A stretch of 64,000 nucleotides of DNA from an uncultured Verrucomicrobiae bacterium (GTDB taxonomy: Bacteria > Verrucomicrobiota > Verrucomicrobiia > Chthoniobacterales > UBA10450). Within the stretch, counting starts at the first letter, position 1. Every line of letters begins with the position of its first letter. This document shows, one piece after another, positions 1 through 64,000 of this stretch. A model generated the notes under the pieces. It searched no databases, was not told where the DNA came from, and worked only from the letters and a program-made list of their open reading frames with translations. The DNA is taken from positions 896,001 to 960,000 of the forward strand of contig CAVWPA010000003.1 in NCBI GenBank assembly GCA_963756875.1, given 5' to 3'. Made by a program: the position numbers and the translations under genes.

Positions 1-1
1 T

Positions 2-845
2 AAACAACCCATCGCCGATTTGGTTGAAGCCATGCATCGGTATGCCGTGAGCCGGGTCATCTTCGCCGCCGGTCATAGCCAGTTGAATCGTGTCGAGCAG
101 GCCATCGGTGCGTGCGAAATCGAAGGTGTGCCTGCGTGGCTGGTCGCCGATTTTATTCAAACCTCGATCGCCAAACCCGACTTTGACGCGTTTGGCGGAA
201 GGCCAATGCTCGTTTTTCGATCGACCCCGGAAGTTTCATGGGCCTTGCTGATCAAGGGAATCATCGATCGGTACTGTCGCCGCCATTGCATTAGTACTCA
301 TGGCCATTCCGATGCTTGTCGTCGCGCTCGTCATCCGGATCACATCAAAAGGGCCGGTCATTTTCCGCCAACGTCGGGCCGGGCGATTTGGGAAACCGTT
401 CGTGATGTACAAATTCCGCTCGATGACTGACGACGCCGAGATGCGACGCGCGGAGCTCGAGCCGTTTAATCAGATGAGCGGCCCCGTCTTTAAAGTGGAA
501 GCCGACCCGCGCGTCACTCCAATCGGGCGCTGGCTGCGGCGAACGAGTTTCGACGAGTTGCCGCAACTGGTAAATGTGTTGATGGGCGACATGAGTCTGG
601 TCGGTCCGCGGCCGCTGCCGCTTTATGAAGTGGAAAAATTTGAAAACACGGCGCAGCGACGCCGCCTGAGCGTCAAACCTGGATTGACCTGTCTCTGGCA
701 AATCAGCGGACGGAATCAGGTCCGCGATTTTCGTGACTGGGTTAGACTGGATCTCGATTACATCGATCGCTGGTCGCTCGCGCTCGATTTCAAGATCCTG
801 GCGCGCACCGTTCCGGCGGTGATCATGGGATTGGGCGCCAAGTAG
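2..845 (+). CDS. Polyprenyl-phosphate sugar phosphotransferase (WcaJ/CpsE-like), 5'-partial, apparent +1 frameshift near 270
   Basis: ORF 300..845 carries the sugar-transferase motifs [28 protein letters not shown] and KPGLT. Removing one base at 269-272 joins it to the upstream frame ([20 protein letters not shown]). Confidence 0.9.
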
Positions 846-962
846 CGCGGCGTCGCACGCGGCGGCTCTGCCGGCGTACTATAATATATAGAGACATAGG
901 AATATGCGTCGTTTGCGTCGCATGGAGTACCCATGCGGAGTTGCGCCTCGTTGCGCATTGAG

Positions 963-1129
963 TCGGGGAGCGCACGCGCCCTCGCGTGCTCTCCTCGGCG
1001 CCCTCGCCGAGGAGTCCACATGAAAACGCAACGCGTTACTCTCCCATAGAGAATGCCGCTTCGCGGGTTGATTTGGGATGTTCGCGGCGAGGTGCCGCAA
1101 ACTGCACGCGGGGCGCGTGCGTTTCCCGA
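963..1129. repeat. REP-like inverted pair (GGGGAGCGCACGCG family)
   Basis: 963-1013 and 1080-1129 are imperfect inverted copies, each with internal hairpins. The same family recurs at 46081-46131 and 46727-46864. Confidence 0.8.
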
Positions 1130-1161
1130 AGCTTGTCGCCGCCGAAGTGGGCGCTCAGGCT

Positions 1162-1764
1162 TTATTCCTGCGGCGCGTACCGGGCGAGCATGCGCTCGAT
1201 GTATTTGGCCAGAATATCGAACTCGATATTCACCAAATCGCCCGATTGAGCGAGGTCGATGTTGGTGTGGTGTTTGGTGTGCGGGATGATCCAGACGGCG
1301 AGGCTGTCTGTTAACACCTCCGCGATGGTAAGGCTGATGCCGTTGATCGCAATCGATCCCTTGTAAGCCGCGTAATGCGCAAACTCGCCCGGCAATTCAA
1401 CTTCCAGCCGGTAATCCGCACCGCTGCGCTCGAAGGAAACGATGCGGGCGGTGCAATCGATGTGGCCCTGCACGAAATGTCCGCCCACCCGGCCGTTCAC
1501 GGGGAGCGCGCGCTCCAGGTTCACCCGGCTTTCGCGGCGCATGCTTTTCAGATTTGTGCGATCAAGCGTTTCGTCCAGAAGATCGAAAGTAAGCTGGCCG
1601 GAGCGGCGCGCGCTCACCGTCAGGCAGCAGCCATTGACAGCGATGCTATCCCCAGTGGCAATTTCGTCCGCCAGGCGCGGTGCGGCGATTTGCAACTGCG
1701 TTCCTCGCTCCGTCGCCCGAATCCAAAGCATCGTGCCCACTTCCTCGATCAAGCCGGTAAACAT
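1162..1764 (-). CDS. ribE: Riboflavin synthase (alpha chain)
   Basis: Starts MFTGLIEE; contains GDSIAVNGCCLTV, VNLERAL, GGHFVQGHID and KGSIAINGISLT. Confidence 0.96.
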   Translation of the reverse strand: MFTGLIEEVGTMLWIRATERGTQLQIAAPRLADEIATGDSIAVNGCCLTVSARRSGQLTFDLLDETLDRTNLKSMRRESRVNLERALPVNGRVGGHFVQGHIDCTARIVSFERSGADYRLEVELPGEFAHYAAYKGSIAINGISLTIAEVLTDSLAVWIIPHTKHHTNIDLAQSGDLVNIEFDILAKYIERMLARYAPQE

Positions 1765-1827
1765 CGCGCAATTTTTTCGTAAGGTGCCGGAAGTTGGCAA
1801 CTCAAATCTCGGGTCGTGCTCCGGACC

Positions 1828-1901
1828 GGTAGTGTTGGCCAATTGTCAGTTGCATGACTTGCCCTTTAGTTTTCTCCGAACTGACAATCAGCGAATCCTC
1901 C
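1828..1901. mobile_element. MITE-like element (GGTAGTGTT...ATTGTCAGTT family)
   Basis: Internal inverted repeat ATTGTCAGTT/AACTGACAAT; CTCCGGAC repeated at 1819 and 1898; both ends match the element at 30446-30583 in the opposite orientation. Confidence 0.55.
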
Positions 1902-1924
1902 GGACATGGCCAATTTGGCGTGAA

Positions 1925-2043
1925 AACCCAAATCCCAAGCTCCAATACCCAGAGAAGCTCCAACCTCAAAGCAATGTGGGGTGTTCCCGTTTGGATTTGG
2001 TGATTGGAGTTTCCTTGGAGTTTGGGTATTGGAATTTGGGATT
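1925..2043. repeat. Long imperfect hairpin built from ~7-nt units (AAATCCC/GGGATTT type)
   Basis: AAATCCCAAGCTCCAATACCC... is complementary to ...GGGTATTGGAATTTGGGATT. Confidence 0.7.
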
Positions 2044-2076
2044 CAGGGGATTTAGAAATCGCGCTTGATCTGCGTT

Positions 2077-3368
2077 ATGCCGCTCATCTTCACCGCAGTT
2101 GCCTTCGGCCCGCGTGATCCGGCCCTTTTCGGCGTCCCGTTGGATTTTATTCTGTTCGCGCTCGTTTTGGCCGGCGTAGCGCTCTTTCACCGTCATACCC
2201 TGGGGGTCGCGCTCGTCGGCCTGGCAACGGTTTCAATCTATAAAATTGCCTTCACCCGGTTCGACACCGGCCCGGGTGTGCCAGGATTTTTGTTTCACGT
2301 CGCTCACGAGTGGGTCGTTCTCGCGAACCTGCTTTGCCTTCTGGTGGGGTTCGCGGTGTTGTCGCGCCATTTCGAAAAAAGCCACGTCCCTGTGATATTA
2401 CCTAAATACCTCCCTCACGATTGGAGAGGAGGCTTCATTTTGCTGGTGCTGGTCTGGATTCTTTCCAGCTTTCTCGACAATATCGCCGGGGCGCTGATCG
2501 GTGGCGCGATGGCGCATCAGCTCTTCCGGGCCAAGGTCCATATCGGCTTTCTTGCGGCGATCGTCGCCGCATCCAACGCGGGTGGCAGTTGGAGCGTCCT
2601 GGGCGACACCACCACAACGATGATGTGGATCGCCGGGATCGCGCCGATGAAAGTAATCGGAGCGATCATACCCGCGGCGGTCGCTTTGTTTATTTTTGGC
2701 ATTCCGGCGGCCATCCAGCAACACAGGTATTCACCAATTCTGGAGCGCACGCACGAACACACGCATGTCGATTGGGTACGTCTCGGAATCGTCGGATTGA
2801 TTCTGGTCCTCGCGCTGCTGACCAACGTGACAGTGAACATGAAGTTCGCTCAGCACGCGGAAAGCTTTCCTTTTATTGGAGTGGCCGTGTGGGTGGCGAT
2901 CCTGCTTTCGGTTGGGATGCGTCGCCCCGATTGGGAAACGCTGCCGGGAGCATTCAGGGGTTCCGTTTTTCTGCTCTCGCTTGTCCTGATCGCATCGATG
3001 ATGCCCGTAGAAAAATTGCCGCAGGCATCCTGGCAGACGGCGCTCGGTCTTGGCTTTCTCTCCGCTGTGTTCGACAACATTCCGCTGACCGCGCTGGCGA
3101 TCAAACAGGGTGGATACGACTGGGGCTTTCTGGCCTATACCGTCGGGTTTGGCGGATCGATGATCTGGTTCGGTTCGTCGTCCGGGGTGGCCATCTCGAA
3201 TATGTACCCGAAGTCAGGTCCGTCGGGCAATGGTTGCGGCACGGCTGGTACATTGTGATCGCGTACATGATCGGTTTTTTCGTCATGTTCGGTGTATGGA
3301 AATGGCACCCGGATATTCCACATAAGCGGGGCGGCGATCCCGAGCGGACCGTGCAGCTCGCGTTATAA
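2077..3368 (+). CDS. Ion-transporter superfamily permease (NhaD/CitMHS/ArsB-like), apparent 1-nt deletion near 3208
   Basis: Many TM segments with LSSFLDNI, SNAGGSWSVLGDTTTTMMW, SAVFDNIPL and GGSMIWFGSSSGVA. Adding one base gives MYPEVRSVGQWLRHGW and a final TM helix ending at TAA 3368. Confidence 0.85.
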
Positions 3369-3601
3369 TCGGCGCCCGAATTTCAAACGAGCAGTCGTCG
3401 CCATTTTCACTCCGGGCGACTTTGGCCTAACGAATCAGGAGGATTTTCCAAAGCTGGAAATGTTCCTGTTTAATTACGCGCCCGAAAGCGGGCAAAAACG
3501 GCCCCAAAAATTCTTTAATTTTTTTCTAGGCAGCCGCAGGGAAATCCGATAGAACGGCAAAAAACGGGATTGGCGGGCGACAGTTGGTCCGGCGGCCCCG
3601 T

Positions 3602-3662
3602 TCAAAAAAAGCTTAAAAAAGTGAAAAAAAACCTTGCCAGCGTGCAGATTCTTCAATAATGC
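3602..3662 (+). promoter_or_regulatory. Putative promoter with phased A-tracts upstream of the TonB-dependent receptor
   Basis: Three A6-A8 tracts about 10 bp apart, then TTGCCA and an AATAAT -10-like box (spacing imperfect). Confidence 0.35.
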
Positions 3663-3683
3663 CTAGCGCAACCTAACCAAACC

Positions 3684-6600
3684 ATGGAGAAACCAATGAC
3701 TAGAAACGTACCTAACAAACTGGGATTGCTTCGCGCCGCTTTCGTAGCCGGTGTCGGGCTGCCTCTGATCATCGCCACGAGCGTCCGCGCGCAAAACCTA
3801 GCGCCTGCGGAGCAAAATGAGCCTCGGCCGGCGGAAGCGACAGCCGAGCGCGTTATCGTGACCGGGTCCAACATTCCGACGGCGGAAGAAGTTGGTGCAA
3901 ACCCGGTTCTCACGTTGAACCACGACGTCATCAAAAAGGCGGGCGTGCGCACCACGGAAGAACTTCTGCAGCGGCAACCGGTCATCAACGCCAACCAGAT
4001 CCCGGTGCAAAATAACGGAACCAGCCAGTCCGGTCCGTCCGGCACCAGTTCGATCGCCCTTCGCGGGCTTGACGTTCAGGCCACTCTCGTTCTGGTCGAT
4101 GGCAAGCGCGTCGCGCCCTATCCGGGTGCCTCGTTCGTGGATTTAAATAATATTCCGCAGCCGTTCATCGGCAGCATCGAAATTCTGAAACAGGGCGCTT
4201 CCGCCGTGTACGGAGCCGATGCGGTAGCCGGCGTCGTGAACATTAAGTTGAATAAGGATTTTCGCGGCGTCCAGGCGACGGTCGAGTACGGCAATGTGAT
4301 GGATAAGAATGCCGCCCGCTACCTGGGCGACGTTCTCTTTGGTGTTGGCGACGACAAAACTTCGATCACCGGCGATATCTTCTACTATCACCACAATTCG
4401 ACGTTCAATGGTGACTACGGCAACTCCGCAGTCCCGCCGTTCCTGAGTTCCAACGCCAGCCCGTGGAACGTCCAGGTAACCCGTGCCGCGGTACTGTCCA
4501 ACCCTACAAATGGGTTCGGGGCACAGGATCCGTTTCCCAATATAAATCACACCGACAATCCCACGCTCTTCGACAACTTGTCGGTAGCACGGTTACCACT
4601 ATTACCTGAATGCGGCCGGTCTGACGGCGATCGGCAACACGGATAACAGCTCAACCGGAAGAGACAACGCCACCAACATGGCCATGATCGATAGCATTCA
4701 TAAGCTGAATGTCGTGAGTTCGGGCGGCGTCTTCCTGGGGCTCACGCCGAACAACACGTTCTTTACGTCCAACCCGAGGAATTATCAGGATGCCCCCGGC
4801 AGCGCTTCAAATTGGCACTATGGCCAGGGACGTCTGCACGCTTTTAACTTCAACAAGTTCTCCAGTTCGTTCCCCGAGCAGGAGCGCTGGGGCGGTTACG
4901 CATCATTCATCCATAAGGTTTGCGACGATCAGGTGCAGGTCTATGGCGACTTCATGTATGACGACTCAAAGACGCATGATGAGTTGGCGCCAATTGCCAC
5001 CGGCTCGTTCCAAACAACCGGCAACCCGGTGATCGCCGTCCCGCCTCACATGGACTTGAACGGCATGGTTGGCGGCCCCGGAATGGAGTATGCCGGCACG
5101 CCGACCTACGCCGCGACCGGCGTGGACAACCATGCCTATAACCCGTTCAATCCGTTTAACCAGATTCTGTCCGGCGGCACCCGGGCCCGTATCTTCGACT
5201 TCGGCAACCGACTCATCGATAACGAAGCGTATGCCTGGCTGACCACTCTGGGTGTTAAAGGCGACAAGCTGTTTGATGGAAACTGGGGTTACGACTCCTT
5301 CTTCCGTTACAGCCAGACCGACTTGGTTTCCCGGATCGTGACGGCCGCGGGCACCCGGTTCGCCGAGATCATGAATGCGAACAGTCCGATCTTCGACCCG
5401 GCTTCGAGCCAGTATATCGGGACGACTGTTCCGTACGATCCGTTCTACCACTACCTCGGCCAGGAGCCGCCAACCAACCGTTACTCCGTCAATTACGCCC
5501 GAGCGAATGTTCGCGACCTGTCGAAATCCTCGGTTGCGCAGGCCGGTGTGAATATCTATACGGTAGACCTGTTTGATCTGCCGGCAGGCGGGGTCGGCTT
5601 TGCCGTCGGCGGTGACTGGCGCCGGGAGGAATACAAGTTCAACCCCGACGATCAAGACAGACTTGGGAACCAGCTTGGTGTCGGCATAGCTCCGTATGCC
5701 GCGGGCGGTCGCAAGACTTATGCGTTCTATGCGGAAACGACGATCCCAATCTTCAGCCCGACGATGGGCGTTTGGGGATTGCACTCTCTGGAGTTCGATG
5801 CCGCTGGCCGGTTTGAGGACTTCAGGAATAACAGCACCAACGTGTTGGTTCCGAGAGTGTCCTTGCGCTGGCAGCCGTTTGACGAGGAACTGACCCTCCG
5901 CGCCTCGTGGGGTGAAGGCTTCCTCGAGCCGTCGCTCAGCGAGCTCTATAATCCGCCGTTTTTCACTCTGGCGCCGACCGTCTATCACGGCCACGCGGAG
6001 CCGGAAACAACGTACGAAGTCACTACGAACAAAAACCTGAAACCGGGAGATTCCCGCGACTTCACTGCCGGGTTTGTCTACACCCCGAAGTGGATGCCAC
6101 AAGGGCAAACGTTGACCGTCGGAGCAGATTTCTGGGACATTGAGCGCAGCGGTGTTGTTACCCAACCCAGCGCTGCGGAAGTGGTGCAGCGTTTTATACA
6201 TAATAACCTGCTTCCCGGCGAAGTCGTCCAGATCGACCCGGTTAGTGATAGCGTGAACTTTGTGAAATCCGGTTTCCTCAACGCGGGGAAACAGAAGGCG
6301 CGTGGCGTCGATCTCACGCTGCTTTACCAATACCAGACACCCAACTGGGGAACCTTCACCTGGACGTCCCAGGCGACCTACCTTGACTCGTTCATCTTCC
6401 AGTTGGATACGACAACGAGGCCACACGAAGTCAGCGGGCGTGCCAACAACGATCCGTTTGAGGGCGCGTTCTTCGGCGCGGCGACCGCCGGCGACGGCTG
6501 GTTGAAGTGGAAAGGCGCATCGACGCTCGACTGGTCGTGGCACAACTTCGACTTCGCCTTTACCGAGCACTATTGGGACGGGTTTAAGGAGGAGTGGTAC

Positions 6601-6990
6601 CCCGCGGCGTTGCGTGGAAAGTTTTTCTTCAACCCGGCTTACCCGGAGCGTGACCATTACGTGAGCCAGCGTTGGTTCTCCGATATCGACACTTCTTACA
6701 CTCTACTCTTCACGCCTCCTGTGGAGTCGCAGCCGGTGGCCGGCTACTCGAAGGGCGGCAAGGAAATGATGACGGGCAAGGACAAGCAGGTCGAAACGGC
6801 CGCTTATGAAATGCCATGCTGGAAAACCATCCTGAACAACACGACGCTGACGTTCGGTGTGACCAACCTGTTTGGCCAAGACCCGCCGCAGATGTACGGG
6901 ACCTTGTATTCCAACTCCGACAACTATCCGGGCTCCCTGTACGACAACCTGGGACGCTTCTACTACATCCGGTTAACAAAGAAGTTCTAG
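3684..6990 (+). CDS. TonB-dependent receptor, apparent +1 frameshift shortly after 4585
   Basis: Signal peptide, VIVTGSNIP TonB-box region, plug motifs (LRGL, TLVLVDGKR, IEILKQGASAVYGADAVAGVVNI) in 3684..4646. Barrel strands and the C-terminal Phe (IRLTKKF) are in 4678..6990, a frame that is open back to 4588. Confidence 0.93.
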
Positions 6991-7016
6991 GCGTCGCAAA
7001 CGTTAGGTAATAATTC

Positions 7017-7055
7017 AAGAGGCAGCCTCGCTTTCGGGGCTGCCTCTTTGCTTTT
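7017..7055 (+). terminator. Rho-independent terminator
   Basis: AAGAGGCAGCCTCG-CTTT-CGGGGCTGCCTCTT followed by TGCTTTT, just after the receptor stop codon. Confidence 0.85.
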
Positions 7056-7065
7056 GTGATCTCTG

Positions 7066-7281
7066 CTGGTGGGGCGAGACTCTGTCGAGCCGACGAATAA
7101 ACTCAGGTCTGAATTTTCCTGGCCAGCGACGCTGTTCGGAATGACCGGGGTTTTCAACGAGGCTGCTTGGAATTTGAAGCTCTGTTTTTCGTTTTTCAGA
7201 CCCAGGGTAGGATTTTGTCGGCTCGACAGAGTTTACCCGCCGCAGGCGGCGCCAAAGGCGACCAGGGTCTCGTCCCACCAG
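7066..7281. repeat. REP-like inverted repeats (GTGGGGCGAGACTCTGTCGAGCC family)
   Basis: CTCTGTCGAGCCGAC is inverted at 7217-7231, and CTGGTGGGGCGAGAC is inverted at 7267-7281. Confidence 0.7.
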
Positions 7282-7366
7282 CGTGAGTTCGAAATCTTCT
7301 CCGAAACTCCGGGCGATCGTCATGGTTGAATCTTTGACGGTCAAAAACTGAGAGGTAACTTTTAAT

Positions 7367-7669
7367 ATGAAAACATCAAAGGCGGTAAAGATTGTGTCCT
7401 TGCTGTTAAGTGGAGCGTTCTTGGCGACCCCAATGTTTGGCGGGCAACCCAAGGACAAATCGTCCAAGAACAAAGACAAGGACCAGTATGAATATGTCTT
7501 TGTCACTGGATCGAGCATCCCTCGGAAGGTGAAGATTAAGTCTGTCGGGAACGCGATTTCGAACCTGCGCGTCTACAACCGAAAAGAGATCGATCAAACC
7601 GGCCGAGCGACAACGGCAGGCGTTCTGGCCCAGGACCCGTCCGTTACGGTGAGGGGCCCCAAGGGCTAA
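7367..7669 (+). CDS. Small secreted protein resembling an isolated TonB box plus the start of a plug domain
   Basis: GAGGT RBS, signal peptide, Lys-rich linker, then VFVTGSSIP...VYNRKEIDQTGRATTAGVLAQDPSV, which aligns with the N-terminus of the upstream receptor. Confidence 0.8.
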   Translation: MKTSKAVKIVSLLLSGAFLATPMFGGQPKDKSSKNKDKDQYEYVFVTGSSIPRKVKIKSVGNAISNLRVYNRKEIDQTGRATTAGVLAQDPSVTVRGPKG

Positions 7670-7684
7670 GTTTAGAAGAGAGTG

Positions 7685-7808
7685 AGCACTGTTGAAAAGC
7701 TTAGCCGGAGCGGGATTCCTGTGGTGGCAGCCGTGCCGGCTGCGTTACGTTTTGCAGGCGACACGCCTGCCTCTACAGAGTTACGATAAGAGGCTTTTCA
7801 ACAGTGCT
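7685..7808. mobile_element. 124-bp MITE with 16-bp TIRs and a 9-bp target-site duplication
   Basis: Perfect TIR AGCACTGTTGAAAAGC (7685-7700 / 7793-7808); flanking direct repeat AAGAGAGTG (7676-7684 / 7809-7817); contains a REP pair at 7720-7777. Confidence 0.88.
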
Positions 7809-8461
7809 AAGAGAGTGCAAGCATGCTCTGGCATGCGCGGAGCACAGCTTGAGCTGCCGGCCTGCAAGCGCCTATAGCGGACGCTGGCTGGGAGTCTGGA
7901 AGACCCAAAATACCGGGATTTGCCGTAAACGCAGTTTGGCTGTGGGAAGCGGCACCCGAGGGGATGTCCAAGGTCTCAGGGATAACGTCCGGATCGCGGC
8001 CTGAAGGATCAGTTTTACGCCGATGCACGTGGGCCGGCAGGATTGACAAAATCCTGGCCCAGATTGTATTCAGCTTCCGGGCGCGATTGATGGCCCTGAT
8101 GACGCTTTGGGCTCGATGGGCTCGACGAAAGGGTCGCCCCCTCCTGGGGCCGAGCGCGGCGGGCTTTGCACCGCCATAGAGGGAGCCTAAAGCGGGGGTT
8201 GTAGGGCATGTCGGGCGACATGGGATGCCTCGGGCAATCAAAGTCCACAGGTTGCATTCACTCTAGGAAGTCGGCATTTACAGCACGCCAGATCTGCTCC
8301 ATGCCGGGCTGATCTAATCACCGAGGGAAGAGGCTTAGAACCCTGGGCGCATCCTTCCTTGGCACCTTCTCTTGCCGAGGCGCTGGAAACCCGTCCGGCT
8401 GGGGAGTTTGTGCGCGATATAAGGGCTGGCACAGGCTGTGCTTATAATCATCATAACCACC

Positions 8462-9100
8462 ATGATTATTATAAGCCTTCTTCCCTTTACCGCGCGCAAA
8501 GCTTTCTGCCTGGCCGGCGCTATCCTGGTCCTTTGCTCGGTCTCTTCCTTCGCCAGACCGGTGTTCGTCAATGTCGATAAGACTCCTTATGACCGGCAAA
8601 TGACCCGAATCCGCCCTGTCCTGCTTTCCCGCCACACCGGCGGACACGAAGGCGTCTCGCTGGCCATCGTGAATAACTGGATTTGGAATCTGCGCGCGAT
8701 CCCATACGGGTTTTGCCCACAATGGAAGACCCCGGCCGAAGTGGAATCCGGAAGCATGGCCGATTGCAAAGGCAAAGCGGTCGCCCTTTATGACATCATG
8801 CGCTCGCACGGCGCGCAAAACGTCCGGCTGGTTATCGGGAAGCGCTCCTGGATGAGCCGAAAAACGCACGCCTGGTTGGAATGGACGACCCCTAATGGTA
8901 CATATGTGCTCGATCCGACGATCAACTGGACCGCAGCGCGCGTCTCCCGGTTCGGCAGCAGCTTTTACATTCCGTTCTACGCGTACGCTGGGAACCACAA
9001 ATACCGCGCTGCCAGTTCGACCATGTTCGCCAAGGCCGAGACAACGACAAGGCGCCATCACAATCTCTGGGCGGTCAACTCCGCTCCTGCTGCTCATTAA
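8462..9100 (+). CDS. Secreted transglutaminase-like cysteine protease (BTLCP/LapG-like)
   Basis: Signal peptide; WKTP, ADCKGKA (Cys), THAWL (His) and YVLDPT (Asp) form the triad pattern. Confidence 0.8.
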   Translation: MIIISLLPFTARKAFCLAGAILVLCSVSSFARPVFVNVDKTPYDRQMTRIRPVLLSRHTGGHEGVSLAIVNNWIWNLRAIPYGFCPQWKTPAEVESGSMADCKGKAVALYDIMRSHGAQNVRLVIGKRSWMSRKTHAWLEWTTPNGTYVLDPTINWTAARVSRFGSSFYIPFYAYAGNHKYRAASSTMFAKAETTTRRHHNLWAVNSAPAAH

Positions 9101-9230
9101 GATCGGTGGTTGTAGACGTTTCGCTTTGCGAAACGCGGCGCTGAAATGGTTAAGCGGCCAGGCGCCGCGCCGCCCCGGGAGGCCGGCATCCGGTCCCGGA
9201 AAAAAGTTCGGGTTGCATAAAAAATTTGTA

Positions 9231-9259
9231 TTGCAAAGAGCGAGGCAGGGCGCTATCAT
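9231..9259 (+). promoter_or_regulatory. Sigma70-type promoter
   Basis: TTGCAA-17 bp-TATCAT with an A-rich upstream segment, 13 nt before ATG 9273. Confidence 0.6.
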
Positions 9260-9272
9260 CGTTTTTGTATCT

Positions 9273-10595
9273 ATGGAAATTATGAGCGCACATCCTTCTC
9301 GTTTTGCCCGTGTCACAGGCCTCGTTTCTTGCATCGTTCTCGCCCATGTTTCAGGAGCGATTGCCGCGGAACTGGTTTTGCAAAAAGTCCCGCCGCTCAC
9401 GGTCGAGCAGGTGCCGGGTTATCCGCAAAATCTCGCGCGTTATCATTTCGGCGCGCAAGTAGAAGCGTTGCCGGAAAGTAATCCGATCGCCAGCTTGCAG
9501 CTGAGCTCGAATTCGGAAGACCATAACGTTGCCGAGGCGGCATTGCTGTGCGACGACCCTACGACCGGGTATGCCCTGTCCAATGGCAAGACCACTTTGC
9601 TTATCTCGCTTTCCAAGATCGAAAACATCGACAGCGTCTCGTTCCTGAACAACGGAGCGAAAGGTCAAGTGACCATTGCGGTTTCCAGCGCAAATTTGCC
9701 TGCCAGCAGCGCGCAGTGGCGGAAGGTCGCAAAGCAAGAGCTCAGCGGTGATGTCGTGAAAGCAGAGATCGGCCCGACCGACGCAAAATACGTCAAACTC
9801 ACTTTTAATGTGAGCGCGTCTGGTCGCATTGCCAGCCTGGGCGTCTATTCGCCGCCGGCTGTTTCGGATTTCACGGCGCCACGTACACGCGAACCGATTT
9901 CAGATCAGCCGGGAAATGTTCAGCTGGTGAGTTACAACCTGACGGACGTCCATGCGAAGGCGCGAGCGCTTTACGTCAGCTCGGGTAGCGATCTGGCAAA
10001 GGCAAACAGCATGATTGATGAGCAACCGGCCACCGCTTACAGCTTTGCCGCGAGCGACGCAGCCCCAACCGCTGTAATCGATCTCGGGAAGGAAATGTCA
10101 GTGCGCCGTATTTCCGCAATTTACTCGCCGCGACAAGGCATGATGGATTTCTATGTGCTTCAAAATCTGCCGGCCGCGCAACCGGACCGGGCATCGCCAA
10201 AGTCTCTGCGCTTGAGCGCGAGCACGCTGGCCGATATGAGACCGGTCGGTTCGGTCGCAGACAACGGGACCGGCCGCGCCGCGATCGATTTCCCATCTGT
10301 TACCGGCCGTTACATTCTGGTGAAATGGACTCCAGCGACGGCGCGAGACGCTTCTTTCGCCATCGCCGAGATCGCTGCCTTTAGCGGCAGCGCCAGGCAA
10401 GGCAGCCTGACGATGGCAGCCAATTCCGTCAGCAACGCCGGTGTCGAGTCGGACGGAAAAGATGTGAAAGATTTCGGTTCAGGCAAAGACGCGAAAGAAA
10501 TGCCTGAAGAAGGCCCGGCCGAAGGTCCTCCTCCAACATTGCCCGATCCGCCTCCATTCGTGTTCGTGCCGGAGATCGTTCCGACCAGTCCCTAA
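9273..10595 (+). CDS. Secreted protein with two discoidin (F5/8C, CBM32-like) domains and a GKxxK/Pro-rich tail
   Basis: Signal peptide; two repeats of NL..., D-x-x-T-x-Y, I(S/D)L, (K/R)Y(V/I) and IAxL/IAEI; tail DGKDVKDFGSGKDAKE-PPP. Confidence 0.7.
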   Translation: MEIMSAHPSRFARVTGLVSCIVLAHVSGAIAAELVLQKVPPLTVEQVPGYPQNLARYHFGAQVEALPESNPIASLQLSSNSEDHNVAEAALLCDDPTTGYALSNGKTTLLISLSKIENIDSVSFLNNGAKGQVTIAVSSANLPASSAQWRKVAKQELSGDVVKAEIGPTDAKYVKLTFNVSASGRIASLGVYSPPAVSDFTAPRTREPISDQPGNVQLVSYNLTDVHAKARALYVSSGSDLAKANSMIDEQPATAYSFAASDAAPTAVIDLGKEMSVRRISAIYSPRQGMMDFYVLQNLPAAQPDRASPKSLRLSASTLADMRPVGSVADNGTGRAAIDFPSVTGRYILVKWTPATARDASFAIAEIAAFSGSARQGSLTMAANSVSNAGVESDGKDVKDFGSGKDAKEMPEEGPAEGPPPTLPDPPPFVFVPEIVPTSP

Positions 10596-10609
10596 CGAAT
10601 TACCCGTAG

Positions 10610-10655
10610 AAAAGAGCCCGTCCTTCGGAAAGACCGTTGGACGGGCTTTTGCTTT
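10610..10655. terminator. Probable bidirectional terminator
   Basis: AAAAGAGCCCGTCC...GGACGGGCTTTT between convergent genes. Confidence 0.7.
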
Positions 10656-10662
10656 CCAATGG

Positions 10663-11931
10663 CTAGAGTTCGTCGCGAATGATTTCAAAAATCTGCGTGT
10701 TGTCGATGCTTCCGTGTAGCATTTCCGTTCCGGGACCGTCGCCGAGCGCAACCACATCCTCCACGGTCTCCAGCGCCGATTTCGTGTAGAACGCCGCCGG
10801 TTCCAAATTTCCGGCTGCGGTATTTTCCGGGACTCCATTCTCACTGGGAGTTTTGGCCATGCCGTAAGAGCGCGTTCCCTTCGGCCCATTCGCCCAGGTA
10901 ATCCACGGTTGTCCGGCAGAGTTCAATCCAAGCAAAGCGAGGCCGCTATCTTTGCGAAATGGAAATCCATTGAGACTAAGGCCACCGATGGCAACGTCGC
11001 CGCAAACAATGATCGTCGATCCCGCGCCGGCGTAACTTCGCGCTACCGAGACGGCGCGGTCGAGCTCAGCCGTCTGGCTAAAAACCGTTTCCGCGTCGTT
11101 TTGCTCGGCCGCTTTTCGCATCAGACCGGCATCGACCACGAGGAGATATCCTCCAGGGTTGTATTGTAGCAGTTCGATCGCTCGCCGCACCATGTCCGAC
11201 AAACTCGGTTGATCGTTTCCCTGTTTGATTTGATTTGCAAATGCCAGGTTGCTCTGGCTGAAAACGCCGAAAAGTTTTGGACGGCGCCAGGCGGGAATCG
11301 CATCGAGTTCTGCGCGCGTCCGAACGATATCGAAACCGTTTCCGCGCAATTCCAGCAGAAGATCGCGGGCATCCTGCCTTTGCCCGTTTTTCGTTTCCGG
11401 AAGAAACTGGGCGCCGCCGCCGCCCAGCGCGATATCGATCTTTCCGCTCCCTGCCAGTTGCGCGGCGAGATTATCCTCATCGGCCGGGTCGGTGCTGTGA
11501 GCGTAAAAAGCCGCGCAGGTTGCATTGGTTAATTTCGCATTCGTTACCAGGCCGAGCGCGCGGCCATGGTCCCGCGCGAGATCCATGATGCTGGGAAGCG
11601 CCTTTTCATCGGTATCCATCGCGATCGAGCGGTTGTTCACTTTCTTGCCGGTCGCGATGGCACTGGCAGCGGCAGCTTGATCGCTCACTGCAAAATCCTT
11701 CGAATAATTGGTGATTAAGGCGACGTGGCTCATGGAGTCCAGAGCAAGACGCGCATCGGCGCCGCCTGTATAAACTCGAGTGGCCGCGAGACGTTCCGGG
11801 GCAAGCCCCTCCCCGATGAACAGAATGATCCCAAACGGCTTTTGTATGACCCAATGCTTGAAATAAAGAACGCCGAGACCGACGAACACAAAAAGACAAA
11901 AAAGTGCCAGGAGCTGGTTCCGCCACTTCAT
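10663..11931 (-). CDS. Membrane-anchored alkaline phosphatase homologue with a degenerate active site
   Basis: PhoA scaffold motifs are in order (IILFIGEG, SDQAAAASAIATGKK, GLVTN, LGGG, PSLSDM, GYLLVVD, EDV, IDNTQIF), with an N-terminal TM helix. Confidence 0.85.
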   Translation of the reverse strand: MKWRNQLLALFCLFVFVGLGVLYFKHWVIQKPFGIILFIGEGLAPERLAATRVYTGGADARLALDSMSHVALITNYSKDFAVSDQAAAASAIATGKKVNNRSIAMDTDEKALPSIMDLARDHGRALGLVTNAKLTNATCAAFYAHSTDPADEDNLAAQLAGSGKIDIALGGGGAQFLPETKNGQRQDARDLLLELRGNGFDIVRTRAELDAIPAWRRPKLFGVFSQSNLAFANQIKQGNDQPSLSDMVRRAIELLQYNPGGYLLVVDAGLMRKAAEQNDAETVFSQTAELDRAVSVARSYAGAGSTIIVCGDVAIGGLSLNGFPFRKDSGLALLGLNSAGQPWITWANGPKGTRSYGMAKTPSENGVPENTAAGNLEPAAFYTKSALETVEDVVALGDGPGTEMLHGSIDNTQIFEIIRDEL

Positions 11932-12025
11932 CTCGGCGAGTAGAAGCCGCGCGTGACTGTTGTCAATCCCGCAACCACGGGAAAGCGCTTGTCGATTCTG
12001 ATAACTGCCGCCAGAGTGCCCACGT

Positions 12026-13585
12026 ATGGCGGGACCGGTCATGCTGATCATTCGCGACGGTTGGGGGATTAATCCCGGCGGAAAAGCAAAGCGAGACGAA
12101 AACGGAGATGCTACTCTTCTCGCGCGAACGCCGTTTCACGACCGGCTCTATCGAGATTATCCGGGCAGTAATCTCAGCGCCAGTGGGCCCGACGTCGGTT
12201 TGCCCGAAGGACAAATGGGCAATTCCGAGGTGGGCCACCTTAATTTGGGCGCGGGCAGAATCGTTTACCAGGACCTGACTCGAATTAACAAGGCGATCGT
12301 CGACGGCGAGCTGGCTCACAATCGCGTTGCACAGGAAGCATTCGCGGCGGCCCGCGGTCATCGACTCCATCTGCTCGGACTTGTTTCGGACGGCGGCGTG
12401 CACAGCCACTACTTGCACATGATCGCTCTGGCCAATGCCGCCAGTGCGGCAGGCGTTGGGCAGATTTTTGTCCACGCCTTCACTGACGGGCGCGATTCGT
12501 CCCCGACGGGTGGATCGGATTTCCTGAAAATTTGCGAAAAGCAACTTCGCGCGAGCGGTGCGAAAATCGTCACGGTCGTAGGGCGCTATTTTGCAATGGA
12601 CCGCGATCGGCGCTGGGACCGAACCAAAAAAGCCTGGGATGCCATCGTTTTTGGTCGCGGCGAGATTTGCAAATCGTCGCCGGCCGAAGCGCTGGAGCGG
12701 CAATATAAGGCCGGCAAAACCGATGAATTCATGCCTCCGCTCATTTTTGCCCATGCGAACGAGCAGCGCATCCGCGACGGTGACACTGTTCTGTTTTTTA
12801 ATTTTCGCGCTGATCGTGCCCGGCAATTGTCGCAGGCTTTTCTGCTAAAAGATTTCGACGGTTTTGATCGTGGAGCGTGGCCACGAGTTCACTTTGTCTC
12901 GCTCACGCAATACGATGTGCGCTATGCCGCGCCGTTTGTTTTTGCGCCACAGGAACTGGCAAACATTCTCGGCGAAGTGGTGAGCGGGGCCGGCAAAACA
13001 CAGTTGCGTATCGCCGAGACGGAAAAATATGCGCACGTGACCTACTTTTTTAATGGCGGAGTTGAACGCCCGTTTCCCGGCGAAGACCGCAAACTGATCC
13101 CTTCGCCAAAGGTGGCCACCTACGACTTAAAACCGGAGATGAGCGCGTTTGAGGTGACCGACGAGCTGCTGGCTAACATGGCAAATTACGACTTGATCAT
13201 CCTGAATTTTGCCAACCCGGACATGGTGGGGCACACCGGAATTGTCGAAGCGGGGATCAAAGCGGTTGAAACAGTGGACGAATGTTGTTCGCGGATCATT
13301 CCCAGACTTCTCGATCTGGGCGGCAAATGCATCGTTACGGCCGATCACGGTAACTGCGAGCAAATGCGCAATCCGGACGGTTCACCTAACACAGCGCACA
13401 CGACAAACCTGGTGCATTTCGTGTATGTCGCCCAGGGCGCGGGAGAATTTCGCTGCGAGGATGGAATTCTTGCCGATGTTGCGCCAACACTTCTGTTTCT
13501 GCTTGGAATGGAGAAACCCGGCGAAATGACCGGCCGAAATTTGCTGGTACCGGTCAATCAGACGACTTCGGCCGCGGGCACCTGA
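12026..13585 (+). CDS. gpmI: 2,3-bisphosphoglycerate-independent phosphoglycerate mutase
   Basis: DGWG, GQMGNSEVGH, SDGGVHSH, GRYFAMDRD, AETEKYAHVTYFFNGG, NPDMVGHTG and ADHGN. Confidence 0.98.
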   Translation: MAGPVMLIIRDGWGINPGGKAKRDENGDATLLARTPFHDRLYRDYPGSNLSASGPDVGLPEGQMGNSEVGHLNLGAGRIVYQDLTRINKAIVDGELAHNRVAQEAFAAARGHRLHLLGLVSDGGVHSHYLHMIALANAASAAGVGQIFVHAFTDGRDSSPTGGSDFLKICEKQLRASGAKIVTVVGRYFAMDRDRRWDRTKKAWDAIVFGRGEICKSSPAEALERQYKAGKTDEFMPPLIFAHANEQRIRDGDTVLFFNFRADRARQLSQAFLLKDFDGFDRGAWPRVHFVSLTQYDVRYAAPFVFAPQELANILGEVVSGAGKTQLRIAETEKYAHVTYFFNGGVERPFPGEDRKLIPSPKVATYDLKPEMSAFEVTDELLANMANYDLIILNFANPDMVGHTGIVEAGIKAVETVDECCSRIIPRLLDLGGKCIVTADHGNCEQMRNPDGSPNTAHTTNLVHFVYVAQGAGEFRCEDGILADVAPTLLFLLGMEKPGEMTGRNLLVPVNQTTSAAGT

Positions 13586-13626
13586 TCGTCCTGTTAAAGA
13601 GCAGTCGCTTCTTTTCCCAGTCCAGA

Positions 13627-14355
13627 TTATCCAGCTTTAGCCCGGGTGGCCAGGATATCCTCAAACGTAATTTTTAACTCTTGATTTAAGAGACGCATGC
13701 CGGCAGCGGCGATTCGCTGCAAGAGGCGAAGCTGATTTTCCGGCGTTGTTTCCTGCCAGGTTGGCTTGCGCACCATGCTCAGGGCGCCGCCAGACTCGAT
13801 GAGCGCGCCCCAGCCAGCTGGAATTTCGGACTCGCGATACAACTTCCTGGGCAGGACAAGAAAGAATAAATTCGCGCATCGGTAGCGAAATAATTTCTCA
13901 AACTTCGTGCAGTCGAACAGCCGATTTTGCAATGCGGTCAGCTCGCGCGAAACGCGTGTGTAAGCGCTGTGTCTGATTGCCGCAAAGTCGTGCGAATCGA
14001 ATTCGGAAAACAAGGAATCGGGGATTCGAAGCTGCGGATAATGGATGCGCAGATTCTTTTCGAGGACCTGCCGTCTTTGGTAAACCTTTTCGAGCCGCTG
14101 GCGTGTCGCCGCGGTCGAGCCGTTGTCCCGCCGCAGGTCGACAAGGGCTTGTTTGCACTCGAAGACAGCTGTCGATCCCGTTTCGTTAGGCTTGGCCCGA
14201 TACGCGGCCAGATCGGCGCGGTACCGGCATCGGGGCAGGCTGACTTCAAGCGCGCAAGCGGAGTACCCATGCGCCTGGGCCCAGAGAAGCGCGCACCGCT
14301 TTAAATGCGCGTGGGCGGCGGTTTCCCCGCGGGGGCGAGTCAGGTCCGTGTCCAT
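13627..14355 (-). CDS. PD-(D/E)xK-fold protein (MmcB-like putative nuclease)
   Basis: H..LK, EV, RADL and FECKQ...DL.RD pattern plus P.GWG; overlaps the hemB stop. Confidence 0.6.
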   Translation of the reverse strand: MDTDLTRPRGETAAHAHLKRCALLWAQAHGYSACALEVSLPRCRYRADLAAYRAKPNETGSTAVFECKQALVDLRRDNGSTAATRQRLEKVYQRRQVLEKNLRIHYPQLRIPDSLFSEFDSHDFAAIRHSAYTRVSRELTALQNRLFDCTKFEKLFRYRCANLFFLVLPRKLYRESEIPAGWGALIESGGALSMVRKPTWQETTPENQLRLLQRIAAAGMRLLNQELKITFEDILATRAKAG

Positions 14356-15353
14356 TCCGCCAGCTCGCGGGCCCAATAGGTGACAATGATATCGGCGCCG
14401 GCGCGCTTGAGTGAAGTCATGATTTCAAGAACGACCGCCCGTTCGTCGACGAGTCCTTTTTCGGCAGCGACTTTGACCATCGCGTATTCACCGCTCACGT
14501 GATAAACGGCGGTGGGTTTGCCGAAACGCTCGCGAACTCGCCATAAGATGTCCATGTACGGCAACGCCGGTTTCACCATCACGATGTCGGCCCCTTCCTC
14601 GATATCCAACGCAACTTCGCGCAAGGCTTCCTCCGCATTGGCGAAATCCATTTGATACGAACGGCGATCACCGAATTGCGGCGGGCTCTCCGCCGCCTCG
14701 CGAAACGGGCCGTAAAAAGCCGACGCGAACTTGGCCGCGTAGCTCATGATTGCGGTCTGATCGAAACCGTTCGCATCGAGCTCATCGCGAATTGCTCCAA
14801 TGCGGCCATCCATCATGTCGCTTGGCGCGACGATGTCGGCGCCTGCTTTTGCGTGGGAGAGCGCGGTTTTGGCCAATAGCTCCACCGTCTCATCGTTCAA
14901 GACATGGAAATGATCGCCGTCGACGCGGGTTACGCCGCAATGACCGTGACTCATGTACTCACACAGACAAACATCGGTGATCGTGACCAGGTCGGGACAT
15001 TTCCCCTTGATCGCCCGGAGCGCCTGTTGCACGACTCCGTTCTCGGCATAGGCGCCGGTTGCCTGCTCGTCTTTCTTTTCGGGAATTCCGAAAAGCAGGA
15101 CGGCCTGGAGTCCCAAATCGCGAGCCCGCTTCGCCTCGTCGGCAATTTCGGTGAGCGAGAATTGAGAAACGCCCGCCATGCTTGTGACCGGCCGGGATTT
15201 TTTGATGGTTTCGCTGACAAACAGCGGCAGAACAAAATCGTGCGGATCCAGGCTTGTCTCGCGAACGAGATTGCGAAGAGCGGACGAGCGCCGCAACCGG
15301 CGTGGGCGATGGACCAGCTTCCTCACGGTGGCGAGGGTACCCGTTTGGCGCAT
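14340..15353 (-). CDS. hemB: Porphobilinogen synthase
   Basis: RPRRLR, DVCLCEYMSHGHCG, APSDMMDG, FYGPFREA, MVKPA and VSGEY. Confidence 0.98.
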   Translation of the reverse strand: MRQTGTLATVRKLVHRPRRLRRSSALRNLVRETSLDPHDFVLPLFVSETIKKSRPVTSMAGVSQFSLTEIADEAKRARDLGLQAVLLFGIPEKKDEQATGAYAENGVVQQALRAIKGKCPDLVTITDVCLCEYMSHGHCGVTRVDGDHFHVLNDETVELLAKTALSHAKAGADIVAPSDMMDGRIGAIRDELDANGFDQTAIMSYAAKFASAFYGPFREAAESPPQFGDRRSYQMDFANAEEALREVALDIEEGADIVMVKPALPYMDILWRVRERFGKPTAVYHVSGEYAMVKVAAEKGLVDERAVVLEIMTSLKRAGADIIVTYWARELAEWTRT

Positions 15354-15447
15354 GCGTCGCAAGTACGGTTGGCGGGCGCCGGCCGTGCTTGACGGCGCGC
15401 CGCGTTCACGCTAGCGCCGTGCTTGGCAATGGCTCTCTTCTTCTATT

Positions 15448-16194
15448 ATGAATCGAGCAACTGATTACCTGTTGGTGGATATCAGCAATTCATTCACCAA
15501 ACTGGCCTTTTCCTCGAAGACAAAAATTGATGGCTCCCGACGGGTGGCGACCGCGCGGTTCGACTCGAAGTTTTGTCGCGCGTTCATCGGTCGACGAGCG
15601 ATTGCCGGGGTGATGGCGTGCTCGGTCGTACCAAAAAAGAATCGCGAGCTGGAAAAGGCGGTTGGAAGAACAGAAGTAATGTGGCTTAAGCCGGGATTGA
15701 AACTCGGAGTTGGGATCGATTATCCGCGACCTGCGTCAATCGGGCCGGATCGGCTGGCCAACGCAGCCGCTGTTGCGGCGCTTTACGGTTGCCCCGCCAT
15801 TGTTGTCGATTTCGGAACGGCGGTGACGTTCGATATCGTTTCCGCGCAGAGAAATTACATCGGCGGAGTCATTGCGCCCGGGCTCGAGGCGATGACCACC
15901 TTTCTTTATCAGCGCACCGCCTTGTTGCCGAAGCTTTCCCTGAAAGAGCCGCGTCGAGCAATCGGGAGATCGACCGTCGAAGCGATGAGGGCCGGGGCGA
16001 TTTTTGGTTATCGCGGGCTGGTGCGCGAAATCATCGCCCAGATCAAGGCTGAACGATTCCCGCGTAAGAAAGTTCATGTGGTTGCGACCGGTGGATACGC
16101 GGGTTTGATCGCTGCCCGGCTGCGCGGCGTCGATGCGGTGCATCCAAATTTGACCTTGGAAGGTCTCCGGATTGTGGCGAATCTCAATTCCTGA
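15448..16194 (+). CDS. coaX: Type III pantothenate kinase
   Basis: VDISNS, GPDR, VVDFGTAVTFD, GGVIAPG, VATGG and LTLEGL. Confidence 0.93.
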   Translation: MNRATDYLLVDISNSFTKLAFSSKTKIDGSRRVATARFDSKFCRAFIGRRAIAGVMACSVVPKKNRELEKAVGRTEVMWLKPGLKLGVGIDYPRPASIGPDRLANAAAVAALYGCPAIVVDFGTAVTFDIVSAQRNYIGGVIAPGLEAMTTFLYQRTALLPKLSLKEPRRAIGRSTVEAMRAGAIFGYRGLVREIIAQIKAERFPRKKVHVVATGGYAGLIAARLRGVDAVHPNLTLEGLRIVANLNS

Positions 16195-16335
16195 TGTTGG
16201 TGGTTCGCTTGGTGATTACGCCTGCGAAGAATGGGGCCTGTCCGTACGGCGTGATTCTTGCTCCAAGCCACAAAAAATAATCTCAAAAATTTAGGCTTGT
16301 CATCAGGCGGCGGCGACGGTTTTATGGTGATTCGC

Positions 16336-19300
16336 ATGAAGACTCGGAAACTGGCAGTCATCGCAATTTTGGTACTGGGTTCCTTCGCTGCGGACAACGT
16401 TGCTCCCTCGAAGGCGGAACTGGAAGCAATGTATGACAAGGCTTTTCGCGCGTTCGACGCGAGTAATTTTTCGGAGGCCCTGAAGGACCTCGACGCGATC
16501 GATGCGCGGCAGCCCGATTTGGCCGAGTCGCAAAATCTGCGCGGCGTGATCCTCATGAGGGAAGGCATCTATGACAAGGCGGAAGCGGCGTTGCGTGAGG
16601 CGCTTCGGATCGACCCGAAATTTTGGAATGCGCGTTTCAATCTGGCCGAGATTCCGTTTCTGGAAAAGAACTGGCCGGAAGCGCGAAGTCGTTTTCAGGA
16701 TCTTCTTTCCAGCAACGCATCGGAACTGCAGGGGGAAGCGACTCAGCTGATCCAATATAAAATTCTCCTGACCTATCTATTGGAGGGGAAGGAGAACATG
16801 GTCGATGCGATCCTGGCCAAGTTCGAGCTCTCTCCCGATACGCCGGCAGTTCATTATGCCAATGCCGCCATTGCCCTGCAGCGCAAAGACAACAAGGAAG
16901 CCAAGAGTTGGATGGAGGCGGCCGAGAAGAATTTCTCTCCGCAACTAAATAAGCTTTTTGCCGAATCCCTTTACGAAGTGGGTTGGCTGGAAAAACAAGC
17001 CGGCCAGGGCCGCGCGGCTCTCGAAATTTCGTCGCCGGCGGAGCGCGCCGCAAAGATGAAAGCGTTCGCCCAGTCGCGATTTGAGCAAGCGCAGCAGGCG
17101 CTGGAGCACCACGACCTGGTGGCGGCGGCCAAATTTATCGATGACGCGAACACGGCCGCTCCGAATGAAGCGCGTATTCTCAACCTGCGCGGCGAGATTT
17201 TGATGGAGCAGAAAGAGTTCGACAAAGCCGAGGCCGAATTCAAGCAAGCGTTGAAGGTGAATCCGAAATACCGGGAGGCGCAGTACAATCTCGCGCAGGT
17301 TCCGTTTAAGCAAAAAGAGTACACCAAGGCGCGCGAACGTTTTGAGGCGCTGTTCACCAAGACCCCCGGAGGTGAAAAAAATCAGGCCGCGGATCTCATC
17401 AAATTCAAGATTTACATGACCCTTTTGCTCGAGGGCAAGGAAAGCCGCGCGCAAAGGATGATGGAGCAATTTCAGTTTACCGGCGATACGCCGGCCCTGT
17501 ATTACGCGCAGGCGGCCTGGGAGTTTAAGCATAATAATCCCACCAAAGCGAATGACTGGATCGCGTCGGCCAAGAAGATTTATTCGCCGGCTCTCAACTC
17601 GATTTTTGGCGATGCCTTTTACGACCTTGGCTGGGTCCAAGGCCCCGCTTTGGCGCAAATGTCCCCGGCGCCGGCAACCGAGGCTGCCGTGGCAATGGAA
17701 TCGGCGCCGACCGAATCGAGCCCTGCAATCGAGCCGAGTCCCATTCCTGGCGCTTCCCTTGCGAAGAAGGCGTCGTCGAAAGAATCGGTGGCTGCAGTGT
17801 CACCTGTCGCCAGCCCAGTCGTCGCTGGCGGAGAAACAAGCACTTCAACAGCTGTTGCCAGCGAGGCTATGGCGGCTGGAACGCCTGTAAAGCCGGAAGA
17901 AATTCCCACCGCGCCGGTGCCGAACTTGTCGCCCGTCGTGGAAACCCCGGTTGCTGCCGAAGCCTCACCAGCTTCGTCTGCGGTTCCAACAAAGCCGGCT
18001 ATCGCTGTTGAGTCGAACCCCGCTTCTTCGCCAGCCGAGGCGGTGGCGATGGCTTCGGCCAGTCCGGCGGCGGCCACCGTGGCTGCAATTGCTTCCGCTA
18101 CGCCGGCAACGGCCCTCGCACCGCAGCGCATCGGTGAACTGGGACACTCGGCGCCGCATTCAGGATTCGGCCTGGCGTGGTTGATTGGCGGGTTGGTTCT
18201 GGCCGGCATCGCCTTATTGGCTTGGGTTTTCGTGCCAGAAATCCGCCGCCGCGGCCTCCATTTCCCAGCTTTCCGTCGCGCCGCACCGGCTACAGGCCCT
18301 GGAATCGGCGAAGTCAGTATCCCTGCTGCCGCACCGGTTCAAAAGCAGATGAAGGTAAACACTCGCCTTCCTGGCGGACCGCGTCAGGTTTCGTTACGAC
18401 TAAAGGCTTCCGAGCCTTCGCTGCGGCGTGCGGTGATTCCCTCGGCCAAGCCGAGTCGCGGGTTCGCGCCTCCTGACGAGCCGGCGGTTGAACGAAATGG
18501 CAAACCCGAAACCGAGGTCGAGGTGAAAGCATTCACGCCTCCGCCTTCGGAGCGCGTTTTTGAATCAGTTGGGCCGGTGATCGAGCAAGACGCAATGGCA
18601 TTCATGCCGGAGGCCGTCTCCGAGCCCGAGGCATTCCCGGTAGTCGAGGAGCCGCATACTGCTCCGATTGCTGAAGAAGCGCCATCGCTGGACGTCGCGG
18701 AACCGGTTTTTGCGCACGCAGCATCAATCGCCGAGCCCGAAGTGGAAAGCGAGGCTGAACCAATCGGCCAGGGGCAACCAATTCCGCAGTTGACGCCAGT
18801 AATAGGAAGTGAACCTTACACTCCTGAGATCGTTACCGAACCCGAACCACAGCCCGCTGCATTTGGCGAATTTGGCTCAATTATCGAGCCGCCGCCTTTC
18901 GAGCAGAGCGCTGTTTTCACCGAGCCATTTATTTCGCAACCAATAACACCTGCAACCATGCCCGAACCTACTCAAACACCAACTGCTCCAGTAGTTAGAA
19001 CCTCCGCTCCCGGTGGCGCGCCGCAGTCCGGCTCCATGCAAACGGCCGTGCAACTGACCTTCGCCTTCGAGATCGCATCGATGCAACTTACACCCACGTT
19101 CAAGATGGGCGCCGTGCAGTTGCGTCCTTCGTCCAAGATCGTCTCGATGCGCCTTGCGCCCTCACAGCATCCGCAACCGGCAATGAATCTTCAGGTCAAC
19201 TTCGAGATCTCGAAAATTCAACCTTCCGGCGGAGCGCTCGGCAGCATCCGGCTCACGCCTTCGCAGCAACAGCGGCCGGCCGCCGCCGGTTCGCCCTCGT

Positions 19301-19620
19301 TCACAGTCGCGGGATTGCAGCTTGTTTCAGATTTTGCGGCCGCTCCGCTTCAATTGACTCCGTCGCAACAGACCCATACCTCGGTTCTTGTCTCAGCGCC
19401 GTTCCAAATTGCCACGGTGGATTTTTCGCCTTCGTTCGAAATCGCTTCCATCGTTCTCAACTCGAATTCGAAACAGGTCTCCGTCCAGTTGCCCGGCGCC
19501 GCAGCAGGGGTGATCGAAGGAGCTCCGATCTTCGAGATTGCCAATCTGCAGCTGACCGGAACCGGCGATATTGGAATGATGCAATTGCATCTCGTCGGCC
19601 ACGGGCCCAAGCGCGGATAA
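16336..19620 (+). CDS. Large membrane protein: duplicated TPR module, Ala/Pro linker, TM helix, acidic region, C-terminal repeat domain
   Basis: Signal peptide; two similar TPR blocks ending LYEVGWL and FYDLGWV; TM GLAWLIGGLVLAGIALLAWVFV; about five FEIA-like repeats. Confidence 0.85.
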   Translation: MKTRKLAVIAILVLGSFAADNVAPSKAELEAMYDKAFRAFDASNFSEALKDLDAIDARQPDLAESQNLRGVILMREGIYDKAEAALREALRIDPKFWNARFNLAEIPFLEKNWPEARSRFQDLLSSNASELQGEATQLIQYKILLTYLLEGKENMVDAILAKFELSPDTPAVHYANAAIALQRKDNKEAKSWMEAAEKNFSPQLNKLFAESLYEVGWLEKQAGQGRAALEISSPAERAAKMKAFAQSRFEQAQQALEHHDLVAAAKFIDDANTAAPNEARILNLRGEILMEQKEFDKAEAEFKQALKVNPKYREAQYNLAQVPFKQKEYTKARERFEALFTKTPGGEKNQAADLIKFKIYMTLLLEGKESRAQRMMEQFQFTGDTPALYYAQAAWEFKHNNPTKANDWIASAKKIYSPALNSIFGDAFYDLGWVQGPALAQMSPAPATEAAVAMESAPTESSPAIEPSPIPGASLAKKASSKESVAAVSPVASPVVAGGETSTSTAVASEAMAAGTPVKPEEIPTAPVPNLSPVVETPVAAEASPASSAVPTKPAIAVESNPASSPAEAVAMASASPAAATVAAIASATPATALAPQRIGELGHSAPHSGFGLAWLIGGLVLAGIALLAWVFVPEIRRRGLHFPAFRRAAPATGPGIGEVSIPAAAPVQKQMKVNTRLPGGPRQVSLRLKASEPSLRRAVIPSAKPSRGFAPPDEPAVERNGKPETEVEVKAFTPPPSERVFESVGPVIEQDAMAFMPEAVSEPEAFPVVEEPHTAPIAEEAPSLDVAEPVFAHAASIAEPEVESEAEPIGQGQPIPQLTPVIGSEPYTPEIVTEPEPQPAAFGEFGSIIEPPPFEQSAVFTEPFISQPITPATMPEPTQTPTAPVVRTSAPGGAPQSGSMQTAVQLTFAFEIASMQLTPTFKMGAVQLRPSSKIVSMRLAPSQHPQPAMNLQVNFEISKIQPSGGALGSIRLTPSQQQRPAAAGSPSFTVAGLQLVSDFAAAPLQLTPSQQTHTSVLVSAPFQIATVDFSPSFEIASIVLNSNSKQVSVQLPGAAAGVIEGAPIFEIANLQLTGTGDIGMMQLHLVGHGPKRG

Positions 19621-19712
19621 GTCGATCTGGGTCGATTATAAGATTCTAAGATTCCGCGCGCCCAGCCTGGGCTTTCTGTACGCTCGCTCCGCGAAGCGCT
19701 CGAGCGCCCGCG

Positions 19713-20840
19713 TTAGGATGTCGACCGGCGCGTCGCGAAATGACTGCGATTGAGAGACCGCAGTTGTTTGGGCACAAACTCACCGTCGCGGCGGATCAGT
19801 TTGCCGTCGAAGTATATCTCGCCTCCGCCGTAATCGGGGCGCTGGATGTTCACCAGGTCCCAATGAATCTGACTTCGGTTCCCGTTGTCCGCTTCATCGT
19901 ACGCCTGACCGGGCGTAAAGTGAAACGAACCCGCGATTTTCTCATCAAACAGAATGTCCCGCATCGGTTGTAGAATATAGGGATTGAATCCGAAAGAGAA
20001 TTCCCCGATGTAACGGGCGCCCGGATCCGAATCGAGAATCTTATTCAGTTTCTCGGTTTGATTGCTGGTCGCGTCGACAATCTTGCCCTCACGAAATTCA
20101 AGGCGAATCCCATCAAACCCGATGCCTTGATAAATCGTCGGAGCATTGAAGGTGACGTGCCCGTTCACGGAGTTCTTGACCGGACAACTGAAAACTTCGC
20201 CGTCTGGAATATTGCGATCGCCACCGCAAATGATCGCCGGAATCCCCTTAATGCTGAACAGCAAATCAGTTCCCGGACCTTTGATTTTCACGCGATCCGT
20301 TTTTTCCATCAAACTTTTGAGCGCCTTCATCCCCGGCTGCAATTTCCGGTAGTCCAGCGTGCAAACTTGGAAAAAGAAGTCCTCGAAAGCTTCCGTGCTC
20401 ATCGAGGCCAGTTGCGCCATTGACGGAGTGGGCCAGCGCAATACGACCCACTTTGTTTTTTTAACTCGCTGGTCCTGCACCGGCCGCATTTTTTTTGCAA
20501 TCAACCGCATTCGCCCGGCCGACACATCGGAGAATTCGGTAATGTTATTGCTCCCGCGCAACGCGATGTACGCATCCATCTTCTTCATGCGCGCCAATTC
20601 ATGCTGTGCCGCAACGCTTAATTGGCCCTCGGATGCCTCAAGCGCCATCTCGCGATTCACTTTTGCTCGCTGGATTTGCACAAATGGAATTGCCCGTGCC
20701 TTTCGCACTGCACGAATCAGCGCAATCGTCATTTCGTCGGGCACATCGAAAGCTTCGATCAAGACGGTCTCGTTCCGCTTCAAACGGGTCGAGTATTCCA
20801 CCAGCAGTTTTGCAAGCTTGTCGAAACGCGCGTCGTGCAT
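19713..20840 (-). CDS. M29 aminopeptidase (AmpS/PepS family)
   Basis: [26 protein letters not shown] and S.IHWD. Confidence 0.93.
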
Positions 20841-20899
20841 AGGAAATAACGATTCCATCGACGGCGCCGGATGCAACCAGCGATTCGCCGATGGGCTGC

Positions 20900-22153
20900 C
20901 TAAACGGTTCGGACGAACCTGGCGGCAAATGCGCCGTCAAAATGGTCCCGAAACGGCAGCGAACGGCTCTGCTTTTCCAGACGGAACGCCGGCGCATTGG
21001 TTAGAACGCACTGGACGACCTCTTCATTCTCCTCCGGCTCCAGGCTGCACGTGCTGTAGACCAGCGTCCCTCCCGGCCTCAGCAGGTCGCTGACTGCCCG
21101 GACAATTCCAATCTGTCGTTTTTGCATCCGGACGAAGTCCGCGGGGCGCAGACGCCAGCGCACATCTACACGGCGTCTCATCACGCCCGTGTTGCTGCAC
21201 GGCGCGTCGACCAAGATGCGGTCAAACGGCGCAGCGGATCTGATTTCTTTTGGAATCGGACCGCGAGCCCAGTCGATGAATACGACACGCCCGACCACGA
21301 TCCCAAGCCGTCTAAGATTTTCATCGAGCAGTTTTACGCGAGCCCGATCGCGGTCGCAGGCGATAATGGTCCCACGATTTTTCATCAGTTCCGCCAGATA
21401 CGCTGTCTTTCCACCGGGTGCGGCGCAGGCATCGAGAACCGTTTCGCCAGGATGTGGGTCCGTCAGTTCGCAGGCAATGGTCGTGCTGAGGTCTTGAATG
21501 TAACACTCCCCATGCTCGATTAGTTCGCGTTTAAATGGATCCAGCTCAACAAACCGTGGATGGTCCGCGACCGGATGAGCGGTTGCATGCGCGCGAAGAA
21601 ATTGCTCACGATCCACTTTTAGCCCGTTAATGCGCGCATAGATCGGCGGTGGCCGATTATTCCACTGGCACAAAGCTTCCGTGTTTGTTTCGCCAAAAAC
21701 CTTTTGCCAGCGCGTTACCAAAAACATTGGATGCGACGTCCGAGTATGTAGCGGCTGCGCTTGCGCCTGCTCGAGCAGTTCGTTCTTGCGACGCAAGCCA
21801 GTGCGCAAGATCCCGTTTATTAAAGAGCGATGTTTTTTCTGCGCCAGCTCGACGGTCTCGAACACAGCCGCATGTTCCGCCGTTTCCAGAATAAAAAGTT
21901 GATAGAACCCGAGCCGAAGAATATCCCGAAGATCGGCGTTCAGACGTGCCTGGCGAAGATGGCCGATCCAGAAATCGAGCAGAGTCCGATTACGTAAAAC
22001 CCCATAGAATAACTCCAGAGCGAATGCATGGTCGACGGCGCTCAATTTGGTGGCCAGCGGCAGCTCGGCCATGATCGAATCCGCGAAGCGCCTTTCGGCT
22101 GCCCAGGCCCTAAGGGCGGCTAGCGCGGCTCGACGAGCGGAAAACTGCGCCAC
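20900..22153 (-). CDS. rsmB: 16S rRNA m5C967 methyltransferase
   Basis: NusB-like N-terminus, [19 protein letters not shown] and YSTCS. Confidence 0.93.
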
Positions 22154-22159
22154 AATATT

Positions 22160-23474
22160 TTAGTGCGGCGTTACGCTTCGGCGACCGATCGAGTAGTAGT
22201 GAAACCCAAGTTGGCCCATGGTCTCGGCATTAAACAGGTTTCGGCCGTCAAAAACGATCGGCGTTGTCATCTTCTGCTTCACAACGGCAAGATCGACATG
22301 GGCAAATTCGCTCCATTCCGTGGCAATGACGAGCGCCTCGGCGCCTTCCACTGCTTCGAGCGCCGACGTCGCAAAGCTCGGCGCCAGCTATCGCCTGGAT
22401 TTCTCGCGCTTTTTCCATTCCTTTTGGATCGTAGGCAACAACGTGCGCTCCTTCCCGGAGCATCTCGGTCACCAAATCGACAGCGACGGAGGAACGAATG
22501 TCGTCTGTGTCCGGTTTGAACGCCAAACCCCACACCGCGATCTTTTTTTCGCGCAACACCCAGAGGGTCTCCCGGATTGCCTTTAGGAAGCGCTGCTTCT
22601 GTATCGCGTTGATTCGCTGGACCTCCTTCAACAAATTAAACGGCACGCCCAGTTGCTCGCTGATTGCAATGAAAGCGGCGACATCCTTCGGGAAACACGA
22701 GCCGCCGTAGCCGATTCCGGCGTTGAGAAATTGACGGCCGATCCGGCGATCCATCCCGATTCCGTCCGCTACTTTCTCGACGTCCGCTCCGCTCGCTTCG
22801 CAAACCGCGGAGATGGCATTGATGTAGGAAATTTTCAGGGCCAAAAATGAGTTGGCGGCGTGTTTGATGAGCTCGGCACTGTTGATGTCGGTCACGAGAA
22901 TGGGAGCCATAAACGGTTCGTAAACCTTCTTCATCAAATCGACGGCGTGTTCGCTTTGCGCGCCGATGACGATCCGATCCGGATGCATCAAATCGCCGAC
23001 CGCGCAGCCTTCGCGCAAGAATTCCGGATTGCTCACGACATCGAACTTTGCGCCGTGGCGGTTGTAACGCTTGATCGACTCTGCAACCTTTTCTCCGGTT
23101 TTCACCGGCACGGTGCTTTTATCAACAATGACGCGATAGTCTTTGAGAACGCCGGCGATCTCTCTGGAAACCTTTTCGATAAAACTCAGGTCAACATCGC
23201 CATTCGGCTGTTGCGGAGTAGGCACCGCGATAAACACGATCTGAGAATTGTCGACTCCTTCCCGAATGCTGCCACTAAACCGGAGACGATGAGCTGAAAC
23301 GTTGCGATGAATCACGTCTTCCAGGCCCGGCTCGTAAATGGGAACACGGCCAGCCTGGAGCGCCTCTATTTTCCGCGGGTCGTTGTCGACGCAAATAACG
23401 TTGTGGCCGACGTCGGCAAAACATGCGCCGGTAACGAGACCGACGTAACCCGAACCAATAATTGAGATATCCAT
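22160..23474 (-). CDS. ugd: UDP-glucose 6-dehydrogenase, apparent frameshift near 22374
   Basis: GSGYVG, KSTVPV, NPEFLREG, GGSCFPKD and AFKPDTDD. The C-terminus (ATEW, FDGRN) is in frame 22160..22351; deleting one base of AAA 22373-5 rejoins the frames. Confidence 0.93.
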
Positions 23475-23564
23475 GCTAGGTGGAACAGAAACACAGCGAT
23501 TAGTCGCTGCCAAATGGCCGCTGGCCCCTGCCGGCAAGATCCGTGGTCATGCTCGCATACCAGT

Positions 23565-25811
23565 TCATTGGTTTTGGCCAGCGCCTCCGGGATCGAAGTT
23601 GAAGTCGAACCCAAACTTTGGAAACGCTTTTAGCGTAAACGTAAGTAGCACGCCGTATTCCCTTACTCCGGCATTATCCCGCACTATCGCGCCGAACGAG
23701 GCGACCCAGTTCGTGAGGTCACGATAAACGGCGTAACGCTGTTGTTCCAAAGTGCCGGTCTCCGCTTCGTATTGCTCCTGAAAACCAACGCCCCAATTGT
23801 CGTCGAGGCGGTAATACCCGCCGACTACGAACAAACTGCTGTTTTGAAAAAATGGATTGTTGTTCAGGTAACGATGTCCAAGGCTGACCTGGAGACTTGA
23901 AACCGGCTGGAAGGCCAGGCTGGTGTTGACGGCCGTAAAACCTCTATCAAAGGCGGGAATCTGCGAATTGATTGCCAGCGTGGCCCAGGGCACCGGCGTA
24001 AAGCGAAGATTATTAAAAAGGTTTGAATAGAGAGTGCGGTCGTACGGGTTGTAGAAGTTTACGTCGCAAAACGTGTCGAGCTCGAGCCAGGTGACCGTCA
24101 CGTCGTCACGCCGGGTCTCCAGGCGGTTGCGGACACCGACACGCCAGATGGTCGAGCTGGCAATGGAGTCGGTGGATGTAAACTGGGGAAAATCGATTGG
24201 TGGCAGCTGCGTTGATGGCACGAAACGATCGAACTCAAGGACCGCTGCAGGGTCTATCCCGTTCTCCTTCACGTAGGAAAAGTTCATGAATGGCTGGATA
24301 ACGTGGAGAAGCCCGTCCAAACCAAGTTCGCGGCTTTGCACGTCTTCCCACTTGCGAGAAATCTTGAAGGAAGCTTCGACGCCGGTATTGAAAACAGTCC
24401 GGAGCCCGTTTCCGCCACTGACGATGGGGTTGGCCAGCGTGGGATCCGGCAGGATAAAATCGGGAATGAGTGGATCGGTTTGAGGCGCAAACAGCGTCTT
24501 CCCCAGATCGCGCGTATCATCGTAATAGGTCGCTCGGAACCCGGCACGCGGAACAATCGAAAGCCAGCCAAAATAAGTCTTTGGATAGAGGATTTGATGA
24601 AAGCTATCGAGTCGGAGTGCGCTGTAATCTTCAAAGCCCGAGCCTTCGGCGAAGCTGCGGTGGAGATTGGCAACCCCGCTTTCGCCTTCGTAAAAGATTG
24701 GGGTGCCGAAAAGTGGCTGCCGTTTGACATCGAGCACCACTTCCGGCAAGCGCTCGGTTTGCTGAAAAAATTCATTGGCCTGAAACCGCGCGATCGCGGT
24801 GAGAGTGTAAGCAGGATCGGTCTTCGTTAGCGCCACCACATTATCCGGCACCGGATTGATCCGAAACTCGTTTTGATAGAAGTCCTGCATCACATATCGG
24901 TCGCTCAGCTTCGTGACGTCTACGATCCCGTAAATATCGTCTGTAAAGTTCGTGCGATCTTCCAAACTGACACGATAGCGGCCGGCCCCGACATCCTTAC
25001 GCGGCACGGAGGTCTGATTGATCTCTGAGTTCTGGTCCTGAATGTAGTACGTCTTGAGCTTCGCGTTGCTCGAATTGTCTTTCCCGTAGTCGATATCGGA
25101 TTCAAAACCAATGGCCAGCCCGCGGCGTCCGCGGTAGTCCAATCGAAGCCGCCCTTTTATATCATCCGTTATGGGGAAGGTAACCTCGGTCAGCAGCGTA
25201 GGTCCCCATGAACTGAGGTAGGCCGGCGAGACTGTGAAGTTAAAGGCGTCGTTGAGTGACTGATAAAGATATGGCCACCAGAAGACAGGTACGTCTCCGA
25301 TGTAAAAGGTGACGTCACGAAAAACCACGTGATCGTCTTCATAAACACGCACCGTTCGCGCGTGGAGATGAAAATCGGGGCTTGGCGAATCATCCGTCGT
25401 GAATGTTGCATTTTCTACCCGGTAGCTGTTCTGCGAAATTTGGGTCACGTTCTTGCCACTCAAGAAGTAGGGATTGTATTCAGTCCGCATATTGCTCGTG
25501 CGAACCTCCTTCGTATCGATGTTATAAACACCGTGAGCTGCAAGATAGAGGCTGGTACCACGATAGATTCGGACGTTGCCGTCCGCTGTAATCTCGTGCG
25601 TGCGCGAATTGTATTGAGCAGAATCGGCATAAATATCGGTGTCGCCGACATGAATGGCCACGTTGTCCCGTGCAGTGGCCAGCCCGTTTTGATAGGTCGT
25701 TTCGCCGCTTGAGGTGATCTCTACCGGTTCGTTTTCGGGCGTCTTGGGGGCTGCATCAGCCATGGCAACCCCCAACACGGAGATAAAAATCAGCCAAACC
25801 GGCGTTCGCAT
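23565..25811 (-). CDS. lptD: LPS assembly protein LptD
   Basis: Signal peptide, OstA-like beta-jellyroll (ADGNV, FTT, VPVFWWPY), then a long beta-barrel (SD..V..DF, RLPEV). Confidence 0.88.
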   Translation of the reverse strand: MRTPVWLIFISVLGVAMADAAPKTPENEPVEITSSGETTYQNGLATARDNVAIHVGDTDIYADSAQYNSRTHEITADGNVRIYRGTSLYLAAHGVYNIDTKEVRTSNMRTEYNPYFLSGKNVTQISQNSYRVENATFTTDDSPSPDFHLHARTVRVYEDDHVVFRDVTFYIGDVPVFWWPYLYQSLNDAFNFTVSPAYLSSWGPTLLTEVTFPITDDIKGRLRLDYRGRRGLAIGFESDIDYGKDNSSNAKLKTYYIQDQNSEINQTSVPRKDVGAGRYRVSLEDRTNFTDDIYGIVDVTKLSDRYVMQDFYQNEFRINPVPDNVVALTKTDPAYTLTAIARFQANEFFQQTERLPEVVLDVKRQPLFGTPIFYEGESGVANLHRSFAEGSGFEDYSALRLDSFHQILYPKTYFGWLSIVPRAGFRATYYDDTRDLGKTLFAPQTDPLIPDFILPDPTLANPIVSGGNGLRTVFNTGVEASFKISRKWEDVQSRELGLDGLLHVIQPFMNFSYVKENGIDPAAVLEFDRFVPSTQLPPIDFPQFTSTDSIASSTIWRVGVRNRLETRRDDVTVTWLELDTFCDVNFYNPYDRTLYSNLFNNLRFTPVPWATLAINSQIPAFDRGFTAVNTSLAFQPVSSLQVSLGHRYLNNNPFFQNSSLFVVGGYYRLDDNWGVGFQEQYEAETGTLEQQRYAVYRDLTNWVASFGAIVRDNAGVREYGVLLTFTLKAFPKFGFDFNFDPGGAGQNQ

Positions 25812-25878
25812 GGCGGACGCCGAAGGTACCGAACCAGCGCCCCCTTGCAAAGCTAAAAGAAAGCGCATCCTTTTCTCT

Positions 25879-27012
25879 TCAACCTTCCGTCACCGACAGC
25901 TTTAGTCCTGCTGCTTGCTGATTCAAGCCGCAACTTAGAACAATCGCTGTCCGGGCTGATATTTCTGCCGCCAAACCGTTCGGGAAATGCCCGTCAACCT
26001 GTGGGTTAACGTGTAGCAAAGGGGGGACTCGCTTGGTGCGCAGAGCTTGTGCGCCAACGATGACCTGCCAGACCGCGCTTGCTCCAACGCTCTCGCCAAG
26101 CGCCGGCTTTGGCGAATAAAGCACCGCCCCGGGCAATTCTTGCTGCAAAGCGGCGCGCTCAGCGAGATCGACAAAGGTGCCGTTGGCACTCGCAATCACG
26201 ATGCTGGATCCTTGCCCGTCCAGGTTGGAAAGAATCGTCGCCATCAATCTGGCTGCCTCGCGGCGTCGGAAAAAATTCGCGCCGCCGTCAACTGTGTTCA
26301 GCGTTATGGGCCCTTCGCGCGCCAAAAGGATTGCCCCGGCGCCTTCGCTCGGGATCATCCCGCGCGGCGGTTGGCAAAACGGTTCGATCGGTGGCTTCTG
26401 CTTGAGGAGTCGCCATTTTCGATAGGCATCGCAAAGGATCCAATCGGCTTCTTCAGCGCCAACGACGAGGCAATAATCAAGTTCCGGGTCGACCATTAAG
26501 TCTTCCGCCATCTTTATGGCCAGGATGCCGATCGCTCCATCGCCGACCAGAGTATAACTTGCTCCCGCGATGCCCAGGATCGCGGCGAGGTGACTGGCGG
26601 GCGCGTTGAAGACAGTTTCCGGAAAGATCAATGGGCTTGCGGATCGCGCGCCAGACTCGACGACATCGTGATAAAAACGCTTTGTATAAGCGACACCGCC
26701 ATTTGAGATGGCGAAGACCAGCGCCATTCGTTTGGTAATTTCCGCTGAAATCTGCACTCCGGCATCCTCCAGCGCGTCCAGTCCGGCCGCCGCGGCGAAG
26801 CGGGAGATCGCGCCGGCACGGCGCAGGCGTGGATGCGTTGGCAAATCCTTCAGTGCGGCATTGGGCACCCGAAATACCGGATACTCTTTTTTCGATCCGT
26901 TGGAGATCATTTGCGCGCTCGCTTCTTCCCCGCGAAGAAGTCGCTGCCACACTTTGCCGACGCCTCGGCCAAGCGGCGTAACCCAACCCATCCCTGCAAT
27001 CCCCAGGTTCAT
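25879..27012 (-). CDS. Ketosynthase-like protein without the catalytic triad (chain-length-factor-like)
   Basis: KS fold (GMGWVTPLG, FPETVFNAPAS, EGAGA) but Cys region GDGA, first His as NGT and second His as GES. Confidence 0.8.
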   Translation of the reverse strand: MNLGIAGMGWVTPLGRGVGKVWQRLLRGEEASAQMISNGSKKEYPVFRVPNAALKDLPTHPRLRRAGAISRFAAAAGLDALEDAGVQISAEITKRMALVFAISNGGVAYTKRFYHDVVESGARSASPLIFPETVFNAPASHLAAILGIAGASYTLVGDGAIGILAIKMAEDLMVDPELDYCLVVGAEEADWILCDAYRKWRLLKQKPPIEPFCQPPRGMIPSEGAGAILLAREGPITLNTVDGGANFFRRREAARLMATILSNLDGQGSSIVIASANGTFVDLAERAALQQELPGAVLYSPKPALGESVGASAVWQVIVGAQALRTKRVPPLLHVNPQVDGHFPNGLAAEISARTAIVLSCGLNQQAAGLKLSVTEG

Positions 27013-28241
27013 CCGGTGAATTTCCGCATAACAATAGTGGCGTTTGTTCCGCCAAAACCGAAAGAGTTCGAAAGAAGCGTGTCGATCTTCGCGGCGCGTG
27101 CCTCGTTGGCGACCATATGAAGATCGACATCTTCGTCCGGGGCCCGGAAATTAATATTCGCGGGCAGAAATTGGTGTTGCAAAGCAAGCAGACAGATCGC
27201 TGCTTCGATCGCACCCGCCGCGCCCAGTGCGTGGCCCATCATTCCCTTGGTCGAACTAATGGGAACGTGATCGAACAAATCCGCGATTGCCTTGCCCTCC
27301 GCCGCGTCGTTGAACGGCGTGGCGGTGCCGTGCGCGTTGATATAATCGACCGTGTGCGCGGAAATTCCCGCGCTGCGCAGCGCCTGTTCCATCGCCGCAC
27401 GCGGCCCGCTTCCGGAGGGGTTGGGTTGCGTGAGGTGATGATTGTCCGTCGAGATTCCGTAGCCGGTTATTTCGGCCAGAATCGCTGCGCCGCGGGATCG
27501 GGCCGTTTCCAGGTTTTCCAGCGCCAGAACTGCCGCGCCTTCTCCGAGCACCATTCCGCTCCGGTCCCGATCAAAGGGCCGGCATTTTTCCGGAGTTGAG
27601 GCCTGGAGCGAATCGAATCCCACAAAAACCAGCTCGGAAATGGCGTCGTAGCCACCAGTCAAAATGCGTCCATATCTTCCCGAGCGCACACATTCAAAAG
27701 CGTGTCCGATGGCGTTTGTTCCGGAAGCGCACGCGTTGGAGATGATCTGACAAGGGGAAGAGAGTCCAAAGGCCTCCAGCGCATCAACTGCCGGCTTTTG
27801 TGCCAGATAGTTGGCGATCCAGCCTGGCGATTGACGGGAATGAGCATGTTGTTGCAAGGAACGGTAGTAGTTTTCGCCAAAAGACATGCCGCCGCTTGTT
27901 GTGCCGATCACTGCGAGTTCGGGCCTGAACTGCGGGTCCTGTATGAGGGCTTCCTCCAGCGCGCGAATCAACATCCGCGAAACGCGGTGCAGACGTCGCC
28001 TCCTTCGTCCATCCCCAGTGCAGGCGAGGAGCGGATCATCGGGAATCTGGCCGGCCGTCTTGCATCGGCACTGATCCACCGGGAATCGCGTCACTGGTGT
28101 AATGCAATCCTTCGCCGCGCGCAGGGAGTCGAGCGTCTCGGCCAATCCGAAGCCGAGGGGGCTGACAACGCCCGCTGCGACAACGGCAACGCGGCCTGCT
28201 TTTGTTTTTCCGTTTGTCGCGTTAAATATCGGCATTTTCAC
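27009..28241 (-). CDS. Beta-ketoacyl-ACP synthase (FabF-like, intact Cys-His-His)
   Basis: NACASG, RPFD, GEGA, INAHGTAT, GHALGAAG and NSFGFGG. Confidence 0.92.
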   Translation of the reverse strand: MKMPIFNATNGKTKAGRVAVVAAGVVSPLGFGLAETLDSLRAAKDCITPVTRFPVDQCRCKTAGQIPDDPLLACTGDGRRRRRLHRVSRMLIRALEEALIQDPQFRPELAVIGTTSGGMSFGENYYRSLQQHAHSRQSPGWIANYLAQKPAVDALEAFGLSSPCQIISNACASGTNAIGHAFECVRSGRYGRILTGGYDAISELVFVGFDSLQASTPEKCRPFDRDRSGMVLGEGAAVLALENLETARSRGAAILAEITGYGISTDNHHLTQPNPSGSGPRAAMEQALRSAGISAHTVDYINAHGTATPFNDAAEGKAIADLFDHVPISSTKGMMGHALGAAGAIEAAICLLALQHQFLPANINFRAPDEDVDLHMVANEARAAKIDTLLSNSFGFGGTNATIVMRKFTG

Positions 28242-28417
28242 AGCCAGTGGCCTTCGGATTATTGTTGCTTTCTAAAACGAAGCACTTTACTAAGGGGGCC
28301 GAAAGGGGAAAACAGCAGCTCGGAAGTTGGTGGATTGTCAGTTGAGTTTATTCAGTGGCGATTTGAAATCCGATAAGCGGAAACAGTGACCTAGCCGCGT
28401 TTTCCAGAATAGACTCG

Positions 28418-28774
28418 ATGGCTACTAAATTATACGTGGGCAATCTCCCATTCAACACGACCGAGAACGAACTGCAGGAGCTCTTTTCACAAGCGGGCGC
28501 CGTGCAGGAAGTCATGCTGATGCAGGACAAGTTCACGGGCAAATCGCGCGGCTTCGCTTTCGTCACCATGGGCTCCGAACAGGACGCGCAGAACGCGGTT
28601 ACGCAGTTGAACGGCAAAACGATCGAAGGGCGAGCGTTAACCGTCAACGAAGCCCGGCCACGGGAGGCCCGGCCTGGTTATGGCGGCGGCGGCGGCGGTG
28701 GCGGCGGTGGCGGCGGCGGGGGTGGCGGCTACGGCGGCGGCCGCAGAAATGGCGGGCAGCGCCGCGGGCGGTAA
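28418..28774 (+). CDS. RRM RNA-binding protein with a Gly-rich tail
   Basis: KLYVGNL (RNP2), RGFAFV (RNP1), VNEARPRE and poly-Gly. Confidence 0.96.
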   Translation: MATKLYVGNLPFNTTENELQELFSQAGAVQEVMLMQDKFTGKSRGFAFVTMGSEQDAQNAVTQLNGKTIEGRALTVNEARPREARPGYGGGGGGGGGGGGGGGGYGGGRRNGGQRRGR

Positions 28775-28791
28775 TTCGCGCGGCTCACTCG

Positions 28792-28830
28792 AAAAACGCC
28801 TGGATTAAGAGACCAGGCGCCTGTTTTGCT
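28792..28830. terminator. Probable terminator
   Basis: AAAAACGCCTGG...CCAGGCG followed by a T-rich run. Confidence 0.5.
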
Positions 28831-28993
28831 TTGCTCCGTCCATCAAGGCACGGCTGCAGCGGCCTTGCCGTGCGACCATGCCTTTTGAACTACCAGAAAG
28901 GGGCCCCCGAACGAGGCAAGCAGCCCGGAAACGGCGGAAACAGCGCTTCGCACGGCGCATCAAACGCTAGAGCAGGGGATTCGACCAGGGAAG

Positions 28994-29077
28994 TGGGCAG
29001 GGCTGGATTCGAACCAGCGAAGGCGTAAAGCCAGCAGATTTACAGTCTGCCCCGTTTGGCCACTCCGGAACCTACCC
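28994..29077 (-). tRNA. tRNA-Tyr (GTA)
   Basis: GGGTAGG/CCTGCCC acceptor stem, GCAGA-CTGTAAA-TCTGC anticodon arm, long variable arm and GTTCGAATC T-loop; CCA not encoded. Confidence 0.97.
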
Positions 29078-29180
29078 GTTTCTACCCGAAAACTTTCGGG
29101 GTTGATATAACTCGTGCTCTGCACCTCGCAAGTAATTTGCCCGATGCCCGGCGAGGCGAATCCTGAAGCATGTTGCCATT

Positions 29181-30371
29181 CTATCCGTTGAAAAACTGCG
29201 CAATGGCATCCACCACGTAACGCTGCGAGTCGCGAGAGATTTCCGGATAAATTGGCAGCGCAAGCGTTTCTCGCGCCGCTCGTTCGGTTTCCGGCAAATC
29301 GCCGGGTTTGTAACCCAGATAAGCGAAGCATTCCTGTTCGTGCACTCCAAGCGGATAGTAGACCGCCGTCTCGATTTCTTGCTTCGCCAAGTACCGACGC
29401 AATTCGTCGCGACTTGGTGTCCGAACCACAAATTGGTGATAAATATGATGGTTCGTCAGGCCCAGCTTGCGGTAGGGCTCGGCCGGTGCTGTTATCTTTG
29501 CGTTCAGATCGCGCCGTTCGATTTCTGCACGGTAAAAATCGGCTGCAGCGCGTCGCGAGGCCGACCAACCACTTAAATGTGGCAGCTTTACGGTCAGAAT
29601 CGCCGCCTGGATTTCGTCCAACCTGAAGTTGCCGCCGATAAATTGATGATAATAGCGCGGCTCCATTCCGTGTTGCCGGCAAACGCGCAATCGCTTTCCC
29701 AGGTCGTCGTCACGGCAAACAATCAGCCCCGCGTCCCCTGCGGCGCCGAGGTTTTTGGATGGATAAAAACTGAAACATCCCACTTTACCCATTGTTCCGG
29801 CTTTGGAGGGACTCGCGTGCCCGCCGGGATATTCTGCGCCAATCGCCTGAGCAGCGTCTTCAATAATCGTAAGGCCGTACTCCCGAGAGACCTCGCGAAC
29901 GACATCCATCTCGCAGCACAAACCGAAGAGATGGACAGGAACAATCGCGCATATTTTTTGCCCGCTCTTGCTGACCAAGGCCCCATTGGATTTGCGGCAG
30001 CGATTTTCGAGGTAGTCCCTGAGCGCCGTGGGGGAGATGTTGTAGCTGGCTCGATCGATATCGACGAAGAGCGGCGTTGCGCCGACTCGGGCGATGCATC
30101 CCGCAGTAGCAAAGAAGCTGTAGGCGCTTGTGATCACGGCGTCGCCCGGCCCAATTCCGAGAGCCATCAGAACGGCAAGTAGAGCATCGGTCCCGGATGA
30201 GACACCGATGGCGTGAGGCACGCCGCAGTAATCGCTCATCGCCTTTTCAAATGCCTGCACTTTCGGGCCAAGCACGAACCGTTGGCTCGCGAGTACTTCT
30301 TCCACCTGTTCCCGGATTTGCTCCGCGAGACAGCCATATTGCTGGCTCAGATCAAGGAGTGGGACGTGCAT
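29181..30371 (-). CDS. DegT/DnrJ/EryC1/StrS PLP aminotransferase
   Basis: SSGTDAL, PVHLFG, EDAAQA, SFYPSKNLG and NFRLDEIQA. Confidence 0.95.
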   Translation of the reverse strand: MHVPLLDLSQQYGCLAEQIREQVEEVLASQRFVLGPKVQAFEKAMSDYCGVPHAIGVSSGTDALLAVLMALGIGPGDAVITSAYSFFATAGCIARVGATPLFVDIDRASYNISPTALRDYLENRCRKSNGALVSKSGQKICAIVPVHLFGLCCEMDVVREVSREYGLTIIEDAAQAIGAEYPGGHASPSKAGTMGKVGCFSFYPSKNLGAAGDAGLIVCRDDDLGKRLRVCRQHGMEPRYYHQFIGGNFRLDEIQAAILTVKLPHLSGWSASRRAAADFYRAEIERRDLNAKITAPAEPYRKLGLTNHHIYHQFVVRTPSRDELRRYLAKQEIETAVYYPLGVHEQECFAYLGYKPGDLPETERAARETLALPIYPEISRDSQRYVVDAIAQFFNG

Positions 30372-30445
30372 CGCGCGAATAGCTTGGCAGTTTCACCCAG
30401 TGGTTCAATTCGAACTTTGGGTCTGGCCCCATTTCACAGAGATGG

Positions 30446-30583
30446 GGTAGTGTTCGCTGATTGTCGGCCCCCGGGGGAAATACTGCCCTCACCTGGTCCG
30501 GCGGCTGCCGGATCCTCCTCTCCTGAGGGAGAGGACTGAGGTGAGGGCCAGTCACGTGCAACTGACAATCGACCAACAGTACC
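30446..30583. mobile_element. MITE-like element containing nested repeats
   Basis: Ends GGTAGTGTT / AACAGTACC; flanks AGAGATGG / AGAAATGG; interior CCCTCACC...GGTGAGGG hairpin at 30486-30547. Confidence 0.65.
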
Positions 30584-30609
30584 AGAAATGGGGTTCCGAC
30601 AGCATGCGA

Positions 30610-30638
30610 TTGACCGGGGAGTTCGTCTAAGTTAACCT
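30610..30638 (+). promoter_or_regulatory. Sigma70-type promoter (leaderless arrangement)
   Basis: TTGACC-17-TAACCT, with ATG 7 nt downstream. Confidence 0.6.
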
Positions 30639-30645
30639 TCCGGTC

Positions 30646-30822
30646 ATGCGTGTGATCCGCGGGTTGTTTTGGCTCGCTCTCTTCGTTTTTTTCACGTTTT
30701 GCTTCATCGTTCTTTTCGAATATGGAACGGCTGATTTCACGACCGGCTTTCAGAAGGAGTTCGCGCGCGTCAAGTCATTCGTAGTCAAGCAAACGAACAA
30801 CGCGGAGAAGCCGAAAAAATAG
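30646..30822 (+). CDS. 58-aa small membrane protein (absent from the ORF track)
   Basis: MRVIRGLFWLALFVFFTFCFIVLFEYGTADFTTGFQKEFARVKSFVVKQTNNAEKPKK: one TM plus an amphipathic helix, with its own promoter. Confidence 0.75.
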   Translation: MRVIRGLFWLALFVFFTFCFIVLFEYGTADFTTGFQKEFARVKSFVVKQTNNAEKPKK

Positions 30823-30843
30823 CGCTGTCGCTTGGCTTGCGCT

Positions 30844-31716
30844 TTACTCGACGAACTCGGGTTCGATTGGATTTTCGATATAGCCGGCGCTCTGTGCCTC
30901 GTTTAAAAACTGGCGGATGGCCTTGCGCCCGGTGTCGCCATAGTCACGCGTGTAGTCGTTCACGTACATGCCGATGAATTTGCCCGCGAGGCTGGAGTCC
31001 ATGTCGCGCGCGTAGCTCATTGAATAGTCCACTGCTTCGCGACGATGGCTCAGGCCATAATCGATGCTTTCGCGCATGATTTGCAAAAGGTCGCGGCGGA
31101 CTTCTGGCGAAATATCTTTTCGCAACACGTTCCCGCCAAGCGGCAGGGGCAGTCCGGTCCTGTGCTTCCACCATTCGCCAAGATCGACAATTTTTTCAAA
31201 GCCCGATTGCGCGTAGGTCAACTGGCCTTCGTGAATGATTAGCCCGGCGTCGGCGCGGCCGTTTTTGACCGTGTCAAAAATTTGGTCGAATGGCACAACG
31301 ATGTGCTTGAAATCACCCAGATAAAGTTGGAGCGCGAGATAAGCACTTGTCATCCGCCCAGGAACAGCAATGACGCAATTGCGCAGCCACTCGCGATCTT
31401 CATTAAGCGTTGGGCGTTGGATGTTCGGCGTTCGGCGTTGTCTTATAACAAGCGGCCCGTAGCCGTCTCCCATGCTGGCGCCGCACGGCAATAAAGCATA
31501 TTTGGCCGCAACGTATGCGTAGGCATGGATGGAGATTGCGGAGATGTGCAATTCGCCGCGAAGCGCCCGCTCGTTCAGTGTTTGAATGTCTTCCAGTCGA
31601 TGCTCAAAGCGATAGCCGCGCAGATCGATTTTGTTTTTCGCCATCGCGTAAAACATGAATGCGTCGTCCGGATCGGGCGAATGTCCGAGCGTGAAAACCT
31701 CTGGGCGGGACCTCAT
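30844..31716 (-). CDS. mqnD: 1,4-dihydroxy-6-naphthoate synthase family (MqnA/MqnD)
   Basis: GHSPDPDDAFMF, DIQTLN, GDGYGP, IIHEGQLTY, DLGEWW, PLPLG and MYVN. Confidence 0.88.
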   Translation of the reverse strand: MRSRPEVFTLGHSPDPDDAFMFYAMAKNKIDLRGYRFEHRLEDIQTLNERALRGELHISAISIHAYAYVAAKYALLPCGASMGDGYGPLVIRQRRTPNIQRPTLNEDREWLRNCVIAVPGRMTSAYLALQLYLGDFKHIVVPFDQIFDTVKNGRADAGLIIHEGQLTYAQSGFEKIVDLGEWWKHRTGLPLPLGGNVLRKDISPEVRRDLLQIMRESIDYGLSHRREAVDYSMSYARDMDSSLAGKFIGMYVNDYTRDYGDTGRKAIRQFLNEAQSAGYIENPIEPEFVE

Positions 31717-31777
31717 GGCCGCATGCTATCTTTGACGTCGACGCTACGCAACAACGCCTCGCGTGCGCCATTGCTAT

Positions 31778-31806
31778 TTGCGTTATCGGAACTGTTCCGA
31801 TAGCCT
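31778..31806 (+). promoter_or_regulatory. parB promoter with a palindromic operator-like spacer
   Basis: TTGCGT-17-TAGCCT; inverted repeat TATCGGAAC-T-GTTCCGATA at 31784-31802. Confidence 0.55.
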
Positions 31807-31813
31807 GAGGCAC

Positions 31814-32701
31814 ATGGCGAAATCCGGTCTTGGCAAGGGTCTGGGCGCGCTCATTGGTGCGCGGCCGTCCGCCATCCGGCCGGATGTCGCCCCAGGCGAA
31901 ACGATCCATCACGTCGGTCTGGACAGCATTGTTCCCAGCCCGTTGCAGCCTCGCAAGGATTTCGCATCTGAAGCGCTGCAGGAGCTGATGGCTTCCATTC
32001 GTCAGCACGGCATCATTCAGCCGCTCATTGTTCGCCTGGCGAACGGGCGGCACGAATTGATCGCCGGAGAGCGCCGCTGGCGTGCGGCCCAGGAGCTTGG
32101 CATGACCCAGGTGCCGGTGATTGTTCGCAGCGCGACGGACCTGGAGGTTCTCGAGCTTTCTCTTATCGAAAATCTTCAGCGCACGGATCTGAACCCGATC
32201 GAGGAAGCACGAGGTTACGCCCGGCTGGCCGGTGAATTTGAAATGCGACAGGAGGACATTGCCTTGAAAGTCGGACGGAGCCGGGCCGCGGTGGCCAACT
32301 CCATACGGCTGCTCGATTTGCATCCGCAAATTCAAATCTGGCTCACGCAAAGCTTGCTTTCGGTTGGTCATGCCAAGGTGCTGCTTGGTCTGAAGTCCCC
32401 GGAGGACCAATTGTTTGTCGCGGAAGCTGTGTTGCGGCGCAGCGCTACAGTGCGTGGCACGGAGCGATTGGTCGCGCGGCAACTTGGCGTCGGCCGTACC
32501 CGGCGCAAACGGCGCGCGGGCGAGCTAACAGTCACACCGGCGGCGATTCAGGAATTGCAAAATCGGTTACAGCAGCAGCTCGGCACGCACGTTACGATCC
32601 ATCACGGCGAAAAACGGGGGCGGATTGAGATCGAATATTATGGCAACGACGATCTCGACCGGATCGTGACTGCATTGGGATTGTCACGCCGCGATCTCTG
32701 A
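31814..32701 (+). CDS. parB: Chromosome partition protein ParB/Spo0J
   Basis: GLGKGLGAL, QPR, GIIQP, IAGERRWRA, ENLQR, HTH VGRSRAAVAN and GHAK. Confidence 0.96.
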   Translation: MAKSGLGKGLGALIGARPSAIRPDVAPGETIHHVGLDSIVPSPLQPRKDFASEALQELMASIRQHGIIQPLIVRLANGRHELIAGERRWRAAQELGMTQVPVIVRSATDLEVLELSLIENLQRTDLNPIEEARGYARLAGEFEMRQEDIALKVGRSRAAVANSIRLLDLHPQIQIWLTQSLLSVGHAKVLLGLKSPEDQLFVAEAVLRRSATVRGTERLVARQLGVGRTRRKRRAGELTVTPAAIQELQNRLQQQLGTHVTIHHGEKRGRIEIEYYGNDDLDRIVTALGLSRRDL

Positions 32702-32761
32702 GCGGAACAAGGTGGAGCAATGGAGTGCTGGACCGCTGGAGTAAGGTGGATTGTAGGGACT

Positions 32762-33727
32762 ATGTCAGCCCCGAAAGCTTTCGGGGTTCGCAGAAACGTC
32801 CTGGAAATCTGCGCTCCATTGATCGTTCTGGCATTGGCTTCGGGAGTTCCGTCCTGCCGCCGTGGGGAATCGCTGCTGCGCGGGAAGGAAGCAAAGATCT
32901 GGGAAGAATTTTCCGGGCAACGAGCCTTCGACCATGTGCAGCACCTCGTCGCTTTCGGCCCGCGCCCCCCCGGATCCGAGGCTCTCGAGAAAAGTCGCAA
33001 CTATATTATCAGCCAGCTGACCGGATTTGGCTGGGCCGTCACCCGGCAGACCTTCGAGGAGAAAACGCCGCGCGGCAAAGTTGGATTTACAAATCTCATC
33101 GCAAAATTCGTCGGACCAGACCGGAAAATGCGCCCGGCTCCGCAGTTCCTGCTTTGTTCCCATTACGACACGAAGATCTTCGATCAATTTCGCTTCGTAG
33201 GCGCAAATGATGGGGGATCGAGGACCGGCGAACTTCTGGAGATGGCGCGTGTACTGAGCCTGGACCCATCCCTCGCATCCAGGATCGAGCTTGTTTTCTT
33301 CGACGGCGAGGAAGCATTCGAAGAATTTTCGGACACGGACGGCATTTACGGCAGCCGTTACTTTGCAAATCAGCTGGCCGAAAATGGATCGGCCAAAGAG
33401 TTCCGGGGCGGGATTTTGTTCGACATGGTGGGAGACCGTTCGCTCGATATTACGCTCCCGCCGGACTCTCCAGCACGTATTGCGCACGACATTTTTGAAT
33501 CTGCCAGCGCGCTGAAAGTGCGGAATTATTTTACCTATTTCAGCCAGAGAGTCACCGACGATCACACCCCGCTGAATGCAGTTGGTATTCCAACGCTTGA
33601 TATGATCGATTTCGATTACCCGCCGTGGCACACAGCCGGAGACACCATCGACAAGCTGAGTCCACAAAGTTTGCAAATAGTCGGCTCCGTGAGTGCGTAT
33701 TACCTGTCGAAGTTTGCCTTTAAATGA
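32762..33727 (+). CDS. M28 peptidase / glutaminyl-cyclase-like, probably a lipoprotein (start uncertain)
   Basis: GPRPPGS, SHYDTK, GANDG, FFDGEE, DMVG, DDH and WHT; hydrophobic leader ending in Cys. Confidence 0.88.
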   Translation: MSAPKAFGVRRNVLEICAPLIVLALASGVPSCRRGESLLRGKEAKIWEEFSGQRAFDHVQHLVAFGPRPPGSEALEKSRNYIISQLTGFGWAVTRQTFEEKTPRGKVGFTNLIAKFVGPDRKMRPAPQFLLCSHYDTKIFDQFRFVGANDGGSRTGELLEMARVLSLDPSLASRIELVFFDGEEAFEEFSDTDGIYGSRYFANQLAENGSAKEFRGGILFDMVGDRSLDITLPPDSPARIAHDIFESASALKVRNYFTYFSQRVTDDHTPLNAVGIPTLDMIDFDYPPWHTAGDTIDKLSPQSLQIVGSVSAYYLSKFAFK

Positions 33728-34737
33728 ATCGGAAAGTTGTGATTGTCTCGCTGCTCCTGGGAGCGAGCGGGGCGGGCATCGTCGGTGGCAATTTAATTTG
33801 TCGCTCGGCCGGTTGCCGGAATCTCATCGGCATTCTTTGCCGGCGCGGGCATTTGCTGGCACTCGCAGGTGGGCGGGGCGTTTACGAAGCGGATCTTCAG
33901 CGCGCGCTCGCGGAATCGCGCTATGCAAGCGGCAATGCTGGAAAAGTGCCAGAAGACGAAGGTGGCTGGGAGCGGTCCATTCTTGTCCGCCTGGTTGCAA
34001 ATGCCGTGGCCCAGTCCCTGGCAACACATGAAAAGCTGCCCCAGGGTGAGGTCGATCACGAACTCACGCTGGCAAGGGACCAATTCGCTGATGAGGCACG
34101 GTGGAGAGCGGCTTTGCGAAGAAGCGGCCTTTGGGCGGGATCAGTTCGCTCAATTGTTGCTGATGAATTGCGCACCCGGCAATGGATCGATCGCCAGATC
34201 GCGCCGGATATCGATGTAACGGCCGACGAATGCCGGACTTTTTATAACGCGCATCCGGAGGATTTTTGTCAGCCGGTCCGGTTTCGTGCCAGTCACCTGT
34301 TTTTAGCCGCGCCGCCGGACACGCCGGCGGAAATTGTGGATGCAAAAAGCAAGGCAATGGAATCACTTTCGGTTCGCCTCACCAACGGCGAAGATCTTGC
34401 CGACCTTGTCGCGGCGGCTTCTGAGGATGAAGCCACAAAAAAGCGTGGCGGCGATCTGGGGTATTTTTCCGCTACGCGAATGCCTGCTGACTTTTTCGCC
34501 GCGGTTGTGAACCTGCACGTGGGAGAAATTAGTAAACCGATTCGCACACGGCTCGGCTTTCACATTGTTCAACTGACCGATCGCAAGCCGGCCGGGCAAC
34601 TCGCATTCGATCAAGTGCGCGCAGAGATTGCCACTGGGCTGGCAAATCGAAAACGCGAAAGGGCGGCCCCGAATTTTGTCGGCAAGCTTGCCGGAGATGC
34701 GGAGTGGATGGCGCCCGGCTGCCGCAGTCTCGACTGA
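33724..34737 (+). CDS. PpiC-type peptidyl-prolyl isomerase (SurA/PrsA-like)
   Basis: ASHLF, SED..TK..GGDLG, S.PIRT.LGFHI; N-terminal anchor. Confidence 0.9.
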   Translation: MNRKVVIVSLLLGASGAGIVGGNLICRSAGCRNLIGILCRRGHLLALAGGRGVYEADLQRALAESRYASGNAGKVPEDEGGWERSILVRLVANAVAQSLATHEKLPQGEVDHELTLARDQFADEARWRAALRRSGLWAGSVRSIVADELRTRQWIDRQIAPDIDVTADECRTFYNAHPEDFCQPVRFRASHLFLAAPPDTPAEIVDAKSKAMESLSVRLTNGEDLADLVAAASEDEATKKRGGDLGYFSATRMPADFFAAVVNLHVGEISKPIRTRLGFHIVQLTDRKPAGQLAFDQVRAEIATGLANRKRERAAPNFVGKLAGDAEWMAPGCRSLD

Positions 34738-34819
34738 ATGGCGAAGTTCTGAGTTGCGCGTCAGGTCATTTCGTCTCACTCTGGGTACTCACCATCGTCG
34801 AAGGGCGATGTGAGCTTCT

Positions 34820-36046
34820 ATGCCTCGCCGCACGAAAAAAAATGTCGGAGTGATTGGCCTCGGTATCATCGGGAGCCGGGTGGTGGATAACCTCCGCCAC
34901 AAAGGCTTCCATGTTTTCGTTTGGAACCGGAGCCCGCGGCCCGTGCCCAATTTTGTCGGGTCACCGCCCGAGGTGGCCGAGATGTGCGATTACGTGCAGA
35001 TTTTTGTGTCCGATGACGACGCACTGCTGGAAGTCGTAAAGGAGTTGGCTCCGGTTCTGGCCCCGCGGCATATTGTCATGGCGCACTCCACGGTGTCACC
35101 GCATTCCGTGCAAGCTGCCGCCGATGTCGTCGAAAGACGTGGCGCTCATTTTGTCGAGGCCCCGTTCACCGGTAGCAAGGGCGCCGCCGAAAAGGGCGAA
35201 CTGGTTTATTACGTATCGGGTGATGACGTCGCCCTGCGTGAAGCGCGCCCCGTCCTTGAGGCGAGCAGTAAAAAAATTATCGAGATCGGTGAGATCGGTC
35301 AGGCCACAACGATCAAGGTGGCAACGAACATCCTGACGGCAGCCATCGTCCAGGCCGCTGCGGAAGCGCTGGCGCTCGTCCAAAGTTCGGGATTGCCACT
35401 GGAAAAATTTGCTGCCGCGCTCGAAGGAAACGCGAGCAATTCGCAAACGTTGTCGATGAAGTTGCCCAAGATGCTCAGCGGCGATTTTGAACCGCATTTT
35501 TCCGTCAAGCACATGCTAAAGGACATGCAGATCGCGAACCGACTCGGCCTGTTGCATCATCTGGAGTTAAGTGTGACCGCGGCGGCGCGCGACCGCCTTC
35601 TCGAACAAATGCAACGAGGATACGGCGACGACGATTTTTCGGCGGTCGTACGAAAGTATCTGTTTGAAATCCGATCAGCCGGCGAAGAGGAAGCCGATCT
35701 TGAGCTGTTTGGAACATCGGTGCCGGTGGAGCCGGCGTTCGCACCATTGGCAATTGTCGAGGAGCCCTTGGCCGCCAGTCCGAACAATGAGGCTTTGCCG
35801 GAAACGCAGCAGCCAGTCCCGGAAGAGCCAAAGGTCGTGGAAACGCCAGCGGAACCCAAGGCCGATTCGGCAGCAAGCGGCGCCGAGGTTCAAGAGGTTC
35901 AAAAGGAGCAGACGGAGCCGCAAAAGGAAGGCACCTCTTCGCCAGAGGAGACTTTGTCCGCCGCGCCGGAAGAACAACCGGAGAATGAAATCCGGTCGCG
36001 CCGCGGCTTATTTAATCGATTGTTGCGCCGCGGCAGCCAATACTAA
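34820..36046 (+). CDS. NAD(P)-dependent beta-hydroxyacid dehydrogenase family protein with an acidic C-terminal extension
   Basis: GLGIIG, WNRS, STVSP, APFTGS, KVATN and KDM. Confidence 0.88.
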   Translation: MPRRTKKNVGVIGLGIIGSRVVDNLRHKGFHVFVWNRSPRPVPNFVGSPPEVAEMCDYVQIFVSDDDALLEVVKELAPVLAPRHIVMAHSTVSPHSVQAAADVVERRGAHFVEAPFTGSKGAAEKGELVYYVSGDDVALREARPVLEASSKKIIEIGEIGQATTIKVATNILTAAIVQAAAEALALVQSSGLPLEKFAAALEGNASNSQTLSMKLPKMLSGDFEPHFSVKHMLKDMQIANRLGLLHHLELSVTAAARDRLLEQMQRGYGDDDFSAVVRKYLFEIRSAGEEEADLELFGTSVPVEPAFAPLAIVEEPLAASPNNEALPETQQPVPEEPKVVETPAEPKADSAASGAEVQEVQKEQTEPQKEGTSSPEETLSAAPEEQPENEIRSRRGLFNRLLRRGSQY

Positions 36047-36057
36047 AACCCGCCCCG

Positions 36058-36996
36058 GTGCGCGCCGCAAATCTGCGGAAGCGTGCTTTGAGTCGAGTGA
36101 ACAACGCGTTTTTCGATCTCTCCGGGCGTGCGAAGCTCCGCGTTCGCGGAAGCGATCGCGAACGCTTCATGAATGGCCAACTGACAAACAATGTGCGAAA
36201 CGCCACGGAGGCGCGAGCGATCGAAGCGTGCGTTTTGAATGCGAAAGGCAAACTGAACGCGCATATTTTTCTTCGAGTGGAAGAAGAAACCTTCGTTCTG
36301 GATGCCGCACCCGAATTGCGAGAACTGCTGCAGGCGCGGCTCGATCGTTATATCATCGCGGACGATGTGCAGATCGAGGATGCAAGCGCTCAATTGTCGC
36401 TGTTTCATGTGGCGCATCCTGGTGTTGTAACTTTGCCGAACCAATTCAAGGTTGTGTCGGCAACCCGGTTCCGCAATCCGGGTTGCGATATTTGGGCGGA
36501 GTCCGGACGGCACGACGAACTGTTTCAACGATTGTCGGAACAGTTCACCTTTTGCGGCGCCGATTGCGCAGAAATGATCAGGATCGAGGAGGGAATCCCT
36601 CGCTGGGGACGTGAGTTGACCGAGGAGATCATTCCGGTTGAGGCGAACCTGGAAACGGGCGTCATCGACTACGAAAAAGGCTGTTACATAGGCCAGGAAG
36701 TGATTTCTCGAATTAAAATGTCCGGCCAAACGAACAAGCGACTCTGCGGATTGATCTCGCTGAACGATGCGTCGCTCGCGGTGGGGATGATACTCTTCGC
36801 CATGGGACAGGAAGAGAAGGAGGTTGGCTGGATTACCAGCGCCGCAAATTCAGAGCGCCTCGGAAGAAAAATTGCGCTTGGTTATGTCAAACGCGGCTTC
36901 AATCTCCCGGCAACCAGGCTGGAAGCGGTTCGTCCGGAAAATAAATCTGGTTCCGAGGCCGCGGTGGTGGACGTTGTCGATCTTCCATTCGCCTAG
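36058..36996 (+). CDS. ygfZ: Folate-binding Fe-S/tRNA-modification factor YgfZ (GcvT family)
   Basis: KGCYIGQE signature, RIEEG.P and IIADDV. Confidence 0.92.
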   Translation: MRAANLRKRALSRVNNAFFDLSGRAKLRVRGSDRERFMNGQLTNNVRNATEARAIEACVLNAKGKLNAHIFLRVEEETFVLDAAPELRELLQARLDRYIIADDVQIEDASAQLSLFHVAHPGVVTLPNQFKVVSATRFRNPGCDIWAESGRHDELFQRLSEQFTFCGADCAEMIRIEEGIPRWGRELTEEIIPVEANLETGVIDYEKGCYIGQEVISRIKMSGQTNKRLCGLISLNDASLAVGMILFAMGQEEKEVGWITSAANSERLGRKIALGYVKRGFNLPATRLEAVRPENKSGSEAAVVDVVDLPFA

Positions 36997-37110
36997 CTTC
37001 CACTGGGTTCGAAAGCTGGACAGCAGCGAACTCCAAGACGATATGTGCCATCTTTCGAATTGCAATTTTCAAGACCAGCTGTGTATGGTCATGGGCGCTT
37101 TTTTAGCAAG

Positions 37111-37752
37111 ATGAACCAAAGAATACTTGCAGAGATCGGCCGCACTCAGCGTTTAGAGATCTTGAACTCCTTGAAGCGGACGCGAGGCATGTCGGTCAAC
37201 GAGCTCGTCGAGAAAATGAAGATGAGCTACATGGGGATCAAACAACATTGTCTGACGCTCCAGCGCGATGGTTACCTGGAAACGTGGCGCCGACCGCAGA
37301 AAATGGGACGTCCGGAGATGGTTTACCGGCTTACCCGCCGCAGCCATGACCTGTTCCCGAGCGATAGCAACGAGTTTACTCTCGAAATACTCAAGTCGAT
37401 TCTGGAGATCTACGGAGCAAATGGTCCGGAGAAGCTTTTGTACAACGTTTTCGAAGGAAAAACCGCTGCGCTAAAGTCGAAAATCAAAGGGGCGACCGTG
37501 GCGGACCGGGCGAAATCGCTAGCCAAGGTGCGCGACGGTGAAGGGTATATGGCACAATTCCTTTCGGATGAAAAAGGGGAGGGTCCGCAAATCCTGGAAT
37601 GCCACTCGCCGATTATGAATCTGCTCGATGTCTATCCCATTTTAGGAAGGCTGGAGCAAAACATGTTCGAAGCCTTGCTGGATACGCGGGTGCGCCGGGA
37701 GGAGACGCGCACTTCGGGCTTGTATGAGTGCGCGTTCTTTTTCGCACTCTGA
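37111..37752 (+). CDS. Winged-HTH transcriptional regulator (SufR-like)
   Basis: N-terminal HTH (IKQHCLTL, GRP...YRLT); C-terminal ECHSP...YEC. Confidence 0.8.
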   Translation: MNQRILAEIGRTQRLEILNSLKRTRGMSVNELVEKMKMSYMGIKQHCLTLQRDGYLETWRRPQKMGRPEMVYRLTRRSHDLFPSDSNEFTLEILKSILEIYGANGPEKLLYNVFEGKTAALKSKIKGATVADRAKSLAKVRDGEGYMAQFLSDEKGEGPQILECHSPIMNLLDVYPILGRLEQNMFEALLDTRVRREETRTSGLYECAFFFAL

Positions 37753-37825
37753 GGAATCTTAACGATCTCCGCGCGCCTGAGATTTCCACTTTCGCAACTG
37801 CCTAATCTCGGTTGATTCATCCGCG

Positions 37826-39797
37826 ATGCTCCGGGCTTTTCCCAGTGTCGAGATTGAGAATTTGCAGCCGCTCCTCGCCGGCGGGCGCTATCCGATTAAG
37901 CGCATAGTCGGTGAAGATCTCGCGGTGGAAGCCGATATCTTCCGCGACGGTCATGATGTTGTGGCGGCTGTCTTGAAATGGCGCCTCCTCGGAGAAATCC
38001 ATTGGCGCGAAACAGCCATGAGCTTTGTCGATAACGATCGCTGGCGTGGTGTCTGTACCCTTTACGAAAGCGGCATCTATGAATATACGGTTGAAGCTTG
38101 GACAGATAGTTTTCGCGGCTGGCAACACGAATTCGCGACCAAGTTCGAAGCAGGTCTCTCCGCCCTTACAGCAGAGGCGCTCGAAGGCGCAGCCCTGCTT
38201 GAGGTCGCGGCGCATCGTGCCCAAGTAGCCGACGACGCCAAACGTTTGCGCGAGCTTTCCCAGAATATTCGCACCGGCGAGAACGATCAGATCAACGACA
38301 TCGCGCATTCCGGAGAACTCGAGGTGCTGATGGCGACCTATCCTGATCGCTCCGACGCGACACAATACGCGCCGGCTCCGCGGGTGGTTGTCGATCGGGC
38401 GGCTGCGCGTGTCGCCGCTTGGTACGAGTTTCTACCGCGCTCCGCGGAAGGTTATGGCGACCGTGGCTCAACCCTGCGCGATTGTCTGCCGCGGGTCGAT
38501 GACGCCAAAGCGATGGGGTTCAACGTCATTTATTTTCCGCCCATTCATCCTATTGGACACACCAATCGAAAGGGGCGCAATAATTCCGTCGTGTGCGAGC
38601 CGGGCGACCCTGGCTCGCCTTACGCGATCGGCAGCGAAGCGGGTGGACACAAGGCAATCGATCCCGATCTGGGCACGCTCGACGATTTCGACTGGCTCGA
38701 GGCCGAAATACGCAAACGCGGGATGGAGATCGCACTCGACTTCGCTCTCAATTGTTCGCCCGATCATCCGTATGTGAAGGAACACCCGGAGTGGTTTTAC
38801 AAGCGACCGGACGGTTCGATCAAATACGCAGAGAACCCGCCGAAGAAATACGAAGATATTTATCCGCTCAATTTCCGCTGCGAGACGTGGCCCGAACTTT
38901 GGGCGGAAATGAAGAGCATCATTCTGTTCTGGGCGGGTCATGGCGTGCGCATTTTCCGGGTCGATAATCCGCACACCAAGCCTGTCGCATTTTGGGAATA
39001 CCTGATTGACGGCGTCCATGAAACTTATCCGGACGTGCTATTTCTTTCCGAGGCGTTCACCCGGCCCAAAATGATGAGGGCGCTGGCCAAGGCCGGGTTC
39101 ACGCAAAGTTACACGTACTTCACGTGGCGGCACTCGAAGCAAGAGCTCACGGATTATTTTACCGAGCTGACGCAAACTGAAATGCGCGAATATTTCCGGG
39201 GCAATCTTTGGACGAACACACCCGACATTCTGCCCTTCGGTACTTCAAACGGGCGGCCGTCCGGCATTCACGATTCGAGTGACGCTCGCCGCGACATTAT
39301 CCAGTCTCTACGGGATCTACAGCGGTTACGAGCTGTGCGAAAATGAGGCGCTCTCCGGGCGCGAGGAGTATCTCGATTCCGAAAAATACCAGTTCAAGGA
39401 GCGCGATTGGGATGCGCCTGGGAACATCAAAGATTGGATTACACGACTAAACCGAATCCGGCGCGAAAATCGAGCGCTGCAGTTTTACGATAACCTGCAG
39501 TTTTATCACGCAGACAACGACGCGATTCTGTTTTACGGGAAAATGACGGCAGCGCGCGACAACATCATTTTGGTTGTGGTGAATCTCGATCCGCATCGCA
39601 AACAGGATTCATTTATCGATGTGCCGATTGAACAGTTTGGTTCGCTGGAAGGCGACAATTACCAGGTGCACGATCTTTTAAGCGACGTTCGTTACACATG
39701 GCACGGCGTTCGAAACTATGTGGAACTCGATCCGGAGATCCAGCCGGCGCATATCTTTCGGATCCGACGCTGGGTAAGCGGCGATCACTTTGTTTAG
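37826..39797 (+). CDS. glgE: Alpha-1,4-glucan:maltose-1-phosphate maltosyltransferase, apparent +1 frameshift at 39239-40
   Basis: DGHD, WYE, RKGRNN, AENPPKKYEDIY, RVDNPHTKP, SEAFTRP, NTPDIL and DSEKYQ; deleting one G gives PFVLQTGGRPAF. Confidence 0.95.
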
Positions 39798-39821
39798 CCG
39801 TGGTGGGCCGCCCCATAAATT

Positions 39822-39888
39822 TGTAGCCATGCCTCTATGGGGTCTATCACTTGTGATCACCAGGACGGTGCATAGCGCCGTGGCTACA
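39822..39888. repeat. GTAG-type REP pair
   Basis: TGTAGCCATG ... CGTGGCTACA inverted ends. Confidence 0.55.
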
Positions 39889-39955
39889 GCGCCGGGGCGT
39901 TACTTGCAACCGCCGGCATGCAGCCCGGTCTGCGCTAGGAAAAAATCATCAGCTA

Positions 39956-40035
39956 AACCACGCCAAATGACGCTAAAAGCAGAATGGCTGATTTTTGACG
40001 GTCTCATTTTTCGCGTTTTTTAGCGTGTTTGGCGG
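39956..40035. repeat. Imperfect hairpin of ~9-nt units
   Basis: CGCCAAATGACGCTAAAA pairs with TTTTAGCGTGTTTGGCG. Confidence 0.5.
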
Positions 40036-40146
40036 ACCCAATCTTCTTTTCCGTTTCTGACGGTGCATGGCGCAGTAGCTACAGTCGCTTACTGCCGGCC
40101 ATTTGCATCGGCCGCGCCTCCGTTTATCGTTACGGAACTTTTTCGC

Positions 40147-40914
40147 ATGAAGATTTTGCTCTCGCTGCTCGCTATGGCGGTCCCCGTTCCTTTGCTGGCG
40201 CAGACCTCGCCAATTCCGGCTATGCCGGATATTCCGCGCTCGAAAACGATCATGGAGGCACTTGTCGCGGCAGGCCCGGTCATGCTTCTGCTTTTCATTC
40301 TTTCGGTTTTCTTTGTCATGCTCGTCATCGTTTACCTGATGACGATCCGTCGCGGTGCTGTCGTATCGAGTGGATTCATGGCGACGGCGGATGCACTGTT
40401 GCGCAAGCGCGATTACCTCGGATTATTGGCGGTCTCGAACAGGCATGGCGAAGCCATCGCGCGCGTCCTGCAAAAGGTGCTCGACTTTACCACGAAAAAT
40501 CCAGAAGCGGATTTTCATCAGGTGCGGGAGATAGCGGAGACCGAGGGAACGCGGGTCGCGGCCAGCCTCAACAATCGAGTTGTTTACCTTGCCGATATCG
40601 GGATGATTGCGCCGCTGCTCGGCCTGCTTGGAACTGTGCTGGGCATCATTCGTTCGTTTGGCGCTCTCGGGGCCGATCTCGGCACCGCCCGTTATGTTCT
40701 ACTTTCCAAAGGCATCAGTGAGGCCCTGGTCAATACTTGCGCCGGGCTGGCCATCGGCATTCCGGCGATGGTTTGTTATGCTTTCTTTCGCGGCAAGTCT
40801 CAGAAGCTTATTTCAGAATTGGAGTCGGCTACCACCCATGTCCTGGCTTTGCTTTCCTTGCAATATGGCAAACGGACCGAGCGCATGCCGGCGTTGATTG
40901 AAGACGAACTGTAG
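40147..40914 (+). CDS. MotA/TolQ/ExbB proton-channel protein
   Basis: IAPLLGLLGTVLG, GISEALVNT and GLAIGIPA. Confidence 0.93.
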   Translation: MKILLSLLAMAVPVPLLAQTSPIPAMPDIPRSKTIMEALVAAGPVMLLLFILSVFFVMLVIVYLMTIRRGAVVSSGFMATADALLRKRDYLGLLAVSNRHGEAIARVLQKVLDFTTKNPEADFHQVREIAETEGTRVAASLNNRVVYLADIGMIAPLLGLLGTVLGIIRSFGALGADLGTARYVLLSKGISEALVNTCAGLAIGIPAMVCYAFFRGKSQKLISELESATTHVLALLSLQYGKRTERMPALIEDEL

Positions 40915-40943
40915 GGCGGTATTAAACTGATTTCTTTCACCCC

Positions 40944-41351
40944 ATGAACTTGCGCGGGCGTGCTCCTCTGCATCATCCCGGGATTCAACTGGCGCCACTG
41001 GTAGATGTCCTGCTTCTCCTGCTCATCTTTTTCCTGCTCACATGGAACGCAGCTCGCAACGAAAATGAGCTGGATGTTAAAGTGCCTAAGGCTTCCGCAG
41101 CCAAGCAAAAGAGCGCGCCGATTGGCGACATCGTTGTGAATGTCAAAGCAGATGGCGATGTAGTCGTGAATCGCCGAACTCTCACGAACCCGCAGTTGAC
41201 CGATCTGTTGAAGAATCTGGTTCAGCTGAATCCGGAGCAGGCCGTGGTGATCCGAGGGGATGAAGCCGGCGCCTACAAAAACATCATCGGCGTCCTCAAC
41301 GTCTGTAGCGAAGCTGGAGTAACCAACGTCGCTTTCGCGACTGCAAAATGA
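40944..41351 (+). CDS. ExbD/TolR family protein
   Basis: LAPLVDVLLLLLIFF, VP.A and VVIRGD. Confidence 0.93.
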   Translation: MNLRGRAPLHHPGIQLAPLVDVLLLLLIFFLLTWNAARNENELDVKVPKASAAKQKSAPIGDIVVNVKADGDVVVNRRTLTNPQLTDLLKNLVQLNPEQAVVIRGDEAGAYKNIIGVLNVCSEAGVTNVAFATAK

Positions 41352-43768
41352 AGATGGTGCGCGGCACAGCCGCCCTTCTTGGGCTGGCGATGCTGGTGGC
41401 AAGCGCGGTTCTCGCCCAGCGACCGGTGGAAATACGTCGAGCCCAGCCGGTGGATGAAACCCCAGCGCCCACGGTGGCGCCTTCCGCCGAGCCCAGCGCC
41501 GCGCCGGTGGAAGCGGAAGCGCTGGAGCACCGTCAACTCCGGTATGCAAACGCGCTTTTCACTCGAAAACTCTACGATCTCGCGCGCCCCGAATATCAAA
41601 AGTATCTGGATGATTATCCCGGAGCATCTGGAAGAGCCAATGCCTATTTTTCGTTAGGCGAATGTGAGCGAAATCTTGGCCACGCTTCGAGTGCCCGAAC
41701 GAACTTTCAAAAAGTGCTGGATGATTATGGCGACAGCGATTTCGCCGGACCGGCGGCCTACGCTTTGGCCGAGATGGCGTTTACTCACAAAGACTACGCG
41801 ACCGCGCTTCCATTGTTTCATCGCTCCGCCGGGAAATCCAAGGAAGCAGCCGTGGCGCTTTCGGCGCGCTACTTCGAAGCGCGTTGTCTCGAGGCTATCG
41901 GGCACAAGGACGAAGCATGCGACATTTATCAGGCAGTGGCTGAAGCAAAGGATCCAAATCCATATCGCGCAGATGCGCGTGCGACAGCCGCCTCGATCGC
42001 GCTGTCGCGGGGGCGAAAAGCCGACGCTCTGACGCAGTACGCGGCGCTTGCCAATGAGACACAGAAACCCGCGTTGAAAGCGGAGGCAACCGTGCGTGCC
42101 GGTCTGCTTGCGGTCGATCTTGCACAACCGGAAAAAGGAAAGGTCGACAAGGCCATGGGCGAAAAGGCGATGACACTGCTTAAAAAGGGCCGTTCGCTCC
42201 CCGAGGCGGGCCGCTGGCGGGCGCTGGCCCAGGTTGGTATCCTGCGCTTGGAGTATCAACTGGGTGAGTTCGATCAGTTGGCCGGCGATTACCAAAAAAT
42301 CCTTCCGAATGTGCCGGAAGAAGCGCGTGCCGAAGTCATGTTGTTTGCTGCGAATGCTGAGCGGCAACTGGGGCATGCTCAGGAAGCCGAAACGCTCTAC
42401 CGCGAGATCATCGACAAATATCCGAACCGCGAAGAGGCCAGGGACGCGCGTTACCAGAGGCTGATCAATGTCTACAACTCCGATCCCTCCACGCTTCCGC
42501 CGGAGGTCGACGAATTCCTTGCTACCAATCCGACCACGGAGCGCGCTGATCAGGCGAAATTGCTAAAGGCGGAGGCGCTTTATAAGCAGCAAAATTATCC
42601 GCGCGCAGCTCCAATCTATGCCGAGCTGCGCGCCTCGCAGCTTTCGCCAAAGTTGCGCACCGAAGCGGCGCTAAAGCTCGGTTTGTGCTGCATTCAAATG
42701 AAGGATAACGCGGGGATCATCGAAGCCTTTACCTACTTCGTGCAGGCCTTCCCCGATAGCCCGCAGGCGCCTTTCGCCTTTGCGCAGCGCGCGCTCGCGT
42801 ACCAGGAAGACAAGAATTACGACGCGGAGCTTTCAGACTTGAACATGATTCTGACGAAATATCCTGACGCGCACGAGCGTGAAGCCGCGTTACAACAGAA
42901 GGCGCTCATTCTGGGCGAGCAACAGGACACTAACGGGATGATCGCAACATTCCGCCGGCTTCTAAAGGAGTTTCCGAAAAGTCCGGTCGCGGCACAAGCG
43001 CAGTACTATATTGGGAAAGCCGCCTTTGAAGCAAAAGACTACAAGACTGCACTGACCGCTCTCGATGCCGCCCGCCAGTTGGACAAAGATCAATATTACA
43101 ATCTCGCCACGGTTCGCATCATTTCGTCTTACTTTTATCTGCATAATCGGGCTGCGGTGACCAGGGAAGTGGATCAATTCATGTCTGAGAGCCCGAACGC
43201 TGTCGTTCCGGGCGAGATCCTGGAATGGCTCGGGATCCAATATTACAACGAAAAAAATTACGTCGCGGCCGAGAAATATTTGAGCGCCCTCGGGAAGACC
43301 GATAATCCGGCGCGTGTGAAGCCCGACTTTTGGTTTTATCTCGGAGACGCCTCCACGAAATTGAAGAATTTCGATGAAGCGGAGCAGGCGTTCGCCAAAT
43401 ATCTGGAGAAAGCTACCGATCCGGCGGGAAAAACGAAGGTGCTGCTGGCGCTCGGGGCGGTGAAAATCGCAGCGGACAAACCGGATGACGCGCAAAAGAT
43501 TGCGGAGCAGATCATGGCGCTGCAACCGGAAGGACGAGTGAATGCGGAGGCGCGGATGCTCGCGGGGGATGTCCAGTTCGAGCGCGGAAGTTTTGAGGAT
43601 GCGGGCAAGACATTTGCAAGCGTTGCTTTGCTTTACGATGATCCCGCGATTACGCCGCGTGCATTGCAAAAGGCGGCGCGGGCTTATCAAAAAGCAGGCA
43701 AAACCGATCAGGCCGACCGACTGACCCGGCAATTGCGGGAGAAATATCCAAACTACGCCGGAGGTTAG
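41348..43768 (+). CDS. Periplasmic all-TPR protein (CpoB/BamD-like repeats)
   Basis: Signal peptide; many TPR pairs ending YP/FP; coupled to exbD by an ATGA overlap. Confidence 0.88.
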   Translation: MKMVRGTAALLGLAMLVASAVLAQRPVEIRRAQPVDETPAPTVAPSAEPSAAPVEAEALEHRQLRYANALFTRKLYDLARPEYQKYLDDYPGASGRANAYFSLGECERNLGHASSARTNFQKVLDDYGDSDFAGPAAYALAEMAFTHKDYATALPLFHRSAGKSKEAAVALSARYFEARCLEAIGHKDEACDIYQAVAEAKDPNPYRADARATAASIALSRGRKADALTQYAALANETQKPALKAEATVRAGLLAVDLAQPEKGKVDKAMGEKAMTLLKKGRSLPEAGRWRALAQVGILRLEYQLGEFDQLAGDYQKILPNVPEEARAEVMLFAANAERQLGHAQEAETLYREIIDKYPNREEARDARYQRLINVYNSDPSTLPPEVDEFLATNPTTERADQAKLLKAEALYKQQNYPRAAPIYAELRASQLSPKLRTEAALKLGLCCIQMKDNAGIIEAFTYFVQAFPDSPQAPFAFAQRALAYQEDKNYDAELSDLNMILTKYPDAHEREAALQQKALILGEQQDTNGMIATFRRLLKEFPKSPVAAQAQYYIGKAAFEAKDYKTALTALDAARQLDKDQYYNLATVRIISSYFYLHNRAAVTREVDQFMSESPNAVVPGEILEWLGIQYYNEKNYVAAEKYLSALGKTDNPARVKPDFWFYLGDASTKLKNFDEAEQAFAKYLEKATDPAGKTKVLLALGAVKIAADKPDDAQKIAEQIMALQPEGRVNAEARMLAGDVQFERGSFEDAGKTFASVALLYDDPAITPRALQKAARAYQKAGKTDQADRLTRQLREKYPNYAGG

Positions 43769-43775
43769 ATCGTGG

Positions 43776-44342
43776 TCAGGCGGTCGCAATCGCAAGCGTT
43801 TCGATCGGCAGCGGCGAGAGGAATTCTTTCGTATCGTCGATTTGCAAAACAGGGCGCGCGAGATGCGCGGCGAGAAAACTGGTGTCAGGCGTAAGAGCAA
43901 TTCCCACCCGAGCGATAATCTCGCATTTGGCCAGTTGTTCGGTTACGTGCAGGAGCTTCTCGGCCGGGCTTTCGAGCCATGGAGCCTCGCCAGGATTTCG
44001 ATGCAATCGGCTGTTGTCTGTAAATTGGATCGTGCAGATACCGGGCGCAGTCGCTTCGATAAACGGACTGAGAGTAAACGCGTGCTGAAGCAGGATTTCC
44101 TGGATTAAATTCTCCTGCTCGCGCGCTCGCACTTTGATTGCGACATGCAAAAAACGAGCCAGTGCCTGACTCGGGGTCATGCCTTTGCGAATGCCGGCCG
44201 ATTCGGCCGGTTCGTTCAGTTGAATAATGACCGGTTTCTTTTCCTGTTCCTCAATCAAGGCGGCGGGCTTCGTCCACAGTTCCGGTTGATGCCGCAACGC
44301 GGCCTGCAGATAAAAATCAGGCAAATAAATTGTCGCAAACAT
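43776..44342 (-). CDS. imuB: Short ImuB-like protein (Y-family polymerase N-terminal part only)
   Basis: IYLPDFYLQ, N..AE.AGIRKGMT.SQA, SPFIE, GIA.T, FLSPLPI; no catalytic DE; directly follows imuA. Confidence 0.72.
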   Translation of the reverse strand: MFATIYLPDFYLQAALRHQPELWTKPAALIEEQEKKPVIIQLNEPAESAGIRKGMTPSQALARFLHVAIKVRAREQENLIQEILLQHAFTLSPFIEATAPGICTIQFTDNSRLHRNPGEAPWLESPAEKLLHVTEQLAKCEIIARVGIALTPDTSFLAAHLARPVLQIDDTKEFLSPLPIETLAIATA

Positions 44343-45056
44343 TTAAATGATGGAGGGACACACGCTGCCTGCCTCGCCGAAGCTGTGCGAAGGCGGGTCG
44401 TGTCCCAAATATTCGGCGCCGACGGCGCGGCGCCCTCCAGACGAGCGTTGGATGCGGAAATGCAGTCGCGAAATCGCGGTCTCTTGTTCAAAAGTTTCCA
44501 GCGTCCACGAATTTTCGAGAACGATTTTCAATTGCGCGCTGGCGACCATGTCATGGCGCGTCAAAACGAGGAAGGCCGTGGACGATCCTTCAACCAGGCG
44601 CTGCAAACGATACCAGCTCGCCTGGGGAATTTTACGCAGCTCTTCCGGAACGTTCAGGACGAGATCGAGAACAAGCAGCGGGAAATTGCCATCGCGTAAA
44701 AGAAGATCGGCGGCCTTGATCGCGTGCCACGCTGTGCTGCAACGCGCCCAAAGTATGTGACTTAAACATGCGTTGCCCAGCGGCTGGGGATCGAAAGAAT
44801 CGCGACCATCGATCAACGCGATGTAATACCGGTCGCGCTGCGCGGCTTGAAGAAGCGCATGAATAAGCGACGCGCTGCCCGCACTCATCTGCGGGCTGAT
44901 CAATTCAGTGATGAGGCTTTTAGGCAGACCGCCGCCGATTACTTCATCGAGAAAAGAAACCCCGGTAGCCAAAAACGTCCCGGGAGACAGGGGAGGGCGG
45001 GGAAAACGCTCAGCCAGTAATTTTCGCAGATCGACGACCTTAGCGCTCGCTGCCAT
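44343..45056 (-). CDS. imuA: ImuA (RecA-like)
   Basis: TG...LD...GGGLP, ITEL, degenerate Walker A, IDGRDSFDP, ADLLLRDGNFPLLVLD. Confidence 0.82.
   Translation of the reverse strand: MAASAKVVDLRKLLAERFPRPPLSPGTFLATGVSFLDEVIGGGLPKSLITELISPQMSAGSASLIHALLQAAQRDRYYIALIDGRDSFDPQPLGNACLSHILWARCSTAWHAIKAADLLLRDGNFPLLVLDLVLNVPEELRKIPQASWYRLQRLVEGSSTAFLVLTRHDMVASAQLKIVLENSWTLETFEQETAISRLHFRIQRSSGGRRAVGAEYLGHDPPSHSFGEAGSVCPSII
44351..44439. repeat. REP-like pair (TGGAGGG...CCCTCCA) inside the imuA 3' end, with a 30-bp insert
   Basis: Two mirrored hairpins; the left one is interrupted by CCTGCCTCGCCGAAGCTGTGCGAAGGCGGG (44368-44397). Confidence 0.75.
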
Positions 45057-45084
45057 ACCCAAAGGATGGCACGAAGAATCGACA

Positions 45085-45098
45085 TGTTCAAGTGAACA
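45085..45098. promoter_or_regulatory. LexA box upstream of imuA
   Basis: TGTTC-AAGT-GAACA matches the Verrucomicrobia SOS box and overlaps the -35 of a TTGAAC-17-CATCCT promoter on the minus strand. Confidence 0.9.
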
Positions 45099-45173
45099 TT
45101 TTCACTTCTCGTCCCGTTTTGGTAGGGCGTTCGCCGCGGCGGACGCCGCTTTAGATTGGAAGCCGCTTCGCTT

Positions 45174-45791
45174 TCAGCGCGACTTCCGACGCGCCTGTTT
45201 TCGCACCAGCGAAACCATCACACCCTGGATTTTCAATTCACGGGCCGGAATCAGATTCGGATAATCCGGGTTTTCGGCTTTTAAATACGGGCGGCCACGC
45301 TCCGTCACATAACGTTTCAGCGTTGTTTCACCGTCGATCAACGCCGCCACGATATCGCCGTTGTGCACTTCCTTGCTCTCCTCCAGAATCACAATATCTC
45401 CGTCGAGAATGTGGGCGCCGATCATTGAATCGCCACGCACGCGCAGAGCGAAGGTGCCGCGGCTTCTTGAAACGTTGGCCGAGCGCGTATCGAGAGAAAC
45501 GTGTCCTTCAATGGTCTGCTCCGTCGGCGCCGACATGCCTGCTGGGATCTGCCCATAGATCGGAACGTCTGTGATCCGAACCTTTTGCACCGGTGTCACC
45601 AGGGCGCGTGCTTTCCGCGCGTGTCGGGAGATGAATCCTTTTCGTTCGAGCGCGGCGATGTACTGCATCACCGATGTCTGGCTGGCGAAACCGAAATGAT
45701 TTTGAATTTCGCGCGTGCTCGGCGTGATCCCTTTCTCTCGCTGTTCGCGCTGGATAAAATCGAGAACGTTCTTTTGACGGCCGGTCAGCAT
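45174..45791 (-). CDS. lexA: LexA repressor
   Basis: LT.RQ, PS.REI HTH, Ala-Gly cleavage site (IPAG), GDSM and TLKR. Confidence 0.97.
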   Translation of the reverse strand: MLTGRQKNVLDFIQREQREKGITPSTREIQNHFGFASQTSVMQYIAALERKGFISRHARKARALVTPVQKVRITDVPIYGQIPAGMSAPTEQTIEGHVSLDTRSANVSRSRGTFALRVRGDSMIGAHILDGDIVILEESKEVHNGDIVAALIDGETTLKRYVTERGRPYLKAENPDYPNLIPARELKIQGVMVSLVRKQARRKSR

Positions 45792-45824
45792 TCTTCAGGT
45801 TCGCTCAGAAACATCCCAGCGGCA

Positions 45825-45838
45825 AGTTCAAATGAACA
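45825..45838. promoter_or_regulatory. LexA box upstream of lexA
   Basis: AGTTC-AAAT-GAACA (one mismatch to consensus). Confidence 0.8.
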
Positions 45839-45889
45839 GATACGATAGTTAGACAGACGTTGAATCGTGAATTGGAGCTGGAAAGAGAG

Positions 45890-46131
45890 CCCTCACCTCG
45901 GTCCTCTGCCTGAGGGATAGGAGGACCAGCCTTGGCAACGCTGTGGCTCGGCCAGCGCGAAACGCCCGGTGAGGGTCAGTGGCACACCGATTTGCGACGC
46001 GCGCGCGCAATTTGGATGCTGCGATGGCGCGCTCGCCAACTTTCTCCCTTTCTGGTCGAGCTTGCGCGAGTCCAGCAAGTTCGTTGCGGCGAGGCGCCGC
46101 AACCAGCACGCGAGGCGCGTGCGCTTCCCAG
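45890..46131. repeat. Composite of repeat fragments
   Basis: CCCTCACCTCGGTCCTCT... (45890, same family as 30486) and a GGGAGCGCACGCG-family half at 46081-46131. Confidence 0.65.
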
Positions 46132-46181
46132 AGCTGAGGCGCGCCGGTCCGCCTAACTAACACTTCAAACGAGACAGTGCG

Positions 46182-46688
46182 CTAGCGGCCGGACCGGCCG
46201 CGCGATTTGGATTTTGGCGGCGGCGAGCTGGTGCTTGCGATCAGTTTGCCCGAGGCATCGTACACGGAATAACCGATCTGTTTGCCCGTCCGATCGTATT
46301 TATAAACAATCTTGTTTGCGACGGCGTCGTTTTCTTTCAGGTGGGTTTCCTGTTCCAGCCGGCCGGCGCCATCGTATTGATAGATGCTTTTAAAACGGAA
46401 CTTTTTGTCTGGGCCGAAGAAGATGCCGCTAACGAACCGTCCGGCATCATCGAGCTGGTAGATGGTTTTACCCATTGGCTTGCCGTTGGCACTGGTGGTG
46501 ACGGCTGTTGCCTGGTGGCGTTCATTATTAAATTGGTAGGTGGTGTGCGAGCCGTCGGCGTTGATGGCGACGGTGACGCGCACGGCATCCTTGTTATTGT
46601 CGTCGAGAAGCTGGCTGCGTGTTGTGGAAAGGAATGAAAAAGCGACGACGCAGGGAAAAACGAACAGAAGCGAACGCCGGAGGATCAT
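46182..46688 (-). CDS. Secreted hypothetical protein with YD-repeat-like beta-hairpins
   Basis: Signal peptide; repeats YQLDDAGR, YQYDGAGR, YKYDRTGK and YDASGK. Confidence 0.75.
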   Translation of the reverse strand: MILRRSLLFVFPCVVAFSFLSTTRSQLLDDNNKDAVRVTVAINADGSHTTYQFNNERHQATAVTTSANGKPMGKTIYQLDDAGRFVSGIFFGPDKKFRFKSIYQYDGAGRLEQETHLKENDAVANKIVYKYDRTGKQIGYSVYDASGKLIASTSSPPPKSKSRGRSGR

Positions 46689-46698
46689 CGAGGAGAAG

Positions 46699-46864
46699 TG
46701 TAGAGGCGAGCGTGGTGGCTGCAAGCCCGGGGAGCGCACGCGCCTCGCGTGCTACGCCAGTCCGGCTCGGAATTGCGGCGCCCTCGCCGCGATGTTTCCG
46801 AAGATAAAAAGTTCGCGATGGCGAGGGCGCCATCGGCGGCACGCGCGACGCGTGCGCTCCCCGG
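46699..46864. repeat. REP-like inverted pair with micro-insertion, preceded by a GTAG-REP half
   Basis: CCGGGGAGCGCACGCG ... CGCGTGCGCTCCCCGG; TGTAGAGGCGAGCGT at 46699 resembles the 7754-7777 REP. Confidence 0.8.
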
Positions 46865-46963
46865 ATTACCGGAGGCGCTGACGCTTCAGCGTGCCGAGTC
46901 GGGGGTGAGGCCAAAAAAAGGAGCTGCAAATGAGGCATTAATTTTTGTTGACCTGCGCCCGGG

Positions 46964-47000
46964 AAGGTGGTTAAGAGTGGGGAAAAGTGGGCCAGAATGG
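46964..47000 (+). promoter_or_regulatory. MraZ-binding direct repeats at the dcw promoter
   Basis: GTGG at 46967, 46977 and 46987 and ATGG at 46997 (exact 10-bp period); TTGACC at 46948. Confidence 0.82.
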
Positions 47001-47019
47001 AACGATTCGCCACGCGCAC

Positions 47020-47469
47020 ATGGTCACGCCTTCCAAAGCTTTCTACGCCGGAGAGTTTCGTCACTTCATCGACGAGAAGAATCGAATCACCATCCCCGCG
47101 CGCTGGCGCCGCGATGGCGCCGAAGAATTCATCATTCTTCCGGAAGCGAGTCATCAATTTTTGCTGGTCATGTCGCCTGAGGAGTTTTCTCGCATGAGCG
47201 CCGCCGCGGAATCCGAGCCGAATGTTTCCGCGCGTGATCGCCGTGTTTTTCTACGCCAGCTGCACTCTCGCGCGCAACATGGCGCCGCCGATCGCCAGGG
47301 GCGCCTCGTTTTGCCGGAAGAGCTCTGCAAAAAAGTCGGATTGAAAGGCGAGGTGGCGCTGGTGGGCGGGCGCGGCCGCTTTGAGATTTGGAATCTGCAG
47401 CGCTGGAAGAAGGCGCACGAAGAAGAGACGCCGACGTACCAGCACGTGGCCAATGTGATTGGTTTGTAA
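47020..47469 (+). CDS. mraZ: Transcriptional regulator MraZ
   Basis: IDEKNRITIP, DRQGRLVLP and FEIW. Confidence 0.95.
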   Translation: MVTPSKAFYAGEFRHFIDEKNRITIPARWRRDGAEEFIILPEASHQFLLVMSPEEFSRMSAAAESEPNVSARDRRVFLRQLHSRAQHGAADRQGRLVLPEELCKKVGLKGEVALVGGRGRFEIWNLQRWKKAHEEETPTYQHVANVIGL

Positions 47470-47480
47470 GTACGAGCGAA

Positions 47481-48482
47481 ATGAATGCATTGTTGTTTGA
47501 ACGGCCGGTTTGGTTTGCGACCGGTCCATTGATCGTCGAGGAGGAGGCGCAGGAAATGGAGGACTTCAGTTATCACCGCCCCGTGCTGATGCAGGAAGTG
47601 GTGGAGTTGCTTGCGCCGCGCCCCGGGTCGCTTGTAGTCGATGCCACTGTCGGCGGCGGCGGTCACACGGAAGCGATTTTGAAAACCGGCGCCGATGTTC
47701 TCGCGCTCGACCAGGATCCGGATGCAATTCGGGAGGCGCGCGAGTCGCTTTCTCCGTACGGCGGCCGGGTTACATTGCGCCAGGCCAATTTTCGCGACGC
47801 CGCTCAAATTCTCGATGAGCTGGGAATCGCCGCAATTGGCGGCGCCCTTCTGGATATTGGCGTTTCGTCGCGGCAACTGGAAAACCCGAACCGCGGTTTC
47901 AGCATGATGCGCAACGGTCCGCTCGATATGCGGATGGATCCGCGGACGCAGTTGACGGCCGCGGACATCGTCAACCAGTACAGCGAAGAGGACCTCACGA
48001 GGTTGTTTCGCGATCTCGGCGAAGAGCCCGCGGCGCGGCGCATCGCCACGTTGATCGTGAAAATGCGCAAGGATGCGCCGTTTAGCGAAACGTTGCAGCT
48101 CGCGCGCGCCATTGAAAAAGTGGTCGGCAGGCATGGCCGCCGGCATCCGGCCACTCAGGCTTTTCAGGCGCTTCGGATGGAAGTGAACGACGAGCTGGGC
48201 GCGCTCGCCGAAGGCCTGCGCGTGCTGACCGCGAGGCTTGAGCCGGGCGCGCGCATTGCGGTCATCACGTTTCATTCGCTCGAAGATCGGATTGTGAAAA
48301 ACTTTTTCCGGGACCGCAGCCGTGAATGGCTGGACCGGCCCGAATGGCCGCAGCCGAAGCGCAATCCGGAACGCGACCTGACTTTGATTACACCAAAACC
48401 GGTTGAGCCCGGTGAGAACGAGCGACGCATGAACCCGCGCGCCCGCAGCGCAAAACTACGCGTGGCGGAGAAGATCCAATGA
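47481..48482 (+). CDS. rsmH: 16S rRNA m4C1402 methyltransferase
   Basis: HRPVL, DATVGGGGH, GPLDMRM, FQALRMEVN, FHSLEDR and RSAKLR. Confidence 0.97.
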   Translation: MNALLFERPVWFATGPLIVEEEAQEMEDFSYHRPVLMQEVVELLAPRPGSLVVDATVGGGGHTEAILKTGADVLALDQDPDAIREARESLSPYGGRVTLRQANFRDAAQILDELGIAAIGGALLDIGVSSRQLENPNRGFSMMRNGPLDMRMDPRTQLTAADIVNQYSEEDLTRLFRDLGEEPAARRIATLIVKMRKDAPFSETLQLARAIEKVVGRHGRRHPATQAFQALRMEVNDELGALAEGLRVLTARLEPGARIAVITFHSLEDRIVKNFFRDRSREWLDRPEWPQPKRNPERDLTLITPKPVEPGENERRMNPRARSAKLRVAEKIQ

Positions 48483-48844
48483 GCCGTTCCCGTAGAAAAA
48501 ATTGGAACACGGTCGACGCGGCCTCGCTGGCGCGCTGGATTGTGCTCACCGCGTTCGTGGCATTGATCGGGTTGAGCTATGTGTACCTGACGCTGCAACT
48601 TTATCACCTGGGCGATCGCAGGAAAGCTCTCGAGACCGAACTGGCCAGTCTGCGCGCGCAAAACGACGTGGCCCGCGATCAAATTGCGGCCTTGACGTCG
48701 CGGACCGCCTTGCAGCGGCGGTTGAAGGAAGGATATCTGAAGATGGTTCCAATCGGCGAGCACAACATCGTGCGGCTGACCATGCCGGCGCGAAACGAGG
48801 AAGATGCCGTTCAACCGGTATCCAATCAGCCCGTCACCAGATGA
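48479..48844 (+). CDS. ftsL: Cell division protein FtsL-like
   Basis: Basic N-tail, one TM, coiled coil; lies between rsmH and ftsI. Confidence 0.75.
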   Translation: MSRSRRKNWNTVDAASLARWIVLTAFVALIGLSYVYLTLQLYHLGDRRKALETELASLRAQNDVARDQIAALTSRTALQRRLKEGYLKMVPIGEHNIVRLTMPARNEEDAVQPVSNQPVTR

Positions 48845-50601
48845 AATGGAACAGCCGGACACGATGCGCGCTGGTGTGCCTTGGCTTTGTTCTGATCTTC
48901 AGCGGATTTTCGTTCCGGCTGATCTATCTGCAAATGATCAAGCACGACGAGTACGCAGGGATTGCCACTGAGAAACACGTTTACAAACAAACCATTTTTG
49001 CCGAGCGCGGCGCAATTCTAGACGCAAACAACGAGCTGCTCGCGAACAACGTTCCTGTCGAAACCGTGGTGGCGGACGCCACCCATCTTAATAATGCGGA
49101 CGCCACCATCGATCTGGTCGCCAGCAAGCTGAAGCTGCCGCACGCCGAAGTGGCGGAAAAATTGCGGGGCGATCGTCGCTACATTGTCGTCCAGCGAGCC
49201 GTGCCGGAAACGCTGGCGGAATCGTTACGGCAAGAACTGCGCGCCCAGAATCTGCGCGGCATTTATTTCGAGCACGATGCCATGCGGGTTTATCCGAACG
49301 GCTCGATGCTCTGTCACGTGATCGGGTTTACAGATTTCGAGCACCACGGCATTCAGGGCGTGGAAGCCTCGATGGACGCGTATTTGCACGGGCAGGACGG
49401 TTATCGTTACATCGAACACAATCGCGCCGGGCGGGAGATCGTTCTTTATCGCGGCCAGGAACGCGCACCGCGCGACGGCTACCAGGTCCATCTCACGATC
49501 GATCTGAATTTGCAGAACATCGTTGAAAACGAAATCGACGCTGCGATGCGCGAGTATTCTCCGAAAAAGGCGACGATCATTCTGATGCGGCCCCAGACCG
49601 GCGAGATCCTGGCATTGGCCAATCGCCCCAATTTCGATCTTAATCGTCGCTCGGAAGCAAAACCGGAGCAGATGAAAGACCGCGCCATCGTCGACATGAT
49701 GGAACCCGGCTCAACATTCAAGATCGTGACCGCGGCGGCCGCCCTCAACGAACACAAGGTTAATCTCAATTCCGTGATCTTTTGCCAAAATGGCGTTTGG
49801 CCCTTCGGCGGAAGACTTCTGCATGACGCTGAGCCACACGGCGAATTAAGCGTGAAAGATATTCTCGTGAAATCGAGCAATATCGGCGCGGCCAAGCTGG
49901 CGATTGGCGTCGGCGAGGACAAATTTTACGAATACATCCGCCGGTTTGGATTCGGCGAACGGACCGGGATCGAGCTTCCGGGCGAAATTCGCGGACTGGT
50001 CCATTCGCCGCAATCGTGGAGCAAAATCTCGATCACCCGGATTCCCATGGGACAGGAGATCGGCGTGACTCCATTACAAATGATCATGGCAATGGGGGCC
50101 ATCGCCAACGGCGGCAAATTGATGACGCCTCGCATCGTGAAATCGATTACCAGCAGCGATGGCAAAGCCGTCAGCTCGTTTTCGCCGGTTGTGTTGCGAC
50201 AGGTAATTTCTCCCCAGACGGCAAAAGAAATAGGAGAAGCCTTGCGCGGTGTCGTGAGCGATCGCGGCACCGCGGCGGCTGCAGCCGTTCCGGGTTTCGT
50301 TATCGCTGGCAAGACCGGTACCGCTGAGAAAGTCAGTCCGCACGGCGGCTACGAGAAGGGAAAGTATGTCGTTTCCTTTATCGGTTATCTTCCCGCGGAC
50401 CATCCAGCCTTCGTGGGGTTGGTCGTATTGGACGACGCGAAGACAAAACCGGAAATGAACTACGGCGGACTCGTTGCCGGCCCGATTTTTTCACGCATCG
50501 CCGAGAAAGCCGCCCGCTATCTCGATCTTGAACCGCATGAGGAAATTCGCAAAGCCATACCGGTAGACCGAGTCGCCTTAACCAATGCCCGGCACCATTG
50601 A
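48841..50601 (+). CDS. ftsI: Class B PBP (FtsI)
   Basis: RGAILD, EPGSTFK (SxxK), SSN and KTGT. Confidence 0.95.
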   Translation: MKWNSRTRCALVCLGFVLIFSGFSFRLIYLQMIKHDEYAGIATEKHVYKQTIFAERGAILDANNELLANNVPVETVVADATHLNNADATIDLVASKLKLPHAEVAEKLRGDRRYIVVQRAVPETLAESLRQELRAQNLRGIYFEHDAMRVYPNGSMLCHVIGFTDFEHHGIQGVEASMDAYLHGQDGYRYIEHNRAGREIVLYRGQERAPRDGYQVHLTIDLNLQNIVENEIDAAMREYSPKKATIILMRPQTGEILALANRPNFDLNRRSEAKPEQMKDRAIVDMMEPGSTFKIVTAAAALNEHKVNLNSVIFCQNGVWPFGGRLLHDAEPHGELSVKDILVKSSNIGAAKLAIGVGEDKFYEYIRRFGFGERTGIELPGEIRGLVHSPQSWSKISITRIPMGQEIGVTPLQMIMAMGAIANGGKLMTPRIVKSITSSDGKAVSSFSPVVLRQVISPQTAKEIGEALRGVVSDRGTAAAAAVPGFVIAGKTGTAEKVSPHGGYEKGKYVVSFIGYLPADHPAFVGLVVLDDAKTKPEMNYGGLVAGPIFSRIAEKAARYLDLEPHEEIRKAIPVDRVALTNARHH

Positions 50602-50629
50602 GAATCCTGCCACCGCATGTTGAAACCTC

Positions 50630-52111
50630 ATGCAGCTCAAAACTCTCGCCGCCGCAATTCCCGTTCGCCAGATCATCGGCCCGCTTGATCGCGCAGTGGA
50701 AAGCATCGCGTATGACTCGCGCCGTGTGCAAAGGAACGGCCTGTTCGTCGCGCTGCGTGGAGAAAAATTCGACGGACACGATTTCATCGGTCAGGCAGTC
50801 GAAAAAGGCGCGTCCGTGATCGTTGCCGAGCGCGAAGAGAAGCCTCCGCGCGCCACCTGTGTTGTTGTCGAAAACAGTCGCAACGCACTGGCCGATCTCG
50901 GCGCTGTTTTTTATGGGTTTCCAGCGCGCAAACTGAAGCTCGCCGCTGTGACCGGCACAAACGGAAAGACCACGACCACATTTCTAATCAAGCATATTTG
51001 CGAAAAAGCCGGCATGCGCTGTGGTTTGATCGGGACAGTTCGTTACGAAATCGGGGAGCGCGTCCTGCCGGCGGCGCGCACCACGCCGGAATCGCTCGAC
51101 GTTCAGGAATTGCTGGCCCAAATCGTGAACGCGGGCTGCCGGGCGGCGGCCATGGAGGTTTCGTCGCACGCGCTCGCACAGGACCGCACGCGCGGCATTG
51201 AGTGGAACGTCGCGGTGTTTACGAATCTTACGCAGGACCATCTCGATTTTCACGGCACGATGGAGAATTACTTCGATGCCAAGGTGAAATTGTTCACGGG
51301 ATTGGCGCAACAACAGAAAAAGAAAAAGCCGGTGGCCATCGTGAATATCGACGACCGGCATGGCGAGCAACTGCTCGGGAAAATCGATCGTAAAATTTCT
51401 GTGACGACGTTCGGAATGGGTATGCGCGCGGATTTTCGGGCGTCGAATTATCGCATGGAGCCCGGCGGCACCTCCTATCAGCTCGATGCGCGCGGCAAAA
51501 GTTACCTGGTGCGCGTGCCGCTGATCGGCCGATTCAACGTCGCGAACTCGCTGGCCGCACTCGCCGCGGCCAACGCGCTCGGTATCGGATTACGCGAAGC
51601 GGTCCTGAGTCTCGCCAAATCGCCGCAGGTTCCCGGGCGCCTGGAGCGGGTGCCGGCCCGGCGGCAATTTCAAATGTTTATCGATTACGCGCACACGCCC
51701 GACGCATTGCTGAACGTCCTGAAGACGTTGCGCGAGCTCGATCCTCATCGCCTGATTGTCGTTTTTGGCTGCGGCGGAAACCGCGACCGGGATAAGCGGC
51801 CTCAGATGGGTGCCATTGCGGACCAATATGCGGATTATGCGATTATTACCTCCGATAATCCGCGCAAGGAAGATCCGGCCGCGATCATTAGCGAAGTTGA
51901 AAAAGGGTTTCGCTCGGATCGCTTTGAAAAAAACGTCGATCGTGCGCAGGCGATCGTCCGCGCGATCGAGCTCGCCCAGCCGCGCGACGTCATATTGATT
52001 GCGGGCAAAGGACATGAAAATTACCAGGAGTTTGCGGACCACACGGTGCCGTTCGAAGACATTCAAGTCGCGCGGCACGCGCTCGAAAATCACCCGGTGG
52101 AATTTAAATGA
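50630..52111 (+). CDS. murE: UDP-MurNAc-tripeptide ligase (meso-DAP type)
   Basis: GTNGKTT, MEVSSH, DHLDFH, DYAHTPD and DNPR. Confidence 0.97.
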   Translation: MQLKTLAAAIPVRQIIGPLDRAVESIAYDSRRVQRNGLFVALRGEKFDGHDFIGQAVEKGASVIVAEREEKPPRATCVVVENSRNALADLGAVFYGFPARKLKLAAVTGTNGKTTTTFLIKHICEKAGMRCGLIGTVRYEIGERVLPAARTTPESLDVQELLAQIVNAGCRAAAMEVSSHALAQDRTRGIEWNVAVFTNLTQDHLDFHGTMENYFDAKVKLFTGLAQQQKKKKPVAIVNIDDRHGEQLLGKIDRKISVTTFGMGMRADFRASNYRMEPGGTSYQLDARGKSYLVRVPLIGRFNVANSLAALAAANALGIGLREAVLSLAKSPQVPGRLERVPARRQFQMFIDYAHTPDALLNVLKTLRELDPHRLIVVFGCGGNRDRDKRPQMGAIADQYADYAIITSDNPRKEDPAAIISEVEKGFRSDRFEKNVDRAQAIVRAIELAQPRDVILIAGKGHENYQEFADHTVPFEDIQVARHALENHPVEFK

Positions 52112-52175
52112 ATCTATTGTCGATTGTACAGACCGCATAGTGTGATCGAGCGCTTTGCTGTAGAAATAAATCGGA

Positions 52176-53570
52176 ATGAATCCAACGAAACTGAAACAAA
52201 TCGCCGCACTTGCGGAAGGTAAACTCTCCGCCGGCGATGGAGATATTGTCGTTGGCAAAATCAGCACCGATTCGCGCACGGTGAAGCCTGGCGAGTTCTT
52301 TGTCGCTCTTCACGGCGAAAGCTTCGACGGCCATCAATTCGTAGAAGGCGCGGCCAAGAGCGGCGCGGCCGGCGCGATTGTTGATGCGGACTGGCAAGGC
52401 AATGTTCCGGCGCAGTTCGCGATCATTCGCGCGCGGGACACCTTGCAGGCCTATCAAAATCTGGCTGCCAATTATCGCAGATCGCTCCCACTCAAGGTGC
52501 TTGCCATTACCGGCAGCAACGGCAAGACGAGCACGAAAGATTTTGCCGCATCCGTTCTGGCGCGAAAATTTCGCGTCACAAAAACCGAGGGCAATTTCAA
52601 CAATCACGTCGGTCTCCCGCGGACGATGCTGGAGGCGACTTCGGAAGATCAAATCGCGGTTTGGGAGATCGGCATGAATCATCCGGGCGAAGTTGCCGCG
52701 CTGGCGAAGATCGCCGCACCGGATGTGGCCATCATCACAAACGTCGGCATCGCGCATATCGAATTCATGGGGTCACAGGAGGCGATCGCGGCGGAAAAAG
52801 GCGCCCTTGCCGAAGCGGTGGGGCCGCATGGAACGGTCATTTTGAACGCCGACGACCCTTTCAATAAGGAGATCGCCGGGAGAACGCGCGCCAGAGTGAT
52901 GCTTGCGGGGACCAGCGGCGGGACAGTTCACGCGACGGATATTCAACAGAGCTCCGATGGATCGGAGTTCACAATTTTGGAAGGAGCGCATCGCTGTCGC
53001 GCGCAGCTTCCCGTGCCGGGTTTGCACATGGTGCAGAACGCATTGCTCGCTGTCGCGGCCGGCCGCACATTTGGATTGTCGCTGGAGGAATGCGCCGCTG
53101 GTCTCGCAGCCGCACCGCTTACAAAAGCGCGTCTGCAAATCAAGGAAATCGACGGAGTCCGGTTTCTCGACGATAGCTACAACGCGAATCCCGATTCGAT
53201 GAAGGCGGCGTTGCGCACGCTCAAGGAGCTCGATGTGGACGGAAAACGCATCGCCATCCTCGGGGAGATGCGGGAACTGGGTGCCGAATCGGAACGCAGC
53301 CATCGGGAAGTGGGCCAGACGGCAGCGGAGCTGGAGATCGATCAGTTGATCGCGATCGGCGAAATAGGGGCCGGCATCGCCACTGCCGCAATGAAAGCCG
53401 GTTTGGAAAGGAGCGTCTCCGTGGATTCGACGACTGAAGCCGCGGAACTTCTGGCGGAGATCGCGGAGCCCGGCGATCTGGTTTTAATCAAGGGCAGCCG
53501 CCTCGCAAAGACAGAGCGGGTAATCGACGAGTTTGCCAGGCGACGGAGACCGGAGGGCGTGTCGCCATGA
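52176..53570 (+). CDS. murF: UDP-MurNAc-pentapeptide ligase
   Basis: GSNGKTSTK, NNHVG, EIGM, DSYNANP and KGSR. Confidence 0.97.
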   Translation: MNPTKLKQIAALAEGKLSAGDGDIVVGKISTDSRTVKPGEFFVALHGESFDGHQFVEGAAKSGAAGAIVDADWQGNVPAQFAIIRARDTLQAYQNLAANYRRSLPLKVLAITGSNGKTSTKDFAASVLARKFRVTKTEGNFNNHVGLPRTMLEATSEDQIAVWEIGMNHPGEVAALAKIAAPDVAIITNVGIAHIEFMGSQEAIAAEKGALAEAVGPHGTVILNADDPFNKEIAGRTRARVMLAGTSGGTVHATDIQQSSDGSEFTILEGAHRCRAQLPVPGLHMVQNALLAVAAGRTFGLSLEECAAGLAAAPLTKARLQIKEIDGVRFLDDSYNANPDSMKAALRTLKELDVDGKRIAILGEMRELGAESERSHREVGQTAAELEIDQLIAIGEIGAGIATAAMKAGLERSVSVDSTTEAAELLAEIAEPGDLVLIKGSRLAKTERVIDEFARRRRPEGVSP

Positions 53571-54667
53571 TGTTCCTTCTTCATCGGCTGAGCGATCAAT
53601 TCGGCGGCTTTAACGTGTTCTTCTACGTCACGTTCCGCGCAGTTGCCGCGGCGGTGACTGCATTCATCCTGTCGCTTGTTTTTGGAAACGTGGTAATTCG
53701 CAAGCTGACGGCGCTGAAGCTGGGTCAGCCAATTCGCGCGGCGGCAGAGGTCCACCGGCTGGCGGAGTTGCACGGCGGGAAACAGGGGACGCCCACAATG
53801 GGTGGCGTGCTGATTATTGGGACTGTATTCATCTCAAGCGTGCTTTGGGCGCGACCCGACAATCGCTTCGTCTGGCTCGTTCTTTTCACCATGCTCTATC
53901 TCGGCGCGCTTGGATTTGCGGACGATTACTTGAAGGTGACCAAAAAGAAGTCCGACGGCGTAAGCGGCCGCGTGAAGCTCTTCTTTCAAATCATTCTCGC
54001 GCTCGTCGTGACGGCGGTTTTCCTCACCAGTCCGTTGCTCGACGTGCAAGCCCGGTCGCTCTACGTGCCCTTTTTCAAATCGCCGCTCATCACGAACATG
54101 GGATGGTTTACCCTGATCTTTTTCGCGGTGGTAATCGTCGGTTCCTCGAATGCGGTCAACCTGACCGACGGGCTCGATGGCCTGGCGATCGGCTGCACGA
54201 TCACGGTTACCTTTGCCTATGCGTTGCTTTCGTACGCCGGTGGAAATTTTCGGATCGCCGAATATTTGCAAGTTCCGTTCTATCCGTTTACCGGCGAGCT
54301 TACGGTCGTATGCGCGGCGCTTGTCGGCGCCGGTCTCGGCTTTCTTTGGTTTAACTGTTATCCCGCGAAAGTTTTCATGGGCGACACCGGTTCGCTTGCC
54401 ATCGGTGGCATGATCGGAGTCGTCGCGATCTGTTGTAAGCAGGAGCTGCTTCTGGCCGTGGTAGGCGGGGTTTTCGTCATCGAAGCGGTCTCGGTGATTC
54501 TCCAGGTGATCAGTTTTCAACTGACGGGCCGCCGTATCTTCGCCATGTCGCCCCTGCACCATCATTTCGAGCTGGTTGGATGGAAAGAAAACACGGTGAT
54601 CGTGCGCTTTTGGATTCTCTCGGCCGTCTTTGCGCTGCTCGGTCTGGCCACTTTGAAGCTGAGGTGA
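53567..54667 (+). CDS. mraY: Phospho-MurNAc-pentapeptide transferase
   Basis: GTPTMGG, DD, NAVNLTDGLDGL, FMGDTG and PLHHHFE. Confidence 0.98.
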   Translation: MMFLLHRLSDQFGGFNVFFYVTFRAVAAAVTAFILSLVFGNVVIRKLTALKLGQPIRAAAEVHRLAELHGGKQGTPTMGGVLIIGTVFISSVLWARPDNRFVWLVLFTMLYLGALGFADDYLKVTKKKSDGVSGRVKLFFQIILALVVTAVFLTSPLLDVQARSLYVPFFKSPLITNMGWFTLIFFAVVIVGSSNAVNLTDGLDGLAIGCTITVTFAYALLSYAGGNFRIAEYLQVPFYPFTGELTVVCAALVGAGLGFLWFNCYPAKVFMGDTGSLAIGGMIGVVAICCKQELLLAVVGGVFVIEAVSVILQVISFQLTGRRIFAMSPLHHHFELVGWKENTVIVRFWILSAVFALLGLATLKLR

Positions 54668-54671
54668 ACCA

Positions 54672-55997
54672 TTGCGTTACCAGAATAAAAACGTGGCAGT
54701 GCTCGGAGCGGGTCTAAGCGGCGCGGCGGCGGCGCTTCTTCTTAAAGATGAGGGCGCGAATGTGACCGTGCTCGACAGCGCCCAGGAGAAAGAGTTGCTC
54801 AAGTCCACTGTCGAGAATCTGCGGGGGAAAGGTGTGCGCGTTGTATGCGGCGCGGCGGCAGATCGGGATTCGAGCAAATACGATTTTGTAGTCTCAAGTC
54901 CCGGAATCGATCCGGCGGCGCCGCTGGCGGCTAATTTTTCGTCGCGCAACATCGAGATCATCGGTGAGCTGGAGCTCGGCTGGCGCTCCTGCGAAATACC
55001 CGTTATCGCGGTGACCGGAACAAACGGCAAGACCACCACGACCGAATTGCTGGCACAAATGCTGAATGAAGCCGGTCAAAAAACCATCGCATGCGGGAAT
55101 ATCGGCAAGCCTCTGTCAGAAGTTGCGCACGAGAAAAAGAGCCTCGATGTGCTCACAGTCGAGGTCAGTTCGTTTCAATTGGAAACGATCAAAACGTTCC
55201 GACCGTCGATTTCTGTCTGGTTGAATTTTGCGCCCGATCATCTCGATCGTTATCGTTCGGTCGCTGAATATCGCGCAGCCAAGCTGCGCATTTTCGAAAA
55301 CCAGACTGCCGACGACGTCGCAGTCGTTAACGCCAATGAAAGCCTGCCGGAGATCCGGCCGCGTCAGATCACTTTCAGCGCTTATACCAATCGCGCCGAT
55401 TTCCGTTTGGCCGAGGGCGCAATCGTTTATGACAACAAGCCGGTCCTGCGTTTGGCCGAAGCGAAATTGCGCGGGTCGCATAACATCGAAAATATGATGG
55501 CCGTCCTGGCGGCCGGCATGGCGCGCGGCCTGGCGTTTGAGAAAATGGTCTCGCCGCTTTGCGCGTATGAGCCGCGGCCGCATCGGTGCGAATTTGTCAG
55601 GGAGGTCAACGGAGTCGATTACGTTAACGATTCCAAGGCCACAAACCTTGATGCGGTCGAAAAGGCGCTCCTGGCGCAAAGCAAGCCAGTCATTCTGATT
55701 GCCGGTGGCAAGGACAAGGGTTTCAGTTTCGAGCCGTTGCGGGCGCTGGTGAAAGAAAAGGTGAGATCGTCGGTTTTAATCGGCCAGATGGCCCGGAGGA
55801 TCGCGCACGATTGGGAGGGCGCGGTCAAGACCGAGCTGGCAGCGTCACTGGCCGATGCAGTCGAGCGGGCGCACGCCACTGCCAAATCGGGCGAGGTCGT
55901 TCTTTTTTCGCCCGGCACATCTTCATTCGACATGTTCAAAAGCTACGCAGATCGCGGCGATCAGTTTCGCGCTCTGGTGCAATCGCTCCCCAAATGA
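54672..55997 (+). CDS. murD: UDP-MurNAc-L-Ala-D-Glu ligase
   Basis: GTNGKTTT, EVSSFQLE, DHLDRY, NDSKATN and GGKDKG. Confidence 0.97.
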   Translation: MRYQNKNVAVLGAGLSGAAAALLLKDEGANVTVLDSAQEKELLKSTVENLRGKGVRVVCGAAADRDSSKYDFVVSSPGIDPAAPLAANFSSRNIEIIGELELGWRSCEIPVIAVTGTNGKTTTTELLAQMLNEAGQKTIACGNIGKPLSEVAHEKKSLDVLTVEVSSFQLETIKTFRPSISVWLNFAPDHLDRYRSVAEYRAAKLRIFENQTADDVAVVNANESLPEIRPRQITFSAYTNRADFRLAEGAIVYDNKPVLRLAEAKLRGSHNIENMMAVLAAGMARGLAFEKMVSPLCAYEPRPHRCEFVREVNGVDYVNDSKATNLDAVEKALLAQSKPVILIAGGKDKGFSFEPLRALVKEKVRSSVLIGQMARRIAHDWEGAVKTELAASLADAVERAHATAKSGEVVLFSPGTSSFDMFKSYADRGDQFRALVQSLPK

Positions 55998-56578
55998 AAA
56001 GAAAACTGAGAACCCCCAGGTTGTTTGGATTCAAACGCAACAAGCTCCGCGCCAGCACCGCCCAGCGACGTCTGCGCATTGGCGCCGCGGCCGATTACGA
56101 CGAAATCGCCGAACCGAATATGAAACTGTCGCGCGCTTTATTAATCGTGCTGTTGCTGCACGTGGTCGCCGTCGCCGGAATCGTCGCGTTCAATGCCATC
56201 AAGACACGTCAAAAAGCGTTCGCCACGGTGCCCGATCTTCTCGCCAGCACTTCAAATCCCGCGGTAGTGGCGACAAAACCCGCCGGCACGACTCCGGTTG
56301 CTGCAAGTCCGCAAAAAGCAAATGCGCAGACTGGCGCCAAAGACGAACGCAAAACCAATCGCGCGAAACATAACGAAGGAGTCAAAGGCCCGACGGATTC
56401 GGGCAAGGTCTACGTTGTGGTGAAAGGCGACAATCCGGTAACGATCGCGAAAAGATTCAGGGTCGCCTACGAGGACTTGATCGCGCTCAATCACATTGAG
56501 GATCCGCGCAAATTACAGATTGGCCAGAAGCTTTTGATTCCGACCCGGCCTCCAAAGTCGAAAAAGGGCGATGAATAA
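55994..56578 (+). CDS. Membrane-anchored LysM protein
   Basis: One TM; C-terminal YVVVKGD...IAKRF...N.I.DP..LQIGQKL.IP. Confidence 0.9.
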   Translation: MKRKLRTPRLFGFKRNKLRASTAQRRLRIGAAADYDEIAEPNMKLSRALLIVLLLHVVAVAGIVAFNAIKTRQKAFATVPDLLASTSNPAVVATKPAGTTPVAASPQKANAQTGAKDERKTNRAKHNEGVKGPTDSGKVYVVVKGDNPVTIAKRFRVAYEDLIALNHIEDPRKLQIGQKLLIPTRPPKSKKGDE

Positions 56579-56580
56579 CG

Positions 56581-57717
56581 ATGCATCGTAAAAGCGCGTA
56601 TTTCCTGTTTCTCGCCGTGCTCGGCGTGCTCGTCATCGGCATCGTAATGCTTTTTAGCACGAGCGCATTTGCCCGCGACACGCATGGCGACGCGTATTTT
56701 TTTCTCAAACGCCAGGCGCTCTGGCTCGGGGTGGGGCTTGCTCTTTGCATCATCACGGCGCTTATCGATTATCATTTTTGGCAGCGCACCTGGTGGCTGT
56801 GGTTCGCTGTCGCGCTGGCCACGCTGGTGTTCTGCTTCATTCCGCATGTTGGGATGCGCATCAATGGTTCGCGGCGCTGGGTCGGTGTGGGACCGTTTGC
56901 TTTCCAGCCTTCCGAGATCGCGAAAGTTGCGGTGGTCTTTTTCCTGGCATGGTGGTTTACGCGTTACGAAAAGGCGCGTAACCATCCGCTCTTTGGATTT
57001 GCCATTCCTCTCGCCATTGTCAGCGTCCTGCTGTTGCTGATCCTCTTCGAGGTGGATCTCGGGACAACGGCGCTCATTGGAGCGACGATGTTTGTGGTGA
57101 TGTTCGTTGCCGGCGCAAACCCGATTTTTCTGGGCTTACTGGCCGTCGCGGGCAGCGGCGCGATTTTTTTCGCGGCGGCCCACGAGCGCATGGGACGCTT
57201 AATCGCGTTCACCGATCTCGAGCGCTACCAGCAGGACGCGGGTTTGCAGCAGATGCAGGCGCTGATTGCGTGGGGCAGTGGCGGCATGGAAGGCCTCGGA
57301 CTGGGGCATGGCCGTGAAAAGATGCTCTACCTGCCTTATGCGCACACGGATTTTATTTTTCCGATGATCGGCGAAGAGCTCGGGCTGCGGGTCAGTTTGT
57401 TGGTCATCTTTTTCTTTCTGGCGATCATCGTTTGCGGAATCCTGATTGCGCTGCATTCAAAAGATCGCTTCGGTCTGCTTGCCGGATGCGGCATCGTTTC
57501 GCTGATCGGTTTGCAGGCCGCCGTCAATATCGGGGTGACCACATCCTTGTTGCCGAACAAGGGATTGCCGCTTCCTTTTGTCAGCTACGGCGGTTCCAAT
57601 CTCATCGCCTGTCTGTTCGGCATCGGTTTGTTGCTGAATATCTACCGTCAGGGTGTGTTTGAGACGGTGAACAAGAAAGGGACCGCGCTGCAATTGCGCG
57701 TGACGCCCCGGATTTAA
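56581..57717 (+). CDS. ftsW: SEDS polymerase FtsW
   Basis: NGSRRW, FQPSE, HTDFIF, EELG and LPFVSYGGS. Confidence 0.96.
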   Translation: MHRKSAYFLFLAVLGVLVIGIVMLFSTSAFARDTHGDAYFFLKRQALWLGVGLALCIITALIDYHFWQRTWWLWFAVALATLVFCFIPHVGMRINGSRRWVGVGPFAFQPSEIAKVAVVFFLAWWFTRYEKARNHPLFGFAIPLAIVSVLLLLILFEVDLGTTALIGATMFVVMFVAGANPIFLGLLAVAGSGAIFFAAAHERMGRLIAFTDLERYQQDAGLQQMQALIAWGSGGMEGLGLGHGREKMLYLPYAHTDFIFPMIGEELGLRVSLLVIFFFLAIIVCGILIALHSKDRFGLLAGCGIVSLIGLQAAVNIGVTTSLLPNKGLPLPFVSYGGSNLIACLFGIGLLLNIYRQGVFETVNKKGTALQLRVTPRI

Positions 57718-57742
57718 TTACGGATTCGAACCAACAACACTC

Positions 57743-58840
57743 ATGAACGCCATCATCGCATGTGGAGGGACCGGAGGACATCTTTTCCCGGGCATTGCCG
57801 TGGCCGAAACACTGCGCGCCCGCGGTCATCAGGTGATGTTGTTTGTTTCGGAAAAGGAGATCGACAGCCTGGCGCTTTCGACCCGCTCGGAATTCCAGTT
57901 TGAAAAGTTACCGACAATCGGCTTTCCCTCGTTGTCCTCGCCTGCCATTCTCGGATTCATCCGCCGTTTCATCGAAAGCCTTTCCATTTGCCGGTCCATT
58001 TACAAAAGATTTAATCCGCATGCAGTCCTCGGGATGGGGGGCTTTACTTCCACCGCGCCGATCATGGCCGGACGCATGCGCGGCATCTCCACTTTTATCC
58101 ACGAATCGAATGCCGTCCCGGGCAAGGCGAACCGGTTCACCGCGCGGATGGTGCGCGCCGTCCTGCTGGGTTTCAAGGAATGCGCGCAGTTCTTTCCCAA
58201 ATCACGCACCGAATTTACGGGCACACCCATTCGCAGCGAACTCAAACGGCTCGATCGGAAAATCGCGCGGGAGAAGCTTGGCTTAAGCGGCGACCTCGCC
58301 ACCTTGCTGGTGATGGGTGGGAGCCAGGGCGCCAGCGGGATCAACCGGGCCATGATTAAATCGTTGCCGTTATTGCACGATCTGCCGTTGCAAGTGATCC
58401 ATCTTTCCGGGGAGCGTGACGAAAGCCTTGTGGCGGACAATTACCGGCGCGAAAAAATTCCTGCCCATGTGGCTGCTTTTCATCATCGTATGGAAGAAGC
58501 TTACAGCGCTGCTGATCTTGCCGTCGCACGCTCCGGAGCCGCCAGCCTGGCCGAACTAGCGGCCTTTGCGCTGCCTGCCATCCTGATTCCGTTTCCCTAT
58601 GCGGCGGACGATCATCAAACGCGCAATGCCGAAATCTTTACCCGCGCCGAGGCGGCGATTCTTTTAAAAGAATCCGAGCTGTCGGCCGATTTGCTCGCGC
58701 ATAAAATCAAGGAACTCATTACTGATTCGGGAAAGCTTAAGCGGATGTCGGAAGCCGGCGGGCGCCTCGCTCCGAACGATGCGGCTGGCCGTGTCGTCGC
58801 AACCATGGAGGAATATACGAATCATGACGTCCATGCCTGA
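57743..58840 (+). CDS. murG: Lipid II GlcNAc transferase
   Basis: GGTGGH, HESN, GGSQGA, RSGAS and HQ..NA. Confidence 0.97.
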   Translation: MNAIIACGGTGGHLFPGIAVAETLRARGHQVMLFVSEKEIDSLALSTRSEFQFEKLPTIGFPSLSSPAILGFIRRFIESLSICRSIYKRFNPHAVLGMGGFTSTAPIMAGRMRGISTFIHESNAVPGKANRFTARMVRAVLLGFKECAQFFPKSRTEFTGTPIRSELKRLDRKIAREKLGLSGDLATLLVMGGSQGASGINRAMIKSLPLLHDLPLQVIHLSGERDESLVADNYRREKIPAHVAAFHHRMEEAYSAADLAVARSGAASLAELAAFALPAILIPFPYAADDHQTRNAEIFTRAEAAILLKESELSADLLAHKIKELITDSGKLKRMSEAGGRLAPNDAAGRVVATMEEYTNHDVHA

Positions 58841-61121
58841 TTCCAACCTGGCGACGGTGCTCACGCGCGAGCATCATAAAGTCCACCTCATCGGTGTCGC
58901 GGGCAGTGGAATGAGCGGGCTGGCCGCGCTGTTGCTCGAGCTCGGACACGAAGTCAGCGGATCGGACAAGGTCAGCACGCAGGAGACCGATCGTTTGCAA
59001 CGGCTCGGCCTGCGCTTTTTCAGGGGACATCGCGCCCAGGAGACAGCCGATGCCGAACTGATCGTTTTTTCGTCTGCAATCAAGGCCGACAATCCCATTC
59101 TCATTCAGGCGGCCAAGGCCGGGAAACCAATACTCCGGCGTGCCGAGGCTCTCGCCGCCCTCATGTCGGGCAAGCGGGGCATTCTCATTGCAGGCATGCA
59201 CGGGAAGACCACCACCTCCGCGATGACGGCGCATGTGTTACGCGAGGGCGGTTTGCACCCCTCACATTATGTTGGCGCGGAAATTCCCATTCTTGGGACC
59301 AACGCCCACTGGGACGCGCGCGGCGACTATTTTGTGGCCGAAGGAGACGAAAGTGACGGGACGATCAGGTTTTTTCATCCGGAACACACGCTTCTTCTTA
59401 ATATAGAGGAGGAGCACCTCGACTATTACGCGGACCTGGCCGCTATCGAGAAGGTCTTCACCCAGCTGATCGAGCAGACAAGGGGAAAAGTCTTTTACAG
59501 CGCCGATGATCGCCATGCGGCGCGAGTATGCGGAAGCTGCCCGCGCGGAGTCTCCTACGGTTTCGCCGAAGGGGTCGATTATCGAGGCGCCGACGTCGAG
59601 CTGAAAGACTTTACGTCGAACTTCAGTGTTTATCATGGCGGCAAACGGCTTGGGGAAGCAGTCTTGAATGTTCCGGGAGAACATAACGTTCATAATGCGG
59701 TCGGTGTAATCGCGCTGGCGACCGAGCTTGGAATTCCCTTCGAAAAAATCGCCGCCTCATTGCGCAAGTTCGAACACGCGCGTCGCCGGTTTGAAATCAA
59801 ATATGCGAGCGACCGTTTTTTGCTGGTGGACGATTACGCGCATCATCCCACTGAAATTCGGGCGACGCTGAAGACGGCGCGGGCAACGCGACACAAGCGG
59901 GTGTTAACGATGTTCCAACCGCATCGCTTTTCACGAACGAAGGCGTTATGCAGGGAGTTTGGCCGGTCTTTTGACGATGCGGACAAGGTTGTTGTCACAG
60001 ACGTCTATGCCGCCAGCGAAACGCCGCTGCCCGGCATCAGCGGCAAAACGATTGCCGACGAAATCATGGCGCATGGACACACCGGAGTGACATATGAGCC
60101 GCGGCTGAACTGGGTCCATCGCGACATTGGCAATATGCTCGATCCCGGAGATCTTGTGCTGAGCCTGGGTGCCGGAAACATTCACGAACAACTATCGATC
60201 CTGGCCGCAGATCTTGTGGTCGCCGAAAGCTTGAAGGCGATCGTCGGTGAAGAAGGCGAAGTACGTCTGTACGAACCGCTCTCCAAACATACGACACTGC
60301 GAGTAGGCGGTCCGGCGCAATTCTGGGTGGAGCCGCGCAGTGAAAGGGCCTTTGCAGAAGTAATTCGCCTTTGCGCGAGCGAAAACCTCCCGCTTTTTGT
60401 TATCGGCCGCGGTTCCAATCTGCTGGTGCGCGACGGTGGAATTTCCGGCGTCGTCGTTCATCCCTGCGGGGGCGATTTCGACAAGATCCAGATCCACGGC
60501 GAGGAAATTAGCGCTGGCGCAGGGGTTAAATTAAAGGAGCTGGCGTACGCCGGAAAGAAAGCCGGTCTCACCGGCCTCGAATGGATGGAAGGGATTCCCG
60601 GGGAAGTCGGCGGCGGGTTGCGCATGAATGCCGGAGCGATGGGTGCGCAGACTCTCGAGAACGTCGTTAGTGTTCGCTATCTCGATGCAGAAGGAAATCC
60701 ACACACCAAGAGGCGTGATGCGCTGGAAGTGCATTACCGGAACTTCCCGCTGCTGAAGAATAATTTTGCCGTTTCCGCGACCTTTCGAGGGAAACCTGCG
60801 CCCGGCAGCGAGATTATTCGGAAGCTGGGAGAATCGCAGGAAAAACGGCGCACCAGTCAGCCAATCGCCAAAAGCGCGGGGTGTATTTTTAAGAACCCGG
60901 ATTCATGCCCGGCTGGAAAACTGGTCGATGAACTGGGACTCAAAAATTCGCATGTTGGAAATGCCCGTGTTTCCGACGTGCACGGGAATTTCATTGTGAA
61001 TGACGGCGGGGCCACCGCGGCGGAGATGCTGGAACTAATCGACAGGATCAAGACGACTGCGCGAACAAAGCGGGGGATCGAATTGGAAACCGAAGTGCAA
61101 ATTGTGGGAGAGCCCGCATGA
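58824..61121 (+). CDS. murC: MurC-MurB fusion protein
   Basis: MurC motifs (GSGMSG, HGKTTT, DESD, DDYAHHPTE, FQPHR) continue in frame into MurB motifs (HTT.RVGG, G.GSN, MNAGA, SAGCIFKNP, HGNF). Confidence 0.95.
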   Translation: MTSMPDSNLATVLTREHHKVHLIGVAGSGMSGLAALLLELGHEVSGSDKVSTQETDRLQRLGLRFFRGHRAQETADAELIVFSSAIKADNPILIQAAKAGKPILRRAEALAALMSGKRGILIAGMHGKTTTSAMTAHVLREGGLHPSHYVGAEIPILGTNAHWDARGDYFVAEGDESDGTIRFFHPEHTLLLNIEEEHLDYYADLAAIEKVFTQLIEQTRGKVFYSADDRHAARVCGSCPRGVSYGFAEGVDYRGADVELKDFTSNFSVYHGGKRLGEAVLNVPGEHNVHNAVGVIALATELGIPFEKIAASLRKFEHARRRFEIKYASDRFLLVDDYAHHPTEIRATLKTARATRHKRVLTMFQPHRFSRTKALCREFGRSFDDADKVVVTDVYAASETPLPGISGKTIADEIMAHGHTGVTYEPRLNWVHRDIGNMLDPGDLVLSLGAGNIHEQLSILAADLVVAESLKAIVGEEGEVRLYEPLSKHTTLRVGGPAQFWVEPRSERAFAEVIRLCASENLPLFVIGRGSNLLVRDGGISGVVVHPCGGDFDKIQIHGEEISAGAGVKLKELAYAGKKAGLTGLEWMEGIPGEVGGGLRMNAGAMGAQTLENVVSVRYLDAEGNPHTKRRDALEVHYRNFPLLKNNFAVSATFRGKPAPGSEIIRKLGESQEKRRTSQPIAKSAGCIFKNPDSCPAGKLVDELGLKNSHVGNARVSDVHGNFIVNDGGATAAEMLELIDRIKTTARTKRGIELETEVQIVGEPA

Positions 61122-61164
61122 ATTTTAATTTACGGTCACTGCCAAACACGAGCGTAACGATTTG

Positions 61165-62100
61165 ATGAAGAAGGAAAATTTACCGAAAAAGATTGCGGTG
61201 CTGATGGGCGGACCGAGTTCGGAGCGTGACGTTTCCATGGCAACCGGGCGTGGAATTGCCAAGGCACTTCGTTCGTTAGGCGCCGAAGTCGTTGAGGTGG
61301 ATGTTCGGGACGAGAATTTTCAACTTCCGGCAGATGTCGGGCTTGCATTCATCGCTTTGCATGGAACGTTCGGCGAGGACGGCCAGGTGCAGAAAATTCT
61401 CGAAAACCGCGGCGTCGCATACACCGGCGAAGGTGTGAAGGGGAGCGAACTCGCTTTCGACAAAATTCGGTCGAAGGAAAAATTCCGGGAACGCGGAGTC
61501 ACCACACCAAAATGGGAGGTCGTGCGACCGGGACAACGGCCGACGATTCCCCTTCCAGTTGTGGTGAAAGCGCCGCGGCAGGGATCGACTGTTGGGGTTT
61601 ACATTGTTCGGACCGAGGACGAGCTGGATTCTGCTTTGCGCGACGCCTTGAAATACGATCGCGAGTTGCTGGTAGAAGAGTTTATTCCCGGCCGGGAACT
61701 CACGGTTGGAATTCTGGGCGACCAAACGCTGCCGATCATCGAAATTATTCCCAAGGGCGGCTTTTACGATTTTACAAACAAGTACCCATTTTTGAATCCG
61801 CAGGCCGGGGGCGGTGCCGAGCATGTTTGTCCGGCGAAGATCGAGGCGGAGATGACGAAGCGGATTCAGGAACTCGCAATGAAGGCCCATCGCGCGCTCG
61901 GCCTGGAAGTTTATTCGCGAGTCGATGTCATCTTGCCGGAAAGCGGCGAGCCGACCGTCCTTGAGACGAACACCATTCCAGGAATGACGGAGGCAAGTCT
62001 GCTGCCCGAAGCCGCCGCCGCCGCGGGGATCGGCTACGTCGATCTTTGCTCGCGGATTATCGAGCTCTCACGCGCCAGAATGGAGCGGGCGTCGAAATGA
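61165..62100 (+). CDS. ddl: D-alanine-D-alanine ligase
   Basis: GG.SSER.VS, LHG.FGEDG, GRELT, YDF..KY and E.NTIPG.T. Confidence 0.97.
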   Translation: MKKENLPKKIAVLMGGPSSERDVSMATGRGIAKALRSLGAEVVEVDVRDENFQLPADVGLAFIALHGTFGEDGQVQKILENRGVAYTGEGVKGSELAFDKIRSKEKFRERGVTTPKWEVVRPGQRPTIPLPVVVKAPRQGSTVGVYIVRTEDELDSALRDALKYDRELLVEEFIPGRELTVGILGDQTLPIIEIIPKGGFYDFTNKYPFLNPQAGGGAEHVCPAKIEAEMTKRIQELAMKAHRALGLEVYSRVDVILPESGEPTVLETNTIPGMTEASLLPEAAAAAGIGYVDLCSRIIELSRARMERASK

Positions 62101-63179
62101 AACGCGTGCAACAGCGACCCCGCGCGCGGAACGAGCGTTTTTCGAACCGGCGCCAGCGTCGTCAGCAGCATTTGCTCGACGTGAAGGTGCGCTCTCGCAA
62201 AGCCGTCCAACATCGGAACCGCCGGGTCCTGGTCTTTTTGTCGAAGATCGCGCTGGTCATCGCGCTCGGTGCCGGCATTTACGTGGGCATATACGAAGGA
62301 GCGAAGCGCCTGCTCTTCGAAAACCCGGATTATCGACTGCGCGTGATCGATACGCAGACAGATGGTACCCTGCAGCGCGAGCAGATTTTGCAAACCACCG
62401 GGTTACACGAAGGCGAAAATATTTTCCGCGTGAACCTGTCCGAGGTTCACGATTTATTGCAACAATTGCCGCAGGTGGACGAAGTGCAGATCGTCCGGAA
62501 ATTGCCGGGAGAGGTCGACATCAGGATTACGGAGCGCAAACCGGTTGCCTGGATCACGAGCGAAAAAGAAATCGCCGACCCATTTGCGTCGGACGCCGCT
62601 TTTCTGGTGGACGCGCGCGGCATTTTGATGAAGGAGAAGAAATTGCTGCCGGAATATCTGGGATTGCCATTCATTCTGGGGTGCTCGGACGAGTCGTTCG
62701 AGGCGGGAAAAGTTGTCGAATCGTTTGAAGCAAAAGCGGCGTTGGAGCTGTTGCGGTTAAGCGCGCGTAGCTTTATGCAGACGCGCTTTCAAATTCGTGA
62801 GATCGACGCCTCAAAGGGTTATTGCCTTGTGGTGACCGACAAGAACCACACACGGGTCACTTTCGGTTTCGACAATCTCGAAACTCAATTGCAGCGCCTC
62901 GAACAATTTCTAATTTACTCGGACGACTCGAGGCAGGAGCTGGCAACTGTCAATCTGCTGGTGCAGCGCAACATTCCAGTCACGTTCGCAAAGCCGCCGG
63001 CGGATGTGATCAACGATACAATCAAGCCGGAGGAAACGCCGCGCATAATGAAAGCGGTCCCGGTACATCACAAGACAACAGCCGCTCCGCCGAAATCGCA
63101 CCCCAGAGCAACCCCGTTGCCGGTCCGCCGGGCGATTCCGGTTCAGCAGTTCAAGAAGGAGAAGAAGAATGGGCAATAG
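62097..63179 (+). CDS. ftsQ: Cell division protein FtsQ/DivIB
   Basis: Basic tail, TM, POTRA domain (LP.V....I.R.LP), ERKP and LVD..G; position in the cluster. Confidence 0.88.
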   Translation: MKRVQQRPRARNERFSNRRQRRQQHLLDVKVRSRKAVQHRNRRVLVFLSKIALVIALGAGIYVGIYEGAKRLLFENPDYRLRVIDTQTDGTLQREQILQTTGLHEGENIFRVNLSEVHDLLQQLPQVDEVQIVRKLPGEVDIRITERKPVAWITSEKEIADPFASDAAFLVDARGILMKEKKLLPEYLGLPFILGCSDESFEAGKVVESFEAKAALELLRLSARSFMQTRFQIREIDASKGYCLVVTDKNHTRVTFGFDNLETQLQRLEQFLIYSDDSRQELATVNLLVQRNIPVTFAKPPADVINDTIKPEETPRIMKAVPVHHKTTAAPPKSHPRATPLPVRRAIPVQQFKKEKKNGQ

Positions 63180-64000
63180 CGATTTAATGGTCGGTCTCGA
63201 GATAGGAACTTCGAAAATTTGCGTCGTAGTCGGAGAAAGCCGGCCTGATGGAACAACCAAAATTCTCGGCGTAGGCCAGGCGCCGTCGCGCGGCGTGCGC
63301 AAGGGAGAAATCGTCGATTTTGAAACGGCGATGAAATGCGTGCACGAAGCCGTGGTCGATGCCGAGCAGAAAAGCGATGTCATGATTCGCAGCGTCTATG
63401 TGTCGGTGGCCGGTTCGCACATCCAAAGCTTCAATAATCGCGGCTGCGTCACGGTACCGGAAGATCGGGACGAAATCGACGAGCAGGACATCGAAGATGT
63501 GAAAATTAGCGCGCGGGAGGTCAGCATTCCCGCGCAGAACGCCTTTCTGCATTCGATCATCCAGCATTACCACGTCGATGGCCAAAACGGCGTGCTCAAT
63601 CCGGTCGGCATGCTCGGTCAAAAACTGGAGGCCGATTTTCACATTATCCACGGGGTGCGGACGCGAATTCAAAACACGATCCGCTGCGTGAAGGAATTAC
63701 CGCTGGAGGTCGAGGACGTGGTGTTCGGCGCGCTTGCTTCGGCGCAGGTCGTGTTGACTCAGCATCAGAAGAATCTTGGCGCCCTGGTTATCGACATGGG
63801 TGGTGGCACAACCGACTACATTCTTTATGTGGATGGAGCGGTGAAACAAAGCGGCGTGCTCGGCGTCGGTGGCGACCACATCACCAACGATATTTCGATG
63901 GGATTGCGCATTCCCATGACGCGCGCGGAGAAACTGAAGGTTGAGGAAGGCGGCTGTGTTCTTGGAAATTGTCTGCCCGGCGAGACGATTTTGCTAAAAG
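63169..64000 (+). CDS. ftsA: Cell division protein FtsA, 3'-partial
   Basis: Translated by hand: MGNSDLMVGLEIGTSKICVVVGE, G.RKG.IVD, IDMGGGTT, GGDHITND and AEKLK. Confidence 0.96.
   Translation, partial: MGNSDLMVGLEIGTSKICVVVGESRPDGTTKILGVGQAPSRGVRKGEIVDFETAMKCVHEAVVDAEQKSDVMIRSVYVSVAGSHIQSFNNRGCVTVPEDRDEIDEQDIEDVKISAREVSIPAQNAFLHSIIQHYHVDGQNGVLNPVGMLGQKLEADFHIIHGVRTRIQNTIRCVKELPLEVEDVVFGALASAQVVLTQHQKNLGALVIDMGGGTTDYILYVDGAVKQSGVLGVGGDHITNDISMGLRIPMTRAEKLKVEEGGCVLGNCLPGETILLK

Follow-up and report, generated by a model that had tools for sequence, protein, structure and literature searches.

The open reading frame at 7367..7669 (+) of the window, the 64,000-nt stretch of DNA from an uncultured Verrucomicrobiae bacterium analysed here, is a real, conserved gene under purifying selection and not a decayed fragment. 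It encodes a mini-protein that corresponds to the N-terminal end of a TonB-dependent receptor, with a signal-peptide-like start, a Ton box and the beginning of the plug, and it lies downstream of a receptor gene of the same Ton box type. What is new is the stand-alone, conserved architecture of a known module. Judging from its sequence and surroundings, the mini-protein is a putative periplasmic TonB-binding modulator of its partner receptor, a tentative assignment whose chance of being right we place somewhat below one half. A full-text literature search found no natural free-standing Ton-box/plug-start protein in the article text it covered, and the statement of the sequence-only reading that no system of this kind had been characterised held for that literature as well as for Pfam and NCBIfam.

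The ORF was present as the sequence-only reading had described it, running from ATG to TAA and coding for 100 aa plus the stop, and the window's genome holds a single strong copy of it (G000:C3:903367-903654). From the N- to the C-terminus, the mini-protein is composed of a signal-peptide-like start, a short K/D-rich spacer, the Ton box region YEYVFVTGSSIP, a basic linker (RKVKIKSVG), the plug-start segment NLRVYNRKEIDQTGRATTAGVLAQDPSVTVR and four further residues before the TAA, ending 9 residues past the DPS motif. The signal-peptide-like N-terminus (residues 1 to ~26; 7367..7444, +) was recognised by eye from the sequence and from the consensus of alignment A1 (...ATGAFA/SP). It opens with MKTSK, continues with a hydrophobic stretch and closes with FGG/QPKD, resembling a Sec signal in which, also by eye, the lipobox cysteine is absent; since the signal region contains no cysteine, cleavage would probably be carried out by signal peptidase I. 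Only ~15 residues separate the signal peptide from the Ton box, no Pfam match to an STN-fold domain was obtained before the Ton box, and sigma/anti-sigma genes were absent from the locus maps. The Ton box region (residues 41-52; 7487..7522, +) contains the receptor-type sequence VFVTGSSIP and aligns with ERVIVTGSNIP of the 13 neighbouring receptors. It is followed by the basic linker RKVKIKSVGNAIS (residues 53-65; 7523..7561, +), which exceeds the receptors' acidic TAEEVG linker by 6 residues; the corresponding segment reads IPQKVKVKxIGT in the mini-proteins, whereas IPTAEEVG is near-invariant in the 13 receptors. The plug-start segment (residues 66-96; 7562..7654, +) is homologous to the first strand and helices of the plug of TonB-dependent transporters (TBDTs).

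Across the 93 diverse members of alignment A2, the Ton box block, with T47, G48, S49, I51 and P52 near-invariant, is the best-conserved part of the protein. In alignment A1, the plug-start segment is conserved at least as well as the Ton box, with R72, I75, D76, G79, R80, T82, V86, L87, A88, D90 and P91 invariant. The window's protein, which is row 1 of both alignments, has every invariant residue. The complete globular plug (about 110-150 residues) is absent from the mini-protein, only the first ~40 plug positions being aligned, and Pfam Plug gave no match to it at E<=1. No 22-strand beta-barrel is encoded in the ORF, and remnants of a plug or barrel were not detected in any frame of window positions 7300-9500, either by tblastn with three intact receptors (best E 0.64) or with a receptor HMM, which bears out the earlier observation that the protein stops cleanly.

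The sequence-only reading had allowed that homologues might exist only as the N-termini of full-length receptors. When the search was restricted by length, 42 proteins of 96-104 aa were obtained, with 45-100% identity and including the window's own, and their alignment (A1) contains 17 invariant columns. An HMM built from this alignment and compared, at any length, with 1.84 billion representatives matched 167 clusters at E<=1e-3 and 69 at <=1e-10. Among the 150 listed matches, 143 were proteins of 33-182 aa, in which the match mostly reached the C-terminus. Five of the seven longer matches were inspected (P0137 and P0160 left out); three were repeat proteins and apparently spurious, and two were N-terminal receptor fragments (E 2-5e-4), the sole genuine receptor N-termini among the matches listed. 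Because full-length receptors score far below the short proteins with this HMM, the mini-proteins form a separate family, which we define by a length of 85-117 aa, a signal peptide, a Ton box of the form V-x-V/L-T-G-S-x-I-P, a plug-start signature (...R-x-E-I-D-x-T/S-G...L-x-x-D-P-S) and an end ~50 residues past the Ton box. Members of the family extend for a median of 53.5 residues from TGS to their C-terminus (range 47-79), and lipobox-like signals occur in ~16 of 93 distant members. Neither Pfam nor NCBIfam has a model for the family, weak matches to receptor models being the only ones obtained; these weak matches account for the 'cobalamin receptor' labels given by one source, and in the ESM Atlas the family appears as unnamed Verrucomicrobiota clusters.

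Length and end point are kept over the 129 distinct mini-protein genes recovered from the loci. The dN/dS analysis that had been proposed with the sequence-only reading was carried out on this gene set by the Nei-Gojobori method and gave a median of 0.27 for the core (IQR 0.19-0.35; 1020 non-independent pairs with dS of 0.1-0.8), as expected under purifying selection. An earlier pass, in which most of the 325 pairs were saturated, had given 0.10-0.19 for the closest pairs. Numerous homologues of the same length, purifying selection and receptor synteny together exclude a decayed fragment. That the gene is a relic without function, left by a partial duplication or by the decay of a receptor gene, is accordingly scarcely credible. 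Its homology to the receptor 5' end, the frameshift in the window's neighbouring receptor and the dispersed repeats that flank the gene would all suit such a remnant, but they stand against a constant length and a low dN/dS over 129 genes, 167 representative clusters, a match in 80 of the 147 genomes of the family and the absence of barrel remnants downstream. The loci surveyed also speak against the homologues being miscalled parts of longer genes.

The alignment of the mature part with the N-terminus of the neighbouring receptor, on which the sequence-only reading rested, was recovered by BLASTP as a weak match to the receptor ORF 3684..4646 (27% identity over 66 aa, E 0.001, in one comparison). 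At the profile level, hhalign of the 93-member A2 against the N-termini of 13 neighbouring receptors gave a probability of 98.4% and an E value of 9.3e-15 over 92 columns, with the aligned span extending from the signal peptide through the DPS motif. The A2 HMM also matches the receptors' own N-termini in related loci (E 1e-5 to 1e-12), weak Pfam Plug matches occur in 17 of 93 family members, and a weak alignment (E about 0.03) was obtained between the family profile and the initial ~40 residues of the plug in the solved transporters 5fok, 6i96 and 3efm. On the basis of this profile-level homology, the mini-protein gene is best explained as having arisen when a receptor gene was duplicated at its 5' end. 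Mini-proteins share an identity of 0.296 with the N-terminus of their own receptor (n=38) and of 0.293 with those of other receptors (n=1406); the duplication is old, a mini-protein being no closer to its own receptor than to others. No co-variation was seen in cognate mini-protein and receptor pairs. The receptor lineage is further marked by a near-invariant ERVIVTGSNIPTAEEVGPNPV.

The partner TonB-dependent receptor gene occupies 3684..6990 (+) and is read here as two ORFs, 3684..4646, which matches Pfam Plug (PF07715, E 2.3e-18), and 4678..6990, which matches TonB_dep_Rec_b-barrel (PF00593, E 6.3e-22). Comparison by tblastn with intact orthologues, which mapped the two parts to different frames, and a direct reading of the three frames placed the frame change between 4499 and 4693, near 4590-4600. 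The receptor orthologues are single ORFs of 1048-1085 aa and are intact in L003, L033 and L034. The frame change in the window is either a true pseudogene mutation or an assembly indel, and the adjoining mini-protein gene is intact. The gene order that characterises the family, and that the window shows, is that of a receptor of ~1000-1150 aa with a VTGSNIPTAEEVG N-terminus, followed on the same strand by a terminator and then by the mini-protein gene.

When the window was pooled with loci from genomes and metagenomes, 63 distinct mini-protein genes had at least 3.5 kb of upstream sequence. A ~1050-aa receptor was located upstream on the same strand in 48 of these 63 loci, ending within 700 bp of the mini-protein gene in 31 and at 700-3500 bp in 17, in the latter often with one gene between, which encoded either an MFS/spermine-synthase fusion or a conserved 160-aa secreted ORF. 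In the remaining 15/63 loci, no receptor was present within 3.5 kb upstream. Together with the homologues of the same length, this synteny bears out the earlier description of a stand-alone mini-protein next to a receptor. The two genes are separated by a median of 203 nt (range 119-882), and the gap is never a tight operon junction.

The narrow profile A1 matched 21 of 301 genomes sampled from the order, all of them in the window's own family (20/39, plus the window's genome), and none of 261 genomes from 15 other families of the order. Within the window's family, a mini-protein match was obtained in 80 of 147 genomes and 18 of 26 genera, and the receptor subfamily (E<=1e-100) was found in 79/147. 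Both were present in 64 of the 147 genomes, the mini-protein only in 16, the receptor only in 15 and neither in 52, counts in which related genomes are not independent. The tallies include G173, G378 and G384, which are flagged as unpublished and on which nothing rests. Where the mini-protein match was strong, the receptor was present in 54/58 genomes, and the 16 genomes with a mini-protein only belong mostly to divergent subgroups. The titles of the locus records correspond to Chthoniobacterales, Spartobacteria, Verrucomicrobiota and Candidatus Udaeobacter, with two short contigs from otherwise-labelled bins. A distant, lipoprotein-type relative (L214, 4821-5210), 60% identical to P0147, was found in a deltaproteobacterial MAG, flanked by a hybrid histidine kinase gene on one side and a BcrAD/DUF2229 gene on the other, and away from any receptor.

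The window's genome (2.69 Mb, 87.6% complete) has two Plug-bearing genes and seven TonB_C matches. Its canonical TonB is encoded on G000:C3 in an ExbB-ExbD-TonB-ExbD cluster. Both Plug matches span the full plug, and no N-terminally truncated receptor is present. The other receptor of this genome has a VVVSATR Ton box, whereas that of the mini-protein, VTGSxIP, is of the neighbouring receptor's type. Chthoniobacterales are common soil bacteria with small genomes; given this and the presence of only two receptors in this genome, the receptor and mini-protein pair is likely to be important for nutrient uptake. As a separate observation, TonB-like proteins outnumber receptors in this genome.

The sequences around the mini-protein gene suggest that it is expressed apart from the receptor. 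Directly after the receptor stop codon, an intrinsic-terminator-like hairpin of 14 pairs (9 G-C) with a loop of 4 is followed by TGCTTTTGTG (7017..7048, +), which confirms the position of the gene after a receptor terminator that had been noted previously. A hairpin with a T-run was present in the receptor-mini gap of 32 of 38 distinct pairs from other loci, compared with a mean of 1.1 in shuffled sequences. A promoter-like motif lies at 7334..7361 (+), composed of TTGACG (7334-7339), a 16-nt spacer and TAACTT (7356-7361), and ends 5 nt upstream of the ATG of the mini-protein gene. The sequence-only reading had assigned a ribosome-binding site and a signal peptide to the ORF. The signal-like N-terminus stood by eye, and the purine-rich GAGAGG was present at 7350-7355, 11 nt upstream of the ATG, within the spacer of the promoter-like motif. 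The arrangement TTGNNN-N16-18-TANNNT ending 5-7 nt before the start was found in 28 of 79 distinct upstream regions (shuffled mean 0.72), and genome-wide it precedes only 53 ORFs of >=80 aa. The mini-protein gene would thus be a separate transcription unit, and, because the promoter-like motif abuts the start codon, its mRNA is possibly leaderless or nearly so. Rfam gave no match at E<=0.1 in window positions 1-20000, so no known riboswitch or leader precedes either the receptor or the mini-protein gene. Among sequencing runs, two soil DNA runs from one study had a small word share (0.07 and 0.05), and none of the runs found was of RNA.

The AF2 monomer model of the mini-protein was of moderate confidence (pLDDT 70.9) and contained only a hairpin, in which the Ton-box strand (40-44) pairs with the linker (53-57), and two short helices. 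With this model, Foldseek returned nothing from pdb at E<=0.001, and a wide fold comparison (VIA) over 48,161 chains gave no Z>=2. The absence of fold matches fits an extended, non-globular peptide and is uninformative on function. The net charge of the mini-protein core has a median of +4. The protein is expected to be mostly disordered and basic and to fold on a partner.

We infer that the mini-protein is exported through Sec and its signal cleaved, which would leave a basic polypeptide of ~70-75 residues in the periplasm. The mature protein would display a receptor-type Ton box (V-x-V-T-G-S-x-I-P), the basic linker and the first plug strand and helices. Its Ton box would bind TonB's C-terminal domain, as receptor Ton boxes do, and the mini-protein may in this way compete against energisation of its partner receptor or govern when this takes place, which would make it a regulator, or clutch, of TonB use. 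Several observations point towards such a modulator: the Ton box is the best-conserved part and of the partner receptor's type, the gene is linked to a single receptor subfamily and co-occurs with it, its expression signal is separate, as suits a regulator, and free Ton-box peptides are in use as TonB inhibitors. The inhibition by a Ton box pentapeptide reportedly goes back to an original report from 1992. When added externally, this pentapeptide inhibits TonB functions in E. coli, as mentioned in a figure legend of PMC5413942, and a free Ton box can therefore compete in principle. The mini-protein resembles these synthetic pentapeptides in offering a Ton box without a barrel that can compete for TonB; unlike these laboratory reagents, it is natural, conserved and genome-encoded and has an additional conserved plug-start. 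Since the plug-start is conserved beyond the need of a pure Ton-box decoy, it probably contacts something besides TonB. FecR was considered as a precedent for a free periplasmic Ton-box protein and rejected, the Ton box discussed in the excerpted text of PMC12036975 being that of FecA.

A modulator of the partner receptor sits less easily with other findings. The mini-protein occurs without the receptor in 16/147 genomes, and 15/63 loci have no receptor within 3.5 kb; one paralogue (L006) is beside a Tol-like and not a Ton cluster; there is no pair-specific identity (0.296 vs 0.293); and the receptor of the window is frameshifted with the mini-protein intact.

The N-terminus of a TBDT is the closest known system, being homologous and having its elements in the same order, from signal peptide through Ton box and linker to the initial strand and helices of the plug. 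In BtuB and FhuA, force spectroscopy has delimited a plug subdomain of low mechanical strength that immediately follows the Ton box, comprising residues 23-73 (50 residues) and 20-83 (63 residues), respectively, and TonB unfolds this subdomain, thereby opening the channel, according to the text excerpted from Hickman et al. 2017 (PMC5413942). The ~50 residues of the mini-protein past the Ton box are close to the extent of the force-labile subdomain reported there. In contrast to the TBDT N-terminus, the mini-protein is a separate gene product without the strong half of the plug and the 22-strand barrel, with a basic linker 6 residues longer and with its own promoter-like motif past a terminator.

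It is unlikely, in our estimation, that the mini-protein is instead a trans-acting receptor subunit, whose plug-start would dock on the surface of the partner receptor or inside it, perhaps where the labile subdomain has been pulled out or at the acidic N-terminal linker, and would gate it, reseal it or add a second Ton box in trans. The plug-start residues that are invariant in A1 (R72 to P91, listed above), the tight linkage to and co-occurrence with one receptor subfamily, the opposite charge of the linkers (IPQKVKVK in the mini-protein and IPTAEEVG in the receptor) and the coverage of the force-labile subdomain would all be accommodated by docking. Braun and co-workers are said to have reported in 2003 that separately exported FhuA cork and barrel reassemble in vivo, so that a plug piece given in trans through the periplasm can reportedly enter a barrel. 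That split was engineered and used the whole cork, whereas the receptor of the mini-protein already possesses a whole plug and the free piece amounts to just the first third of one. Partner receptors have retained both Ton box and Plug in full, and both Plug matches of the window's genome, the only two, are full, with no receptor wanting an N-terminal piece; a plug supplied in trans is weakened as an explanation because partner plugs are complete and no truncated receptor exists in this genome. The lack of similarity specific to the cognate receptor, the occurrence of some mini-proteins without a receptor and the isolated FepA plug, which reportedly behaves as unfolded in the text excerpted from PMC11658791, also speak against it. 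Docking in trans is nevertheless kept alive by a plug-start that is too conserved for a pure decoy.

The number of TonB_C matches in the window's genome (7, against only 2 receptors) would also fit a Ton-box-like strand that binds one of several TonB_C-fold proteins or a TolA-like protein and serves envelope maintenance and not transport. The L006 paralogue is located ~150 bp 3' of a Tol/Exb-type cluster whose orthologue is followed by a TolB-like gene, and ~16/93 distant members are lipobox-like, including a deltaproteobacterial one away from any receptor, but the receptor, and not Tol or Ton clusters, is the dominant context, the Ton box fits the receptor's type, and L006 is a single locus in a genome that also has a receptor-side copy (L047). 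Taken together, these points make a TonB_C or TolA partner quite unlikely. Still less probable, to the point of being very unlikely, is a peptide that leaves the cell, whether to use its Ton box for uptake by, or block of, receptors of the producer or its neighbours in the manner of a bacteriocin or signal, or as cargo exported through the receptor. The imported bacteriocins colicins B and M and pyocin S2 have N-terminal Ton boxes on disordered segments (PMC11658791, in the text excerpted), and one TonB-dependent transporter is needed for the secretion of a protein (PMC6434023, likewise in excerpt). Like these bacteriocins, the mini-protein is no outer-membrane barrel and bears its Ton box on a flexible segment. 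Bacteriocins, however, are external, large proteins with receptor-binding and killing domains, whereas the mini-protein has 100 aa, is self-made and carries a Sec signal and no other domain. Its export signal is of the Sec type only, no cytotoxic or receptor-binding domain is present in its 100 aa (Pfam and NCBIfam blank), and no conserved immunity-like or secretion genes are nearby, the neighbours being the receptor, a TPR membrane protein, an alkaline phosphatase and others.

Extending the reading of the mini-protein as a TonB-binding modulator, it is possible, if doubtful, that the mini-proteins constitute a class of Ton-system component not described before. As soluble mimics, lipid-anchored in some lineages, of the 'pulled-out' state of the transporter, they would be engaged by TonB in the periplasm and act in trans on a dedicated receptor as a clutch or a removable second gate. 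If true, no earlier natural regulator of the coupling between TonB and receptor would be known that is made from the handle of the receptor itself. In outer-membrane transport, the sharing of TonB between receptors and the starting and stopping of the pull are open questions, and a natural, conserved and separately expressed protein consisting only of a Ton box and a force-labile subdomain, if so confirmed, would be a ready-made probe of the TonB pulling step. Its existence would also suggest post-translational control of transporter energisation by a dedicated factor in some bacteria. The case further illustrates that short ORFs labelled 'hypothetical', or mislabelled 'cobalamin receptor', need not be debris and can be working derivatives of large genes.

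Regarding the L006 locus (5068-8303), it carries a second mini-protein paralogue after genes for TolQ/ExbB, TolR/ExbD and a TonB_2-domain protein and a 149-aa Pro/Thr-rich secreted ORF, the paralogue lying ~150 bp downstream of the TolQ/ExbB, TolR/ExbD and TonB_2-domain cluster; a second copy in the same genome is beside a receptor (L047). The use of L006 to tie the mini-protein to TonB was considered and rejected. The cluster is probably Tol-Pal, because the orthologous cluster in the window's genome precedes a TolB-like gene.

Other features of the loci vary. The ~160-aa secreted ORF between receptor and mini-protein gene (L050, 8443-8931, -; L173-L180, about 4140-4830, +) has no Pfam match and accompanies a divergent mini-protein subgroup, with 62-67% identity among 7 loci; the receptor, this ORF and the mini-protein may form a three-gene cassette. 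Two mini-proteins occur in L182, L196-L199 and L205, either flanking the receptor or in tandem after it, the second being much more divergent (E about 1e-7 with the family HMM). Downstream, window positions 8438-13585 are syntenic with L003, L004 and L033-L038 and contain genes for a 220-aa secreted ORF (no Pfam match), an F5/8-type-C protein and an alkaline phosphatase as well as gpmI. A gene encoding a 643-aa TPR membrane protein is situated directly 3' of the mini-protein gene in many relatives and is absent from the window.

Repeats are present on both sides of the mini-protein gene. Within the receptor-mini gap, a ~35-nt sequence at 7063-7101 has inverted partners at 7214-7245 and 7263-7282, giving nested long inverted repeats, and at least 9 other copies of it exist in the genome; the gap in the window has probably been invaded by repeats. 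Beyond the gene, a palindromic element of 125 nt (window 7685-7808) with perfect 16-nt arms (7685-7700 and 7793-7808) looks like a REP- or MITE-like dispersed repeat. Two further copies of it in the genome are nearly identical (99% and 97%), and its ~60-nt core (about 7719-7778) recurs at more than 60 places in the genome, including tandem runs at G000:C3:11640-12651.

Follow-up and report, generated by a model that had tools for sequence, protein, structure and literature searches.

The window analysed here, 64,000 nucleotides from a soil bacterium of the order Chthoniobacterales (Verrucomicrobiota), raises the question of why proteins of quite different kinds should share one short peptide in their periplasmic termini. 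A preliminary description of the sequence had located four such peptides in an ExbBD-linked TPR protein, in FtsI and in FtsQ; all four translate as claimed at the positions given, and the Pfam domains of the host proteins agree with those names. The features concerned are these:

40063..40914, forward strand: ExbB/TolQ-type proton channel gene, heading an ExbB-ExbD-TPR cluster (Pfam MotA_ExbB, E 8.7e-29)
40944..41351, forward strand: ExbD/TolR-type gene (Pfam ExbD, E 1.3e-25)
41348..43768, forward strand: 806-aa periplasmic TPR solenoid protein with a signal-peptide-like N-terminus (14 Pfam TPR families)
41432..41452, forward strand: motif copy IRRAQPV in the TPR protein, from the translation
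48841..50601, forward strand: FtsI, the dcw-cluster class B PBP, with its ATG at 48841 (Pfam PBP_dimer and Transpeptidase)
50545..50565, forward strand: motif copy IRKAIPV in the FtsI C-tail, 11 residues before the C-terminus
62094..63179, forward strand: FtsQ, the ATG at 62094 being taken as the start (Pfam POTRA_1 and FtsQ_DivIB_C)
63045..63065, forward strand: motif copy IMKAVPV in the FtsQ tail, from the translation
63123..63143, forward strand: motif copy VRRAIPV in the FtsQ tail, 11 residues before the C-terminus

The 3' end of the ExbD gene, for which alignment A2 (24 rows) gives a mean column identity of 80%, overlaps the start of the TPR gene, and IRRAQPV lies five residues past the predicted signal-peptide cleavage site of the TPR protein (between VLA and QRPVE). 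FtsI is preceded by an FtsL-like ORF of 121 aa at 48479-48844, while the frame of FtsQ is likewise open from an alternative TTG start at 62046. Elsewhere in the genome the motif recurs in these proteins:

Class A PBP: ILKAIPV and IRRAEPV in the C-tail
Second class B PBP, besides FtsI: ends in VRRAEPVQDDQSD, with a copy 6 residues before the C-terminus
PBP2-like protein: VARAVPV
RodZ-like protein: IRRAEPV, internal in a linker, ~95 residues before the end
DUF1353 lipoprotein: VKRAKPV and IQRAIPV

The copies in the class A PBP and PBP2 stand 25-33 residues before the C-terminal end. In the RodZ-like protein Pfam detects only an N-terminal HTH_25 domain, and its database relatives bear the RodZ label. 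Four of the six PF00905 proteins of the host genome have the motif, and the two motif-free members are without a long disordered tail. The carriers span peptidoglycan synthesis (a class A PBP, three class B PBPs, RodZ and FtsQ), so that the original grouping of divisome and Exb components, although its members are genuine, was too narrow for a motif that covers most of this machinery. Its placement in disordered periplasmic termini of non-homologous proteins was borne out. AF2 models the TPR protein as 40 helices over residues 59-799 (mean pLDDT 88.4), whereas pLDDT falls below 50 both in residues 1-55, which include the motif, and in the class A PBP tail (residues 726-875), indicating that these segments are disordered.

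The frequency of the motif was compared with chance using a crude gene call of our own for the host genome (2,516 ORFs, 777,188 residues), with the pattern of the preliminary description, [IV][RM][RK]A.PV, as the tight form and [IV].[RK]A.PV as the wide form. Seven tight matches were observed, against a mean of 0.40 when whole proteins were shuffled (maximum 2) and 0.35 when shuffling was confined to 40-residue blocks, which preserves the make-up of the tails; 0 of 200 shuffles reached seven in either case. The motif therefore exceeds the expectation from composition, the check on frequency that had been proposed for it. Wide matches numbered 10 against 4.3 in shuffles, 3 of 200 of which reached 10, a modest 2.3-fold excess, so that genome-wide enrichment is clear for the tight form only; a generalised pattern admitting also the second spelling described below is not enriched in the host genome (13 against 8.1 in shuffles). 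All seven tight matches fall in six envelope proteins (the TPR protein, FtsI, FtsQ twice, RodZ, a class B PBP and the class A PBP), while nine of the 10 wide matches fall in seven envelope proteins and the other in ribosomal protein L2 (ITRAKPV). With a scoring matrix built from 133 instances in relatives, the host genome excluded, eight sites reach at least 18 bits against 0.3 in shuffled sequence, and all eight lie in the motif-bearing envelope proteins. Identity among the 11 copies in the host genome is 72% at codon positions 1 and 2 and only 27% at third positions, which shows that the likeness is held at the protein level and is not that of a DNA repeat.

Conservation was surveyed in 40 relatives, with family and order counts that use full-length orthologues and take in three unpublished genomes (G002, G007, G014), related genomes not being independent samples. 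The motif forms conserved islands within fast-changing tails, most strongly in the class A PBP, RodZ, FtsQ and the TPR N-terminus. Motif columns are 0.6-0.9 conserved against 0.0-0.4 in flanking linkers; for PRIMKAVPV of FtsQ the corresponding values are 0.6-0.9 and 0.2-0.4 (25 family sequences). At the TPR N-terminus the strict form [IV]x[RK]AxP[VI] is found in 15 of 20 full-length family orthologues, a loose variant in 20/20, and the strict form again in 4/5 from other families of the order; TPR homologues from other families of the class (f53, f58, f49, f51, f55) have no recognisable N-terminal motif. The class A PBP has it in 18/19 family orthologues, 15 with at least two copies, and in 6/8 from other families of the order, the equivalent figures for RodZ being 16/17 and 3/5. 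In FtsQ, 21 of 24 family orthologues have at least one copy and nine at least two, while two of five from other families of the order have one. Conservation of the motif in orthologous tails, as the preliminary description envisaged it, thus holds for FtsQ in the family and is patchy for FtsI, where the IRKAIPV site has a motif in 7/21 full-length family orthologues, plus one truncated, and in 0/6 from other families. The second class B PBP has it in 9/22 family orthologues and 0/7 outside the family, and PBP2 has the strict form in 9/20. FtsI gained the motif in 8 genomes and the second class B PBP in 9; seven of the nearest genera have it in both proteins, and the FtsI copy looks like a recent acquisition in the nearest genera. 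In the tails of 77 diverse FtsQ representatives (6,474 residues) the wide pattern turns up 44 times, whereas their folded parts (20,364 residues) contain a single match; only 27 of the 77 tails hold it. The motif is not universal. A copy in a host deacetylase, VRVATPV, is not kept, motif-like copies occurring in just one of 29 other loci.

A second spelling of the motif occurs in another order, in the Akkermansia-type family f20, whose closest named relatives are Akkermansia. Here the Chthoniobacterales form [IV]-x-[RK]-A-x-P-V is replaced by I-P-x-A-[AE]-P-[VI]; positions 1, 4, 6 and 7 are retained, and positions 2 and 3 switch jointly across proteins. AQEN-IPDAAPV or the like stands at the TPR N-terminus in 5/6 loci, ED-IPLAEPI-EE at the FtsQ C-end in 3/5 (with one further IPDAEVV) and IPVAEPV in the PBP2-like tail in 4/5, while all six named Akkermansia FtsQ records have the IPLAEPI-type ending. 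A back-translated DNA pattern gives 7-12 matches per f20 genome against 0-2 for a reversed control. In one of these genomes (G117), 10 of 12 matches lie within six envelope proteins, the carriers being the class A PBP, PBP2, FtsQ, the TPR protein, an OmpA-family protein and a polysaccharide deacetylase (the last three Pfam-confirmed). In the Akkermansia-type OmpA-family protein four copies stand in tandem, spaced exactly 10 residues apart, and a further four lie at the C-end of the class A PBP. Such coordinated respelling across proteins argues for a single shared binding partner.

The motif is selected at the protein level, lies in disordered segments and recurs in unrelated envelope proteins. 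It probably serves the proteins of cell-wall synthesis and division as a common docking tag, and on balance we favour, from the sequence comparisons, a shared docking motif for one putative periplasmic partner of the cell-wall machinery; both protein binding and a partner common to all carriers are what we infer from these patterns. Displayed on intrinsically disordered tails in the periplasm, the core Phi1-x-x-Ala4-x-Pro6-Phi7 would act as a short linear docking motif, tethering class A and class B PBPs, FtsQ, RodZ and the ExbBD-linked TPR protein to that partner, often through several copies, and so gathering or positioning the cell-wall machinery. It may be bound as a polyproline-II-like stretch, a shape in which positions 1, 4 and 7 share one face and 3 and 6 a second, matching the conserved positions. 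The docking or localisation peptide first suggested for the window therefore gains support, in that the motif behaves as such a peptide might, with conserved islands, multiple copies, gain and loss, and joint respelling.

Several other explanations have to be weighed against this. Tails rich in Pro, Ala, Val and Arg could yield look-alike heptapeptides without function; the tails are of low complexity, the wide pattern is in only modest excess, and the lone copies in ribosomal protein L2 and the deacetylase are themselves taken as chance. However, we find this scarcely credible, given block shuffles that retain tail composition, conserved motif columns between divergent flanks, third codon positions free to vary and a respelled motif on the same proteins in another order; the conservation data contradict it. 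Alternatively, the motif could bind peptidoglycan or another envelope polymer, the avidity of multiple copies holding wall enzymes at the sacculus. All carriers act on or at peptidoglycan, the Akkermansia-type proteins bear arrays of up to four copies, and the Chthoniobacterales spelling is basic. Yet the Akkermansia-type spelling is acidic (DD-IPVAEPV-EE) while Ala4, Pro6 and the hydrophobic ends are conserved, so that charge attraction is not; strict small and hydrophobic side chains suggest a shaped protein pocket, and the OmpA and LysM carriers possess wall-binding domains of their own. We consider wall binding improbable. More improbable again is that a periplasmic protease recognises or cuts the motif and thereby tunes the level or maturation of wall enzymes. 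Prc trims the C-terminus of E. coli FtsI, TPR adaptor-protease pairs acting on wall enzymes are known (8sxf), and some copies lie near C-termini, the class B PBP having one 6 residues away and FtsI and FtsQ one each at 11. The motif nevertheless has no fixed position, being N-terminal in the mature TPR protein, internal, or 6 to ~95 residues before the C-terminus, which tells against the protease tag that the preliminary description had offered as an alternative, and tandem arrays and copies ahead of folded domains are unlike a C-terminal tag.

Two further possibilities place the receptor within the ExbBD-TPR cluster. One, a special case of docking, is that the periplasmic ExbD/TolR dimer or a TonB_C/TolA-type domain grips the motif, coupling clients and TPR protein mechanically to a proton-driven motor. 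The TolA box lies at the N-terminus of mature TolB, which TolA captures, and the motif that opens the mature TPR protein is in a position like that of the TolA box and of Ton boxes. Translation of the TPR gene is coupled to that of ExbD; both motor genes, ExbB and ExbD, adjoin it in 25 of 30 loci of the order (one of them in two, with three cut off upstream), and one or both adjoin its homologues in 21 of 27 loci of the class. The host genome also has seven TonB_C-like ORFs and a separate tolQ-tolR-tolA-tolB cluster. From the published accounts, there is a precedent in the capture by ExbD of a short proline-flanked TonB peptide (PMC10907165), and a 2025 survey describes an uncharacterised TPR gene that accompanies tolQR-like motors in PVC bacteria (PMC12204202). 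Against this, the TonB peptide, the D-box, is an unbroken strand of alternating hydrophobic and polar residues, whereas the motif is interrupted by a proline and includes a basic pair, and most copies are at the far end of PBP tails, away from the inner membrane. Moreover, in genome G037, which is 99% complete, the class A PBP retains VQRAIPI and VRRAEPV, although protein and profile searches of that genome found no TPR orthologue (best score 46 bits), and the cluster ExbD likewise had no orthologue among its matches (63.7 bits, compared with 199-205 in G027 and G032); the cluster is consequently not the sole receptor. We regard the motor as unlikely to be the partner. G037 retains another ExbD/TolR-like gene. 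The other possibility, a slightly more doubtful one, is that the groove of the TPR solenoid receives the motifs of the PBPs, FtsQ and RodZ, its own copy serving self-association or auto-inhibition. TPR solenoids bind extended peptides, the TPR adaptors NlpI, LbcA and CpoB organise wall enzymes, and the present protein, itself a 40-helix solenoid, is found in both motif-bearing orders with its own copy respelled along with the rest. Foldseek returns generic TPR matches with low TM scores (0.17-0.31), including a Campylobacter flagellar-motor periplasmic scaffold (9hmf) and LbcA of the CtpA-LbcA protease complex (8sxf). Still, G037 has the motif without the TPR protein, and the possession of a motif makes the TPR protein resemble another client. 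AF2 single-chain models dock the motif neither on its own TPR solenoid, where the N-terminal copy has a pLDDT of ~33, nor on its own PBP domains.

We found no description of this motif in the literature, and the interest of the docking interpretation is that it would give the cell-wall machinery a new short linear motif acting in the periplasm, by a mechanism inferred here. The FtsZ C-terminal peptide and clamp-binding motifs are tail peptides that bring many unrelated proteins to one hub; peptides of this kind are easily gained and lost and co-evolve with their hub. These systems are cytoplasmic with known hubs, while the present motif is periplasmic and its hub putative. The Ton box and TolA box form strands, and their clients are TonB-dependent transporters or TolB. 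Like the TPR motif, they are N-terminal peptides exposed after the signal peptide in clients of a proton-driven system, with one motif serving many clients and one receptor domain, but the clients here are peptidoglycan synthases together with FtsQ and RodZ, in which the motif mostly occupies the C-terminal tail. The TonB D-box, as presented by Loll et al. (2024, PMC10907165), is likewise a short, conserved, proline-bounded peptide in a disordered or proline-rich periplasmic segment, encoded beside or with an ExbBD motor and placed at the start of the periplasmic part. It differs in being a beta strand on membrane-anchored TonB, whereas the present motif, with its internal proline and a basic or proline pair, occurs on a secreted TPR protein and many unrelated wall proteins. 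In B. subtilis, PBP1 and RsgI have disordered extracytoplasmic regions (Brunet et al. 2022, PMC9732909), and there too the disordered tail of a class A PBP matters for where and when wall synthesis acts, but in the model as outlined in that paper it is disorder itself that senses gaps in the wall, without a defined motif shared by several proteins. The coordination of CpoB (YbgF), TolA and PBP1B in E. coli (Gray et al. 2015, PMC4458516) offers a further parallel, the TPR protein there likewise having its gene among TolQR-type motor genes and a functional connection with a class A PBP. CpoB is small and makes contacts through folded domains, that account apparently describing no peptide motif common to CpoB and PBPs, whereas the present TPR protein is a solenoid of 806 aa, connected with the wall proteins by a heptapeptide that they have in common.

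Translation of the window returns exactly the four heptapeptides that the preliminary description had reported, and Pfam agrees with the hosts it named, the TPR protein encoded after ExbB and ExbD, FtsI and FtsQ. All three do carry the motif, [IV]x[RK]AxPV in periplasmic disordered tails, but it is far more widely shared than that carrier set implied: a six-frame scan of the 2.69-Mb assembly (56.8% G+C) located five further carriers, making eight carrier proteins in this genome.

Carriers of the motif in this genome, with the motor genes that precede the TPR gene (C3 is the contig that includes the window, at C3:896001-960000, and C1 another contig)
Window 40063-40914: ExbB (Pfam), upstream of ExbD and the TPR gene
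Window 40944-41351: ExbD (Pfam), directly before the TPR gene
Window 41348-43768: TPR protein, 806 aa (Pfam); IRRAQPV at 41432-41452
Window 48841-50601: FtsI (Pfam PBP_dimer and Transpeptidase); IRKAIPV at 50545-50565
Window 62094-63179: FtsQ (Pfam POTRA_1 and FtsQ_DivIB_C); IMKAVPV at 63045-63065, VRRAIPV at 63123-63143
C3:121373-123997 (locus L004): class A PBP, 875 aa; ILKAIPV and IRRAEPV in a long Pro-rich C-tail
C3:159028-161097 (locus L003, ORF 3026-5098): second class B PBP, 690 aa; C-end ..PQVRRAEPVQDDQSD
C3:1214259-1216634 (locus L005, ORF 3260-5638): PBP2-like class B PBP, 792 aa; VARAVPV
C1:115197-116156, adjoining FtsK: RodZ-like protein, 320 aa; IRRAEPV between membrane helix and C-terminal domain
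C3:488080-488985: DUF1353 lipoprotein; VKRAKPV and IQRAIPV

Six proteins of the genome contain the PF00905 domain, and the four with disordered C-tails all bear the motif, while it is absent from the other two, a PbpC-like protein and a short-tailed class A PBP of 747 aa. In the C-tail carriers it lies 6-33 residues from the C-end; the TPR copy sits at the mature N-terminus and the RodZ copy is internal.

Chance does not readily account for these occurrences. In a predicted proteome obtained by a crude gene call on a codon-usage score (2,516 ORFs, 777,188 residues, 87% of the genome), the tight pattern of the preliminary description, [IV][RM][RK]A.PV, occurs 7 times, in excess of a composition-based expectation that averages 0.40 in whole-protein shuffles and 0.35 when residues are shuffled in blocks of 40 so that tail composition is kept; none of 200 shuffles reached 7 in either case. 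The looser [IV].[RK]A.PV gives 10 matches against 4.3 expected (3/200 shuffles reach 10), and nine of the ten fall in seven envelope proteins, the tenth being ribosomal protein L2. A generalised pattern covering both spellings of the motif discussed below, [IV][RP].A.P[VI], was dropped as too loose (13 against 8.1 in shuffles). With a scoring matrix built from 133 instances in relatives only, the genome under study being excluded, eight sites here reach the cut-off of 18 bits, compared with 0.3 in 20 shuffles; all eight are in carrier proteins, and the second class B PBP is among them although its orthologues had been left out of the training set. Among the 11 genomic copies, agreement is 72% over codon positions 1 and 2 but only 27% over position 3, which indicates a signal at the protein level and not a repeated DNA element.

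Orthologues were gathered from 40 relatives, 24 in the host's own family (f1) and 16 in other families of the Chthoniobacterales; the resulting counts take in the unpublished genomes G002, G007 and G014, and related genomes are non-independent samples.

Conservation of the motif in Chthoniobacterales (strict: [IV]x[RK]AxP[VI], counted within the relevant terminal part of full-length frames)
Class A PBP: f1 18/19 strict, 15 with at least two copies; other families 6/8 strict, 8/8 loose
RodZ: f1 16/17 strict; other families 3/5; extended form PE[VI]RRAEPV[RH]PEDL
FtsQ: f1 21/24 strict, nine with two copies; other families 2/5 strict, 4/5 loose
TPR protein: f1 15/20 strict, 20/20 loose; other families 4/5 strict
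PBP2: f1 9/20 strict, 14/20 loose; other families 1/7 strict
Second class B PBP: f1 9/22 strict; other families 0/7
FtsI: f1 7/21 strict, with one further truncated copy; other families 0/6

Conservation in orthologous tails, which the preliminary description had raised for both of its division proteins, is thus borne out for FtsQ (21/24 within the family) and is patchy for FtsI (7/21, and 0/6 outside it). The DUF1353 lipoprotein was found in f1 only, in 21/24 genomes, with a strict copy in 10/22 loci. Alignments of the tails of FtsQ (n=25), class A PBP (n=20) and RodZ (n=18) present the motif as an island, its columns being 0.6-0.9 conserved against 0.0-0.4 for the linkers. Only the nearest genera have the copies in FtsI and in the second class B PBP, with seven genomes having both, and this looks like a recent recruitment of new carriers.

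An unbiased DNA pattern applied to a complete relative, G020 (100% complete), gave 15 matches against three for the reversed pattern that served as a control. Known carriers account for eight of these: FtsQ and PBP2 with two each, and the TPR protein, class A PBP, second class B PBP and RodZ with one each. The remaining seven are in arginine-rich frames that, by eye, look non-coding. The scan produced no additional carriers. A word-based search, for which the RodZ motif region was the query and other protein families were the target, returned RodZ homologues only; [VI]RRAEPV is present in 73/73 of them, but they were chosen by words from that very region. Among 150 best FtsQ cluster representatives (P0078-P0227), 78 have a recognisable fold end, N-[IVLT]-P-V-.., and 77 of these have tails of at least 15 residues, in 27 of which [IV]x[RK]AxP[VI] occurs. 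Over the 6,474 tail residues the wide pattern is found 44 times, compared with once over the 20,364 folded residues of these proteins, and the motif in FtsQ tails is accordingly frequent without being obligatory.

The tails have other conserved features. Many tails of the FtsQ representatives close with a basic piece resembling [KQ]-P-F-[RK]-x-N-G, such as KKPFRQNG or KPFRLH, and FtsQ of this genome continues beyond its last motif copy with QQFKKEKKNGQ (window 63144-63179). Two more islands, PDVEPEADAQG+V and NFFERLFG, occupy the last 110 residues of PBP2 with columns at 0.9 in 21 family sequences. Elsewhere in the order, other families retain an FF-x-x-LF-like piece, and these islands may be further docking peptides. 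Orthologues of the second class B PBP throughout the order retain its extreme C-end, E[ED]D[EQ]SD (or ..D.SN), including those that have lost the motif before it. Class A PBPs of Chthoniobacterales (L004 and relatives L132-L161) end in a conserved ..PPP..(F) piece and those of Akkermansia-type genomes (L262-L271) in ..LPAPKPIxIPVPEFIHL; in both groups the disordered tail comes after a DPY[NH]S/T piece.

A polysaccharide deacetylase was rejected as a ninth carrier in Chthoniobacterales, its VRVATPV being unique to this genome; at that site the deacetylases of relatives read ..P[QP]ITF[NS]xVHV.., which is the start of the fold. One deacetylase of G020 (L411, C4:470408-474235) does have PRAEPV-A-PRAIPV after its signal peptide, the family's other deacetylases being without the motif; this parallel to the Akkermansia-type deacetylase described below is a sporadic gain.

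The carrier encoded with a motor is the TPR protein. ExbB and ExbD lie directly upstream of it in 25/30 loci of the order, two loci having one of them and three being cut off, and the TPR start usually overlaps the ExbD stop. All 23 aligned orthologues have, by eye, a cleavable-looking signal peptide ending A-x-A|Q; the motif begins 1-6 residues past the cleavage site (as in ..SAFAQE|VRRALPV) and is often followed by a second, degenerate copy. The AlphaFold2 (AF2) model, from an alignment of 23 of the 30 TPR loci (left out were four cut-off loci, one whose start was wrong and two whose start was unclear), is a 40-helix solenoid over residues 59-799 with mean pLDDT 88.4, preceded by residues 1-55 with pLDDT below 50, predicted to be disordered, that include the motif at 29-35. 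For class A PBP, the alignment comprised 26 of 29 relatives (L135, L137 and L149 were omitted as cut, interrupted by a stop or frameshifted), and residues 726-875 have pLDDT below 50, with the motifs at 828-834 and 844-850. In neither single-chain model does the motif dock in cis, its segments staying at low confidence. A binding test of the motif, run without controls, scored 0.01 and 0.00 against a mark of 0.32, which weighs neither for nor against binding. Foldseek with the TPR model retrieved generic TPR solenoids only, with low TM scores.

A separate tolQ-tolR-tolA-tolB cluster lies at C3 694.5-698 kb; only the TonB_2 match was checked by family search.

C3:690000-702000 (L280), 4558-7960, minus strand: tol-like cluster of a TolQ-like protein (251 aa), a TolR-like protein (138 aa), a Lys/Pro-rich TonB_2-domain protein (341 aa) and a propeller (402 aa)

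There are seven TonB_C-like ORFs in the genome. An exported protein of 404 aa (C1:522508-523722, minus strand) has TonB_C as its C-terminal domain and a region that, by eye, resembles a trypsin-type protease; TRKAEPA, a weak likeness of the motif, lies close to its N-terminus. The ORF that lies downstream of the class A PBP gene was set aside as a partner candidate, having no Pfam family and no export signal. Between the ExbBD-TPR and dcw clusters (window 43776-45791, minus strand) lie a LexA-like repressor ORF (45174-45791) and two upstream ORFs. A GlgE-like maltosyltransferase (window 37826-39797) is split over two overlapping frames, an N/S and catalytic part at 37826-39346 and a GLGE_C part at 39279-39797; a sequencing error, a frameshift or a broken gene could explain the split. 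Another large TPR protein (1,120 aa, window 16258-19617) has IPAAAPV, the Akkermansia-type spelling, at residue 687; this may be chance.

That second spelling belongs to f20, a family of another order whose close named relatives are Akkermansia. The class A PBP tails of f20 have the Chthoniobacterales spelling in 0/9 loci, and FtsI has the motif in 0/5. At the N-terminus of f20 TPR homologues we find AQEN-IPDAAPV, AQEE-IPSAEPV or AQEN-IPDAEPV in 5/6 loci and PPRAEPV in the sixth; FtsQ ends ..YED-IPLAEPI-EE in 3/5 genomes and ..EE-IPDAEVV-E in one; and the PBP2-like protein has ..DD-IPVAEPV-EE in 4/5 genomes and IPMAEEV in the fifth. A back-translated DNA pattern yields 7-12 matches per f20 genome against 0-2 for the reversed control, and in G117 ten of the twelve fall inside six envelope proteins.

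Carriers in the f20 genome G117
Second class A PBP: four copies at the C-end
PBP2: carrier
FtsQ: carrier
TPR protein: carrier
OmpA-family protein with a membrane helix: four tandem copies at an exact spacing of 10 residues
Polysaccharide deacetylase: two copies after the signal peptide

The close named relatives of G117 FtsQ are Akkermansia records (83-96% identity), and 6/6 end ..IPLAEPI[EA]E; in G102, another genome, IPDAAPV occurs in a dcw-cluster protein that has two LysM domains. The carrier set in f20 therefore differs from that in the genome under study. To judge from these sequences, both orders invariably keep positions 1 (I/V), 4 (Ala), 6 (Pro) and 7 (V/I), and positions 2 and 3 change jointly in all carriers from R-[RK] to P-x between the orders. 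Such coordinated respelling in unrelated proteins is what a single shared, co-evolving binding site would predict, and we regard it as the strongest single argument for one.

The heptapeptide is most likely a short linear docking motif, given the disorder of its surroundings, its conservation as islands, its several copies and the ease of its gain and loss. Positions 1, 4 and 7 are invariant with a three-residue period, 3 and 6 form a second conserved set, and 2 and 5 vary; such an arrangement would suit a polyproline-II-like stretch that offers two of its three faces to a pocket. The docking or localisation role proposed in the preliminary description is in part supported by the conserved islands and the multiple non-homologous carriers, but the link it drew to Tol/Exb components is weakened by G037, a relative that is 99% complete. 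Its class A PBP keeps VQRAIPI and VRRAEPV, yet protein and profile queries found neither a TPR orthologue nor an orthologue of this ExbD. One receptor that we considered is a motor component such as ExbD. The linkage of the TPR gene and the position of its motif at the N-terminus bring to mind the D-box and the TolA box of TolB; the residue pattern differs from that of the D-box, however, and G037 also speaks against it, as it does against the TPR solenoid being the sole receptor. Peptidoglycan itself was a further candidate, but the Akkermansia spelling is acidic, which counters simple charge binding. The protease tag that the preliminary description had offered as an alternative is excluded in its C-terminal (Prc/Ctp-type) form by position, copies ranging from the mature N-terminus and internal sites to 6-33 residues from the C-end.

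Beyond a docking motif, a more ambitious reading, which we think unlikely, is that Verrucomicrobiae possess a periplasmic 'address code', in which a polyproline-type heptapeptide, respelled in each lineage, would plug all peptidoglycan machinery into a single hub, with an ExbBD-type proton motor driving or positioning that hub via the TPR scaffold. Its clients would be class A and class B PBPs, FtsQ and RodZ, which in Akkermansia the OmpA-family, LysM and deacetylase proteins would join. If this were true, proton-motive force would be physically coupled to wall synthesis and division. To our knowledge, little is understood, except in model Proteobacteria and Firmicutes, of how bacteria unite envelope-spanning motors with division proteins and wall synthases, and a peptide common to nearly all these proteins would give a direct, testable handle on a hub that organises the cell wall. 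Its reach would be the whole class, including the abundant soil Udaeobacter group and gut Akkermansia, and with seven residues and clear invariant positions it could be used as bait for partners, as a competitor that disturbs wall synthesis and as a key for searching the network.

The nearest concepts are the motor-coupling peptides, namely the D-box, the Ton box and the TolA box, the last being the N-terminal motor-coupling peptide of TolB, but the motif does not share the D-box pattern. A periplasmic dimer of ExbD captures a proline-flanked peptide of TonB, the D-box, which is described as seven residues alternating hydrophobic and polar with prolines on the flanks (PMC10907165), whereas ours has the form Phi-[R/P]-x-A-x-P-Phi (Phi, hydrophobic) with an internal proline. 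Moreover, the D-box follows the membrane anchor of a TonB/TolA-type transducer, while the TPR motif follows a cleavable-looking signal peptide (23/23, by eye) and other copies are in C-terminal tails. The disordered tail of Bacillus subtilis PBP1 (PMC9732909) is not known to have a defined motif, unlike that of the class A PBP here. In PVC bacteria, according to a 2025 survey (PMC12204202), tolQR-like motors are accompanied by an uncharacterised TPR gene; the gene order there is another one and includes vWA proteins. The six motif strings occur in no paper of the searched literature, and no description of the motif was found in that on Verrucomicrobia PBPs, periplasmic short linear motifs or ExbBD with TPR proteins. 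We conclude that the heptapeptide represents a new class of periplasmic motif, which marks the peptidoglycan machinery of two or more orders of Verrucomicrobiae and whose putative function is suggested by how its sequences behave. A comparable TPR protein is CpoB, a small protein that consists of a coiled coil at the N-terminus and a short TPR domain and is encoded in the tol-pal operon with tolA, tolB and pal. In the CpoB-TolA-PBP1B system a TPR protein is reported to tie the Tol motor to a class A PBP (PMC4458516). The protein described here is likewise encoded with ExbBD-type motor genes, but it differs from CpoB in being an 806-aa solenoid of 40 helices that lies away from the tolQ-tolR-tolA-tolB cluster.

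Follow-up and report, generated by a model that had tools for sequence, protein, structure and literature searches.

The genome of an uncultured Verrucomicrobiae bacterium carries very short GC-rich hairpin modules, and we consider it fairly likely that these form at least two, probably three, families (a, b and c) that have spread by insertion. They were encountered as inserts within other repeats of a 64,000-nt stretch of this genome, hereafter the window. As read from comparisons of occupancy between copies and between genomes, the modules arrived where they now lie as complete units, by insertion. These insertions display no target duplication, and 0-6 nt of the target are often lost. The places that they entered include the spacers and loops of REP-type palindromes (families a and c occupy those of at least five different palindromic repeats), the neighbourhoods of heptamer arrays, and the loop of a module of their own kind. 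The modules are dispersed in this genome and in a group of related soil genera of the Chthoniobacterales (Verrucomicrobiota) and, at 17 to 30 bases, they are among the smallest insertion elements seen. A first-pass annotation of the window had proposed tiny mobile hairpins that target other hairpin repeats. Insertion into repeats is borne out for families a and c, while the range of targets proved wider, as it also takes in heptamer arrays and at least five genes.

Modules nested in REP elements of the window

Family a has a 17-nt core with the consensus GCCAGTCCGGCTCGGAC, in which a GTCCG/CGGAC stem encloses the loop GCT. A prefix of looser conservation (W-A-A/C-Y) precedes the core and a pyrimidine follows it, which brings the unit to a total of ~20-21 nt. 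The copy in the window, GCCAGTCCGGCTCGGAA (46756..46772, forward strand), differs from the consensus at one position and, together with the TAC prefix at 46753-46755, makes up insert a of the first-pass annotation. It is located in the left arm only of a REP doublet of the GGGGAGCGCACGCGCC family, a REPIN-like long hairpin (46727..46864, unstranded). This left arm (46727-46793) reads GGGGAGCGCACGCGCCTCGCGTGC-TAC-GCCAGTCCGGCTCGGAA-TTGCGGCGCCCTCGCCGC, with the 17-mer between hairpin A and hairpin B, which are spaced by 25 nt. A single REP of the same family (46080..46129, minus strand) displays the empty slot, which reads CCA at 46103-46105 on the forward strand and TGG on the REP's own strand. 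The proposal that the 46727 REP holds an insert relative to this copy is confirmed. The doublet folds strongly as DNA (-60.9 kcal/mol, z -8.3), and the 17-mer forms a side bulge without a partner in the other arm; folded alone, this copy of the insert is weak (-2.4 kcal/mol, z -0.6).

The same slot was surveyed throughout the genome. Hairpin A has 112 copies, and in 80 of these the distance to the GCGCC core of hairpin B is 8 nt. It is 25-26 nt in eight, all of which carry the 17-mer; the remaining 24 display other spacings or had no hairpin B found. Three of the eight filled REPs have hairpin B and a TAAC prefix in common, suggesting that filled REPs probably replicate as units.

Family c is represented by a module of ~30 nt at 44368..44397 (forward strand; consensus CTGCCGCGCCGWAGC-NNN-GCGAAGGCGGG). 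Its host is a two-hairpin REP of the GGAGGGACACGCGCTGTCGTGTCCC...GGGCGCCGACGGCGCGGCGCCCTCC family (44353..44441, forward strand), the first hairpin of which, GGGACACACGCTG|TCGTGTCCC, has its loop divided by the 30-mer. The REP is uninterrupted in three full sister copies (C3:1385420.., 42060.. and 1246140..) and in one partial copy, confirming the earlier suggestion that this REP had been split by the 30-mer. Sister copies of this REP also bracket a Y1_Tnp gene at C3:1385666-1385929. The DNA fold of the insert is moderate (-8.0 kcal/mol, z -1.9). Family c has 18 copies in this genome when at most two mismatches are allowed, and 23 with a looser pattern. It occupies hairpin loops of REPs from several unrelated families and also occurs in heptamer-like arrays. 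Two of the 23 copies lie beside heptamer arrays according to TRF; ~7 do so by eye, a figure that TRF does not support. The family was found in 13 of 24 genomes of the same bacterial family and in none of 16 outside it, with a reversed-pattern control of 0.

A composite palindrome with alternative slot fillers

The third insert differs in its behaviour. A composite palindrome at 30486..30547 (forward strand; -24.3 kcal/mol, z -6.1) has the structure CCCTCACC-[slot]-TCCTCTCCTGAGGGAGAGGA-CTGA-GGTGAGGG, and its slot is filled by the family-b hairpin GGTCCGGCGGCTGCCGGATCC, of ~21 nt (30495..30515, forward strand), which has a good DNA fold of its own (-8.1 kcal/mol, z -3.9). The TCCG...CGGA stem that the first-pass annotation saw in inserts a and b is real, and so is the filler at this position. 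The proposed comparison with a copy at 45890 holding only 3 nt instead was misoriented. That second copy (45890..45975) lies on the minus strand, which is the orientation of the family, and has to be reverse-complemented before it aligns with the composite family (blastn bits 50+24 vs 26+18+16). In the correct orientation, its slot contains GGGCGTTTCGCGCT plus a nested hairpin of ~29-31 nt.

This nested hairpin within the slot filler (GGCCGAGCCACAGCGTTGCCAAGGCTGG on the minus strand; 45923..45953) was recognised by alignment to short-type copies and is absent from the earlier annotation. Relatives of it, 37 nt long, occur at C3:1273416, 1037269 and 1052448.

Across this genome, the commonest filler of the composite slot is GGCGCTTCGCGTCC. 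The family-b filler is found in four composites and in one variant, with GGCGCTTCGCGTCC in others, and family b is found almost only in this one composite family or in c-type elements. A reversed-pattern control gave 0-2 matches, and family-b matches at two mismatches are partly noise. Insert b looks like one of several alternative slot fillers, short of a proven insertion, and it may never have moved on its own.

In-frame insertions in housekeeping genes

Family a is also found in frame within five protein-coding genes: those of AspRS, LeuRS, GcvP, an agmatine-deiminase-like protein and a LipL-like protein. Most orthologues of these genes are without the insert. At 30 AspRS loci, five are filled by the 17-mer in sense orientation (+6 aa), two by its reverse (+11 aa) and 23 are empty, both orientations occurring at one and the same loop. 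LeuRS is filled in 4 of 25 cases (+18 nt) and empty in 21. The agmatine-deiminase-like gene is filled in this genome and empty in all four informative relatives; of 42 metagenome relatives that cover the site, 28 were compared, with one filled (+21 nt) and 27 empty. The LipL-like gene has gained 18 nt in this genome relative to four empty relatives, and another relative carries 36 additional nt, which represent one copy of family a nested in the loop of another. The N-terminus of GcvP is filled in three cases, empty in two and ambiguous in one. The best metagenome relative in these comparisons is 83% identical in protein. No polymorphism of occupancy within the species was found in a search that covered metagenome contigs, none of them near-identical, and sequencing runs, only one of which contained 6% of the words.

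Only in-frame outcomes were seen at these sites (+15, +18, +21, +33 and +36 nt). No stop codon occurs in any of the six reading frames of family a, which are read as small polar peptides such as QSGSD, ASPART, SEPDG/W and PSRTG. In housekeeping proteins, the parts that received family a are variable, probably surface-exposed loops and tails. An AAY prefix accompanies the filled sites and is missing from the empty orthologous ones, so it arrives with the element and is not a target motif. Filled and empty sites are reproducible for families a and c, whether copies of this genome or of several genomes are compared; at the 5' side, boundaries are reproducible only to 1-4 nt. Two of the five coding targets already resembled the 3' end of the element (TCGGAG; GGCTCGGAC), which is a hint that patching guided by homology, and not transposition, may have been at work.

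The coding insertions consist of the 17-mer module alone. This bears on the idea that the inserts are mere alternative inter-hairpin modules of mosaic REP clusters, travelling only with their REP or REPIN. Such an origin would suit the 8 of 27 copies that share one fixed slot of one REP family, the common hairpin B and TAAC prefix in three of them, and the near confinement of insert b to one composite family or c-type elements. Yet most 17-mer copies are located outside the GGGGAGCGCACGCGCC REP family, and family c occupies several unrelated REP families. Moreover, four genomes (G012, G006, G015 and G009) carry 12-38 copies of the 17-mer with the REP pattern unmatched, although cross-genome REP counts are lower bounds because the pattern, with one Y, matches the 5-nt-loop subtype only. 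G004 has the REP and no 17-mer. The stand-alone copies already refute this explanation for families a and c, and for the inserts as a whole we judge it very unlikely.

Copy number, spread and conservation of family a

The exact strings of the inserts are single-copy in the genome, a result that by itself would have refuted the first-pass proposal, but their cores are multi-copy and far above chance. The family-a core occurs 27 times in this genome at one mismatch or less. By our own arithmetic, ~0.02 matches would be expected by chance in 2.7 Mb, and reversed-pattern controls gave 0-1 matches per genome. The core is present in 18 of the 24 same-family genomes (80, 42, 40, 38, 24, 23, 17, 15, 12, 11 ... 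copies) and absent from six, and 2 of 16 genomes outside the family have a single match each, with one mismatch. That the copies reflect coincidental resemblance, or artefacts of assembly or of adapters, has next to no probability: some copies do lie at contig ends of fragmented assemblies, but the controls and the orthologue comparisons, with in-frame copies in conserved genes of independent assemblies, already refute such an origin.

Copies are mostly single and seldom paired, at a density of about one per 35-100 kb. The sole close inverted pair is C3:1268265/1268363, in which one member has two mismatches. The flanks of 72 distinct copies show a consensus, with A at position -3 (50 copies), T or C at -1 (65) and C or T at +1 (69). 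By TRF, 5 of 39 copies lie near heptamer tandem arrays, against ~3% expected.

The degree of conservation of the core raises the question of whether the 17-mer might function as a recognition site, bound by a dimeric protein or acting as an RNA or DNA hairpin signal, that is kept exact and spread by selection and not by selfish movement. The core is identical across genera whose AspRS proteins are only ~76-86% identical. Where orthologous sites are filled, differences affect 40 of 357 compared positions in the 17-mer and 376 of 1260 in the flanks, a divergence ~3 times slower in the core. One decayed copy and one misaligned flank are included in these counts, which come from non-independent kin. 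This slow divergence fits selection on a functional motif and continued re-copying equally well. Meanwhile, two genomes with only 1-3 copies each (G001 and G016) have kept 17 of 17 positions at an orthologous intergenic site, and a compensatory stem variant (GTGCG..CGCAC) is present in two genera. The 13-nt GTCCG-GCT-CGGAC would be an inverted repeat of the kind bound by dimeric proteins, and in G017, 16 of 40 copies are co-oriented within a cluster of 0.23 Mb. Against these points, new sites originate through the insertion of 15-21 nt and not through point changes, the AspRS loop accepts both orientations, and copies lie inside unrelated repeats and one another. Copies also decay (6 of 17 positions changed in the AspRS of G022, and two further changes in the LeuRS of G012), six family genomes do without any 17-mer, and an Rfam search of four 17-mer contexts (6.9 kb) returned nothing at E <=0.1. 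We regard a functional site as an unlikely explanation of the spread, and favour insertion of the modules.

Search for a mobiliser

The first-pass annotation left the mobiliser open, naming an HUH- or RAYT-like enzyme or a nuclease as possibilities. The former would make the modules miniature IS200/IS605- or RAYT-type derivatives, moved as single-stranded DNA by a Y1 (HUH) transposase and inserted 3' of a short target motif. Several features agree with this. Target duplication is absent, as in IS200/IS605 miniatures; the small hairpin has four nt (GCCA) at its 5' foot and an A-rich tetranucleotide on its left flank; and patchy occupancy would suit precise excision. This genome has six Y1_Tnp matches, two of them flanked by host REPs of the 46727 and 44353 families, and the strongest Y1 matches of the bacterial family (E 1e-20 to 1e-30) come from genomes that hold the 17-mer.

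The association ends there. Across the family genomes, the 17-mer does not go together with Y1/HUH transposases, and G006, a genome of 99% completeness with 17 copies, has no Y1_Tnp match. Ten full-length Y1 genes of relatives are flanked by other hairpins and not by the 17-mer. The AAY prefix is absent from empty orthologous sites, the junctions are imprecise (+15, +17, +18, +21), and no strand bias is seen in the replichore of this genome (10 + vs 8 -). G017 has 30 + vs 10 -, as counted by strand and not by replichore. A Y1_Tnp mobiliser is unsupported by these data, and we consider a derivative of this type quite unlikely.

The first-pass annotation also proposed a search for enzyme genes consistently flanked by the inserts. 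No gene consistently bracketed by 17-mers was found, and close 17-mer pairs enclose an unrelated 510-aa protein, a protein that we take to be DUF899-like, and uvrA, with no transposase. An autonomous element bracketed by 17-mers was rejected on these grounds. Searching related genomes with the Y1 profile and by inspection of flanks revealed no mobiliser for the inserts.

Comparison with known systems

One of the two closest parallels, drawn by description and not by sequence, is with the small dispersed repeats (SDRs) of Nostocaceae cyanobacteria (Elhai et al. 2008, Genome Res 18:1484). Elhai and colleagues are said to have described eight SDR families, 21-27 nt in length, that lie within other repeats and within tandem repeats of heptamers. 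To our knowledge, no enzyme is known for SDRs, and both their function and their mobiliser are unknown. SDR5 is given as 21 nt (PMC13756078) and is placed precisely within the palindromic HIP1, between its third and fourth nucleotides (PMC4390886); SDRs are described as reported only in Nostocaceae (PMC5861425). Our modules resemble SDRs in being very short, dispersed and of high copy number (17 or ~20-21 nt for family a, ~30 nt for family c) and, in families a and c, in being nested in other repeats with filled and empty versions. They differ in phylum (Verrucomicrobiota, not Nostocaceae), in having a 17-nt core that is identical across many genera, and in their insertion, which has lower precision and has in-frame examples in housekeeping genes.

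Intragenic REPs are the other close parallel. According to Di Nocera, De Gregorio & Rocco 2013 (PMC3733652), REPs occur in ORFs that encode RNA helicases, tRNA synthetases and repair proteins; the verrucomicrobium Opitutus terrae has them in both of its uvrA genes. A uvrA frame in our genome likewise reads through whole REP doublets. Intragenic REPs and REP-RAYT systems (that study; Bertels & Rainey 2011, PMC3116915) share with our modules the presence of palindromic repeats inside ORFs, and REPs host or are targeted by other elements. The 17-mer and its flanks lack a GTAG or CGTC tag, however, and the 17-mer falls below the 20-40 bp size range stated for REPs, is mostly single in place of inverted doublets, not beside a RAYT gene, and present in a genome with no Y1_Tnp match. 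The host REPs at 46727 and 44353 do flank Y1 genes, whereas the inserts do not.

Rickettsia palindromic elements measure ~100-150 bp and add tens of residues to proteins. They are cited in PMC3733652 as selfish palindromic DNA in frame in genes that still function. The likeness lies in the in-frame position inside genes, and the difference in size, as the element described here adds 5-7 residues.

Escherichia coli BIMEs have a slot between two REP hairpins that holds a short or a long inter-hairpin motif. Our fixed slot is similar in this respect, but the motif also stands alone at many non-REP sites and in REP-less genomes. BIMEs are cited in PMC2884548. The uptake sequences DUS and USS are different again. 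These occur at a density near one per kilobase and originate by point mutation, in contrast to the sparser modules described here, which arise by insertion. In the literature searched, palindromic elements were not found for Udaeobacter, and for in-frame palindromes of Verrucomicrobia, only PMC3733652 was relevant.

Proposed mechanism and implications

Based on these findings, we postulate that a trans-acting activity would recognise the small hairpin in single-stranded or extruded DNA, and would copy or move the unit to sites with a tendency of their own to become single-stranded. As far as co-occurrence tells, this activity would not be a dedicated Y1/HUH transposase. Either ongoing re-copying or selection acting on the hairpin might keep the core exact.

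A bolder reading, which we offer tentatively and hold to be less probable than spread by insertion as such, is that a hairpin of 17-21 nt acts by itself as an insertion unit and would thus be smaller than all mobile DNA described so far. A host activity other than Y1 would write it into DNA that readily becomes single-stranded and would cleanly remove it, and either selection or constant re-copying would keep the unit letter-perfect across more than 10 genera, while it installs loops of 5-7 residues. If this is true, loops such as QSGSD, ASPART and SEPDG would have been installed in essential enzymes, among them two aminoacyl-tRNA synthetases, as a side effect.

How units of ~20 nt spread has been an open question since the cyanobacterial SDRs, and this lineage offers a second, independent system. 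It provides clean natural experiments in the form of filled and empty sites in essential genes, self-nesting, a compensatory variant and a high-copy genome without Y1, which bring the question within reach of comparative profiling and of biochemical work on the 17-nt hairpin. The inserts also make small indels in marker genes (aaRS, uvrA and gcvP) and break assemblies, and they affect the annotation and phylogenomics of a very abundant group of soil bacteria.

A genome dense in short palindromes

The source genome (G000; 2.69 Mb in three contigs, 57% G+C, 87.6% complete), of which the window covers C3:896001-960000, is dense with short GC-rich palindromic repeats. Its commonest 14-mers comprise GGGGAGCGCACGCGCCTCGCGTGC (about 70 copies), several GTAG-tailed hairpins, heptamer arrays, and the core of the insert found in the REP at position 46727 of the window (insert a, 22-23 exact copies). 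Heptamer tandem arrays are abundant, with 700 period-7 arrays detected by TRF at a low score threshold and units including AAGCACC, AACGCCC, AAGCTCC, and AATCCGC. The heptamer repeats of filamentous cyanobacteria are a parallel to these arrays. Between the repeats studied, the minus strand of the window (45170-45790) holds an open frame that, from its translated sequence, we take to be LexA-like.

The REP hosting insert a (46727-46793) is made of two hairpins, hairpin A (GCACGCG-CCTC-GCGTGC) and hairpin B (TTGCGGCG-CCCT-CGCCGC), separated by TAC followed by GCCAGTCCGGCTCGGAA. The REP copy at 46080-46129 has TGG in place of the insert. Hairpin A occurs 112 times across the genome. In 80 of these copies the GCGCC core of hairpin B lies 8 nt away; in eight it lies 25-26 nt away, and each of the eight contains a 17-mer, the core of insert a. 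The other 24 have different spacings or an undetectable hairpin B. The extra DNA reported in this REP by the first-pass annotation is therefore real. The exact strings of the inserts as originally typed proved single-copy, whereas their cores are repeated. One more filled copy, the ninth (C3:1627442), contains a hairpin A that has diverged and has another hairpin nested in it; this REP (C3:1627400-1627460) displays the nested hairpin GCCCGCCCGTGTGCGGGCGGC in the hairpin A loop, plus the 17-mer in the slot between the two hairpins.

Anatomy and targets of the 17-mer

Across 72 distinct copies, the core is preceded by W (54/72), A (50), A or C (57), and Y (65), and followed by Y (69/72). The AAY prefix is absent from empty sites, so the unit measures about 20-21 nt, its 5′ edge being soft. 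Target duplication was not seen. The net gain is 17 or 18 nt in the REP slot and 15, 18, 21, 33, or 36 nt in genes. Two targets had a sequence like the element's 3′ end beforehand, namely TCGGAG in an agmatine-deiminase-like gene and GGCTCGGAC in the AspRS gene of G016. Outside genes, 8-9 copies occupy the slot between hairpins A and B. Others lie in hairpin loops, in heptamer arrays (of 39 copies with up to two mismatches, 5 are no more than 25 nt from a period-7 TRF array, about 3% being expected), and in a REP of the GGTAGGG type, the sister copy of which has a hairpin resembling insert b at the same place.

The core is stop-free in all six frames, encoding QSGSD, ASPART, PVRLG, SEPDW/G, PSRTG, or VRAGLA. 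Since several copies sit in long open frames, we compared orthologues. Among 30 loci of AspRS (equivalog NF001750), the insert is absent at 23; five genomes (G000, G015, G017, G011, and G022, the last with a decayed copy) have six added residues encoded by the 17-mer (..KGQSGSD..) before the DFLWV motif, and two (G021 and G009) have 11 added residues with RPVRAGLA, the reverse complement of the 17-mer. Among 25 loci of LeuRS (TIGR00396), 21 are empty (WE-NGKHR..) and four (G000, G010, G012, and G014) are filled (WE-SEPDGQ-N..) by 18 nt, one base plus the 17-mer, with the motif reversed; for both genes the G014 and G007 entries come from unpublished genomes.

The agmatine-deiminase-like gene gained 15 nt in the source genome, and all four informative relatives are empty. 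Among 28 metagenomic relatives examined (42 covered the site), the closest alone, 83-85% identical, is filled, with a gain of 21 nt ahead of an intact TCGGAG. The source copy is 6 nt short of this state, a difference that slippage between TCGGAC and TCGGAG would produce. A LipL-like esterase gene gained 18 nt in the source genome and is empty in four relatives; in G012 (locus L134, C3) it gained 36 nt in frame, as the loop of the 17-mer holds AAAT and a second copy. The inner one has the sequence GCCAGTGCGGCTCGCAC, a compensatory stem variant also found at C1:32959 of the source genome. The N-terminal tail of GcvP is filled in G000, G010, and G012 with differing junctions (+15, +15, and +18), empty in G006 and G008, and ambiguous in G015. 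Further in-frame copies lie in what we take, from the translated peptides, to be a DEAD-box helicase loop in G020 and a tail at the DnaK C-terminus in G006.

Two genes of the source genome displayed additional repeat content. On the minus strand of C3 (700925-705364; 126-4565 of locus L074), a single open frame of 1479 aa matches the UvrA equivalog NF001503 in four stretches, the first UvrA ending near aa 1114. It spans three whole GGGGAGCGCACGCGCC-family REP doublets, two within uvrA and one bridging to a second UvrA-like N-terminus, and two of the three also contain the 17-mer. Besides its 17-mer, the LeuRS gene (C3:191682-194414, protein P0002) has two further patches resembling in-frame repeat insertions, QVGSSRCDDRTSQRDVPT at about aa 300 and ADNDEARMTKPESGSSSFRRAPGG at about aa 600, and several orthologue alignments break around aa 440-620.

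Distribution and dynamics across genomes

We searched for GCCAGTCCGGCTCGGAC with at most one mismatch, using the same pattern read backwards as a control, which gave 0-1 matches per genome. The source genome has 27 copies, and the 17-mer is present in 18 of 24 same-family genomes, each of a different genus, and absent from six. Copy numbers were highest in G010 (80), G008 (42), G017 (40), G012 (38), G011 (24), G015 (23), G006 (17), G021 (15), G009 (12), and G014 (11), with 1-6 in eight others, the counts for G002, G007, and G014 being based on genomes flagged as unpublished. In other families of the order, 2 of 16 genomes had a single one-mismatch match. The family of insert c (pattern with at most two mismatches) has 18 copies in the source genome and occurs in 13 of the 24 family genomes and none of the 16 outside (control 0); that of insert b is low in copy number, with noisier matches. 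Meanwhile, the 5-nt-loop subtype pattern of the REP hosting insert a had 29 matches in the source genome, 28 in G021, and 11 in G004, where the 17-mer is absent; G012, G006, G015, and G009 had none, yet each has 12-38 copies of the 17-mer. These differing distributions indicate that the 17-mer is more than a mere part of the REP.

A FastTree phylogeny was built from AspRS and LeuRS with insert columns masked, the same two genes supplying the occupancy data. It groups the high-copy genomes, with a core clade at support 1.0 that G006, G014, G013, and G011 join weakly. Two sister pairs differ at LeuRS: G010 is filled and G008 empty (support 0.96), as are G014 and G006, respectively (0.994). AspRS, filled in the five genomes with the KGQSGSD residues, is not filled in G010, G012, or G014. 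Such patchy occupancy would require that a single site was inserted into repeatedly, that copies were cleanly lost, or that alleles were transferred. Where orthologous sites are filled, 40 of 357 compared positions differ in the core, as against 376 of 1260 in the 30-nt flanks; the pool consists of non-independent kin, and one decayed copy (G022) and one misaligned flank (G012 GcvP) are counted in it. Thus, the core is more tightly kept than the adjacent, largely coding, DNA. Selection on the 17-mer hairpin is a real possibility as well, alongside its reading as an insertion element.

The HUH/RAYT-like mobiliser suggested initially is unsupported: no candidate was found through Y1_Tnp co-occurrence, Y1 gene flanks, or genes between close 17-mer pairs. 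Of 40 family genomes sampled, 35 have Y1_Tnp, and G006, 99% complete and with 17 copies of the 17-mer, has no match. Ten full-length Y1 genes (from G009, G010, G012, G016, G017, and G021) are flanked by hairpins other than the 17-mer. Of the six Y1_Tnp (PF01797) matches in the source genome, two have host REPs at their flanks: the family of window position 46727 in one case and that of 44353 in the other. No gene was consistently flanked by the 17-mer, and the genes between close 17-mer pairs are unrelated. Orientation was 10 plus versus 8 minus on the C3 replichore defined by GC skew (460-1740 kb) and 30 versus 10 in G017. On the 4-Mb contig C2 of G017, 16 of the 40 copies lie within 1.03-1.27 Mb (0.23 Mb), 14 of them co-oriented.

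Inserts c and b

Insert c, a 30-mer at 44368-44397, lies in a REP, where it interrupts the loop of the first hairpin. The interruption is borne out by sister REPs, three full and one partial, in which GGGACACGCGCTG runs directly into TCGTGTCCC; two of them flank a Y1 gene. Five members of this family sit in the loops of repeats formed by GCGGCGGTCTA and TGACCGCCGC; others do so in the window REP, further GTAG-type REPs, and the CCCTCACC composite. Visual inspection also places members in TCATTCG and GTTGGGC arrays, TRF confirming only 2 of 23 copies.

Insert b, a 21-mer, is present at 30495-30515, but its original comparison with the 45890 copy was misoriented, as the latter matches its composite family as reverse complement. 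Read in register, the slot that follows CCCTCACC-NGG is occupied by one of three fillers: most commonly GGCGCTTCGCGTCC, the b hairpin (four copies and one variant), or the common filler with a further nested 29-37-nt hairpin, the type of the 45890 copy. Hence, b appears to be an alternative module.

The nested hairpin of the 45890 copy (45923-45953) is a fourth in the studied span, missing from the first-pass annotation; others lie at C3:1273416, 1037269, and 1052448. It starts with CCAGCC, finishes with GGCTCGGC, and has CCAG...GGCTCGG in common with the 17-mer; one looks like the other carrying a GTAG-type hairpin in its loop.

Relation to known elements

The closest described counterparts are the small dispersed repeats (SDR) of Nostocaceae. 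Among these, SDR5 (cited as SDR in PMC3116915 and PMC2884548) is a 21-nt element of unknown function (PMC13756078), inserted precisely between nucleotides three and four in the HIP1 palindrome (PMC4390886), and among HIP1-rich cyanobacteria SDR were found in Nostocaceae alone (PMC5861425). Our literature search on palindromic repeats in Udaeobacter and in-frame ones in Verrucomicrobia did not find these elements, PMC3733652 alone being relevant. In the verrucomicrobium Opitutus terrae, that paper places REPs within RNA helicases, DNA ligase, and both uvrA genes, the last reminiscent of the uvrA read-through of REP doublets here, and in other species within tRNA synthetases, so in-frame palindromic DNA is of a known kind. 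The 17-mer differs from known systems in its 17-nt core, its lack of both GTAG and CGTC tags, its independence of any REP or Y1 gene, its identical core in many genera, and its nesting in copies of itself.

The initial observation is real for inserts a and c and partly so for b. Small mobile hairpins targeting other hairpin repeats were the right kind of element, but the range of targets was drawn too narrowly, as genes and heptamer arrays are also filled. The best explanation is that these inserts are a set of SDR-like micro-insertion elements.
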